From Candidatus Hermodarchaeota archaeon (GTDB taxonomy: Archaea; Asgardarchaeota; Lokiarchaeia; Sigyniarchaeales; SOKP01): a stretch of DNA of 40,272 bases. Below the pieces are notes generated by a model, which was given only the letters and a program-made list of their open reading frames with translations, did no database searches and was not told the origin of the DNA. This document shows positions 1 through 40,272 of this stretch, piece by piece; within the stretch, counting starts at the first letter, position 1; every line of letters begins with the position of its first letter. The DNA lies in the NCBI GenBank assembly GCA_048885525.1, contig JBHLLP010000027.1, positions 7,118 to 47,389 of the forward strand. Reading direction: 5' to 3'. Made by a program: the position numbers and the translations under genes.

Positions 1-1575
1 TTCTTTTAAATTTTCCCAGATCTTCAATTGTTTCAGTAGTTTATCATGTTCATTTGAAATCTTCTTTGCTAATAAGGATAGACCATATTTTTCAGTAATT
101 TTCTGTCCCTGAGTTAAAAATTTTCGTGCTTCTTCTAGATTCAAGGAAATTAATGCTAACTTGGCTTGTAAAAGGTAAGTCTCTCCCAAAATCCAATAAG
201 AATGGGATTTTTCAGATAAATCTAATAATTGGGTAATAAGTGGTTTAATCTCTTCTAATACTTCTGCTTCATTAGTTATTTGCAAATCCGCTAGGAGTAA
301 ATCGCATAAGTTAAGTAATACACTTGAACGAGCTTCATAAATTAAATCTTTCTCTTCAAGGAGTTGCTTGAAAATTTCTTCCGCTTTACCGCGATTGAGA
401 GCACGGGAACTAGTTTTCAAAAACAGAGCTTTATCATAAAGATATTGCAAATTTACTCGTTTATCGTTTAATTTATTTTTTAATTGCTCCAATTCAAGTA
501 GAGAAATCTGTGCTCGTTCAAGATCACCCCTATCAATTAAAATTTGAATTAAATAGTCGTAGCTATTAGCTAGGGCCGGTAATATTTCTAATTTAAGGTA
601 AAGTGTCATAGATTGTTCTATGCACTCTAACGCACGATCTAGTTCTCCTCTCATTTTATAACACATAGATAAAGTATTTAAAATACTTGCCATGATGAAA
701 TTATTATTAAATTCCTTGAAAAGCCCTAAACTTTGTTCATAAAATGTAATACTTTGGATTAATTCCCCTTTCATTCCATAACTAGCCCCCAGAATCTGAA
801 ACACTCTTGCTATCATAAATTTATTATTAATATCTTTAAAAATTTTCAAGCTCTGTTCGCCATTCGAAATACTACTATCCAAATCCCCTTTAAGGTGATA
901 TAAAAATGCCAAAAGAAATAGAAAACCTCCCTTACTTCTTGTACAACCACTTTTCTCGGCAATGGTTATACCTCGCTTAGAAAATTTTTGAGCTTGCTCA
1001 TAATCACCTTTCGACATAAATACCCAAGCAATTCCATAAAATGAATCTTCATATCTGAAGCCATAAAGATAATATTCCTGCTTATTACCCTTTTGTTCTT
1101 GGAATGAAATACTATGCTCAAATTGCTTTATTGCCTGATCAATTTCCCCCGCAAGGAAGTGAATCCATCCTTTAAGGAAAGCAATATACCTTTCATGTTG
1201 CTCACATTCTACTGATAATTCTTGTGTTAAAGTTTTAAGCAGTTCTTCTCCCTCTTTAATGATATTGTTAGCTTTATCTGGCTGACCAAGAGTTATATAA
1301 GCCAAAGCCATTATTAGTAAGATATCAATTGATAAGAGATTTTTTCCTAATCCTAAACTTTCTTTATACGTCTGCTTGGCAAGTTTGACGACATCTTCAA
1401 ATAAACCTCTCTCGCTAAAGAGCTCACACTTGAGGAGACGACATAAAATTGTATCATGAAAACTATGTCCTTCCTTTTCCTCAAAAGTCTTAATTATTTT
1501 TTCTGCCTCATCGAGTTTAGATATATCAATGAATTTTTTTGCCTGAGTTAGCTCTCTAGGTTCTGAGTATAACAT
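1..1575 (-). CDS. Tetratricopeptide-repeat (TPR) protein, partial (3' end runs off the window)
   Basis: Not in the ORF track. ATG at 1575; MLYSEPRELTQAKKFIDISKLDEAEKII... with helical TPR-like units (AFLKGWIHFLAGEIDQAIKQFEHSI). The same frame reads ...ISNEHDKLLKQLKIWENLKE at position 1. Both ends translated by hand. Confidence 0.85.
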   Translation of the reverse strand, partial: MLYSEPRELTQAKKFIDISKLDEAEKIIKTFEEKEGHSFHDTILCRLLKCELFSERGLFEDVVKLAKQTYKESLGLGKNLLSIDILLIMALAYITLGQPDKANNIIKEGEELLKTLTQELSVECEQHERYIAFLKGWIHFLAGEIDQAIKQFEHSISFQEQKGNKQEYYLYGFRYEDSFYGIAWVFMSKGDYEQAQKFSKRGITIAEKSGCTRSKGGFLFLLAFLYHLKGDLDSSISNGEQSLKIFKDINNKFMIARVFQILGASYGMKGELIQSITFYEQSLGLFKEFNNNFIMASILNTLSMCYKMRGELDRALECIEQSMTLYLKLEILPALANSYDYLIQILIDRGDLERAQISLLELEQLKNKLNDKRVNLQYLYDKALFLKTSSRALNRGKAEEIFKQLLEEKDLIYEARSSVLLNLCDLLLADLQITNEAEVLEEIKPLITQLLDLSEKSHSYWILGETYLLQAKLALISLNLEEARKFLTQGQKITEKYGLSLLAKKISNEHDKLLKQLKIWENLKE

Positions 1576-1740
1576 AAAATCCTTCCTAATTTGGTTTTTA
1601 AAAAACTTGGATTCTAACTTTCTATATTTAAGTTACATATTAAGAAAATTACTATTTTAAAACTAATTAAATTAACAGTAAAAACTCAAAGAAGGTAAAT
1701 AGTGTAAAATTTTATAATTAATTAAATTATGATTTCTTTG

Positions 1741-2691
1741 TTATATATTGAAACCATCGTCAAAATCCTCCCATTCTTCGGCGGCTTGATCAAATCTCTT
1801 CTTTTCATCTTCTTTCTTCTCTCTCTTAATTTCCCTACGATCCTTACGAGTGATTTGATCATGCCTTTTTGTGTAGATCTCTTCGTATTTCTCTCTTAGC
1901 GCTTCAACATCCTCAACATGACCAATTTTATCTTCCAAACCGTCCTCAAAAAAATAGTTTTTCTTGAATTTTTTTGCGGGAACTCCCGCATATATGTATC
2001 CTCTCTCTAAAACCTGACCGATGGTAGTCACTGAATTCGCTGCTAAAATACATTTATTCCCGATATGGGTACCTGGCATAATTATGGCATGTGAACCAAT
2101 TCTCACATCGTCTTCAACAATTGTTTTCCTGACTATTAATAAATTACCTACAATTACAGCAGACTGAACTATTGCTCCTTGCCCTACAACCACATCTTTT
2201 CCAAACTCTACAAACTCCGCATCAACCCAACCCTCGAATAAGGAATTCGAGATTTTCGTCTTCACACCGAACATTTTGAAACAGACATTATCCATAAATC
2301 CAGGAAATGGAAATCTGTGAGCAAGCCAGATTGGCCATCTTTTTATAGTACTCCGAAGACTCCAATATCTGTAATCTTGATCTTCAGGTATTCGCAAAAA
2401 AACGCCTTCTCGAGGTTTATGAATAACATTTACAATAAGTAATATGATCTTTGCAATAATTATGGAAGAAAAAACGAGAGTAATATACATCAGAAAAGCT
2501 AAAAGTGGAAGAAATGTGTAGAAATGGACTGGTCTTATCGCATTCCATAAAAATCGCCAATAAACCCAAAATTCTAAGAGTATTGGAATAATACTTGCCC
2601 ATATAATAAAAATATATAAAATTAAATAACTTTTCTTTACGAGTACGTTTGTTGTAAAGGGTCCAACCCTCATCGTATTTGGAACACTCAT
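1741..2691 (-). CDS. Membrane LbH (hexapeptide-repeat) acyltransferase-like protein, module C
   Basis: Two TM segments, HKPREGVFLR..DYRYWSLR, hexapeptide repeats (VVVGQGAIVQ, VRIGSHAIIMPGTHIGNKCILA), YAGVPAK end motif. ATGA overlap with the upstream AB gene. Confidence 0.85.
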   Translation of the reverse strand: MSVPNTMRVGPFTTNVLVKKSYLILYIFIIWASIIPILLEFWVYWRFLWNAIRPVHFYTFLPLLAFLMYITLVFSSIIIAKIILLIVNVIHKPREGVFLRIPEDQDYRYWSLRSTIKRWPIWLAHRFPFPGFMDNVCFKMFGVKTKISNSLFEGWVDAEFVEFGKDVVVGQGAIVQSAVIVGNLLIVRKTIVEDDVRIGSHAIIMPGTHIGNKCILAANSVTTIGQVLERGYIYAGVPAKKFKKNYFFEDGLEDKIGHVEDVEALREKYEEIYTKRHDQITRKDRREIKREKKEDEKKRFDQAAEEWEDFDDGFNI

Positions 2692-4541
2692 TTTTCTCCA
2701 CCCTCTTTTTCGATTTTAATCAAATCTTTTTTATCTTCATCAATATTAACATCATGTGTTATTTCTATTTTCTCTGCCTCAGCTACTTGGCGCTTTATTA
2801 TCACGTCTCTTCTTTCTTCAGCATATTTGTTTTCTTTCAATTCAATTGCTGGTATTCCAAAATATATCCATGCAGGTTTTAGAACTTGATCATACGTACT
2901 TGTACTTAGAGCTCCAATAATGGACTCTTTCCCTATGACAGTTCCTGGAGAGATGGTAGTATGACCTCCAACCATTACGTAATCCTCAAAAAATACCTTT
3001 TTAATTATTAAATATCTCCCAACTACCATTGAAGACATTATAGTTGCTCCTTGACCGATCATAACCTTCCTACCAAATTTAATAAATTCAGAATCACACC
3101 ATGTATCAGCTAAATGGCTCGAATAATCCATATCAACCCCTAATTGTTTGAAAGCTAAAACATCAGTCCATGGAAATGGCGAATTTCGGAAAAGCCATAA
3201 TGCAATCTTTTTTAATTCAGTTCTCAACATCCAAAATTCGAAATCAGTATCTCTAATTTCAGCTTTAAAAACGCCCTCTTTAGGTTTGTGAATTAAATTA
3301 ACCAATATTAAAAAAAGCTTACTAAATAAGAGACATACTATAATAAAAATATATGTTAATGTAAACAAAATAAGTGGGAAGAAAAAGAAAAAAGCCCATT
3401 GAAAGTTTGTTGCAACTTGGCTCCGAGAGTACCAATACCACATTATAGTTACTACTAATCCTGAAAGCCAAAAAATAGGTATATAAACAAGTAAGAATTT
3501 TGTATTTACCCTACTTATTGCTGAACTTGTGGTGAAATCAAGTATTAAATCTTGTTCTGTCAGATTATCGATATTTACTACTTCTTCTTCAGGATGACCT
3601 AAAAATTGTTCCTTATCGAATTTTTCATCAAAAGTTTTTAAAACCCCTTTTTTCTCTTTAATTTCTTTCAATAGTTTCTTGTCGGAATACCCTTGAATAT
3701 TCTCACTCATTTCTAAGTCTTTAGGAACCACATCAAGATAATTCATAATTTTTTTTCTAAAAATTTTCCTCATTGGTAGTCCAAAATAATAATTGTTTCC
3801 TTTCATCACACTGTGTTTTGGGGTAGAAGCTAACGGTAAAAGATAAGCATTATCATCAAGTTCTGATCCTGGACCAATTCCGCTCATTGCAGATAATGTA
3901 ACATTATTTCCAACATTAATCTTAAAATATGAGATATTTCCAAAAACACCTTGGATTAGGTGACTGGCTAAGGTTGAATTGACCCCAATATAACAATTCT
4001 CTCCAATGTTAATAAATTTATCATTCCCTACAGATTCCTCGAAGGTTGTACCCTTACCAATTTTGTTTGATCTTACAAAATTAAAAAACCAATTCGATAA
4101 CCATGGAAACATACCCTTTGTAAATGTATTTTTTCCATATTTGATCATGAAACTTCTAATATGGTAATAATTAGCAGCTCTACTCTTAATATTTCGGGGT
4201 ATTATTCCAGATTTGGATGGTGAAATCCTTTCTGTAATTCCCCATATTAACCGTGTAATTAATCCAAGTAGAATTAAATGAAGTAAATAGCAGCTAATAA
4301 TAACCAAAGGCATAACAAATAAAGTCATTAAAGATCTTATATCAGTAAATAGGGAAAAAAATCCATGATTTTCTAAAAAAAATATTCGAAAAGGGAAGAA
4401 AAAATATAACCAAAAGACAAATCCCGGGATAACCCATGAAACATAATAGATTACCACGAAAATTATAATATATAAATGAAATTGAAGACTTACCTCTTCC
4501 TTTATAACTTCTTCAGTAGGTTTCAGTAATTTTTTCTTCAT
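2688..4541 (-). CDS. Membrane LbH acyltransferase-like protein, fused modules A+B
   Basis: Two tandem [2TM + LbH] units joined by a charged linker. Module A: SPSKSGIIPRN...ASHLIQG...YFGLP. Module B: DFTTSSAISR...KPKEGVF...YFGIPA. Confidence 0.85.
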   Translation of the reverse strand: MKKKLLKPTEEVIKEEVSLQFHLYIIIFVVIYYVSWVIPGFVFWLYFFFPFRIFFLENHGFFSLFTDIRSLMTLFVMPLVIISCYLLHLILLGLITRLIWGITERISPSKSGIIPRNIKSRAANYYHIRSFMIKYGKNTFTKGMFPWLSNWFFNFVRSNKIGKGTTFEESVGNDKFINIGENCYIGVNSTLASHLIQGVFGNISYFKINVGNNVTLSAMSGIGPGSELDDNAYLLPLASTPKHSVMKGNNYYFGLPMRKIFRKKIMNYLDVVPKDLEMSENIQGYSDKKLLKEIKEKKGVLKTFDEKFDKEQFLGHPEEEVVNIDNLTEQDLILDFTTSSAISRVNTKFLLVYIPIFWLSGLVVTIMWYWYSRSQVATNFQWAFFFFFPLILFTLTYIFIIVCLLFSKLFLILVNLIHKPKEGVFKAEIRDTDFEFWMLRTELKKIALWLFRNSPFPWTDVLAFKQLGVDMDYSSHLADTWCDSEFIKFGRKVMIGQGATIMSSMVVGRYLIIKKVFFEDYVMVGGHTTISPGTVIGKESIIGALSTSTYDQVLKPAWIYFGIPAIELKENKYAEERRDVIIKRQVAEAEKIEITHDVNIDEDKKDLIKIEKEGGEK

Positions 4542-4628
4542 TAAAAAACAATTGATACTTATTATAATTTAATAGATATTTTTTTTTCTTTTAAATATAT
4601 AAGTCTTAGGTAAAAAGAACAAACAATC

Positions 4629-5024
4629 ATGTTCGATAACTGTAAGGATTGCGGAAAGTGTTGTATAGAGACAGAGATGATTGTTTCCGAACACGACATT
4701 GATTTAATAATGGAAAAATACCAAAATCATAAAGTAAAGCAAGATTTTTGTATTAAAAATAAAAATAACTTTTTTCAACTGAAAAATATTGAAGGATATT
4801 GTGCTTTTTTTGAGAAATCTTCAAAGACCTGTGCTATCTACGAATATCGTCCACAAGGGTGTAAATTTTACCCTCTAATATTCGACTTTAAAAGAAAAAA
4901 ATGCATTTTTGATAAGGATTGTCCTAGAACTCATCTTTTCTATAAAAATAAGCAGATTTTGAAAAAAACTTGTGATGGTTTAAAGAAATTTTTAATCGAA
5001 CAGCTAAATTTAGAAATAAAATAA
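4629..5024 (+). CDS. YkgJ/UPF0153-family CxxCxxCC cysteine-cluster (putative Fe-S/Zn) protein
   Basis: CKDCGKCC, then C-x-F, CAIYEYRPQGCKFYP signature. Confidence 0.85.
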   Translation: MFDNCKDCGKCCIETEMIVSEHDIDLIMEKYQNHKVKQDFCIKNKNNFFQLKNIEGYCAFFEKSSKTCAIYEYRPQGCKFYPLIFDFKRKKCIFDKDCPRTHLFYKNKQILKKTCDGLKKFLIEQLNLEIK

Positions 5025-5039
5025 AATCTTGATCACTTT

Positions 5040-6860
5040 CTAGACATAATCCTTCTTATCTTCGTCGATATTGATTTCATGCTCAATTTCAAACTTCTTT
5101 TCTTCGTCGACATCCCTTTTCATAAGAATATCACGTCTTCCTTCAGCATATTTATTTGGTTTTAATTTAATTACCGGAATTCCAAAATAAATCCACCCAG
5201 GTTCAAGAACTTGATTATAAGTAGTTGTACTAAGAGCTCCAACCACTGAATCCCTACCTATAATTGTACCTGGAGAAACGATAGCTTGCCCTCCAACAAC
5301 TACATAGTCGTCAAGAATAACTCTTTTGATTATTAAGTATTTACCGATAATGGAACTGCTCATAACACTAGCTCCCTGCCCTATGATTACTCTACGTCCA
5401 AATGTAATAAATTCACCATCACACCAAGAATCCCATAAAGTACTTGATAAACTCATTTTAATCCCAAACCATTTAAAAGCTAAAATATCCATCCAAGGGA
5501 GAGGCCAATTTCTTATGAGCCAAAATGCTATCTTTTTTAATTCAGTTCGTAAACACCAAAATTCAAAATCAACGTCTCCTTTTTCTGCTCTAAATATTCC
5601 TTCTTTTGGCTTATGTATTAAATTTATTAAAATTAAGAAAAGTTTACTAAATATAAAACACCCAAAAATAAATACAAACCACATTATGATTAATATTGCT
5701 GGTAGAAAAAAAGCCATTAAAATCCAGTTTTGAACATACGAAGTGAAAGTATAAAAGACTACTGTATCTAGCATACCTGAGAGCCAAAAAATTGGAATAT
5801 ATACAGCTAAAAATTTTATGTTTACTCTTGAAATAGCACTACTAGTAGTAAAATCAATTCTTATATCTTCATTATCAATATCGTTTAAACTAATATTTTC
5901 TTTTCTTAATTCTGTCTTATCTTTTTTTAAATTGTTTTTAACATCATGTTGTTTTGGATTTATCTTAGTTTTTAATTTTTTAAAAAATCCTTTACTCTTA
6001 TATACTTCAATATTTTCATTTTTCTCTAAATCCTTTGGTGTTATTCTTAAAAAATTCATAATTTTTTTTCTGAAAATTTTTCTTAATGGCATACCCCAAT
6101 AATAATTATTTCCTTTAATTATACTATGCTTTGGGGTTGCTGCTAAAGGGAGTAAATAAGAATTATCGTAAGCTTCAGAACCTGGTCCTAAAACATTACT
6201 AGCTGCGGCAGTAAAATTATTACCAGTTTTAACTTTAAAATAAGAAATATTTCCAAACATCCCCTCTATTACATGGCTAGCTAACGCAGAATTAACACCA
6301 ATATAGCAATTTTCCCCAACTTCAATAAATTTGTCATTACTAACAGATTCTTCAAATGTAGTTCCCTTTCCTATTTTACTTGCCCGTATAAAATTAAAAT
6401 ACCAGTTGCTAAACCATGGAAAAGGTCCCTTCATAAAAGCATTCTTTCCATATTTGATCATGAAACCTCTAATTTGATAATAATTTAGTGTTTTACTTGG
6501 AAAATTTCTCGGAATGATCCCGTTCTTGCTAGGTGATCTTTTTTCAGTTAAAGTCCAAAAACCACGTGTTATTAAACCTATGAAAAATAAACGGATAAGA
6601 TAACAGCCAATGAGAACGAAAGGCATAGAGACCAATGCTAGAATGGGTTTAAGTTCAGTGAAAAGTGATAAAAAATTGTCAACAGTTAAAAAATTAGGTA
6701 TAAAAAAGAAAAATGTATACATTAGAAAAACAATAGCTGGAATAATTAATGAAGCTAAGAATATTGTGAAAAGAACAAATAAATACCAAAAATATTGAGT
6801 TTTTATCTCTTCCCGAATTGTTTTTTTCTTTGGAACAGTTCCAATTGATTGTTGTTCCAT
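5040..6860 (-). CDS. Membrane LbH acyltransferase-like protein, fused modules A+B (second copy, no adjacent C)
   Basis: Clear paralog of 2688-4541 along its full length (GIIPRN, ASHVIEG, DFTTSSAISR, KPNKYAE, NIDEDKK). Confidence 0.85.
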   Translation of the reverse strand: MEQQSIGTVPKKKTIREEIKTQYFWYLFVLFTIFLASLIIPAIVFLMYTFFFFIPNFLTVDNFLSLFTELKPILALVSMPFVLIGCYLIRLFFIGLITRGFWTLTEKRSPSKNGIIPRNFPSKTLNYYQIRGFMIKYGKNAFMKGPFPWFSNWYFNFIRASKIGKGTTFEESVSNDKFIEVGENCYIGVNSALASHVIEGMFGNISYFKVKTGNNFTAAASNVLGPGSEAYDNSYLLPLAATPKHSIIKGNNYYWGMPLRKIFRKKIMNFLRITPKDLEKNENIEVYKSKGFFKKLKTKINPKQHDVKNNLKKDKTELRKENISLNDIDNEDIRIDFTTSSAISRVNIKFLAVYIPIFWLSGMLDTVVFYTFTSYVQNWILMAFFLPAILIIMWFVFIFGCFIFSKLFLILINLIHKPKEGIFRAEKGDVDFEFWCLRTELKKIAFWLIRNWPLPWMDILAFKWFGIKMSLSSTLWDSWCDGEFITFGRRVIIGQGASVMSSSIIGKYLIIKRVILDDYVVVGGQAIVSPGTIIGRDSVVGALSTTTYNQVLEPGWIYFGIPVIKLKPNKYAEGRRDILMKRDVDEEKKFEIEHEINIDEDKKDYV

Positions 6861-6988
6861 CGTCTTTATTTATAATTTTGAGGAATTATTTTACTTTATA
6901 ATTAGATTTAAGATATTTTCTCTAAAAAATTAAATGTATATATTTTTAAGCTAATCTAAAAAAGAGATGACTAAGAATCAAAAGAACA

Positions 6989-7996
6989 TTATATATGGAT
7001 AATTGTCTTAATATGATCACGACTTTTTTGATAGGATTCAAATGCCTTTTTTATATCATCTAATTCGAATACCTCTGAAATTAGTTGCTTTACTTGTATA
7101 TCTCCAGACTTCAGACCATCAATTGCTTTTTCAAATGGTCCACATCTACTGCTATAAAGCGTAAGTTCGCGAACTACTATTTCTGTGAGATTAATTGGTG
7201 TTTCAAGTCCATGAGTGCTCTTTACATGGATTTTTCCTCGAGTTCTACAAGAATTAATTATATCATCAAGAGCATTCGGATTACCGGTTGTATCAATTAC
7301 GATATCAGCACCTAATCCATTAGTTAAATTTTTGATCTCATTAGAAATATTTCCACAACTTGATCTATTGATTAAATAAGAAGCCCCAAATATTTTAGCA
7401 AGATTAAGCTTTTTATCTGATCCATCTATAGCTATTATTGTTAATCCTTTAGATAATGCTACTTGAGTGATTAATAATCCTAACTTTCCGAGACCAAATA
7501 TTGCAACATTTTTATCATCTTTATCAATTGGCATCATTTCAAATGTTTGGTAAGCCGCAGCAAGGGGTTCAATAAAAGTTGCATCATCATAAGGGATCGT
7601 ATCAGGAATTTCATGTAATAAATAAGATTCCAAAGCGATATATTCTGCTAAAGCCCCATTTATATCAATGCCAATAGCTTTACGAGATATACATTGAGTA
7701 TATAGTCCTTTTTTGCAATAATAACAGCTAAAATCAATATTGCTATTAATCTCTGAAGTCACTCTTTTATTTAGCCAAGAATTATCGACTTTTTTACCTA
7801 CTTTTACTACTTCTCCTGCAAATTCATGACCTAGAATAATTAGAGTAGGTGTTTGTAAATAGCCGTTTGCGATTGCTAGGTCTGTTCCGCAAATTCCTAC
7901 CATTTCGACACGAACTAAAACTTGAGATTCTTTTATTTCCGGATCTGGTACATTTTTTATTGTAATTTCACTTCCATCATATACTACTGCTTTCAT
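6989..7996 (-). CDS. Zinc-dependent medium-chain dehydrogenase/reductase (alcohol dehydrogenase family)
   Basis: GICGTD, GHEFAG, CYYC..C structural-zinc segment, EPLAAA, GLGKLG Rossmann motif. Confidence 0.92.
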   Translation of the reverse strand: MKAVVYDGSEITIKNVPDPEIKESQVLVRVEMVGICGTDLAIANGYLQTPTLIILGHEFAGEVVKVGKKVDNSWLNKRVTSEINSNIDFSCYYCKKGLYTQCISRKAIGIDINGALAEYIALESYLLHEIPDTIPYDDATFIEPLAAAYQTFEMMPIDKDDKNVAIFGLGKLGLLITQVALSKGLTIIAIDGSDKKLNLAKIFGASYLINRSSCGNISNEIKNLTNGLGADIVIDTTGNPNALDDIINSCRTRGKIHVKSTHGLETPINLTEIVVRELTLYSSRCGPFEKAIDGLKSGDIQVKQLISEVFELDDIKKAFESYQKSRDHIKTIIHI

Positions 7997-8236
7997 ATAA
8001 ACCCCCAGAAGTTATTTATTATCATTTTATATTGATAAATTGCATTCTAGAAATAATAAAGAAATTAATATAAGTTCTAATAAAATTAAGTTATAGTTTA
8101 GAATAAATTTATAGAATCTAAACAGAACTATTTTTTAATTTAAACTGTTATGATTAATGGAATTATATACTTTATCTAATTTTTAATTAAATCTAAATTA
8201 ATCAGATTACAATTTTGAAAAGTTAAAGGTGAAAAA

Positions 8237-8767
8237 ATGAAGAACAAATTATTACAATGGACACTTTTTGGCATGATTTTTATCATTATCGTTGGGTCCT
8301 TATTCCACTTCGTATTTGAATGGCTTTTTTCTTGGCCTCCTATTGGAGCAATCACGGCAGTCAATGAAAGTGTTTGGGAACATCTAAAACTTCCTTACTG
8401 GCCACTAATAATATTTTCCTTAATCGAATATAAATTTATAAAAGAAGAAGCAAATAATATTATCATAGCTAAAAATCTTTCTGCAATAATAAGTATAAGT
8501 ACAATATTGATTGTTTTTTATTCATATACAGCTATTCTTGGGACAGAAATTCTTATTATAGACATTCTAAGTTTTTATATTGGGGTGGTTATTGGACAAA
8601 TAATTAGTTATAAGATATTGACATTAAATGAATTACCAAAATGGTTAAGTATTATTTCATGGATAATTCTTATTGGTTTTGGGTTATCTTTAGTAATATT
8701 TACCTATTTGCCACCACATCTCCCTATATTCCAAGATTCTGGGACAGGATTATATGGTATTTTATAA
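8237..8767 (+). CDS. Integral membrane protein, DUF6512-like
   Basis: About 5 TM segments with GSLFHFVFEW, AVNESVWEHLKL and PPHLPIFQD motifs. Confidence 0.7.
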   Translation: MKNKLLQWTLFGMIFIIIVGSLFHFVFEWLFSWPPIGAITAVNESVWEHLKLPYWPLIIFSLIEYKFIKEEANNIIIAKNLSAIISISTILIVFYSYTAILGTEILIIDILSFYIGVVIGQIISYKILTLNELPKWLSIISWIILIGFGLSLVIFTYLPPHLPIFQDSGTGLYGIL

Positions 8768-8903
8768 CATATTTAAAACAAATAAATATTTACGAAAAAT
8801 AATATAATTTATTTTTTCCTTATTTATTCTAATTAGATTTTGGAAAAACAGTTTTTTCCAACTATCAGTGAATAAAAAAAAAATTTGAATATAGGAGAAA
8901 ATT

Positions 8904-10544
8904 TTGGAGTCTTATGATTTTGATAAGGACGTTCAAATCAATTTTAATGAATATTTTTCGAGTATAGAAAGAATAAATTGGAAACAGTGGCTGGAAATTG
9001 ATTCTAGAGAGGGATATGAGGAATTATCATTAAAACTCTCAGGGTTATCCAGTGTTGAAGATTTTTTCAATAGAATAAAATCTGAAAAAACTGACTCTAG
9101 AAGTTTCTCAATAGATTTAAAAGATTTTCTGGATAATAATAAAGGCTCTGACCAATTAATTTTTTGTCATACTTCTGGGACTACGAATAGTAATTTATCA
9201 ATGCTAAAATGGTTCCATATGACAAAAGATATTGTTAAAAGGCAATGGGCTCCCGGTATGCAGGCAATATTTGAATCGAGTGGATTAGATACAAATTCTT
9301 CTGCTATAATTTTTGTTCCTTCTAGATTAAAATTCGATGGGATCCGATCATATAAAGAGAAGAAATATATTTCACTCTATTCTTCAGAATTTTCTCAAAG
9401 AATTATGCTTTCTGTTATTAGACCTAAATCATATCTATTTTATGAATATAAGAATTCAAGAAATCTAGAAGTAATATCTAAAATTTTAACAATGAATAAT
9501 GTCTCTGTAATTTCTGCACCCGCAATTACGATTCTAGGATGGGCAGATATTACTCGACTTCAAGATGGAATAAAAAGATCGCTTGAGTTAGTAGATGAAA
9601 CTCAAAATCCAAAACTCGAGGAGCTTCTATTGAAAATTAAAAAGAAAGGATTGGATAATGCAGCAAAAGAAATCCAAAATGAATTATCAGAAAAAATTTC
9701 TAAAGCCACATTAATATTTAGTATTAGTTCTCTGGCAAAATCTGATTGGGAATTAATTCGGAGATTTATGAAATGGAATAAAAATCAAGAAAAATTTACT
9801 AATCTTTATGTAGCTTCTGAAATTGGTCCATTTGCGGCAAGTATTCATATGGGAGATTTTGAGATTTCACGTTCAAATAAAATGTACATTTTTCCTTTAA
9901 CGATTCCGGCATTAGAATATAGAGGAAAAAAAGAATTGATTTCAAGAACTAAAAGTAAATTCGGTAGACTTTATGTTTCACGACTTAATAATTCAGACAT
10001 ATTAATTAATATAGATTTAGGTGATGTTATTGTCATTAAAAATCAGGAAGGACTGCCTCAGATTGATGGGAAAATTTTACGCTCTAGTTTTCAATTAAAA
10101 TATCCAATAACCATCTCGAAAGATATATCATTAAAGAAAAATTATAATGTATTTGCAGGTGATTACTTCACTTTTCCTAATTTCGAAATAAAAGATCCAC
10201 GCACTCTACTGAATTGTTTGAAAGAGAAATGTGCTTTAGATCTTGATTCTTTATTATTAATTATCAATAAAGAATCAGTAAATAACTATTCGAAATTGTT
10301 TCTTTATTCAAATAATGGGAAAGATTGTTCTAATTTAGAGAATTACAGTAAAAATTTAATTATGTGTATCAAAAATGAAGATTTTAAAGAATCTATTTTA
10401 AAAAGTGAGATAAAATTACAATTAATTAAAACAAGTCCAGTAGATTTCTTAGCAACACGTTCAGACATGTTAGAGAAAGTCAGAAGCGGGAAAAATCCTA
10501 AAGGAGTTCTGAAAAAATGGCCTCTTTATGTTCTAGAAACGTGA
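8904..10544 (+). CDS. GH3-like acyl-adenylate-forming enzyme (ANL superfamily)
   Basis: HTSGTT P-loop-like motif, LYVASEIG (GH3 YxxSE) and IDLGDVI (GH3 YRLGD) in the expected order. TTG start preceded by AGGAG. Confidence 0.65.
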   Translation: MESYDFDKDVQINFNEYFSSIERINWKQWLEIDSREGYEELSLKLSGLSSVEDFFNRIKSEKTDSRSFSIDLKDFLDNNKGSDQLIFCHTSGTTNSNLSMLKWFHMTKDIVKRQWAPGMQAIFESSGLDTNSSAIIFVPSRLKFDGIRSYKEKKYISLYSSEFSQRIMLSVIRPKSYLFYEYKNSRNLEVISKILTMNNVSVISAPAITILGWADITRLQDGIKRSLELVDETQNPKLEELLLKIKKKGLDNAAKEIQNELSEKISKATLIFSISSLAKSDWELIRRFMKWNKNQEKFTNLYVASEIGPFAASIHMGDFEISRSNKMYIFPLTIPALEYRGKKELISRTKSKFGRLYVSRLNNSDILINIDLGDVIVIKNQEGLPQIDGKILRSSFQLKYPITISKDISLKKNYNVFAGDYFTFPNFEIKDPRTLLNCLKEKCALDLDSLLLIINKESVNNYSKLFLYSNNGKDCSNLENYSKNLIMCIKNEDFKESILKSEIKLQLIKTSPVDFLATRSDMLEKVRSGKNPKGVLKKWPLYVLET

Positions 10545-10587
10545 TTACTTTCAAAAAATAAAAAGAAAAAAATTTTTAAATAAAATT

Positions 10588-11427
10588 TTATGTTGGACTA
10601 AATACTCCAGCAAATACTAACCATGCTAGAAACGTTTTAGATACAAGGCTTAAAAGTTGATACACTCTTTCACCGTATAAATAATCCTTCCACTTTCCTA
10701 CTCCTTTATATTGCAGTATCATATTGATAGCGAATGTGTTAAAGAAAAATAGTTCGATTCCGTAAATCAAATAAACAAATAATGGTACTTCCCCTCCAAT
10801 GGTTTCAGTACTTATAAAGTATGCTGTAATAACAATCCAAGGAACTGCTCCAGCAATAACACCTAAATAATAAGGACCCCATTTAACTTTCTCATTCTTT
10901 TCTCTCGTATATACATTATATAGCTCCATCATTAGACCAAACATATTCATCAGTGCATTTAATACAAAAATCATAAACAATGACCAGAAATCCCAGACTC
11001 CAAAGAAAATAGCTATTAAAAAAATCATCACTGAACTTGAAAGTGCATACTCAAACCAACGTACTATATTTATTCCCTTTTTTAAATTTCGGACATAACT
11101 TTTATTAAGTGGATAGGCAATTAAGAGATGGGCGATAGCAGACATCAATAAGAAGGAACCAACAAATGCCCCTAAAGCACTAAAGACAAAAAGTACTGCA
11201 GGGTTAGGCGAAATAATAAAATCTGGACCAACAAGTTCAAACTTAAGGTAAAATGTGTAAATGTCTCTGGAAAAGGCAAGTTGAGGTAAAAAACCAAATA
11301 AAACCATGAGTAATCCTTGTACTAAATGTAAAATGCCCATATTTCTATTGAATTTTTTTAGATATTCAAATGAAATTGGAGATTCAGGTATTAGCCAACC
11401 TTCTTCTTTTTTATCGATAGAGTTCAT
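10588..11427 (-). CDS. heR: Heliorhodopsin
   Basis: 7 TM; LHLVQ (His), AIAH (His), RWFEYALSSS counterion motif, ERVYQLLSLVSK with the retinal-binding Lys. Confidence 0.95.
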   Translation of the reverse strand: MNSIDKKEEGWLIPESPISFEYLKKFNRNMGILHLVQGLLMVLFGFLPQLAFSRDIYTFYLKFELVGPDFIISPNPAVLFVFSALGAFVGSFLLMSAIAHLLIAYPLNKSYVRNLKKGINIVRWFEYALSSSVMIFLIAIFFGVWDFWSLFMIFVLNALMNMFGLMMELYNVYTREKNEKVKWGPYYLGVIAGAVPWIVITAYFISTETIGGEVPLFVYLIYGIELFFFNTFAINMILQYKGVGKWKDYLYGERVYQLLSLVSKTFLAWLVFAGVFSPT

Positions 11428-11767
11428 AATTAAAAATATTGAAAATTAGGTTTTAACTTATGCCTCTCAAAATTATAAATTTATTTTATAATATTCCTTA
11501 AAATTTAAAAAAAAAAAATGAAATTAATTAATAAAATATTTAAAAATTAATAATTTATCTCCAGATTGCTAATATCATACCTGGAATCAAGAAACCTACA
11601 AGATAAAAACCATATTCTAATAAAAAAAGTTTTAAACCTCGATCTATAAAATTATTTTGATTAATTATTTTGATTAATAGCATTTATAAATTTTAAGAAT
11701 TATATAATTAAAGAATATTCATTTATTCTTTATTTAAAATATAAATAAAAATTACAGTGATATCAAA

Positions 11768-12244
11768 TTGAAGGATAAATTCAATTTAGTCGGTACAAAA
11801 ATCTCTGAGTTTAGTTTACCAAACTCTAGAGGTGAAACAGTCAATATCAGAGATTTAGAAAATGCAAAAAATGTAATAATTATATTATTTAGAAATATCA
11901 ATTGACCCTTTTGTCGGTGGCATGCTGCTAGATTAAGAAGAGACATTGAAAAATTTGAAAAATTGGATGGATATTTGTATCCAATCTTAGTAGATAATGA
12001 AGAAAATGCTCAAAAAATGGAACTGAAATATGCAAGAAAGTATGCAGTTTTTTATGATGAATCAGAAAAGGTTGCTACTATGTTAAAGCAAGAAAAAAGG
12101 TGGATTAAACTAGGTCGTATGCCAGGTTTATTAGTAGTTGACAAGAAAGGGATTATTAGATACGCATATTATGGGAAAAATATGCACGATATTCCAGAAA
12201 ACGACGAAATTTTACAAGTTCTTGAAAAAATTAATAACAGATAA
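11768..12244 (+). CDS. Peroxiredoxin-like (AhpC/TSA, thioredoxin-fold) probable selenoprotein, 158 aa, in-frame TGA at 11903-11905
   Basis: TTG start with AGTGA upstream. MKDKFNLVGTKISEFSLPNSRGETVNIRDLENAKNVIIILFRNIN-U-PFCRWHAARLRRDIEKFEKL continues in frame into track ORF 11963-12244 (..RMPGLLVVDKKGIIRYAYYG..). The TGA occupies the first Cys of the CPxC motif. Confidence 0.85.
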
Positions 12245-12314
12245 TGATTTGGTGGGAATAAAATAATAAAAGCGAGATTTTATTCTTTAAAGTTAGCCAC
12301 GCTTTTCCAAATCA
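12245..12314 (+). other. Structured 3' UTR, candidate Sec-recoding (SECIS-like) element
   Basis: TGATTTGG(12245-52)/CCAAATCA(12307-14), GAATAAAAT(12256-64)/ATTTTATTC(12277-85) and AAAAGCG(12268-74)/CGCTTTT(12300-06) are perfect complements directly after the stop codon. Confidence 0.45.
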
Positions 12315-12367
12315 AAATTTATTTTTTAAAAAGAAGTTTTGTAATACCTTAATAATTTTTATAGGTA

Positions 12368-13249
12368 TCAACTTATATAACGGTCAAGAAAATTACGCAC
12401 TACCGTAATATATTTCTCATTTTCTTCAACAAACGTCATATGACCACAATTCTCAAATATCGCTAGTTCTGCATTCTGTACACCACTGGCAATGGCTTCT
12501 GCAGCCTTTACTGAGCACACTCGGTCATGCCGACCAACCATAACTAACATAGGAAAAGATACAACTTTTAAACTATCTAGGACTTCAATCCCCCCATATT
12601 CTTCTTGTGCAAAATGACGAAGTATTTTTGGGGAGTATCTTGCTCCTGAGCTACGATTTTCGTATTCTTGCATTATTGGGTCGCGTGGATTAGCAAAGTG
12701 AAAAGGCATTTGATCTTTAAGTAGAGATTTTACATCCTCTTCCGTCTCAACGGTTTTTTCCTTTTCCCAGGATGCTGCAATTCTTTCTCTTAGTTCTTGT
12801 GGTTCTAATACCTCCAGATTATGTTCAACATGTTTAAGAAATTTTGATGAAGGAAATCCGCTTGAGATAATTGTTTGAATATTTTGATCAGGAAAATCAA
12901 CCGCGTTCTGAAGAGCTACAAGCGCACCAAATGAGTGTCCTAAGATCGCATAATTCTCGAGGTTCATTGCTCGTGCTAGAGAAAAGACATCTTGCGCCAT
13001 TTGCTTCAACGTCCATGTGTTTTCTGGAGTCAGATCTGAACGACCTTGACTTCGTTGATCCACAAAAATTAATTTGTATTTATCTTTAAGGGGATCGAGA
13101 TAATCTCCAAACATATGATGATCCAATCCTGGTCCTCCGTGGAGTATCAACAAAGGATAACCTTGTCCACGTTCCACTATATAGAGACGTGTATCTTCAA
13201 TAGATACATATCTACCTCCAGGTTTGTTTTCCAAATTAATATTTTCCAT
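12368..13249 (-). CDS. Alpha/beta hydrolase, proline iminopeptidase-like
   Basis: HGGPG oxyanion motif, DQRSQGRS, GHSFG nucleophile elbow, GRHD acid, CGH catalytic His. Confidence 0.85.
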   Translation of the reverse strand: MENINLENKPGGRYVSIEDTRLYIVERGQGYPLLILHGGPGLDHHMFGDYLDPLKDKYKLIFVDQRSQGRSDLTPENTWTLKQMAQDVFSLARAMNLENYAILGHSFGALVALQNAVDFPDQNIQTIISSGFPSSKFLKHVEHNLEVLEPQELRERIAASWEKEKTVETEEDVKSLLKDQMPFHFANPRDPIMQEYENRSSGARYSPKILRHFAQEEYGGIEVLDSLKVVSFPMLVMVGRHDRVCSVKAAEAIASGVQNAELAIFENCGHMTFVEENEKYITVVRNFLDRYIS

Positions 13250-13296
13250 CTTTCTAACTCTCTTAGAATAAAATATATTAAATGTTTAAAATATTT

Positions 13297-13770
13297 TTAA
13301 ATTGATTTTAGCCCAATTGGAGTTCCTAATTGTTTGAATTTATACACAAGTTGATCTTTTGCTGTAAAAACGTCCCAGTCTTGAGTCTTTTCAAAACCAT
13401 GTACAGATAAGAAATTTTTTGAATATCTGTGTATTGCTGAATTTGCCATTTGATACATAACTTCTTTTTTTAATTCATTATCAGTAACTAATTCTAATTT
13501 TCCTTGTATTGATATAAAATAATAACTACTTAAATCTGGTTCGAAATGCTCAATTGATATACAAATATTTTGATTTTTCGATAGAATTTTTTTCTTTTTA
13601 CCATAATCTGTAAAGTGGAAAAATAAAACGTCATTAATACAGACGTATTGAAATGGAGCAATATAAGGATAAGCATCATCAATAAATGCGATTCTGCATA
13701 AAGAATGTGAATTAATTGCTTCCTTGATTTCTTTTTCTTTCATCTTAGGTAATTTAATAATAGTCATCAA
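13297..13770 (-). CDS. Pyridoxamine 5'-phosphate oxidase-like flavin-binding split-barrel protein (NimA-like)
   Basis: CRIAF..YPYIAP..FFHFTDYGKK..NQNICISIE..SIQGKLE pattern. Confidence 0.8.
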   Translation of the reverse strand: MMTIIKLPKMKEKEIKEAINSHSLCRIAFIDDAYPYIAPFQYVCINDVLFFHFTDYGKKKKILSKNQNICISIEHFEPDLSSYYFISIQGKLELVTDNELKKEVMYQMANSAIHRYSKNFLSVHGFEKTQDWDVFTAKDQLVYKFKQLGTPIGLKSI

Positions 13771-13799
13771 ATATTACCCACTTTTTTTCTTTAAAAAAT

Positions 13800-14723
13800 T
13801 TATCGCTTATTATTAGGAAATTTTACTAGATTTTGATTAAATCGAATATCATCAATTAGATATTTCATCGCAACTAATGCACTTTTTTCTTTATTTTTGA
13901 TTTCTAACATTAAATCAAAATTGAAATTGCTTGTTTTTATTATAAAGCTTTTAAAATGATTTATATCGATTTCGTTTGCATGTCTATATTTACCCTTATC
14001 TGGGTGTTCTGAACTGTAATGAACAATTGGTAAACCATCGCTTTTTTTCCAGGTTTTAATAACAAATTCTACAGCCCGTTCTAATGGTTCTCCTTGATTG
14101 TAACAATCATGATGATATGAGTCGAAAACAATTGGGATATCTGTAGACTCATTAATTAATAAACAATCCTTCAGCTGATAATTTTTTTCATCATTTTCAA
14201 TAACATAATGATTTTTTGTACTTTCATTAAGTTCTTCGTATCTTCGTATAAACCGTTTAATACTTTTTTTCTTATCACCATATACTCCTCCCACATGAGT
14301 GATTATTTTCGCATCCGAATCTAAACCTAATAATTCTAAAACCTCAACATGATATTCTAATTCTTTTAAACTATTTTGAACCACTATATCATTTTTTGAG
14401 TTAATAACAGTATATTGACCTGGATGCATCGTGATTCGCATTGAGTTCTTTTTTATATAAGCACCGAGTTCTTTAAATTGTGATTTAAAATATTCTTGCC
14501 AATTAAATTTCATGACTGGGTGAGAAGCAAAAGGAATTAAATCTGAAGTAATTCGAAAAAATAAAAGTCTATTGTAATTATTAAATTCTAAGATTTTAAG
14601 TAAACAATTCAAATTATTTTTAATCGTCTCTATAAGTCTTTCTTCTGAATAGCTTTTCAACCGAAAAGTTCTGCTACTTCTACAATCTAAAGTTAAATTT
14701 ATACAAGGATATCCAATTTTCAT
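13800..14723 (-). CDS. uvsE: UV DNA damage endonuclease UvsE/UvdE
   Basis: KIGYPCIN, FRITSDLIPFASHP, RITMHPGQY, HVGGVYG, IENDE, VFDSYHH, VHYS, DLMLEIKNKE. Confidence 0.95.
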   Translation of the reverse strand: MKIGYPCINLTLDCRSSRTFRLKSYSEERLIETIKNNLNCLLKILEFNNYNRLLFFRITSDLIPFASHPVMKFNWQEYFKSQFKELGAYIKKNSMRITMHPGQYTVINSKNDIVVQNSLKELEYHVEVLELLGLDSDAKIITHVGGVYGDKKKSIKRFIRRYEELNESTKNHYVIENDEKNYQLKDCLLINESTDIPIVFDSYHHDCYNQGEPLERAVEFVIKTWKKSDGLPIVHYSSEHPDKGKYRHANEIDINHFKSFIIKTSNFNFDLMLEIKNKEKSALVAMKYLIDDIRFNQNLVKFPNNKR

Positions 14724-14740
14724 TTAATTAAAAAGATTGT

Positions 14741-15541
14741 TTAATTCAACTTAATAATGGAATTATAAAATTCTGTTCGACGGTCCTTGATTAAATTATT
14801 AAACTCATTTAATTTTTTATCTCTAGCTTTCTGAATATCAATTTCTATAATATCAACATAATTTTTTTCATCAGGTGCAGATGATAAAATTTCACCGTTA
14901 AATGATGTTATTTGACTTCTACCCGTAAATTTAAAATGATCCTCTCCTCGCTTTTCTTCACCTATTCTATTTGAAGTTATAGCAAATACCCGATTTTCTA
15001 AACATCTCGTTACCATAGCCTTTTGGCAATACGGAAGGACTAAGTTTGCAGGATGAGCAATAATATCAGCGCCTAAAAGGGCAAGGATCCGTGCGGTTTC
15101 CGGAAAAATCCAATCAAAACAAATCATGATACCTACTTTAACCCCATTTAAATCATATACTTTTAAAGGTTTGTTTCCTGGAGAAAACCATAGTTTTTCT
15201 TTATAATATAAATGCATTTTCCGATAAGAGCCTATTACTCCTTTTTTTGATACTATCATTGCGGCATTGTATATTTTTTCTCCTTCTTTTTCGATAAATC
15301 CACCAATAGCTGTTGATCCCGTTGATCTGGCAAGATTTAAAAGAAATTGAGCGGTTTCACCATCTTGATTTTCTGCTAAAGATACTGCTTCTTTTTTAGA
15401 AACAAAAGCATAACCTGTAGCAAATAATTCTGGTAAAACAATTAAATCTGCTTTCAAATTTGATGTAACGATTTCAATTTCTTTAAAATTTTGCTCTTTG
15501 TTTCCAAAAAATGGAGAAGTTTGAATATAACCAACTTTCAT
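14741..15541 (-). CDS. Carbon-nitrogen hydrolase (nitrilase superfamily)
   Basis: Catalytic triad motifs VLPEL, YRKMHL, ICFDWIFPE. Confidence 0.92.
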   Translation of the reverse strand: MKVGYIQTSPFFGNKEQNFKEIEIVTSNLKADLIVLPELFATGYAFVSKKEAVSLAENQDGETAQFLLNLARSTGSTAIGGFIEKEGEKIYNAAMIVSKKGVIGSYRKMHLYYKEKLWFSPGNKPLKVYDLNGVKVGIMICFDWIFPETARILALLGADIIAHPANLVLPYCQKAMVTRCLENRVFAITSNRIGEEKRGEDHFKFTGRSQITSFNGEILSSAPDEKNYVDIIEIDIQKARDKKLNEFNNLIKDRRTEFYNSIIKLN

Positions 15542-15588
15542 TTTTCATCAAATTTAAGATTTTAATAAAATATTAGAATTGATTTATA

Positions 15589-16437
15589 TTAATCAATTTT
15601 AGTTTCCTTATCTTTACGTACTGTGTATAATTCTTCAAATCTAACTTGTGATTCTATTTTCTTCTCTTCTTGTTTTTTTATAATGTCTTCTAAACCATCC
15701 TCAAGAAATACATTTTTTTTAAATTTTTTTGCTGGAGCACCCAAATAAACCCAATTTTCTTCAATTTCTTGACCTACTGTAGTCATAGAATGCCCAGCTA
15801 AAATTGAATTCTGTTTCATATGTGTTCCGGGCATAACAACACTTTGAGCCCCAATTACCACATTATCTTCAATAATAGTTTTTCTTATAATAAACAGATT
15901 TCCGACTATAATTGCTGATTGGATAATAGCACCTTGTCCTACTACTATATTTTTACCAAATTCAATAAACTCTGTATCAACCCAACCTTCAAATAAAGAA
16001 TTAGAATAAGTAGTTTTTACACCAAATATTTTAGAACAAATATTATCCATAAAAGGAAAAGGAAACTTATGTGAAAGCCATATTGGCCATTTTTTTATAG
16101 TACATCTCAAGCTCCAATATCTATAATCTTTATCTGATTGATTTCTTAAAAACACACCTTCTCGAGGTTTATGAATAAGATTAATAATTACCAAAATTAA
16201 TTTAGCAAAAATTAGAGATACTAATATTGATGTTAAATACATTAAAAAAACTAAAAGAGGTAAGAACAACAAAAAGTGAATAAATTTTGGCTCATAAAGT
16301 TTCCAAAACACCCAAAATTCAAATTGAATCGAAAAAATACTAATCCAGATTAGAAAGACATAAAAGATTAAATATCTTTTCTTTGCTAAGATAAGAGTTG
16401 TATTGGGTCCTACTTTTAGACTCGAAGGAACTGACAT
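15589..16437 (-). CDS. Membrane LbH acyltransferase-like protein, module C
   Basis: Paralog of 1741-2691 (MSVP..VGP.TT, HKPREGVFLR, SNSLFEGWVD, EDGLED). Confidence 0.85.
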   Translation of the reverse strand: MSVPSSLKVGPNTTLILAKKRYLIFYVFLIWISIFSIQFEFWVFWKLYEPKFIHFLLFLPLLVFLMYLTSILVSLIFAKLILVIINLIHKPREGVFLRNQSDKDYRYWSLRCTIKKWPIWLSHKFPFPFMDNICSKIFGVKTTYSNSLFEGWVDTEFIEFGKNIVVGQGAIIQSAIIVGNLFIIRKTIIEDNVVIGAQSVVMPGTHMKQNSILAGHSMTTVGQEIEENWVYLGAPAKKFKKNVFLEDGLEDIIKKQEEKKIESQVRFEELYTVRKDKETKID

Positions 16438-16442
16438 TTTCT

Positions 16443-17333
16443 TTAATCTCCTAAATTATTATTAATAAATTTTTTCTTATCTTCATCAATATTAACTTCT
16501 TGTTTAACTTCATATTTTATTTCATCATCTACATGTTTCTCATAGATAATATCTCTTCGTTGTTCAGCATATTTATTGGGTTTTAGTTTCCTAGCATAAT
16601 GAGGACCTAAGTAAATCCAACCAGGTTCAATATTTTGGTTTGGAATTGTTGCTGAAAATGTCCCTATAACAGATTCTTTCCCTATATTCGTACCGGGAGA
16701 TATAAGTGATAAACCTCCCACAACAGAATAATCTTCTAGTATAATCTTTTTAATTATCAAATACTTTCCAACAACCATTGAGCTCATTACAACAGCTCCT
16801 TGACCTACAGTAACATTTCTACCAAATTCAATAAATCCACCATCTGCCCACGCATCTTGCATATGACTAGAAAAATCTACTTTAATATTCATCCATCTAA
16901 AACCCCACATAACGATCCAAGTTATTGGTCCATTATTCATAAACCAAAAAACTAATTTCTTTAATTCTACTCTTAATCTCCAAAATTCATAATCTCGGTC
17001 ACCTTTTTCAGCTCTAAAAACCCCCTCTCTAGGTTTATGTACCATATTAATTATAAGAATGAAAGCTTTAGTAAAAATCGCAATTCCAAAGACGAAAATG
17101 AAATACAATACGAATAGCCATACAGGGATTAAAAATATATTAATATACCATTGTATATACAGTGAGACGTCGAAAAATACAGCTACGGTCATATATCCTG
17201 AAGCCCATAAGATAGGGATATATAATGCAAGGAACTTATACCCAATTTTACTTATTGCACTTGTAGTTACAAAATCAATAGTATAATCTACTTTGTTCTC
17301 TTTAATTTTTTCGTTTCTAATTTTAGAGCTCAT
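16443..17333 (-). CDS. Membrane LbH acyltransferase-like protein, stand-alone module B
   Basis: Matches the C-terminal half of the AB fusions (DFVTTSAIS, KPREGVFRAE, KPNKYAEQRRD, VNIDEDKK). GTGAG upstream of ATG. Confidence 0.85.
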   Translation of the reverse strand: MSSKIRNEKIKENKVDYTIDFVTTSAISKIGYKFLALYIPILWASGYMTVAVFFDVSLYIQWYINIFLIPVWLFVLYFIFVFGIAIFTKAFILIINMVHKPREGVFRAEKGDRDYEFWRLRVELKKLVFWFMNNGPITWIVMWGFRWMNIKVDFSSHMQDAWADGGFIEFGRNVTVGQGAVVMSSMVVGKYLIIKKIILEDYSVVGGLSLISPGTNIGKESVIGTFSATIPNQNIEPGWIYLGPHYARKLKPNKYAEQRRDIIYEKHVDDEIKYEVKQEVNIDEDKKKFINNNLGD

Positions 17334-18246
17334 TTAGTTTTTTCTCACTTTTTCTTTTTCTTTTCTTCAATAAGTTTAGTCTTTCATTATATTCTTCCGC
17401 CCTTTTCAAATCTTCCTGTGAGATTTGTAAGTATTCCATAACCTTTCTTTTAAAAATCTTTCTTAAAGGCGTTCCATAATAGAAGTTATTTCCTTTCATA
17501 ATATTATACTTAGTTGCTCCTGTCATAGGCAACCATATAGAATTATCTCCAGTTTGTACTCCTGGTGCGAAACAATTAAAGCCAGCAGTAGTAACATTAT
17601 CTCCGATTTTCACTTTTGCAAATGAAATGTTACCGAAAACTCCATCTACAGAATGTGAACTAATACCTGGATTTGTCCCAATGTAAGAATTTTCCCCAAC
17701 TTCTACAAATCGATCACCAGCAACTTGTTCTTCAATAACCGAACCTTTACCTATTGTATTAGTACCTACGAAGTTAAACATCCACTTTAATAACCAGGGA
17801 AATGGACCACGAGAAAATGCATTTTTAGGATATTTGATGATAAAGCTACGAAAATGATAATAATTCAATGTCTTACTAGGTATATTTCGCGGAATGATTC
17901 CAGATTTAGATGGAGATCTTTTTTCTGAGAAATTCCAAAACCATCGAGAAATTAACGCTACAATAATTAAATGTAGTAAATAACACCCTATTAATACAAA
18001 CGGCATTGTTAAAGAGGCAATAAGAGAAGGTAAATTTGTAAAAAGAGAGATAAAACTCTCAACTTCTAAGAAATTTGGTAAATAGAATAATAATATATAT
18101 AGCATAAAAATGATCCCTGGTATTAAAAAAGAGCAATAGTAAATAAAATAGAACAAGGGTAACCATAAATTCAATTGCAATCGAATTTCTTCCTTTATAA
18201 GTTTATTTTCTGAGTTGTTAGTTTGATCTGAACTTCGAGATTCCAA
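17323..18246 (-). CDS. Membrane LbH acyltransferase-like protein, stand-alone module A
   Basis: Matches the N-terminal half of the AB fusions (SPSKSGIIPRNIPS, SSHSVDG, YYGTPLRKIF). Confidence 0.85.
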   Translation of the reverse strand: MESRSSDQTNNSENKLIKEEIRLQLNLWLPLFYFIYYCSFLIPGIIFMLYILLFYLPNFLEVESFISLFTNLPSLIASLTMPFVLIGCYLLHLIIVALISRWFWNFSEKRSPSKSGIIPRNIPSKTLNYYHFRSFIIKYPKNAFSRGPFPWLLKWMFNFVGTNTIGKGSVIEEQVAGDRFVEVGENSYIGTNPGISSHSVDGVFGNISFAKVKIGDNVTTAGFNCFAPGVQTGDNSIWLPMTGATKYNIMKGNNFYYGTPLRKIFKRKVMEYLQISQEDLKRAEEYNERLNLLKKRKRKSEKKLNEL

Positions 18247-18319
18247 TTGTTCTCACAAAAGTTAATATTTTCTCTAATCTGTTCTATATTTTTATGATTT
18301 TTATTTATATACTTTTAAG

Positions 18320-18346
18320 TATTTAAAAATTTTCAGATTAAAAATC
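18320..18346 (-). promoter_or_regulatory. Putative TATA box plus upstream inverted repeat for the A/B/C operon
   Basis: + strand TATTTAAAAATTTTCAGATTAAAAATC, conserved at 23296-23322. Minus strand gives a TTTAAATA box. Confidence 0.55.
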
Positions 18347-18413
18347 ATAAGATTGTTAGAAAAAATCAATAAAATTATTTTGAGTTTTGAATTTTTTTTT
18401 TGAAGAAAAGAAT

Positions 18414-19511
18414 TTAATCCTTGTCGTAGAATACTCTTTTAAGAAGAGGTAAGTTCTCTACAGGAGCGATATTATTAATTGGGTTTGAAGTTATGTCTAA
18501 AAATTCTAGATTTATCAAATTCTGTAAAGCCTCTATATTTTCTATTTGATTATAATGTAGATTTAACTTTTTTAGATTTTTCAGTTCAGCTAATTGTTCG
18601 ATATTATGAAGGTTTTGAGCCTCAAGGGTTAAACGTTCTAAATTTTTGAGAGCCTGTATCCCTTCCAGTGATTCTATACCGTTATTATATAATTCCAACT
18701 CATTAAGGTATGGTAACTCCTGTATTCCTTTGATCTCAAGGATTTGTTTACATTTAAAATCTATAATCTTTAGCCATTCTAAGTAATACAAATAATTTAA
18801 TCCTTCGATTTCATGACAATAACATTTCCTTCTTTTATCAACACGTTCTATTGTAATATATTTTATTCTTCTAAAATGTGTAAAGACCTGGCCTTCATAC
18901 CCTATCTTACACTTGAAATTTTGTTTTAGCTGTTTTAACGCTATTTTTTGAAATAACACTAACAAAACTCTCTTTTTGATTCCTTCATCATACTGAATAA
19001 TATCTTCATATTTTAGATTTAGAGCAGTTTCTAAATCATCCTTTGATAATGGATTAGATATTGCAGCAATAGGTGATACATGCATAAGAGAGTGTACAGT
19101 ATCATAGAGTTCTCGATTTATTGCTTGGTGTAATAGGTCAAGGTAATCCTCTTTTGTGAATGTGAATCTAATGATGTCCCAATATGTACGCTTAAAATCT
19201 AATATACATCTTTTAACTTCTTCTTTGAAAATCGAGATAGCTTTTTCCTCTTTAGCATAAAACAATCGTTCAAGAAGATCTATAGTTTTTTTGTACCTCC
19301 TTGGTAAATCGTTTGGAAGTGATTCTATTCTATAGTCGTTATCATACCATTTTTTTAGATCAGTACAATGCTTGTTAAATAATTCTATAGAAGGAATGGA
19401 GTCGTCATATTTTTCTATTTTTTCCTCATTGATATATATCCAAGTTTCATTATTTTCAAATTTAAGAGAGAGAGCATTATTAATTTTAAATTCTTGAGAT
19501 ATAATCTTCAT
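18414..19511 (-). CDS. Leucine-rich repeat protein
   Basis: C-terminal SDS22/internalin-like LRRs (LNELELYNNGIESLEGIQALKNLERLTL, LKKLNLHYNQIENIEALQNLINLEFLDITSNPI). Confidence 0.9.
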   Translation of the reverse strand: MKIISQEFKINNALSLKFENNETWIYINEEKIEKYDDSIPSIELFNKHCTDLKKWYDNDYRIESLPNDLPRRYKKTIDLLERLFYAKEEKAISIFKEEVKRCILDFKRTYWDIIRFTFTKEDYLDLLHQAINRELYDTVHSLMHVSPIAAISNPLSKDDLETALNLKYEDIIQYDEGIKKRVLLVLFQKIALKQLKQNFKCKIGYEGQVFTHFRRIKYITIERVDKRRKCYCHEIEGLNYLYYLEWLKIIDFKCKQILEIKGIQELPYLNELELYNNGIESLEGIQALKNLERLTLEAQNLHNIEQLAELKNLKKLNLHYNQIENIEALQNLINLEFLDITSNPINNIAPVENLPLLKRVFYDKD

Positions 19512-19580
19512 TAGGTTATTAATATTTAAAGAAATTCAATTTTATAAGAATTTAACAGTTCCTTTTATTTAAATTTTATA

Positions 19581-20402
19581 TTACTTTTCTTTTGGAAACC
19601 ATGGGAAAAATACACGTGTTTTCCGCTTATATTCTGCATATTTATCATCACCTTCAAATCTCTTATCAAGAAGTCTTATTCCGGAGACTTTAATAATCAT
19701 ATAGGTAATAAATATTGGTCCTATAATACTTATAAAACCGAATGGAGTTGCAAGTGCAATTATATATATTCCCCACCATTGAGTTACCTCACCAAAATAA
19801 TTAGGATGCTGTGAATATTTCCATAAGCCTTTGTCTAATACTTTACCTTTATTATTTGGATCTTGCTTAAATCTATAAAGCTGGTAATCTCCAAAAGTTT
19901 CAAATAAAAATCCTATTAGCCATACTATTATTCCAATCCATAAAGTAAGTCCGATAAAGTCAACAAAGCTTTCTAATGGAGGATTTGGACTTATATTAAC
20001 AAACCAGACGGGAAAAGCAACTATAAATATAACAATCCCTTGAAAAATGTACACTCGTATAAGGCTTTTCAAGATAATGTTAGTTTTCCATCTCCGTCTC
20101 ATAGCTGCATATCGATAATCTTCTGGTTTCCCTCGATTTCTAATAAAGACATATGTGGCAAGTCTGATAGACCAAATTATTACTAACACTGTAACTATAA
20201 TTTGGCGAATATTTACCGTGTTGTTTATTATAAAATAGTATATTACACTGGTTAGAGCTACTACAGAATATCCAGGTCCATAGAAGATATCCATTAGACC
20301 ATTATTTTTTTTTATTGTACCAACCACAAAAGCTATAAAAAGATATATTAAAAGAAACAACGCAGAATATCCTATGATAATTAACATATTTTCTATTGTC
20401 AT
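19581..20402 (-). CDS. DUF1295 family membrane protein (steroid 5-alpha-reductase-like)
   Basis: EDYRY, GDYQLYRFK, GLWKYSQHPNYFGE, YAEYKRKTRVFFPWFP motifs; multiple TM segments. Confidence 0.9.
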   Translation of the reverse strand: MTIENMLIIIGYSALFLLIYLFIAFVVGTIKKNNGLMDIFYGPGYSVVALTSVIYYFIINNTVNIRQIIVTVLVIIWSIRLATYVFIRNRGKPEDYRYAAMRRRWKTNIILKSLIRVYIFQGIVIFIVAFPVWFVNISPNPPLESFVDFIGLTLWIGIIVWLIGFLFETFGDYQLYRFKQDPNNKGKVLDKGLWKYSQHPNYFGEVTQWWGIYIIALATPFGFISIIGPIFITYMIIKVSGIRLLDKRFEGDDKYAEYKRKTRVFFPWFPKEK

Positions 20403-20486
20403 TTTTTTTTCCTATATTTAATCGTTTAATACCAATAATTGAATCATATTTTTATTATTTTATCTTATAAAAATTAAGATTATCTG

Positions 20487-20518
20487 AAATTAGTAATTCA
20501 AATCTGGATTTTTCTTTA
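20487..20518. repeat. 32-bp imperfect direct repeat, copy 1 (copy 2 at 23441-23472)
   Basis: AAATTAGTAATTCAAATCTGGATTTTTCTTTA vs AAATTATTAATTCCAATCTGGATTTTCCTTTA, 29/32 identical. Confidence 0.7.
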
Positions 20519-20561
20519 TTACCAAAAATAGGATATCTCTGATAATAACTAAATGCTGTAT

Positions 20562-21410
20562 TTATTCTATTTGTACTTGCTTATCTTTTCGTAGAGTATA
20601 CAATTCTTCAAATTTTATTTTTGTTTTTATTTTCTCTTCAGCTTGTCTTTTAATTATATCTTCTAGACCATCTTCAAAAAATACATTTTTTTTGAATTTT
20701 TTTGCTGGTCCACCCAAATAAACCCAACCTTCTTCTAATTCCTGTCCTACGGTGGTCATAGAACTGCCAGCTAAAATTGAATTTCTTTTTATATGGGTTC
20801 CAGGCATTACAACGCTATGGGCTCCAATAACAACATTATCTTCTATGACTGTTTTTCTTAAAATAAATAGATTCCCAACTATAACCGCTGATTGGATGAT
20901 CGCACTTTGCCCAACTACTACATGCTTACCGAATTCTATGAATTCTGTATCAATAAATCCTTCAAAGAGAGAATTTGAGAATGTAGTTTTTATTCCAAAC
21001 ACTTTTAAACATATATTATCTAGAAATGGAAAGGGAAATTTATGAGATAGCCATAATGGCCATTTTTTTATCGTACTTCTTAAACTCCAATATCTAAAAT
21101 CCTTATCAGAATGATGTCTGAGAAAAACTCCTTCTCTAGGTTTATGAATTAGATTAATAATAACTAGTAATAGTTTCGCAAAAAATAAAGAAACGAATAC
21201 AGAGGTTAAATACATTATAAAAATTAAAATTGGTAGAAAAAATAAGAATTGAATAAATTTTGGTTCATAAAGTCTCCAAATAAACCATAGTTCAAATTGA
21301 ATCGAAAAAATACTTATCCAAATTAGAAATATATAAAAAATCAAGTACCTCTTCTTTACTATAGTCAGAGTAGTATTTGGACCAACATTTAAACTTGAAG
21401 GCACAGACAT
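20562..21410 (-). CDS. Membrane LbH acyltransferase-like protein, module C
   Basis: Close paralog of 15589-16437, same length (282 aa). Confidence 0.85.
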   Translation of the reverse strand: MSVPSSLNVGPNTTLTIVKKRYLIFYIFLIWISIFSIQFELWFIWRLYEPKFIQFLFFLPILIFIMYLTSVFVSLFFAKLLLVIINLIHKPREGVFLRHHSDKDFRYWSLRSTIKKWPLWLSHKFPFPFLDNICLKVFGIKTTFSNSLFEGFIDTEFIEFGKHVVVGQSAIIQSAVIVGNLFILRKTVIEDNVVIGAHSVVMPGTHIKRNSILAGSSMTTVGQELEEGWVYLGGPAKKFKKNVFFEDGLEDIIKRQAEEKIKTKIKFEELYTLRKDKQVQIE

Positions 21411-21415
21411 TTCTT

Positions 21416-22306
21416 TTACTCCTCCTTATTACCATTTAAAAGCTCTTTCTTATCTTCATCAATATTTACTTCTTGTTCAACTTCATATTTCACTTCTTCA
21501 TCTACTTGTCTCCTTAAAATTACATCACGTCTTTGTTCTGCATATTTATTAGGCTTCAATTTTCTTGCGATTGGTTGACCCAAATAAATCCAAGCTTGTT
21601 CTATAAGTTGGTTGGGAATAGTTGTAGTAAAGCCACCAAGTATAGATTCTTTACCCATAATTGTACCTGGAGAAACATTTGACATACCACCGACTACTAT
21701 ATGATCTCCAAGGATGATTCTTTTGATTATTAAATAGTTTCCTACCACCATTGAGCTCATCACTGCAGTTCCTTGTCCAACAGTAATATTTCGGCCAAAC
21801 TCTATAAATTCTCCGTCAACCCAAGCGTCCTGGGCATGACTAGAAAAATCAATTCTTACACCCAACCATCTAAATCCCCACATAACGACCCATGGGAGAG
21901 GTCCTCTACTCATGAACCAAAGAACCAATTTTTTTAGTTCTACTCGAAGTCTCCAGAATTCATAATCTTGATCTCCCTCTTCTGCTCTAAACACGCCCTC
22001 TTTAGGGCGATGAAGCATATTTATTATGAGGATGAATGCTTTTGTAAAGATTGCAATACCAAATATAAAAATGAAATATAAAATGAATACCCATACTGGT
22101 AGTAAAAACATATTTATATACCATGGAATATATAGTGAAACATCGAAAAATACTGCAACAGCCATATAGCCTGAAATCCATAGGATAGGGATATAGAGAG
22201 CTAGAAATTTAATACCAATTCTACTAATAGCACTACTTGTAACAAAATCAATAGTATAATCTCTTTCTTTCTTATTAATTTTACTCAGTTCCGGATCTTC
22301 AATCAT
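21416..22306 (-). CDS. Membrane LbH acyltransferase-like protein, stand-alone module B
   Basis: Close paralog of 16443-17333, same length (296 aa). Confidence 0.85.
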   Translation of the reverse strand: MIEDPELSKINKKERDYTIDFVTSSAISRIGIKFLALYIPILWISGYMAVAVFFDVSLYIPWYINMFLLPVWVFILYFIFIFGIAIFTKAFILIINMLHRPKEGVFRAEEGDQDYEFWRLRVELKKLVLWFMSRGPLPWVVMWGFRWLGVRIDFSSHAQDAWVDGEFIEFGRNITVGQGTAVMSSMVVGNYLIIKRIILGDHIVVGGMSNVSPGTIMGKESILGGFTTTIPNQLIEQAWIYLGQPIARKLKPNKYAEQRRDVILRRQVDEEVKYEVEQEVNIDEDKKELLNGNKEE

Positions 22307-23222
22307 TTAATAAATTCCTTCTTTTTTTCTTTTTCTTACTTTCTGATAAACTTAACTTTTGAGTTAGCTCTTGAGCTTTTTGTAGATCATCCTCAGTAAC
22401 TTGAAGGTAATCCATAATCTTCTTTTTAAAAATCTTCCTAAGAGGAGCACCAAAATAGATCGCATTCCCCTTCAATATATTATACTTAGTTACTCCCGTC
22501 ATTGGTAACCATGATGAGTTATCACCTGTATCAACTCCGGGAGCTACACAATTAAACCCAGCAGTAGTGAAATTATTTCCTATTTTTACTTTTGCAAATG
22601 AAATATTACCAAAAATGCCCTCAACAGTATGAGAACTCACACCTGCATTTGTACCAATATAACAATTTTCTCCAATTTCTACAAATCTATCTCCCGCAAG
22701 TTGTTCCTCAATGACAGAACCTTTCCCTATTACGTTAGTTCTAGCAAAATTATACATCCATTTTAATAACCATGGAAAAGGACCACGTGAAAAAGCATTC
22801 TTTGGATATTTGATGATAAAGCTACGAAAGTGATAATAATTTAATGTTTTACTAGGAATATTTCTAGGAATAATTCCTGACTTTGTAGGAGATCTTTTTT
22901 CCGAAAAACTCCAATACCAACGGGTTATTAAAGCTACAATAAATAGATGAATTAAATAACATATTATAATGATAAATGGAATTGTTAAAGAGGCAATTAA
23001 GGAAGGTAGATTAGTAAAAAGAACAATAAAACTTTGCTCTTTTAAGAAATTTGGTAGATAAAATAACATAATATAAAGCATGAAAATTATCGCTGGAACT
23101 AAAAATGAGCAAAAGTACATAAAAAAGAATGCTGGTAACCAAAAATGCAATTTTAGACTAATTTCTTCTTTAATAATATTATTTCCAGAATTTTCTTTTT
23201 GTTCTGAATTTTGTGATTCCAA
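22299..23222 (-). CDS. Membrane LbH acyltransferase-like protein, stand-alone module A
   Basis: Paralog of 17323-18246. Start moved to TTG at 23222 (MESQ.. matches MESR.. of the paralog); the GTG at 23234 sits in the shared TAACTTTTGTG RBS-like motif. Confidence 0.85.
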   Translation of the reverse strand: MESQNSEQKENSGNNIIKEEISLKLHFWLPAFFFMYFCSFLVPAIIFMLYIMLFYLPNFLKEQSFIVLFTNLPSLIASLTIPFIIIICYLIHLFIVALITRWYWSFSEKRSPTKSGIIPRNIPSKTLNYYHFRSFIIKYPKNAFSRGPFPWLLKWMYNFARTNVIGKGSVIEEQLAGDRFVEIGENCYIGTNAGVSSHTVEGIFGNISFAKVKIGNNFTTAGFNCVAPGVDTGDNSSWLPMTGVTKYNILKGNAIYFGAPLRKIFKKKIMDYLQVTEDDLQKAQELTQKLSLSESKKKKKRRNLLND

Positions 23223-23295
23223 CTTTTTTCCCACAAAAGTTATGTAATTCTTTTTTAGAGCTTTTCTATTACTTTCTTTTTTTAATACACTTGAC

Positions 23296-23322
23296 TATTT
23301 AAAAATTTTCAGATTGAAAATC
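23296..23322 (-). promoter_or_regulatory. Putative TATA box plus perfect inverted repeat ATTTTCA-GAT-TGAAAAT
   Basis: Inverted repeat at 23305-23321 immediately upstream (minus strand) of TTTAAATA; conserved with 18320-18346. Confidence 0.55.
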
Positions 23323-23440
23323 GTAGTATTAGTGAAAAAAGTATAAAATTTCGAATATGTAAAGAATTTAATAGATTCTTTTAAATTTCTTTAAAGTTTT
23401 TCTCTAATATAATGATTACTTTATCAACTTAAATACCTAA

Positions 23441-23472
23441 AAATTATTAATTCCAATCTGGATTTTCCTTTA
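23441..23472. repeat. 32-bp imperfect direct repeat, copy 2
   Basis: Matches 20487-20518 at 29/32 positions. Confidence 0.7.
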
Positions 23473-23767
23473 AATATTCCCAATTATTTTATATTAAATG
23501 AGAACCGACATAATTTCGACGAAAAAATATCAAGGATTTTATGAAATAAAACCAATAAAAATATATGTACAGATTTGTGTATGTTGCATAGATTTATCAA
23601 ACCATAAATAAGCAAAACTTAAAGAGCTCAATCAATAGCTTAATATAAAGTAAACATTAATTTTAAATTAAAAGAAATCATAAGTTTATAGGACGGTTAA
23701 GGCAAAAAAAATTAATAAGTAATTAATTTAGCCGATAAAATTACAAAAGTAATATTTTATATAAATT

Positions 23768-26014
23768 TTGATGAAGAAAATGCCCAATAATTCGTTTTCG
23801 TTAATTGATTTATATCCTAAATATGTTATTAATTCAAAAGGGGAGAAGAAAGAATTTGATGAAACAAGTATAGCTAAGGTTCTAAACAAAGAAACTGGAC
23901 TCGATATGCATATTGCGGAAAAAATTGCTGAAGATACAATTAGAAAGATAATTGGTCTCGGAGTTAAAGAGATTACTACCAACTATATAAGAGAATTAGT
24001 CTGTGTTGAATTGACGCAAAGAGGACTGAATAAATACCGGAATCTTTTTGCAAGGGCTATTAATTTAGAAAATATTTCATTTAAACTTGATGAGGAGTTT
24101 TTAGACAATTTTAAAGGTAAACAACCTGATTGGGGGCCCTTAGGATATATAACTTATAAACGTACTTATGCTAGAATTATTGAAGAAGAGAATAGAAAAG
24201 AGGAATTCTGGGAAACAATTAGAAGAGTTGTAGAAGGGTGCTATTCGGTTCAGAAAGAACATTGTATAAAACTAAGCTTACCTTGGAGTGATGAGAAAGC
24301 TCAAAAATCTGCTCAGATAATGTTTGAAAAAATATGGAATTTCAAATTTCTACCTCCTGGGCGCGGTTTATGGATGATGGGAACAGAATTTATAGCCCGT
24401 CATGGATCAATGTCTTTAAATAATTGTGGATTTGCTTCTACAGAGGATATTAATCTTAAGTACTCTAAAGCCTTCGAGTTTGTTATGGATGCGTTAATGC
24501 TTGGTGTTGGAGTCGGTTTTGATACTAAAGGCGCAGGGAAAATTACAATAAAGCACCCTAAAGAAGGGCATTTCGAATTTAAATTACCTGATAGTAGGGA
24601 AGGATGGGTTGAAGCTTTAAAATTAATGTTAGAAGCATATTTTTTAGGGAAGCAAGTACCTCAATATGATTTCAGTTTAATCAGATCTGCTGGTGAACCT
24701 ATACGAGGTTTTGGAGGGATAGCTTCCGGACCTGAGCCGTTGAAGCAAATGTTAGTAGATGTTCAAAAAATTTTAGAATCTCGTATAGGTCAGAAAATTA
24801 CTTCTATTGACATTGTAGATATCATGAATTACATCGGGAAATGTGTAGTAGCTGGAAATGTACGTAGGAGTGCTGAAATTGCCTTAGGTGATCCAGCAGA
24901 TATGGATTTTGTGATGTGTAAACAAGATGAAGAAGCATTATATTCTCATAGATGGGCAAGTAATAACTCTGTTTTTGCCGTTAAGGGCTTAGATTATTCA
25001 TTTATTGCGAATCAAATTGCAGTTAATGGAGAACCCGGAGTATTTTGGCTAGAAAATGCTAAAGCATATTCAAGAATGGGAGATTCACCTGATTTTAAGG
25101 ATAAGAAGGCAGCAGGGGTTAATCCTTGTGGTGAACAGACCCTCGAGAGTTTCGAGTTGTGTTGCTTAGTCGAAACTTTTCCATCTAGGCATGAAACATA
25201 TGAAGAATTCCAAGAAACCTTAAAATATGCGTATCTTTATTCAAAATCGGTTACTTTAGTTAATACACATTGGCAAGAAACAAACGCCGTAATGTTGAAA
25301 AATCGACGAATGGGTATTTCACAAACTGGAATAATTGAAGCTTTTGTGAGACATGGTAGACGGAAGATATTAGAGTGGTGTGGTAGAGCATATAATTATT
25401 TACAAGAATTGGATGAACAATATTCTGGCTGGCTTTGTATTCCACGCTCAATTAAAATAACTACCGTAAAGCCCAGCGGTACGGTGAGCCTACTTCCTGG
25501 AGTTCCACCTGGAATTCATTATCCCCATTCTAAATATTATATTAGAAGAATTCGGTTATCCAAGAACTCTGATCTTATTGAACATGTTAAAAAAGCTGGA
25601 TACAAAATTGAAGATGATTTATATTCACCTAATACAGTTGTAGCAGAATTCCCTATTTACGAAAAATATTTTGATCGTTCAAAAAATGAGGTTTCAATTT
25701 GGGAGCAAGCTGAAAATGCCGCAGCGTATCAAAAATACTGGTCAGATAATCAAGTATCGATAACCATCACATTTAAAGAGGAAGAAGCAGACCAGATTAA
25801 GCATGTTCTTGAATGTTATGAAGATAAACTTAAAAGCGTAAGTTTCTTACCCATAAAAGAACATGGATATAAACAGGCGCCTTATGAAGAAATTACTAAG
25901 GAACAATATGAAGAAATAATAGCTAAACTTAAATCGTTTAATTTAGATAAGACAAGAGATCGAGCTATAGGAGAAAAGTTCTGCGATTCTGACAGGTGTG
26001 AAGTTCGGTTTTAA
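23768..26014 (+). CDS. nrdJ: Class II (adenosylcobalamin-dependent) ribonucleotide reductase with N-terminal ATP-cone
   Basis: ATP-cone (VINSKGEKKEFDETSI..IRELVCVEL), PPGRGLW, LNNC, GNVRRSA, NPCGEQ, TTVKPSGT, C-terminal CDSDRC. True start may be the ATG at 23771 or 23780. Confidence 0.93.
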   Translation: MMKKMPNNSFSLIDLYPKYVINSKGEKKEFDETSIAKVLNKETGLDMHIAEKIAEDTIRKIIGLGVKEITTNYIRELVCVELTQRGLNKYRNLFARAINLENISFKLDEEFLDNFKGKQPDWGPLGYITYKRTYARIIEEENRKEEFWETIRRVVEGCYSVQKEHCIKLSLPWSDEKAQKSAQIMFEKIWNFKFLPPGRGLWMMGTEFIARHGSMSLNNCGFASTEDINLKYSKAFEFVMDALMLGVGVGFDTKGAGKITIKHPKEGHFEFKLPDSREGWVEALKLMLEAYFLGKQVPQYDFSLIRSAGEPIRGFGGIASGPEPLKQMLVDVQKILESRIGQKITSIDIVDIMNYIGKCVVAGNVRRSAEIALGDPADMDFVMCKQDEEALYSHRWASNNSVFAVKGLDYSFIANQIAVNGEPGVFWLENAKAYSRMGDSPDFKDKKAAGVNPCGEQTLESFELCCLVETFPSRHETYEEFQETLKYAYLYSKSVTLVNTHWQETNAVMLKNRRMGISQTGIIEAFVRHGRRKILEWCGRAYNYLQELDEQYSGWLCIPRSIKITTVKPSGTVSLLPGVPPGIHYPHSKYYIRRIRLSKNSDLIEHVKKAGYKIEDDLYSPNTVVAEFPIYEKYFDRSKNEVSIWEQAENAAAYQKYWSDNQVSITITFKEEEADQIKHVLECYEDKLKSVSFLPIKEHGYKQAPYEEITKEQYEEIIAKLKSFNLDKTRDRAIGEKFCDSDRCEVRF

Positions 26015-26194
26015 CCAAATAAATATCATATTAAATTTCTAAAGAAATACTCATTTATATTTTTACTATAGATAAAAATTCATTTTAGATTTAATGTTAA
26101 AAATCTATTTATATTCACGTAAAATCATTAATTATAGAATAAATTAAAAAAAAACTAATAATAGTGATTATTAAGAATTTGAGGTGAGAGTATT

Positions 26195-27862
26195 ATGAAA
26201 TTGATTAAAGGATTTCCAACTGAAACTGAAGGAGGAACTATTTATCAATTAAACGTTATAAATTTCATGAAACATGCTGTTAGAAATTTCGCAAGACAAG
26301 AGATTATAAGTAGAAAATTTGATGGTACTCTTTTTCGATATACATATAAGGAATCATATGAGAGAATGCAACGATTAGCAAATGCATTAGAATCAATTGG
26401 AGTTAAAGTAGCTGATAGGGTTGGTGTTTTAGCATGGAATACTCACCAACATTATGAGATATATTATGGATTACCAGGTATGGGCGCAGTAATGGTTACC
26501 TTGAATTTACGTCTTGCTCCTCATGATTTAGCTTATATTGTAAATCATTCTGAAACAAAGTATATTATTGTTGATGAAGATTTAATCCAAATAGCAGAAA
26601 ATATAGCAAATTTGTGTGATAAAGTAAAAGGCTATATTATTATCACTGATAAGAATTTAAAGGATATAGAGACGAATCTAACCCCGATTTATAATTATGA
26701 AGAAATCTTGAGTAAAGCTTTACCAAAATATGAATGGCTAAATCTTGATGAAAATTCGGCATATGCGGCTTGTTATACTACAGGTACTACAGGAAAACCT
26801 AAAGGTGTTTATTACTCTCATCGAAATTTGTATTTGCAAACTTTAATGTTCGCGGCTTATTTTTCTTTTACAGTAAATGATGTTGTTTTACAGTTAGTAC
26901 CTATGTTTCATGTTTTGGGTTGGTCAATGCCGCATGCTGCCACATATGTTGGCGCTAAATTAATTTTCTCAGGAAAGTGGAATTTAAATGATGTTGATGA
27001 ACTTACTAAAATCATGGTTCAAGAAAAAGTATCTTTAACTGGAGGTGTTCCGGCTGTTTTTATGGCAATGCTAGAAGTTATAAAAAAAATGGAAAAAAAA
27101 CCAAATTTTAGTAGTACTCGTTTGATCTGTGGCGGTTCTGAACCACCAATTGCTTTAATGCGTGGTTTTTGGGATGAAACTGGTGGAGAAATAATTCATT
27201 CTTATGGTTCTACAGAAGCTATGTCAAATAGTACCCTAAATTCATTTAAACCATGGCTTAAAAAAGAACTTCCAGAAGAAGAACTATGGGAACTCAAGAA
27301 AAAACAAGGTATAATCGTTTCTGGGCTTGATGTAAAAGTTGTTGATGAGAATGGTAATGAACTACCTCATGATGGTAAATCTTCAGGTGAAATTCTTTTC
27401 CGTGGACCTTGGGTTACTACAAATTACTATAAGGCACCTTATACAATGAATTGTTTTACTGAAGATGGATACTTTAGGAGTGGTGATGCTGGTTGTATAG
27501 ACTCTGAAGGATATCTTAAAATAACTGATAGAATGAAAGATGTAATTAAAAGCGGTGGAGAGTGGATTAGCTCAATTGACATGGAAAATTCAATATTAAA
27601 TCATCCAGGAGTCCTTGAAGCTGCAGTGATCGGTGTTCCTCATCCAAAATGGGACGAAAGACCCTTAGCATTAATTGTTTTACGAGAAGGATTTCAATCA
27701 ATGAAAAAAGAAGAAATCCAAGGACATCTTGCTAAGAACTTCGCTAAGTGGCAATTACCTGAAGAAATTTTATTTGTAGAATCAATTCCTAGAACTAGTG
27801 TAGGGAAGCTTGATAAAAAAATAATGAGAACTGAATATCAAGATTTTTTTACAAAAAGTTAG
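26195..27862 (+). CDS. Fatty-acid/acyl-CoA ligase (AMP-binding, AlkK-like medium/long-chain)
   Basis: YTTGTTGKPKG, YGSTE, RSGD, DRMKDVIKSGGEWISS, PRTSVGK. GAGGTGA RBS upstream. Confidence 0.93.
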   Translation: MKLIKGFPTETEGGTIYQLNVINFMKHAVRNFARQEIISRKFDGTLFRYTYKESYERMQRLANALESIGVKVADRVGVLAWNTHQHYEIYYGLPGMGAVMVTLNLRLAPHDLAYIVNHSETKYIIVDEDLIQIAENIANLCDKVKGYIIITDKNLKDIETNLTPIYNYEEILSKALPKYEWLNLDENSAYAACYTTGTTGKPKGVYYSHRNLYLQTLMFAAYFSFTVNDVVLQLVPMFHVLGWSMPHAATYVGAKLIFSGKWNLNDVDELTKIMVQEKVSLTGGVPAVFMAMLEVIKKMEKKPNFSSTRLICGGSEPPIALMRGFWDETGGEIIHSYGSTEAMSNSTLNSFKPWLKKELPEEELWELKKKQGIIVSGLDVKVVDENGNELPHDGKSSGEILFRGPWVTTNYYKAPYTMNCFTEDGYFRSGDAGCIDSEGYLKITDRMKDVIKSGGEWISSIDMENSILNHPGVLEAAVIGVPHPKWDERPLALIVLREGFQSMKKEEIQGHLAKNFAKWQLPEEILFVESIPRTSVGKLDKKIMRTEYQDFFTKS

Positions 27863-27994
27863 GTATTATTAAGATTATTTCAGAAATTAAAAGAATATAG
27901 AAAACTAATAGTTATTGTAGGATATACTTGTCTATTATTAGCTGTATTAATACTAATAACAAATTTGACTATTTTTTTATCATTAAACATTTTG

Positions 27995-28034
27995 ATTAAG
28001 TTTTTAAAAGTGTGGGTAATAAGATAATCTTAAG
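27995..28034 (+). promoter_or_regulatory. Conserved promoter: TTTTTAAAA box and palindrome TAAGAT-A-ATCTTA (28020-28032)
   Basis: The same block is found at 32146-32185 upstream of the paralogous gene. Confidence 0.55.
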
Positions 28035-28092
28035 TACTTACAAGTATGTCAATAAAATTGTAGAAGTATCATATTGATAAATTAAGATTTTC

Positions 28093-29715
28093 ATGAAATC
28101 AAATAAATGGATTAGCTTTATCATAGCAAATATCTTTTTTTTTTCACTTCTGATAAATTCAATTAATTTATATTCTTGCTTAACTAGAGTAGAAATGAAT
28201 ACCAAATCCGAGTATCAAATAGAAAAGAAGCTAAAATCTTCAGCGTATTGGAATCTTACAGGTTCTCCGATAGATATTGATGATAGTGATCCCTTGAAAA
28301 ATTGGGCAACAACAGCAGCTACATATAATTGGTGTTCTGGCTCAGGTACTTTTTTGGATCCTTACCTCATTGAAAATGTTATAATTGACGGCCAAGGTTC
28401 GGGCAGTTGTATCACGATTAGAAATTCAATTACATTGTTTAAGATTAGAAATTGTACATTATATAATTCTGGATCGAACTCAGATAGTGATGGAGGAATC
28501 AAATTAGAGTCGGTTGACTATGGAGAAATAAGAGAAAACAATTGTTCAAACAATAAAGGAAACGGGATATTTTTAAGTAATTCATGGAATATCGGAATTT
28601 TTAAAAATATTGTGAATAATAACACTTATAGTGGAATAAGAGTGCGCTGGCGAGGATTGCATAGAATTTCAAATAATATCGCTAAATATAATTATGATGG
28701 GATAGATATTTTTCTTGCTAGTTCAAATTATGTTTCTAATAATATAGTTAAATATAATTATGAGGGGATTCTCATTTCTGGTGGTGGTGGAAATACTGTT
28801 TTAAATAATATCGCAACGAATAACTCTGGTAATGGATTATATGTAGGTGGTAGTGTAGAGAATAGATTTATAGATAATACAGCATGTAATAACACAGGTT
28901 CTGGAATATATATATCGGAGGGAAATGAAAATGAGTTTAGGGGCAATACTATAGATAATAATAAGAACTTTGGAATATATATATATCTTTCAATCAATTG
29001 TACAGTTTCAGAAAATGATATAAGATATAATGATTATGGGATTAAATTAGAACGTGATGGTATCCATACAGTTTCTGAAAACAATATAAGTTATAACATT
29101 CGTTACGGGCTACATTCGCTTAACAGTAACAGAAATAATATCAATAGTAACATTTTAGATAATAATCAAAGAGGAATATATCTACAGAACTCTGATAATA
29201 CATATATCTCAGATAACAGCCTAGCTAATAATTTTTATGGTCTTTATTTAGATCGATCTAATTATAATGATATATTTAATAACGATGTATGTGACAATAA
29301 CTTATCTTTACATGAAGGAGAAGATTGTGAAGGAAATATATTTAGAAAGAATGACTGCATAGATGATACTTTCCCCCCTGGACCTCCTCCCGAAATTATT
29401 ATAATAATCGTGATTTGTATAGCTGGTGCAATGATTACAGTTGGAATGGTTATCTACAAAAGAAAATCTTCAAGAAAAGAAATAGTTTCTAAAAAGCTGT
29501 TAAGTTCTTATAAATTAAAAAAAGAAATACGAAAAACTGAAGCTGAAGTGAGTGTAGAAAAAGAGTTCCATGTCTGTGTGGTACATAGAGGCAGAATTGT
29601 GGGAGCTGTATATATATGTCCTGAGTGTGAAACATATTATTGTATGAAATGTGCTATTACCTTGAAAGAGAAAGGTGAAACATGCTGGGTATGTAAGAAG
29701 GAAATTGAACTCTAA
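28093..29715 (+). CDS. Cell-surface NosD/CASH parallel beta-helix protein with TM helix and cytoplasmic RING-like zinc finger
   Basis: N-terminal hydrophobic signal, GSGTFLDPYLIEN, many N-rich PbH1 repeats, TM (IIIIIVICIAGAMITVGMVIY), KRK stop-transfer, C-x2-H-x10-C-x2-C-x4-C-x2-C-x10-C-x2-C. Confidence 0.85.
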   Translation: MKSNKWISFIIANIFFFSLLINSINLYSCLTRVEMNTKSEYQIEKKLKSSAYWNLTGSPIDIDDSDPLKNWATTAATYNWCSGSGTFLDPYLIENVIIDGQGSGSCITIRNSITLFKIRNCTLYNSGSNSDSDGGIKLESVDYGEIRENNCSNNKGNGIFLSNSWNIGIFKNIVNNNTYSGIRVRWRGLHRISNNIAKYNYDGIDIFLASSNYVSNNIVKYNYEGILISGGGGNTVLNNIATNNSGNGLYVGGSVENRFIDNTACNNTGSGIYISEGNENEFRGNTIDNNKNFGIYIYLSINCTVSENDIRYNDYGIKLERDGIHTVSENNISYNIRYGLHSLNSNRNNINSNILDNNQRGIYLQNSDNTYISDNSLANNFYGLYLDRSNYNDIFNNDVCDNNLSLHEGEDCEGNIFRKNDCIDDTFPPGPPPEIIIIIVICIAGAMITVGMVIYKRKSSRKEIVSKKLLSSYKLKKEIRKTEAEVSVEKEFHVCVVHRGRIVGAVYICPECETYYCMKCAITLKEKGETCWVCKKEIEL

Positions 29716-29854
29716 TTGCTAATAACAACAATGAGTTAACAATCAATTGAAGCTTTATTGTGGATGAATTATATCTAATCATAGAGTAGATATACATAAT
29801 GTATTCTAATATATTCTACAATATACTTAAAAATTAAATTGTCTTAAAGAAATT

Positions 29855-32077
29855 TTGACACTCATGTATATTGAATTCATGATAAAGAAGTTTCTAAATA
29901 AACGAATGTTTAGAGCTCAAAAAAAACCACTCATCATTAGTGGGATTATAGGTGTTATTGCGATCGGGGGTATTATCGCTGGTGTATATTTTATTTGTGT
30001 TGATCTTTATCCCTCACATGAATATATAGTCCCTGGAGTAGACCCTAATTTAGATCCCGTACCATTAAACCAGATAATAAAAGTTGGAGTATTAGATGAT
30101 ATGGATCACATTACAGGAGATCATGCATGGAAGGGGGCATACCTGGCTGCTAAAGAAATAAATGAAGGGGGAGGTATTTTGGTTAATGGAACTCAATATT
30201 ATATCGGACTTGTTTCTGGGAACACTAATGAAGTGCATGGAGTGTTTTATAAGGGAGCTATTGTTGCACAAGATATGATAGATAATCATGACCCTCATTT
30301 CATTACTGGAGGATTTATTTATAATTCTTTGGAAAATTACTTAGAAGTTATCATGGAGGATAAAATACTTTTTTTAAGTACAGGTACATCTATAGGAGGA
30401 TTATGTGACAAAGTTAGAGACAATTATGAAAGATATAAGTATATCTTCAGGGTTATGCCAATGAATGATGCTGGGTTCATCGGTAGCATTATTAATAATA
30501 CTAGATCTCTTGCCATTCACTTAAATACTACATATGGTGGAACGGGTAAAAACAAAGTAGCCCTTCTTCGTGATGAAATTGGAGAGTGGACGAATCTTGT
30601 GTGTGATATTTTAAAAACAGAACTTCCAAAATTTAATTTAACAGTAATAGATATTCCATTTCCTCTTAACCCATCAGTAGAAGATTTTGAAACTTGTTGG
30701 AGTCTAATTAAAACTGCGGAAGCTCAAATCACATGCTTCTTAAACATGTATACATTAAATGAAACGTTAAGAGTATCAGTTGATCAACAATATCAACTAA
30801 TAAAACCGCGTTGTTTATTTTATAGTGCTGTTGACATATATCCTCAATTTTCCTCATATTGGGATGACACAAAAGGGGCTTGTCAATATGAGATTTGTTT
30901 TCAATCGATTCATAATTCATCAAAGACTAACTTAACAATGCCTTATTTTAATAGTTTTGTAAGAGAGTATGGTGTTGAACCAGGTTACACCGCAACGGGG
31001 TCTTATGATGCTGTTTACTTGCTGAAACACGCAGTCATAGAATCCCAGTCCTTTAATTCTGATACAATAGTTAAAACTTTGGAAAAAATTAATACTTCAA
31101 ATCCTCTGACTGGGGTTGGCGGGAATCTGTCTTTCACACCATATCATGATCTGGAAATTGGTTATCCTTTTAGCTATGGATTATACTGCCAGTATAAATA
31201 TATTGATGGAACTAAAGTAGTTATCCCTTCAAGTTTAAATTATCCTGATTCTGTTGCTACCAGTTCTTTAAGGCTTCCGTACTGGGGGGTTAATGGACTT
31301 CTTACAGATCCACCAGGTCGTCCAGGAAATTTCACAATGAACAGTACTGCTGAGGAACCCGATTTAGATGGTAAATTTAATCTGACTTGGACGGTTTCTG
31401 AGGGCGCAGATAATTATTCTGTATACATGTCTGATAGCCCCATTGAATACATAAGTAAGAAATTCGATTTACTTGCTTATCAGACGTCAACAACTCGGCT
31501 TTCATTATTATTGAAAAAAGGGGAGTATTATTTCAGAGTTGTCGCCTATAATGAAACCGGGGAAACAATGTCTAGGGATGATGTATACGTTTCCATTCCT
31601 GGACCAGGACCTTTTGATTTACATACTGATGAACCAGTTGACACTGATGGGAAGTTCAATCTAGTATGGACTCCATCTGCGAGAGTTAAGAATTATTCTG
31701 TATTTCGTTATCATAAAAAAATCACATCTATAAATGAAAGTCTTACATGCTTAGCTAATCAAACTGCCCTGTCGCCATTTTCTATTACTGGATTACCAAA
31801 TGGAAGATATTATTTTGCAGTTGCTGCACATAATGAAATGGGGTTAACCTTATCTAATTGGGAGGATGTTGTTGTTCAAATACCTCCTAACTGGCCTATT
31901 ATATTTATAGTATCAATTAGCTCTGTCGCTGGTGTAGCATCTATTGGTTTAGGTTGGAGATATTTTAAGCATAAAGCTGAAAAAAAATTAGAACGAGAAC
32001 GTCGAGAACCCCCCATCGTAGAAGATATGAAAAGGCAGCCACTGGAGGGAGAAAAACCTGAAGATAAGCATAAATGA
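29855..32077 (+). CDS. Membrane-anchored type I periplasmic-binding (LivJ/Venus flytrap-like) protein with two FN3-like domains and C-terminal TM
   Basis: IKVGVL..GAYLAAKEINEGGGILVNG, YKYIFRVMP, SYDAVYLL..A; FN3-like LTW..GADNYSVY..YYFRVVAYN x2; TM at both ends. True start is probably a downstream ATG. Confidence 0.85.
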   Translation: MTLMYIEFMIKKFLNKRMFRAQKKPLIISGIIGVIAIGGIIAGVYFICVDLYPSHEYIVPGVDPNLDPVPLNQIIKVGVLDDMDHITGDHAWKGAYLAAKEINEGGGILVNGTQYYIGLVSGNTNEVHGVFYKGAIVAQDMIDNHDPHFITGGFIYNSLENYLEVIMEDKILFLSTGTSIGGLCDKVRDNYERYKYIFRVMPMNDAGFIGSIINNTRSLAIHLNTTYGGTGKNKVALLRDEIGEWTNLVCDILKTELPKFNLTVIDIPFPLNPSVEDFETCWSLIKTAEAQITCFLNMYTLNETLRVSVDQQYQLIKPRCLFYSAVDIYPQFSSYWDDTKGACQYEICFQSIHNSSKTNLTMPYFNSFVREYGVEPGYTATGSYDAVYLLKHAVIESQSFNSDTIVKTLEKINTSNPLTGVGGNLSFTPYHDLEIGYPFSYGLYCQYKYIDGTKVVIPSSLNYPDSVATSSLRLPYWGVNGLLTDPPGRPGNFTMNSTAEEPDLDGKFNLTWTVSEGADNYSVYMSDSPIEYISKKFDLLAYQTSTTRLSLLLKKGEYYFRVVAYNETGETMSRDDVYVSIPGPGPFDLHTDEPVDTDGKFNLVWTPSARVKNYSVFRYHKKITSINESLTCLANQTALSPFSITGLPNGRYYFAVAAHNEMGLTLSNWEDVVVQIPPNWPIIFIVSISSVAGVASIGLGWRYFKHKAEKKLERERREPPIVEDMKRQPLEGEKPEDKHK

Positions 32078-32145
32078 GAAGTAAATGAAGAAATAAGCTA
32101 ATTTCTTGAGCTTTACCATTTTTTTCCGAATCATTTATTATTTTC

Positions 32146-32185
32146 ATTAAGTTTTTAAAATTAAGGGTAATAAGATAATCTTAAG
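32146..32185 (+). promoter_or_regulatory. Conserved promoter copy 2 with palindrome TAAGAT-A-ATCTTA (32171-32183)
   Basis: Matches 27995-28034. Confidence 0.55.
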
Positions 32186-32204
32186 AAATTACAAATAGAT
32201 TTTC

Positions 32205-33692
32205 ATGAAATTAAATAAAGCAATTATCTATATAATTGTAAATATCTTTTTCTTTTCACTTTTGATAAATTCAATTAGACTGCATTCTTACTCGACTAGA
32301 GTAGAATTTATAACTAAATACGAGAATCAAAAAGACAAGAAGCCAAATTCTTCAAGCTATTGGAATCTGACTGGTTCTCCTATTTATATAGATGATTCTG
32401 ACCCAAACTATAATTGGAGTAAAACTGCTACTGATAACGCTTGGTGTTCTGGTTCAGGCACTTGGAATGATCCTTACCTCATTGAAAATGTTACGATTAA
32501 CGGCCAAGGTTCAGGCAGTTGTATCGAGATTAAAAATTCAAAAAAATATTTTATAATTAGAAATTGTACGTTATATCGTTCTGGATCTAATCCGGATACA
32601 GATGGAGGAATAAGGTTAGAAAGTGTTAGTAATGGAAAATTGATTAATAATACCTGTTTTCTTAATGAAAATGGGATGTATATTTTGAATGGATGTACTG
32701 ATAACAATATTTCTGAAAATATTGTCAGTAACAATACTGATAATGGGATATACTTGGATCATAGTAATTTGAACAATATTTCAAGCAATGTAGCTAATTA
32801 TAATTTAATTGGAATAAATATGAATTCAGTACATTATAGTAATATTTCTGGAAATATTGCTTGTAATAATTTTGAAGATGGATTAAATTTTTATATTGGA
32901 AGTGATAACACTTTTTCAAGAAATAAAGTATATAATAATCAAGAATCGGGAATATATATATCGGTTGGACATGATAGTGAGGTTATGGAAAATTTTATAG
33001 ATAACAACAATGATTTTGGGATATATATAGGAGATTCAAACTATTGTAGTGTCTCAAAAAATAACATAACAAATAATTATTACGGGATTTATTTGGATAA
33101 AATTCGTGGCTGCCATGAAATTTCTGATAACATTGCAAATAATAATGTGGAAGGAATATATTTGGAAAATTCTGATAATAATTATATCTTGAGAAACGAG
33201 ATTATTAATAATTCATATATTGGTCTTGATCTATTTAGATCCAATTATAACAAAGTAATCAAAAATATTTTATTTGGTAATGGGAGGGATTGGAGGGAAG
33301 AAGAATGCCAAGGAAATTATTACAAAGGTAATATTGGAATACCTGATACACCTGAAAGATTTCCTTGGGAGATTTTGATCCTAATTATGGTTTGTATAAT
33401 CGTAGCCATGATTGCAGTCGGAATGATAATCTATAAAAGAAAATCTTCAAGAAAAGAAAAAGAATCAAAAAAGTTGTTAAGTTCCTATAAATTAAAAAAA
33501 GAAATACGAAAAACTGAGTCTGAAGTCAACTTAGAAAAAGAATCTCACATCTGTGTAGTACATAGAGGCAAAATTGTTGGGACTATATACCTATGTCCTA
33601 AATGTGAGGCTTATTATTGCATGAAATGTGCGATTACCTTGAAGGAGAAAGGTGAAACATGTTGGGTCTGCAATACTCAAATTGACCTCTAA
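32205..33692 (+). CDS. NosD/CASH beta-helix - TM - RING-like zinc finger protein (paralog 2)
   Basis: Paralog of 28093-29715 with the same zinc-ligand spacing and a shorter beta-helix. Confidence 0.85.
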   Translation: MKLNKAIIYIIVNIFFFSLLINSIRLHSYSTRVEFITKYENQKDKKPNSSSYWNLTGSPIYIDDSDPNYNWSKTATDNAWCSGSGTWNDPYLIENVTINGQGSGSCIEIKNSKKYFIIRNCTLYRSGSNPDTDGGIRLESVSNGKLINNTCFLNENGMYILNGCTDNNISENIVSNNTDNGIYLDHSNLNNISSNVANYNLIGINMNSVHYSNISGNIACNNFEDGLNFYIGSDNTFSRNKVYNNQESGIYISVGHDSEVMENFIDNNNDFGIYIGDSNYCSVSKNNITNNYYGIYLDKIRGCHEISDNIANNNVEGIYLENSDNNYILRNEIINNSYIGLDLFRSNYNKVIKNILFGNGRDWREEECQGNYYKGNIGIPDTPERFPWEILILIMVCIIVAMIAVGMIIYKRKSSRKEKESKKLLSSYKLKKEIRKTESEVNLEKESHICVVHRGKIVGTIYLCPKCEAYYCMKCAITLKEKGETCWVCNTQIDL

Positions 33693-33904
33693 TAATTATC
33701 AACACCAATCTATTGAAAATTAATTAAAAATGCTTAAATTTTAGGTTATCTTAATTAAATGTTGAAAACCAATATATTTGAAATCAATTATGCAAAATAG
33801 AATAAAATGGTTGGTTTTATCTTTTCCCGCTAATTTTTTATTTATTTCAATTTTGCTTAAAAATATATGTAATTATAACAATTATAATAAAATTTGCTTT
33901 AAAG

Positions 33905-36073
33905 ATGTTGATGAGAATGAAATTTCTAAAAATTCGAAGGTTTAGAGCCCATAAAAAATCACTCATTGCTGCTGGGATTATAGGTGTTGTTGCGATCGCA
34001 GGTATTATTGCTGGTGTATACTTTTTTATAAAAGATCTTTATCACTCACATGATTATATCGTCCCTGGAGTTCCGTCTCCCGGACGATCAGATCGAATAA
34101 TAAAAATTGGATTATTAGATGACATGAATCACATTTCAGGAGATCATGCATGGAAAGGGGCATACCTGGCTGCTGAAGAAATTAATGAGAAAGGAGGTAT
34201 CTTAATAAATGGAGATAATTATTATATAGGACTTATCGCAGAAAATACCAATGAAGTATATGGAGAGTTAGATGAGGGAGTTATTGCAGCGAAACATATG
34301 ATAAAATATCATCACCCTCATTTCATCACTGGAGGTTTTGAACATTGGGCAATAGATCCTTACTTAGAAGTTATTATGGAAAAAAAAATACCTTTTTTAA
34401 CTACAGGGGATATGATGGATCAATTATGCCAAAAAGTTTTAGATGATTATCAAAGATACAAATATCTTTTCAGGATTATGCCGATAAATAATACGGGAAT
34501 ATTCATTAACATTTTTTGCAACATTGTATCTCTTGCCAATCATTTAAATCTAACATATGGTGGAACTGTAGACAAAATAGCCTTTCTATATGAATATCAT
34601 CCGTGGGCAACATCTATGATTGACGGTTTTAAAGATAATCTTCCATATAATATAGTAGCAGAGATTCCATTCCCTTTAAACGAATCATTAGCCGATTTTG
34701 AGACGTATTGGAACCAAATTGAAGCAGCAGAAGCTCAAATAACCCTTGTAATAAACATTAACAGAGTACATCAGCTGGGAATATTAATTGCTCAACATTA
34801 TAAAGCAGTAAAGCCACAGAGCCTTCTTTTTAATCTTCATCTACTTCCTCAAACTCCCTCATATTGGGATGATGCTGAAGGAGCTTGCCAATATGAGATT
34901 TTTATGCAACCTATTCATAATACATCAAAGACAAACTTAACGAAACCTTTTTTTAATAGCTTTGTAAGAGAATATGGTTATGAACCGTTTTACACTGGAG
35001 TGGGGTCTTATGATGCTGTTCAATTATTAGCATGGGCAATCAATGATTCGCAATCTTTCAATTCTGATACAATAGTTAAAACATTGGAAAAAATAAATAC
35101 CTCAAATCCATTTACTGGGGTTGCTGGAAAATTGGCTTTCACACCTTCTCATGATTTACAAATAGGTAAATCTTTTGGTCATAGTTTATTCTGCCAGTAT
35201 AAATATATTGATGGAACTAAAGTGGTTATCCCTTCACCCCTACTATATTATGATTCTATTGCTACTGGTTCTCTAAGGCTTCCGTACTGGGGGATTAACG
35301 GTCTTCTTACTGATCCACCTCAACCACCAAAGAATTTTACTTTGATCACCGATGCTGAGACTTCAGATTTAGATGGTGAATTTAATCTGAATTGGACGGT
35401 TTTTGAGGATGCTGATAATTATTCTATATATATGTCAGATAATTCTTTTGACTATATAAGCAAAAAATTTGAATTATTTGACTACCAAACTGCAACCCCT
35501 CCCTATTCAATGTCTTTGAAAAAAGGAGAGTATTATTTTAGGGTCGTTGCATATAATGAAACCGGAGAAACTATGTCGAATGAGGTCCATGTAAGTATAC
35601 CAGGACCGGAGCCTTTCTCTTTAACAGCGACGCCTCCCGATATTGATGGAAAATTCGATCTTCTATGGATTGCCTCTGAGGGAGCTGTTAATTATTCTGT
35701 ATTTCGTTATCATAAGAAAATCACCTCTATAAATGAAAGTCTTACATGTTTAGCTAATCAAACCGCACTGTCGCCATTTTCTATTACTGGATTACCTAAT
35801 GGGAAATATTATTTTGCGGTTGCGGCATATAATGAAATGGGATATACTTTATCAAATTGTGAAAAAGTTGTTGTTCAAATATTTCCTTGGCCTATTATAT
35901 TTATAGTATCAATTAGCTCTCTCATCGGTGTAGCATCTATTGGGTTAGGTTGGAGATATTTTAAGCATAAGGCTGTAAAAAAATCAGAAAGAGAAAGGCA
36001 AGAGCCAATTGTCGTAGAAGGAATGAAAAAGGAGCCATTAGAGGGAAAAAAGCCTGAAGATAAGAATAAATGA
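33905..36073 (+). CDS. TM - Venus flytrap-like - FN3x2 - TM protein (paralog 2)
   Basis: Full-length paralog of 29855-32077. Confidence 0.85.
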   Translation: MLMRMKFLKIRRFRAHKKSLIAAGIIGVVAIAGIIAGVYFFIKDLYHSHDYIVPGVPSPGRSDRIIKIGLLDDMNHISGDHAWKGAYLAAEEINEKGGILINGDNYYIGLIAENTNEVYGELDEGVIAAKHMIKYHHPHFITGGFEHWAIDPYLEVIMEKKIPFLTTGDMMDQLCQKVLDDYQRYKYLFRIMPINNTGIFINIFCNIVSLANHLNLTYGGTVDKIAFLYEYHPWATSMIDGFKDNLPYNIVAEIPFPLNESLADFETYWNQIEAAEAQITLVININRVHQLGILIAQHYKAVKPQSLLFNLHLLPQTPSYWDDAEGACQYEIFMQPIHNTSKTNLTKPFFNSFVREYGYEPFYTGVGSYDAVQLLAWAINDSQSFNSDTIVKTLEKINTSNPFTGVAGKLAFTPSHDLQIGKSFGHSLFCQYKYIDGTKVVIPSPLLYYDSIATGSLRLPYWGINGLLTDPPQPPKNFTLITDAETSDLDGEFNLNWTVFEDADNYSIYMSDNSFDYISKKFELFDYQTATPPYSMSLKKGEYYFRVVAYNETGETMSNEVHVSIPGPEPFSLTATPPDIDGKFDLLWIASEGAVNYSVFRYHKKITSINESLTCLANQTALSPFSITGLPNGKYYFAVAAYNEMGYTLSNCEKVVVQIFPWPIIFIVSISSLIGVASIGLGWRYFKHKAVKKSERERQEPIVVEGMKKEPLEGKKPEDKNK

Positions 36074-36295
36074 GAAGTAAAACTCAAATAAATTTAGATT
36101 CGATAGTTATAAAAGTAAATATCAGAAGTAGCTCTTAGTAGAAGATATATAATAACTTAAACTGAAAAATCTTTTAAATAAGAATTTGTATATGATTTTA
36201 TAAAACAAATGTTTAACATAAAAAATATTAACTATCCAAATGAAAATTAATTTAGCAAAAAAATAATTAAAATAATAAATAAATGATGTGATTTT

Positions 36296-37252
36296 ATGTC
36301 AAAGGAAGAAGAATCTGAAGATCCTGTTGAAGAAATTGAAAAAACTGCAGAAAAAGCAGCAAAAAAGCCCCGTGCAAAATCAAGAACAACCCCAACAAAG
36401 AAGAAAGTAAAGAAACCAGCTAAAAAAGAACCTACTCCAGAAGCACCTGCAAAACCTGCGAAAAGAGTCTTTAAAAAGCTGAAAGTAAACTTTTGGCGAA
36501 CTCGGTTGCATGATGAAGAGTTAGGAGTGCATCAACAACTCAAATACCAAGCAAAAACTCGTTGGTTTAGCAAGAATTTTGATATTGAAGGTGTGGTTGA
36601 GGAAGATGGAGAGAAAAAATATATTATTGCGTTCAATAAAGAACAATGGGAAGAAAGCCCTCTTGAGGAAAAAAGGTTAACGTGTCGTATTTTTACGATT
36701 ATGGAAGAAAAATTAACAGATGCAAAGGAAGCGAAAGGTGGGAATTTCAAAGGTGGGTTTGAATTGAGTGTCGCTCACTCATTAATCCAGAGTTATGAAA
36801 TTAAACATCCAGCTCCAGTATTTATCTTTCAAATCCCTAGAACAATATATTTAGCAAGATGTGTGAGAGGTTGGAGATTAGTAGGTACCTATTGGGCATG
36901 GCCTTTACTCCCAGAACAGACAGATGATAAATTACAGATGGTTACAGCCAAAGGAATTGTAGGACCAGGAAGAAATTATTGGATCTACATTGGTGACCAA
37001 AAAATTGCTAGAGTGGATGGACAAAGAGTTCAAAAAAATTTTGAAATTCAAATACTTGATGAGGCATATGCCAAAGATAAGATGTTTATAGTATATATGG
37101 TATTATTTGGATGTGCGTGTAATTTTATGAGAACTGCTGAAAAGATGACTAAACAACTCTATAAAAAAATGAAAAAAACAGCAACAACAGATTATAAAAT
37201 ACCTAGAAATGAGTTAACCTTGTTTAGGAATCCCAGAATGATGAGACGTTAA
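36296..37252 (+). CDS. Hypothetical protein; Lys/Pro/Ala-rich disordered N-terminus, possible Tubby-C/LURP-one-like beta-barrel
   Basis: 318-aa ORF; ..NYWIYIGDQKIARVDG..FEIQI.. followed by a hydrophobic helix (FIVYMVLFGCACNF). Fold call is tentative. Confidence 0.6.
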   Translation: MSKEEESEDPVEEIEKTAEKAAKKPRAKSRTTPTKKKVKKPAKKEPTPEAPAKPAKRVFKKLKVNFWRTRLHDEELGVHQQLKYQAKTRWFSKNFDIEGVVEEDGEKKYIIAFNKEQWEESPLEEKRLTCRIFTIMEEKLTDAKEAKGGNFKGGFELSVAHSLIQSYEIKHPAPVFIFQIPRTIYLARCVRGWRLVGTYWAWPLLPEQTDDKLQMVTAKGIVGPGRNYWIYIGDQKIARVDGQRVQKNFEIQILDEAYAKDKMFIVYMVLFGCACNFMRTAEKMTKQLYKKMKKTATTDYKIPRNELTLFRNPRMMRR

Positions 37253-37356
37253 AAATTAAAATTTTTCTTTTTTTATTCTTAGTTTTTTAACAACTTTGCT
37301 ATAAATTGATTTAAGAGTACCAAAAAAAATAATATAAAAAAAAAGTTATCTAAGGT

Positions 37357-38130
37357 TTATCCTACCTTCTGTTTTTTTTTCCACTCAATATATCCTCTAG
37401 TCTCTTTTCCTCGATGAAGAGCTTTTTGTCCAGTTTCTTGTTTATACACTGATTGTAAGGTTCTTTCATCCATTTCTTTTAATGCTTCTTTCTTGATACG
37501 ATCATCGACTTCCATCTCATCTTCAATAGTTTTTACACGTTTCAAAACAGCAAATACTCCATGATTCCAAAGCACGAATCCTATGAAAATAATACCTACT
37601 ATTAAAAAGATCATAAGTCCTACCCATAGAATCCATAAGCCGAACTTAAAATTATCAACCATCCATAGCCACCAACCCCATAGAGTATTCCAAAATGTAT
37701 ATGGCAGTAAACCTATTAAAAGTGCAAGAATGGTAATGTATAATCCAAATAAGGCAACTCCGATAAGAAGTCTTAAGGTACTATAATCCTCCCATTTTTT
37801 CGCTAATCGACGGTCTTTAAACATAATGTTACAAAGTTTTACCATACCTCCTCTGAATAAAGTATAAAATAGGACTAATAAAAACAAATGTCCAGTGACA
37901 ATACCAGCTATTATTGCTATTTGGAATCCTAGACCTAGACTTAGAAAAAATTGCCATGCTTGACCTGGAATTAGAGCTGTAATAATAACAAACCAAATTC
38001 CAAGCACCACAACAGCTGTAGCAACTATAAGTCCATAATAGATGAATTTAGCGATTCTAAGATCCCATGTGGAAAATGCATCTAAAGGATCAGGCTCCCT
38101 ATCAGGAGCTTTACGAGCTGCACGCGGCAT
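37357..38130 (-). CDS. Hypothetical 4-TM membrane protein
   Basis: Four hydrophobic segments arranged as two hairpins, with a charged C-terminal tail. Confidence 0.8.
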   Translation of the reverse strand: MPRAARKAPDREPDPLDAFSTWDLRIAKFIYYGLIVATAVVVLGIWFVIITALIPGQAWQFFLSLGLGFQIAIIAGIVTGHLFLLVLFYTLFRGGMVKLCNIMFKDRRLAKKWEDYSTLRLLIGVALFGLYITILALLIGLLPYTFWNTLWGWWLWMVDNFKFGLWILWVGLMIFLIVGIIFIGFVLWNHGVFAVLKRVKTIEDEMEVDDRIKKEALKEMDERTLQSVYKQETGQKALHRGKETRGYIEWKKKQKVG

Positions 38131-38271
38131 AATTACATCATTTTATTATTTTTTAAATTTTAATTATATTGGTATTCAAATTACTATATTTTAATTATTA
38201 GTTTTACTATTATTTATTTTTATTAGTTTATTGATAAGAAAATGATACCTTTTGCAAAATTTTCTTAAAAA

Positions 38272-38712
38272 TTAGGATTTAAGTTTAGCTTGACAGAAAG
38301 GACAAATTGCGAGGTCTTCTTCTAATTGTTCTCCACAATAGGAACAAACTAACTTTTTTTTCTTCTCCTTTTTCTCTTTTGTCTTAACATCTGGTTTCTC
38401 TTCAGCTTCTTCTTCAAAACCTGTTTTATCAAGTATTTTTTCTTTGGGTGTCATATCTTTCTGCTTTTTTTTTGGTTTTTCGAATGGTTTATCTGAGTAT
38501 TCTAATTTTGTGAAGCAGTAAGGGCAATAGGATTTTGGTCTATTAGATAAATATATTCCGTAAGCTATTGCCGCGATTCCTAATGTAGCGACAATAACTA
38601 TACCCCAAACTACTTTTTGCATTGTTTCCATTGGTTTTCTCCGTGATTCTTCAACTTCTTTTTTGCAAACAGAACAATAAGCATATCGGATCTTCTTTGT
38701 CATTTTAACCAA
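38272..38712 (-). CDS. LITAF-like zinc-ribbon membrane protein with an additional C-terminal zinc ribbon
   Basis: CSVC - hydrophobic segment - CPYC, Lys/Glu-rich linker, CSYC-x10-CPFC. Confidence 0.65.
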   Translation of the reverse strand: MVKMTKKIRYAYCSVCKKEVEESRRKPMETMQKVVWGIVIVATLGIAAIAYGIYLSNRPKSYCPYCFTKLEYSDKPFEKPKKKQKDMTPKEKILDKTGFEEEAEEKPDVKTKEKKEKKKKLVCSYCGEQLEEDLAICPFCQAKLKS

Positions 38713-38798
38713 TCTTCAACTTAATAGACTATTTTGATTAAATAAATAATAATCAAGTTCTTTTTATAAATTATTATATTTTTTAAAATTGGACTAAC

Positions 38799-40121
38799 GT
38801 GCAAGAAAATTCATTCTATATTGAGACTTATGGATGCACTTCTAACAAGGCAGATTCATACATAATCTCAAATATCTTGCGAAAATCGAATTATAAGGAA
38901 ACAAATTTGGAAAAAGCTCAATTCATAATTATTAATACATGTGCAGTTAAAGAACAGACAGAAAATAAAATAAAAGCACGTTTAAAATATTTACAAGCTC
39001 AATATTACAAAAATCCTAATAAACATATTATAATTGCTGGATGTTTGCCTTTTATAGCTCCTAATTACATTGAAATTATTAAAAATATCATTCCTTCATT
39101 TGCTGCGTTAATAGATTTGAATAATTTCCAAGATCTACCAGAAATATTTCAAGAAATTAAGATTGGAAAGAAGAATATAATATCAAAATCAGATAAAGCA
39201 ATCGATAAAGCTAATTATTACATAGATCATTCTCCTGGAAAAATAACTGGAATAATTCCGATTTCAGAAGGATGTTTAGGATCTTGTACTTATTGTTGTG
39301 TAAAAAATGCGAGAGGTAGATTAAATTGCTATGATCCAAACAGTATTTTTCAAAATGTTGAATATCAGTTAAACCAAGGGATAAAACAAATATATTTAAC
39401 TTCACAGGACTGCAGTATATATCAATATGATGGAACAAATTTTTCGAATTTAGTAGGAAAAATAGTAAATTTAGACTATAAATTTTTTCTAAGAATAGGG
39501 ATGATAAATCCCAGCTTTTTACTTGAACATATTGACCAACTAATTTCAATTTTCAATCAGAAGAAAGTCTATCAATTTCTTCACATTCCAATTCAATCTG
39601 GAAGTAATAGTATCTTAAATAGAATGCAAAGAAAATATGTAATCTCTGATATAATTGATAATATTGATTTATTAAGGGAAAAATTCAAGAATCTAACTAT
39701 TTCTACAGATATTATATGTGGATTTCCTGGAGAAACTGAATATGATTTCTATAGAACAATTAATTTTATAAAATGGTTGAAACCCGAAATCCTAAATATC
39801 TCCAAATTCACCCCTCGCCCTGGAACTAAAGCAAAAGATATGGAGCAACTCAGTAGTAAAACTATAAAAGAAAGATCAATAAGGTTATCACACGTCTTTC
39901 GTAATAGTTTAACTGACATTAACAAAGATTGGGAAGATTGGGAGGGAGAAGTTTTGATTTTACATGAAGGAAAGGAGAATAATCAGGTTTTTGGAAGAAA
40001 TTTTGCCTATAAAAATATTTTCATAGATGATTATCAAGGGGGATTTGGGGATTTTGTTCAAGTCAAAATTGTAAAGATTGATGGATTTAATTTATATGGT
40101 ATCCCTATAAGTTCAAAATAA
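38799..40121 (+). CDS. mtaB: tRNA t6A37 methylthiotransferase (archaeal/eukaryotic MtaB/CDKAL1-type radical SAM)
   Basis: UPF0004 domain (ETYGC, INTCAVK, AGCL), CLGSCTYC radical SAM motif, RIGMINP, HIPIQSGS, TDIICGFPGET, C-terminal TRAM domain. Confidence 0.88.
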   Translation: MQENSFYIETYGCTSNKADSYIISNILRKSNYKETNLEKAQFIIINTCAVKEQTENKIKARLKYLQAQYYKNPNKHIIIAGCLPFIAPNYIEIIKNIIPSFAALIDLNNFQDLPEIFQEIKIGKKNIISKSDKAIDKANYYIDHSPGKITGIIPISEGCLGSCTYCCVKNARGRLNCYDPNSIFQNVEYQLNQGIKQIYLTSQDCSIYQYDGTNFSNLVGKIVNLDYKFFLRIGMINPSFLLEHIDQLISIFNQKKVYQFLHIPIQSGSNSILNRMQRKYVISDIIDNIDLLREKFKNLTISTDIICGFPGETEYDFYRTINFIKWLKPEILNISKFTPRPGTKAKDMEQLSSKTIKERSIRLSHVFRNSLTDINKDWEDWEGEVLILHEGKENNQVFGRNFAYKNIFIDDYQGGFGDFVQVKIVKIDGFNLYGIPISSK

Positions 40122-40135
40122 AAGATAGAAAAAAA

Positions 40136-40272
40136 TTAAGATAATTTAAAGTACTCTAGTGCTTTCTCTGCTACTAATTCGCCCCATTCTTGAACAAAAT
40201 GGCCAGCATCTTCTACATGAAATGGTTCGGAACAATTTCGGATTGCTTTTCTCACTCTTTCCATAATCGGAG
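40136..40272 (-). CDS. Haloalkane dehalogenase (DhlA-like), C-terminal fragment; gene begins beyond the window
   Basis: Not in the ORF track. Translates ..PIMERVRKAIRNCSEPFHVEDAGHFVQEWGELVAEKALEYFKLS*; DAGHFVQE is the catalytic-His motif of DhlA-type dehalogenases. Confidence 0.75.
   Translation of the reverse strand, partial: PIMERVRKAIRNCSEPFHVEDAGHFVQEWGELVAEKALEYFKLS

What the first reader, a model, noticed from the sequence alone, without database searches (positions are those of the whole stretch)
1741..23222. Expanded three-subunit (A/B/C) membrane LbH acyltransferase system resembling a stand-alone, split Pls-type NRPS terminal region
Seen: 11 copies of a [2 TM + left-handed beta-helix] module in 9 genes. 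They fall into three distinct types, always transcribed A-B-C and translationally coupled (4-, 8- and 11-nt overlaps, 5-nt gaps). Established: LbH acyltransferases act as trimers with active sites at subunit interfaces, and epsilon-poly-L-lysine synthetase (Pls/PosA family, TIGR02353 terminal domain) has three tandem TM-flanked acyltransferase-like domains after an A-T didomain. Inference: A+B+C assemble into a membrane heterotrimer equivalent to the Pls C1-C2-C3 pseudo-trimer, without a fused A or T domain. This would be an apparently uncharacterised archaeal membrane acyl-transfer or amide-polymer system acting on lipids, surface glycans or a poly-amino acid.
Basis: partly seen in the sequence, partly recalled or inferred. 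Interest (0 to 1): 0.9.

Follow-up and report, generated by a model that had tools for sequence, protein, structure and literature searches.

The report
Split Pls-like membrane acyltransferase, expanded
A Lokiarchaeal (Asgard) genome carries many copies of three different "membrane hairpin plus beta-helix" proteins that most likely assemble into a ring-shaped membrane acyltransferase with one active site, built like the polymer-making end of bacterial poly-lysine synthetases but lacking their amino-acid-loading parts; what it makes is unknown.

Summary
Nine minus-strand genes encode 11 modules of [2 TM helices + left-handed beta-helix] in three types (A, B, C), with the stated overlaps and gaps.

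In 77 related Asgard loci the order is always A-B-C or AB-C. The natural fusions AB, CA and C-A-B are the cyclic permutations expected of a ring. A+B+C modelled as one complex (ipSAE 0.88, best control 0.43). A natural 797-aa C-A-B fusion folds as one body (pTM 0.77).

Only A keeps the His that aligns with the catalytic His of LacA and maltose acetyltransferases. The same is true of one of the three modules in a genuine Pls/PosA enzyme.

The link to Pls rests on fold and architecture. The nearest non-self ESM Atlas clusters are Pls/PosA, and profile matches reach 71-95% over the beta-helix. The TM/linker part shows no significant sequence match, TIGR02353 scores lie far below its cut-off, and no adenylation or carrier domain is fused or consistently adjacent. 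This is a relative of Pls, not a member.

The family was found in 76 of 77 sampled genomes of the window's class and in 1 of about 223 other Asgard genomes. Its substrate is unknown. The scan found the same system earlier in other genomes, with the same reading.

The parts
22299..23234 (-). A1: type-A subunit, 311 aa from GTG 23234 (307 aa if started at 23222). It has 2 TM helices, an LbH and the invariant Ser-His of the LbH loop (H202).
21416..22306 (-). B1: type-B subunit (296 aa). Its start overlaps the end of A1 by 8 nt. It has no His at the canonical catalytic position but has an invariant SSH just before the LbH.
20562..21410 (-). C1: type-C subunit (282 aa), 5 nt after B1. It has no His at the canonical position. 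Its conserved N-terminal peptide lies in the predicted interface.
17323..18246 (-). A2: type-A subunit of the second cassette (307 aa), 73% identical to A1.
16443..17333 (-). B2: type-B subunit (296 aa), overlapping A2 by 11 nt.
15589..16437 (-). C2: type-C subunit (282 aa), 5 nt after B2.
14741..15541 (-). Nitrilase-superfamily C-N hydrolase, 47 nt downstream of C2. The same gene follows the split A-B-C cassette within 2-81 nt in 34 of 56 related cassettes and follows none of 18 AB-C cassettes. It is an associated gene and is not shown to be a partner.
5040..6860 (-). Fused A-B protein (606 aa, 4 TM helices, 2 LbH) with no C gene directly behind it. The arrangement AB, about 550 bp, AB-C recurs in many genomes.
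4629..5024 (+). Small CxxCxxCC (PF03692) protein on the opposite strand, in the gap between the two AB genes. It holds this position in 35 of 77 related loci. Its role is unknown.
2688..4541 (-). Fused A-B protein (617 aa). Its end overlaps the start of the next C gene by 4 nt.
1741..2691 (-). C4: type-C subunit (316 aa) with an acidic and basic C-terminal tail.

Best explanation
A, B and C are paralogous subunits of one integral-membrane enzyme. Each subunit contributes a two-helix membrane hairpin, a short linker (strand plus two helices) and a cytoplasmic left-handed beta-helix.

One A, one B and one C pack into a heterotrimer, a six-helix membrane bundle under a three-beta-helix prism, with fixed cyclic order A>B>C>A.

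Only A keeps the general-base histidine of the LacA/maltose acetyltransferase type. Its loop faces B, so the complex has a single canonical active site at the A-B interface. B and C are conserved but catalytically degenerate partners.

The fused AB proteins carry that whole site in one chain and need only a C subunit to close the ring. This would explain why several AB (or A) genes share one C gene.

The enzyme most likely transfers an acyl or aminoacyl group from a CoA-type thioester, bound on the cytoplasmic side, to an acceptor held at or passing through the membrane bundle. This is the same chemistry and the same architecture as the C1-C2-C3 polymerising domain of Pls/PosA synthetases, but without the fused adenylation and carrier domains.

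Shown: gene anatomy, conservation, the fusions, fold similarity and the His pattern. Inferred: stoichiometry, location of the active site, the thioester donor and any acceptor.
For: Gene order and spacing:
- The order A-B-C or AB-C holds in all 77 related loci. The only three C genes without an upstream B lie at contig ends or next to masked bases.
- Tight coupling is conserved.

Fusions:
- Among the best 150 of the 507 representatives that match in 1.84 billion proteins there are 6 AB, 11 CA and 2 C-A-B fusions. All follow the cyclic order, apart from one weak 'AC' hit and one 107-aa fragment classed 'BC'.

Structure predictions:
- Complex prediction of A+B+C gave ipSAE 0.88 against a best control of 0.43, with 91% contact agreement and partner pLDDT 85. 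The mark was reached by 58 of 80 solved complexes and 2 of 110 mismatched pairs. The tool warns that these counts hold only roughly for my own alignments and for three chains.
- AF2 of the natural C-A-B fusion gave pTM 0.77 and three repeats of the same element order.

Catalytic His:
- The invariant His of A (H202) aligns with the catalytic His115 of LacA (1kqa) and the equivalent His of maltose acetyltransferase (3srt). The residue numbering and the catalytic role are from my own knowledge.
- B and C have Ser or Ala at that position.
- In the predicted complex the His-equivalent loop of C packs on A and that of B packs on C, so by symmetry the loop of A faces B.

Conservation and topology:
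- C is the most conserved type between cassettes, at 60-80% against 47-75% for A and B.
- The loops between the two TM helices are very short and the flanks are rich in Lys and Arg, which places the beta-helix in the cytoplasm.

Likeness to Pls:
- Atlas fold search.
- TIGR02353 is the top or a near-top NCBIfam hit for B, C and AB proteins.
- Profile-profile probabilities are 71-95%.
- The His of A aligns with the invariant His of Pls module 3, while Pls modules 1 and 2 lack it.
Against:
- Homotrimers (AAA, BBB, CCC) could not be modelled for comparison. LbH trimers are a textbook assembly, so the complex score may partly reflect memory of solved homotrimers.
- Only the best of five AF2 models of the C-A-B fusion was confident (mean pLDDT 72.9; the others 56-64).
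- Sister families of the class have two-gene sets, in which the B/C-type partner sometimes keeps the His. The picture of one active site in a 1:1:1 complex is therefore not universal.
- B has its own invariant SSH motif in split cassettes, which could form a second, non-canonical site.
- No CoA-binding residues were checked.
- No conserved neighbour points to a substrate.
Confidence: 0.65

Rival explanations
1. A true split poly-amino-acid (Pls-type) synthetase. The ABC ring polymerises an amino acid that is activated in trans by a separate adenylating enzyme and carrier, for example the 546-aa TSGTT-motif protein at 8904-10544 or the acyl-CoA ligase at 26195-27862. It would extrude a polyamide through the six-helix bundle.
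For: The architecture and the one-His-in-three pattern match Pls/PosA. The 546-aa orphan lies between the cassettes in 31 of 77 related loci. A nitrilase-family amidase follows 34 of 56 split cassettes, which is compatible with amide chemistry.
Against: No carrier (PP-binding) domain is fused or adjacent anywhere. The 546-aa protein has no Pfam, NCBIfam or PDB match. It was not found in four genomes of sister families that do carry the modules. Its linkage is therefore confined to one syntenic family. The own genome has no protein above the TIGR02353 cut-off. The amidase is of a common archaeal nitrilase type and is linked only to split cassettes of one family.
Confidence: 0.1
2. Three separate enzymes. 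A, B and C each form their own homotrimer and carry out different acyl transfers in one pathway. The operon order reflects co-regulation, not assembly.
For: Homotrimers are the rule for hexapeptide acyltransferases (established knowledge). Copy numbers are unequal in some loci, such as A-A-A-B-C and AB-AB-AB-C. Some B'-type and ancestral B/C-type modules keep the His.
Against: B and C in the window lack the catalytic His yet are as conserved as A. The fusions AB, CA and C-A-B in cyclic order are hard to reconcile with separate homotrimers. In the predicted heterotrimer C contacts both A and B confidently, with ipSAE 0.88 against a best control of 0.43 (91% contact agreement, partner pLDDT 85). 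The single-chain C-A-B fusion folds as one body.
Confidence: 0.1
3. A non-catalytic membrane scaffold or channel-like complex. The beta-helix prism would serve as a structural or binding platform, as the gamma-carbonic-anhydrase-like heterotrimer does on plant and protist complex I, and the conserved His of A would be a relic.
For: The best solved matches of C include the complex I gamma-CA-like subunits, which form a membrane-attached heterotrimer (Z 15.1 to 7ard_z). Two of the three subunits have lost the His.
Against: The His of A is invariant across 46 orthologues and all divergent A-clade members. No His inside the beta-helix of C is invariant, so a gamma-CA-type metal site is not conserved. 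The closest whole-module fold relatives are the Pls/PosA catalytic domains.
Confidence: 0.1

Closest known systems
C-terminal polymerising domain (C1-C2-C3; NCBIfam TIGR02353) of Pls/PosA-family NRPS-like synthetases (epsilon-poly-L-lysine and delta-poly-L-ornithine synthetases)
   Same: - Three [2 TM helices, strand, two helices, left-handed beta-helix] modules form a (pseudo)threefold unit on a six-helix membrane bundle (PosA model in PMC10522769).
- The beta-helices are cytoplasmic.
- Only one of the three modules keeps the His at the canonical acyltransferase position.
- Profile similarity is weak but significant over the beta-helix and the helix before it.
   Different: - The modules are separate genes, or two- or three-module fusions in a different cyclic start (AB, CA, CAB), not one chain.
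- No adenylation or carrier domain is present.
- Scores are at most 54 bits against a cut-off of 423.
- The TM/linker sequence shows no significant similarity.
- Asgard modules form their own clade, so the triplication is probably independent.
- The family is archaeal and restricted to the window's class.
- The product is unknown.
Soluble hexapeptide-repeat acyltransferases of the LacA / maltose O-acetyltransferase / LpxD kind (Pfam PF00132)
   Same: Left-handed beta-helix fold, with VIA-align Z of 11-14 to solved acetyl- and acyltransferases. The His of A aligns with the catalytic His of LacA and MAT. A trimeric prism with interface active sites is expected.
   Different: The solved enzymes are soluble homotrimers with three equal sites. 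Here each subunit has an N-terminal membrane hairpin and linker, three different subunits are used, and only one carries the His.
Gamma-carbonic-anhydrase-like heterotrimer of plant and protist respiratory complex I (for example 7ar9, 7ard, 7tgh)
   Same: A membrane-attached heterotrimer of diverged LbH paralogues, some of them catalytically dead. These are the top sequence and fold matches of type C in the PDB.
   Different: There is no conserved His metal triad in the beta-helix of C, the membrane anchoring differs, and there is no link to complex I genes in the window.

Membership tests
Pls/PosA family NRPS terminal domain (TIGR02353) | Score above the curated cut-off of the family model (423.1 bits) | tested here: not met
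   The best window protein scores 52.1 bits (AB 2688-4541) and single modules 11.6-38 bits. The natural C-A-B fusion scores 54.3 bits. The own genome's best hit is 43 bits. A genuine member, P0276, scores 602 bits.
Pls/PosA family NRPS terminal domain (TIGR02353) | Fused N-terminal adenylation and carrier (PP-binding) domains | tested here: not met
   None of the nine proteins has an AMP-binding or PP-binding domain. The search for longer relatives returned only one protein, a bacterial Pls. No carrier gene is adjacent in the window or in loci of sister families.
Pls/PosA family NRPS terminal domain (TIGR02353) | Three tandem [TM pair + acetyltransferase-like domain] modules in one polypeptide | tested here: not met
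   In the window the modules are split into three genes, or into two as AB + C. A three-module single chain does exist in relatives, but in the order C-A-B (P0123).
Pls/PosA family NRPS terminal domain (TIGR02353) | Module fold: TM hairpin, strand, two core helices, five-turn left-handed beta-helix | tested here: met
   The AF2 model of C1 has these elements in that order, matching the published PosA model. In the Atlas fold search the Pls/PosA cluster has TM 0.63 over query residues 4-261. Both sides of the comparison are predictions.
Pls/PosA family NRPS terminal domain (TIGR02353) | Sequence homology across the whole module, including the TM and linker part | tested here: inconclusive
   Whole-module profile comparisons give 71-95% probability, and 23% for B against Pls3. 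B against P0276 gives 77% over 172 columns. The TM+linker halves alone score no better than reversed controls.
Pls/PosA family NRPS terminal domain (TIGR02353) | Iterative amide-bond polymerisation of a diamino acid | not testable with these tools
   This needs biochemistry.
Hexapeptide-repeat (LbH) acyltransferase superfamily (Pfam PF00132) | Hexapeptide repeats detected by the family model | tested here: met
   Hexapep scores exceed the 27-bit cut-off for C1, C2, C4 and both AB fusions. A and B alone score 17-20 bits or are not listed.
Hexapeptide-repeat (LbH) acyltransferase superfamily (Pfam PF00132) | Left-handed beta-helix fold | tested here: met
   AF2 models. Foldseek and VIA-align match solved LbH enzymes, with Z of 11-15.
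Hexapeptide-repeat (LbH) acyltransferase superfamily (Pfam PF00132) | General-base His at the LacA His115 / MAT position | tested here: met
   Met in type A only. The invariant H202 aligns with that His in 1kqa and 3srt. It is not met in types B and C of the window.
Hexapeptide-repeat (LbH) acyltransferase superfamily (Pfam PF00132) | Trimeric assembly with active sites between subunits | tested here: inconclusive
   The predicted heterotrimer passes its controls (ipSAE 0.88 against a best control of 0.43, 91% contact agreement, partner pLDDT 85), and the fusions support a ring. No experiment was done and no homotrimer comparison was possible.
Hexapeptide-repeat (LbH) acyltransferase superfamily (Pfam PF00132) | Use of an acyl-CoA or acyl-carrier thioester donor | not testable with these tools
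   Inferred from the family only.
Gamma-class carbonic anhydrase | Three conserved His metal ligands in the beta-helix | tested here: not met
   No His within the beta-helix (residues about 158-241) is among the invariant or near-invariant columns of the 46-sequence C alignment.

The most novel reading that the evidence does not exclude
Lokiarchaeia possess a stand-alone version of the Pls-type membrane polymerase, assembled from exchangeable A, AB and C subunits. It builds and extrudes an as yet unseen polymer or acylated envelope component, for example a polyamide or an N-acylated glycolipid, from CoA-activated building blocks. The many A and AB variants per genome would set different substrate specificities on a shared C subunit.
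Probability: 0.12. Interest if true: 0.9.

Novelty: new variant of a known kind. Interest (0 to 1): 0.65.

Why it matters
- The family is present in every sampled genome of the window's own order (75 of 75), with up to 17 modules in this one genome. Public records call it only 'hypothetical' or 'DapH/DapD/GlmU-related'.
- It is the first stand-alone relative of the unsolved Pls/PosA polymerising domain. Its separate, smaller subunits may be easier to work with structurally, and they give a natural experiment on how a homotrimeric acyltransferase becomes an asymmetric machine with one active site.
- If its product is a membrane lipid or envelope modification, it bears on the cell surface of the archaea closest to eukaryotes, about which little is known.
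- The series of split, two-module and three-module forms is a clean case of gene fusion recording subunit order.

Tried and rejected
- **Solved structure of a Pls-type module.** Sequence and profile searches of the PDB, Foldseek and VIA-align wide found only beta-helix matches. No solved chain covers the hairpin plus the helix.
- **TM/linker-only profile comparison to Pls modules.** This gave no signal above reversed controls, so I do not claim whole-module sequence homology.
- **One-to-one mapping of A, B, C onto Pls C1, C2, C3.** Profile scores give no consistent pairing and the tree groups all Asgard modules together. I rejected the mapping. Low-GC against high-GC composition and long branches weaken that tree.
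- **The 546-aa TSGTT-motif gene as a loading partner.** It has no family or PDB match and was not found in four module-bearing genomes of sister families. I rejected it as an obligate partner.
- **Conserved neighbours across sister families.** The neighbouring genes are unrelated to one another: GT4, a class II aminoacyl-tRNA synthetase, aconitase, aminotransferase, CBS, GDPD. They give no substrate clue.
- **Literature searches.** Searches for Asgard or Lokiarchaeal hexapeptide membrane acyltransferases and for a Pls cryo-EM structure returned nothing.
- **Sigma-70 promoter scan.** It is uninformative for an archaeon and gave no more hits than shuffled sequence.
- **Locus L020.** The apparent lone C gene is an artefact of 200 masked bases.
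- **ABC versus homotrimers.** Not run, because only one complex job is allowed.


Full report
**What is there**

The window has nine minus-strand genes made of one repeated unit:
- two split cassettes, A1-B1-C1 (23234-20562) and A2-B2-C2 (18246-15589)
- a fused AB gene (6860-5040)
- a second fused AB gene followed by C (4541-1741)

That makes 11 units. Each unit has two long hydrophobic helices followed by hexapeptide repeats.

Identity within a type is 47-80%. B and C are about 35% identical over their full length. A is 19-27% identical to B or C but still aligns end to end.

The same genome holds six more, divergent units:
- a C-A fusion followed by B on contig C31
- a B'/C' pair on C24
- a lone A' on C44

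**Is it more than chance, and how widespread is it?**

A scan of one genome per prokaryote species found 77 loci, all in Asgard MAGs. In them:
- C is always preceded by B or by an AB fusion. The only three exceptions lie at contig ends or next to masked bases.
- A-to-B and B-to-C distances are mostly -8 to +6 nt.
- The layout AB, about 550 bp, AB-C recurs in over a dozen genomes.
- A-A-A-B-C and AB-AB-AB-C also occur.

An exhaustive HMMER search of 1.84 billion representative proteins found only 507 relatives at E <= 0.001. Every named one that I looked up is Asgard.

A profile of type C was searched in 301 Asgard species genomes. It hit:
- 68 of 68 genomes of the window's own GTDB family
- 7 of 7 genomes of the sister family in the same order
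- 1 of 2 other genomes in the same class
- 1 of about 223 genomes elsewhere; that one hit is nearly identical to the own-family type and may be a misbinned contig

The family is thus specific to the window's class (Lokiarchaeia-type Asgard) and universal in its order among the genomes searched. Some NCBI records label carrier MAGs as Hod-, Odin-, Thor- or Hermodarchaeota. The GTDB-based sampling does not bear those labels out.

**Evidence for one heteromeric complex**

1. Conserved order and translational coupling.
2. Natural fusions. Among the best 150 representatives I classified 6 AB, 11 CA and 2 full C-A-B fusions. Only one weak AC hit and one 107-aa fragment classed BC depart from this. 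AB, CA and CAB are the cyclic permutations of A>B>C, as expected if the three units sit in a ring with fixed handedness.
3. Complex prediction with my alignments of 46 orthologues per subunit gave ipSAE 0.88 in three runs against 0.43 for the best control, with 91% contact agreement and partner pLDDT 85. The mark was reached by 58 of 80 solved complexes and 2 of 110 mismatched pairs. The tool warns that these counts hold only roughly for own alignments and three chains, and that likeness to solved LbH trimers can inflate the score.
4. AlphaFold2 of the natural 797-aa C-A-B protein gave pTM 0.77 and mean pLDDT 72.9. It shows three repeats of TM, TM, strand, helix, helix, beta-helix, with low confidence only in the two inter-module linkers. 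The other four models were weaker.
5. C contacts both A and B through its beta-helix, its TM helices and its invariant N-terminal peptide. This explains why that peptide is conserved.

I could not compare ABC with homotrimers, because only one complex job is allowed.

**Active site**

The A alignment has an invariant Ser-His in a beta-helix loop (H202 of A1). In profile alignments to solved enzymes this His falls on His115 of E. coli LacA (1kqa) and on the equivalent His of maltose acetyltransferase (3srt). That these are the catalytic bases is my own knowledge of those enzymes.

At the same column B has Ser and C has Ser or Ala.

The His is present in all divergent A-clade members. It is also present in the B'-type units and in the single B/C-type unit of the most distant family. 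Its loss in B and C is therefore derived.

In the predicted complex the His-equivalent loop of C (173-181) packs on the A face (192, 223, 241), and that of B (181-191) packs on the C face (194-198). By symmetry the His loop of A should face B. This is an inference.

It would place the only canonical site at the A-B interface, inside a single chain in the AB fusions. It fits several AB or A genes sharing one C gene, and C being the most conserved type between cassettes.

B also has an invariant SSH just before its beta-helix in split cassettes. This motif is lost in the orphan AB at 5040-6860, so a second, non-canonical site cannot be excluded.

**Topology**

The loop between the two TM helices is only a few residues long, and both flanks are rich in Lys and Arg (sequences; helices). 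The beta-helices should therefore be cytoplasmic, where CoA thioesters are available. This is inferred from the positive-inside rule.

**Relation to Pls/PosA**

The published AlphaFold/RoseTTAFold model of the PosA terminal domain describes three five-turn left-handed beta-helices packed like an acyltransferase trimer on six TM helices. Two core helices and a strand lie between each TM pair and its beta-helix (PMC10522769).

The AF2 model of C1 has the same elements in the same order. In the ESM Atlas the nearest clusters after the Asgard ones are PP-binding+Hexapep proteins, including 'Pls/PosA family non-ribosomal peptide synthetase', with TM 0.63 by query over residues 4-261. In the PDB only the beta-helix part finds partners.

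At sequence level:
- TIGR02353 is the first or second NCBIfam hit for B, C and AB proteins, but at 25-52 bits against a cut-off of 423.
- I obtained a genuine Pls/PosA protein (P0276, 602 bits) and 39 relatives, cut them into three modules and compared profiles. Probabilities were 71-95% for eight of nine pairs, mostly over the beta-helix and the helix before it.
- The TM+linker halves alone gave nothing above reversed controls.
- The His of A aligns with an invariant His of Pls module 3, and Pls modules 1 and 2 lack it. Both systems therefore keep one His in three.
- A quick maximum-likelihood tree puts all Asgard modules in one clade (SH-aLRT 95), with A (96) apart from B/C (92), and puts Pls1+Pls2 (90) apart from Pls3. 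Taken at face value, the three-way differentiation arose independently in the two lineages. Composition bias and long branches make this tentative.

The most distant family in the class has only an A gene followed by one B/C-type gene. This suggests an ancestral two-type complex that later split B from C.

**What it is not**

It is not a member of the Pls/PosA family: there are no A or T domains and it lies far below the cut-off. It is not a gamma-carbonic anhydrase, since no conserved His triad is present in C.

**Neighbourhood and substrate**

Within the window's own family the region is syntenic in this order:
1. ribonucleotide reductase
2. DUF1295
3. A-B-C
4. nitrilase-family hydrolase
5. 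UvdE
6. PNPOx-like protein
7. heliorhodopsin
8. the 546-aa orphan
9. DUF6512
10. alcohol dehydrogenase
11. AB
12. CxxCxxCC gene on the opposite strand
13. AB-C

The window has an extra cassette (A1-B1-C1) between the reductase and DUF1295.

The nitrilase-family gene follows 34 of 56 split cassettes within 2-81 nt, but follows none of 18 AB-C cassettes. It is of a common archaeal type.

In sister families the neighbours are unrelated to one another. The 546-aa orphan is absent there.

On contig C44 the lone A' is followed on the same strand by an acyl-CoA-synthetase-like gene and a PIG-L-family de-N-acetylase. That order recalls the deacetylate-then-N-acylate logic of LpxC and LpxD. It was not seen next to the lone A' unit examined in one genome of the sister family (L090) and remains only a lead.

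No substrate can be named from the sequence.

**Comparison with earlier notes of this scan**

The same system was noted in several other genomes. Two follow-up reports reached the same reading: a split Pls-like membrane acyltransferase with a single active site, and an amidase linked in only one sub-lineage. My tests were run independently on this window and agree with them.

**Verdict**

The heterotrimer reading is well supported by genomic and modelling evidence, and the Pls likeness is real at the level of fold and logic but not of family membership. Function remains open.

I rate it a new variant of a known kind, of considerable interest for Asgard cell biology and for understanding Pls-type polymerases.

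Noticed in passing
window 4629-5024 (+): A 131-aa CxxCxxCC (PF03692, putative Zn/Fe-chelating) protein is encoded on the opposite strand in the gap of about 500 bp between the two AB genes. A homologue sits in the same place in 35 of 77 related loci.
   Followed up: partly
window 8904-10544 (+): A 546-aa protein with a TSGTT-like motif has no Pfam, NCBIfam or PDB match. It is conserved (63-80% identity) in 31 of 77 related loci but was not found in four genomes of sister families.
   Followed up: partly
own genome contig C44, locus L094:730-4319 (-): A lone A'-type module is followed on the same strand by an AMP-binding acyl-CoA-synthetase-like gene (586 aa) and a PIG-L-family de-N-acetylase. 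This pairs a deacetylase with an LbH acyltransferase, as in LpxC/LpxD. The lone A' unit examined in one sister-family genome (L090) has a GDPD gene beside it instead.
   Followed up: partly
window 14741-15541 (-): A nitrilase-superfamily C-N hydrolase (best NCBIfam nitrile_Arch, 298 bits, below the cut-off of 500) lies 47 nt after C2. The same gene follows 34 of 56 split A-B-C cassettes elsewhere and none of 18 AB-C cassettes.
   Followed up: yes
window 10588-11427 (-): A heliorhodopsin gene (PF18761, E 4e-85) is up to 95% identical in related genomes and lies within the conserved syntenic block.
   Followed up: no
window 19581-20402 (-): A DUF1295 membrane protein (of the steroid-reductase / ICMT / PEMT-like kind) lies 159 nt after C1. 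In genomes with a single cassette it lies upstream of A-B-C, so A1-B1-C1 looks like an extra cassette inserted between the ribonucleotide reductase gene and DUF1295.
   Followed up: partly
own genome contig C31, locus L096 (C31:17671-20089, -): A C-A fusion (about 510-541 aa) is followed by a B gene. This is the cyclically permuted form of the cassette, and it sits in the same genome as the A-B-C forms.
   Followed up: yes
G241 contig C82 (other Asgard family): This is the only hit outside the window's class. It is an A-B-C set nearly as similar to the query as own-family copies (E 5.5e-143), in a genome with 7% contamination. A misbinned contig or a recent transfer are both possible.
   Followed up: no
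ESM Atlas feature search with A1: A cluster of 339-aa Hexapep proteins from Bdellovibrionota scores 0.94 at rank 21. These are possible bacterial stand-alone relatives of the module. No sequence was available to test.
   Followed up: no
window 37357-38130 (-): A 257-aa protein gives a weak, sub-threshold hit to PIG-P (E 0.009, 16 bits against a cut-off of 39).
   Followed up: no

Follow-up and report, generated by a model that had tools for sequence, protein, structure and literature searches.

The PrxL gene and its neighbourhood

The window referred to throughout is the whole stretch of DNA that was analysed, 40,272 nucleotides in length, corresponding to positions 7118-47389 of contig C27 in a genome with a completeness of 99.3%. 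On its forward strand lies a gene for a peroxiredoxin-like (PrxL) protein, and immediately past the stop codon of this gene the 3' UTR can be drawn as a Y-shaped RNA made up of an outer stem and two hairpins (Table 1). As had been noticed in the preliminary description of this DNA, the frame is continuous from a TTG to a TAA codon except for a single TGA, which is its sole internal stop and falls at codon 46, in FRNIN-U-PFCRWH. When the standard Table 11 is applied, the same frame is divided into two open reading frames, one of 45 aa (11768-11905) and one of 93 aa (11963-12244).

Table 1. Positions (window numbering) of the PrxL gene, its redox-box codons and the parts of the 3'-UTR element
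Feature	Position	Strand	Description	Reading
PrxL gene	11768-12244	+	158 codons, TTG start, TAA stop 12242-12244	Putative Prx-like thiol:disulfide oxidoreductase selenoprotein
UGA codon 46	11903-11905	+	First position of the U-P-F-C redox box	Probably read as selenocysteine, from TGA conservation in homologs
Cys49	11912-11914	+	Aligned with the BCP-type peroxidatic Cys	Predicted resolving partner of U46
Y-shaped 3'-UTR RNA	12246-12313	+	2 nt after the PrxL stop	Candidate SECIS
P1 outer stem	12246-12252 paired with 12307-12313	+	7 bp
Joiner	12253-12255	+	3 nt
Hairpin 1	12256-12264 paired with 12277-12285	+	9 bp; 12-nt A-rich loop 12265-12276 ending CGAG, AAUAAAAGCGAG
Hairpin 2	12289-12293 paired with 12301-12305	+	5 bp; loop UAGCCAC 12294-12300

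The two halves of the frame, which had looked intact in the preliminary description, turned out to belong to one and the same domain. The Pfam family AhpC-TSA (PF00578) spans the TGA and covers residues 8-132 (E 1e-19), and a match to the Redoxin family covers residues 8-144. An AlphaFold2 model of all 158 residues, for which 38 homologs were used, folds into one compact domain (mean pLDDT 95.5, pTM 0.91), in which the helix formed by residues 47-58 starts immediately past U46. The closest solved folds are those of Sulfolobus Bcp4 (3hjp, TM 0.88) and Bcp1 (3drn), that is, peroxiredoxins of the BCP/PrxQ type. Since a Pfam domain runs across the TGA and the model folds as one domain, the PrxL frame is not a chance open frame. 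Many orthologs begin with MKDKF..., and the TTG of this frame is aligned with their ATG, thus the start proposed in the preliminary description is right.

The divergent neighbour, located 340 nt upstream of PrxL on the reverse strand, encodes a heliorhodopsin (10588-11427; PF18761, E 4.4e-85). Of the 30 loci searched, 15 have a heliorhodopsin gene within 1.5 kb of PrxL, on either side of it and either divergent from it or in tandem, and the proximity holds also in distant loci, where PrxL identity is 46-55% and the host belongs to another family. Genes for a PNPOx-like flavoprotein (13297-13770) and for UvdE (13800-14723) are situated near PrxL as well. Such a neighbourhood suggests a link to light or oxidative stress.

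Decoding of the in-frame UGA

We searched related genomes in six frames, with read-through of stop codons, and a PrxL homolog was present in 38 of 61. Exactly one in-frame TGA was found in 38 of the 44 matches listed, at identities from 91% down to 36%, and one further match carried two; the five matches devoid of TGA comprised two paralogs with Asp at this position and three partial hits. After alignment, the codon at the homologous site was TGA in 30 of 32 copies of a first set and in all 20 copies of a second one. It occupies codon 44-46 in the 30 TGA-bearing copies of the first set. A cysteine counterpart does exist, namely the Chloroflexota homolog P0117 (Leptolinea sp., 37% identity), which reads VCPFCRRH. 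Both of the states for which the preliminary description had proposed to look at this codon, Cys and TGA, are found among the homologs.

The simplest objection to Sec is that PrxL is a decaying pseudogene, in which a Cys (TGT/TGC) or Trp (TGG) codon has mutated to TGA; the two short ORFs obtained with Table 11, as well as a public annotation that retains the C-terminal fragment alone, speak for such decay. However, all 50 TGA-bearing homologs that were aligned share the position of the TGA codon; they come from about 47 genomes and range in identity from 91% down to 34%, and no further stops or frameshifts occur in the PrxL frame. Moreover, in the 18 close orthologs, in which the Sec codon is always TGA, the numbers of variable sites at the first, second and third codon positions are 19, 7 and 35 upstream of it (44 codons) and 39, 19 and 88 downstream (110 codons). 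As the bias of variation toward third positions persists past the TGA, the downstream part is under the same protein-level selection as the upstream one, and we regard the pseudogene as extremely improbable.

The UGA could also be read as Trp or Cys instead of Sec, either by near-cognate read-through or because the code has been reassigned, and full-length database entries that show W at the Sec site speak for this. These entries (P0002, P0008, P0011, P0031 and P0056) are placed on contigs of up to about 2 kb, originating from ENA, Logan, JGI and, in one case, NCBI. In P0008 and P0011 the terminal TGA is read through as Trp too, and its rendering as W in P0008 indicates gene calls of the code-4 type. 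The Trp-containing entries thus look like artefacts that arise when short metagenome contigs are called in this way, and annotation based on homology could be misled by them. Furthermore, TGA is the terminator of 6 of the 30 long ORFs of the window and also terminates several PrxL orthologs; being an ordinary stop in both, it excludes a reassigned code. The position itself is redox-active, and at such positions pairs of Cys and Sec are the rule, as P0117 illustrates. Taken with a genome that retains genes for tRNA-Sec, SepSecS, SelD and, likely, PSTK and EFSec, these observations make decoding as Trp or Cys very unlikely.

The preliminary description had relied on Lokiarchaeota encoding the Sec machinery, and for this genome that held in part at the level of curated cut-offs: matches to tRNA-Sec, SepSecS and SelD exceeded them, while those to PSTK and EFSec fell below. 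The tRNA-Sec (63.6 bits) has the anticodon TCA (UCA) and is adjoined by the SepSecS gene (486 bits). The SelD gene carries its own in-frame TGA, and a second SelD-like gene is also present. The PSTK-like gene is the clear best match to its model (E 2.6e-45), with 155 bits against a cut-off of 290 for a model trained on methanogens. Similarly, the SelB/EFSec-like gene, which lies 5.4 kb from that of tRNA-Sec, is the clear best match; it scores 226 bits, where the bacterial selB model requires 242. The UGA of PrxL would accordingly fall to the archaeal/eukaryotic-type pathway, in which tRNA-Sec, PSTK, SepSecS, SelD and EFSec would take part.

The conserved TGA, the coding selection downstream of it and the Sec genes of the genome all support the earlier proposal of Sec insertion rather than a pseudogene. 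On these genomic grounds, Sec is probably inserted into the PrxL protein, and we are highly confident that 11768-12244 is one gene for a 158-residue PrxL selenoprotein of Lokiarchaeia, with its internal UGA decoded as Sec.

The redox box and the PrxL family

The preliminary description placed the TGA exactly at the redox Cys of AhpC/TSA proteins. This is correct in the sense that U46 stands where a thioredoxin-type CxxC has its first Cys, as phmmer aligned it with the first Cys of WCPYC in 3hdc; it is not correct for the peroxidatic Cys, since in the same type of alignment that residue of the BCP protein 2cx3 (Aeropyrum PrxQ) coincides with C49, whereas U46 falls on the Ser of S-P-V-C. In true peroxiredoxins, the position corresponding to U46 is the Thr/Ser of T/SxxC. 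These alignments thus describe a Prx scaffold that carries a U-x-x-C redox box, with Sec outside the peroxidatic position. The RGxWCPxC motif that had been named for this site does not describe the gene, and fits instead the other PrxL subfamily of Loki genomes (RGAW-U-YY-U, RGSW-U-IHC).

PrxL shares with the BCP/PrxQ-type proteins (Bcp4 3hjp, Bcp1 3drn and Aeropyrum PrxQ 2cx3) the fold, with TM values of 0.83-0.88, and the placement of C49 at the peroxidatic Cys, at a sequence identity of about 20%. It differs from them in the typical Prx motif PxxxT/SxxC, where Sec replaces the Thr/Ser and Arg42 replaces the Pro. As the catalytic Pro and Thr of this motif are absent, peroxidase activity of PrxL is uncertain. 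R117 is invariant in the family, and the phmmer alignment puts the active-site Arg of BCP three residues away from it. C49 is the sole Cys of the protein. If PrxL follows the established chemistry of Trx-fold and Prx enzymes, the selenolate of U46 would attack a peroxide or disulfide substrate, C49 would resolve the intermediate with formation of a U46-C49 selenenylsulfide, and a reductant of the thioredoxin type would regenerate the enzyme. By analogy with these enzymes, PrxL is probably a thiol/selenol oxidoreductase or peroxidase.

Some paralogs retain only one part of the box. In a U-only group, Sec is kept and Ala replaces C49 (U-P-Y-A), and in the two copies without TGA an Asp stands at the Sec position and the downstream Cys is kept (Asp-L-F-C). 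The sequences of these paralogs suggest, without fixing the exact chemistry, that the two positions of the redox box may act separately. Tandem pairs of PrxL paralogs were seen in two genomes. In G057 (locus L042, G057:C126:5576-6691) the first gene is a Sec form and the second an Asp-L-F-C form, and in G012 (locus L026, G012:C26:5844-7520) a U-P-Y-A form precedes one with U-P-F-C. Such an arrangement gives the impression that the two positions of the redox box have been subfunctionalised.

Prx-like (PrxL) selenoproteins of Lokiarchaeia have been published before (Mariotti et al. 2016, PMC4989117; Huang et al. 2024, PMC11227280), and Prx-like selenoproteins were found in 43.2% of the Sec-using Asgard archaea (Huang et al. 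2024, PMC11227280). The protein described here agrees with the published PrxL proteins of Lokiarchaeia in its AhpC/TSA fold and in having Sec as the first residue of a U-x-x-C box, and, as in the PrxL proteins of Mariotti et al. (PMC4989117), there is no Cys beyond the equivalent of C49. Moreover, orthologs with the segment XPFCRWHAARLRRD and an MKDKF or LKDKF N-terminus are contained in the supplementary Prx-like files of Huang et al. (Lokiarchaeia_GCA_013375485_U_3 and GCA_016839585_U_3; PMC11227280). As orthologs with an identical site already stand in a published supplement, the finding of PrxL is a correct rediscovery; the family and its occurrence in Lokiarchaeia were known, and the gene adds no new biology. 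The bacterial Prx-like/SelL-related selenoproteins with UxxC or UxxU (NCBIfam NF040769) follow the same redox-box logic, and differ in having a SECIS within the ORF. NF040769 is the best NCBIfam match of PrxL, with 47.8 bits, which falls well short of the 120 bits set as cut-off for this family.

The close database homologs are named as proteins of Lokiarchaeota/Promethearchaeota. As the preliminary description had supposed, the gene was missed by ORF calling: the product on record (P0042) is an 89-aa C-terminal fragment that begins at residue 70, and the relatives in NCBI and JGI are fragments of 88-106 aa labelled redoxin or peroxiredoxin. The value of the gene is therefore corrective, since in standard annotation both this genome and most NCBI/JGI relatives are represented either by a catalytically dead C-terminal fragment or by a Trp artefact.

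The Y-shaped element in the 3' UTR

In all TGA-bearing PrxL copies inspected, a Y-shaped element of the kind outlined in Table 1 begins 0-40 nt past the stop codon, and the UAGCCA loop of its hairpin 2 is near-invariant. When 14 divergent copies were folded singly, the Y shape was the minimum free energy (MFE) structure in 12; the exceptions were the window copy and the copy at L048. The MFE structure of the window 3' UTR is a different fold, in which the loop AAAAGCG is paired with CGCUUUU, and its z-score is only -1.26. This pairing was considered as a pseudoknot or an alternative fold and rejected as a conserved feature: apart from the window copy, all of its 7 pairs can form in a few close relatives only, and just 1-4 of them in distant copies, in which hairpin 2 holds.

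The pairing of the Y element was assessed by covariation. In an alignment of 58 distinct copies, which was fitted to a covariance model and thus leans toward the structure, double-sided changes were found in 17 of the 21 pairs, in comparison to 4.1 from shuffles, and none of 500 shuffles reached 17; 95.3% of the cells of this fitted alignment were paired, against at most 58% when the partners were slid. In a MAFFT alignment of 26 copies that had not been fitted to the model, double-sided changes affected 7 pairs, where 1.5 were expected. RNAalifold, run on the plain MAFFT alignment and limited there by AU-rich sequences and misaligned distant copies, returned hairpin 1 only, with a weak energy. 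The three most distant copies (L047-L049) were beyond the reach of our model R1, so that their Y shape comes from single-sequence folds only, being the MFE structure for L047 and L049; the MFE structure of L048 is devoid of the outer stem.

The model of the Y element has one match in this genome; of the 151 genomes of the class, 74 have one or two matches. We inspected 20 additional matches, and all 20 follow closely, on the 3' side, a PrxL gene in which the homologous codon is TGA, two U-x-x-U forms among them. Neither of the two Asp-form paralogs is followed by the element. No other conserved structure was seen downstream of the PrxL genes.

The known signal in these organisms, lokiSECIS, consists in its published form of AUGA, a 9-bp stem, an 11-nt A-rich loop ending in AG, and then GA. 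In the genome studied here, canonical lokiSECIS elements are found directly after VhuD/FrhD-like genes, an HdrA gene and a UU-containing gene. One of them also lies 5 nt past the stop of a 159-codon ORF outside the window (C1:79293-79766, forward strand), which matches no Pfam family and has two adjacent in-frame TGA codons (..VVHAD-U-U-ADV..). Homologs of this ORF are present in 23 of the 26 genomes searched, G000 (the genome of the window) included, and all have exactly two TGA, down to 22% identity.

Behind PrxL, the situation is different. The 200-250 nt downstream of 32 PrxL loci were searched both for canonical lokiSECIS (AUGA or GUGA, a stem of 8-12 bp, a loop, and GA or AA) and with the loose type I model of Huang et al., in which GA precedes a stem of 7-15 bp with a loop of 8-20 nt and [G/A]A comes after it. 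Neither pattern gave a consistent match, and what was returned were scattered AT-rich chance matches. Within 250 nt downstream of the PrxL gene of the window there is no canonical element. Rfam returned no matches for the whole window at gathering scores, and none of its SECIS families matched 12150-12420 at E values up to 10. As there is neither a canonical lokiSECIS or eSECIS-like element nor an Rfam SECIS match, the recoding signal of PrxL can only be inferred. The lokiSECIS description is based on PrxL.1 and PrxL.2 of Lokiarchaeum GC14_75, which belong to the other subfamily (RGAW-U-YY-U, RGSW-U-IHC); unlike them, members of the MKDKF...INUPFCRWH subfamily have no SECIS flanked by AUGA and GA. 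As the subfamilies are different, the lack of a lokiSECIS here does not contradict the published description.

The Y element has several features in common with lokiSECIS and with the type I eSECIS-like elements of Asgard archaea: it stands directly after the stop codon, and in its hairpin 1 a stem of 9 bp is capped by a loop of 11-12 nt, A-rich at its start and closing with AG. The lokiSECIS at C5:23521, with the loop AAAAAAAACGAG, resembles this hairpin. The differences concern the base of the stem and the overall shape. The stem of hairpin 1 lacks the 5' AUGA and the 3' GA/AA and is flanked by variable nucleotides (GUGG, UAAG and others on one side; UU, CU, AU and others on the other), and the whole element is built as a three-way junction that also includes an outer stem of 7 bp and another hairpin, of 5 bp, with the UAGCCA loop. 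The 3-nt joiner followed by an invariant GA could be taken for a kink-turn or k-junction, a reading that was rejected, as the partners of the GA are U-C in Watson-Crick pairing and no conserved GA occurs on the other strands. Thus, the basal G-A of hairpin 1 pairs canonically with U-C and forms no GA quartet. With an apex like that of lokiSECIS and no conserved GA opposite the basal G-A, the element has the appearance of a SECIS variant without kink-turn.

From the distribution and shape of the element we infer that it is likely the SECIS of PrxL. In such a signal, hairpin 1 would mimic the lokiSECIS apex, and the three-way junction with the second hairpin would replace the AUGA/GA kink-turn core. 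Alternatively, the Y element might be a terminator, a stability element or a regulatory element linked to PrxL, Sec being inserted by means of another, undetected signal. The AUGA/GA core, the defining feature of lokiSECIS and eSECIS-like elements, is indeed missing from it, the first sequence model matches PrxL genes only, and in P1 and the hairpin-2 loop sequence is conserved beyond what pairing needs. However, a function unrelated to Sec would leave unexplained why the element follows every TGA-bearing copy inspected and is missing after both Asp-form paralogs, one of which is in tandem with a Sec form, and why hairpin 1 matches the lokiSECIS apex. That no other conserved structure was seen downstream speaks against a separate signal. 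Finally, an architecture-only descriptor found the same Y design at C52:8808, about 12 nt after an unrelated ORF of about 45 codons with an internal TGA, which means that the design is not restricted to PrxL. For these reasons, we consider a terminator or regulatory role unlikely.

The second locus (C52 ~8660-8890, forward strand) is outside the window. It contains the mini-ORF ..DDDCYSTS-U-NML.. and then the Y-shaped element, with a 6-bp outer stem, a 3-nt joiner, a 9-bp hairpin with the 12-nt loop GAUAAAUGCUAG, and a 5-bp second hairpin.

A SECIS role for the Y element opens the possibility, which we judge to be evenly balanced, that the PrxL genes of the MKDKF...U-P-[FY]-C type and their UxxU and U-only paralogs across Lokiarchaeia use a distinct SECIS class without kink-turn, the design of which recurs behind an unrelated mini-selenoprotein gene. 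We did not find a Y element of this kind described in the main texts of PMC4989117 and PMC11227280 or in passages of PMC13188914 on Asgard archaea. The interest of the locus is thus confined to its 3' UTR, where a covarying, kink-turn-less SECIS candidate is found beside canonical lokiSECIS in one genome. If the candidate is true, EFSec of Asgard archaea, or a helper of it, would recognise two SECIS architectures, and this would bear on the origin of the eukaryotic kink-turn SECIS.
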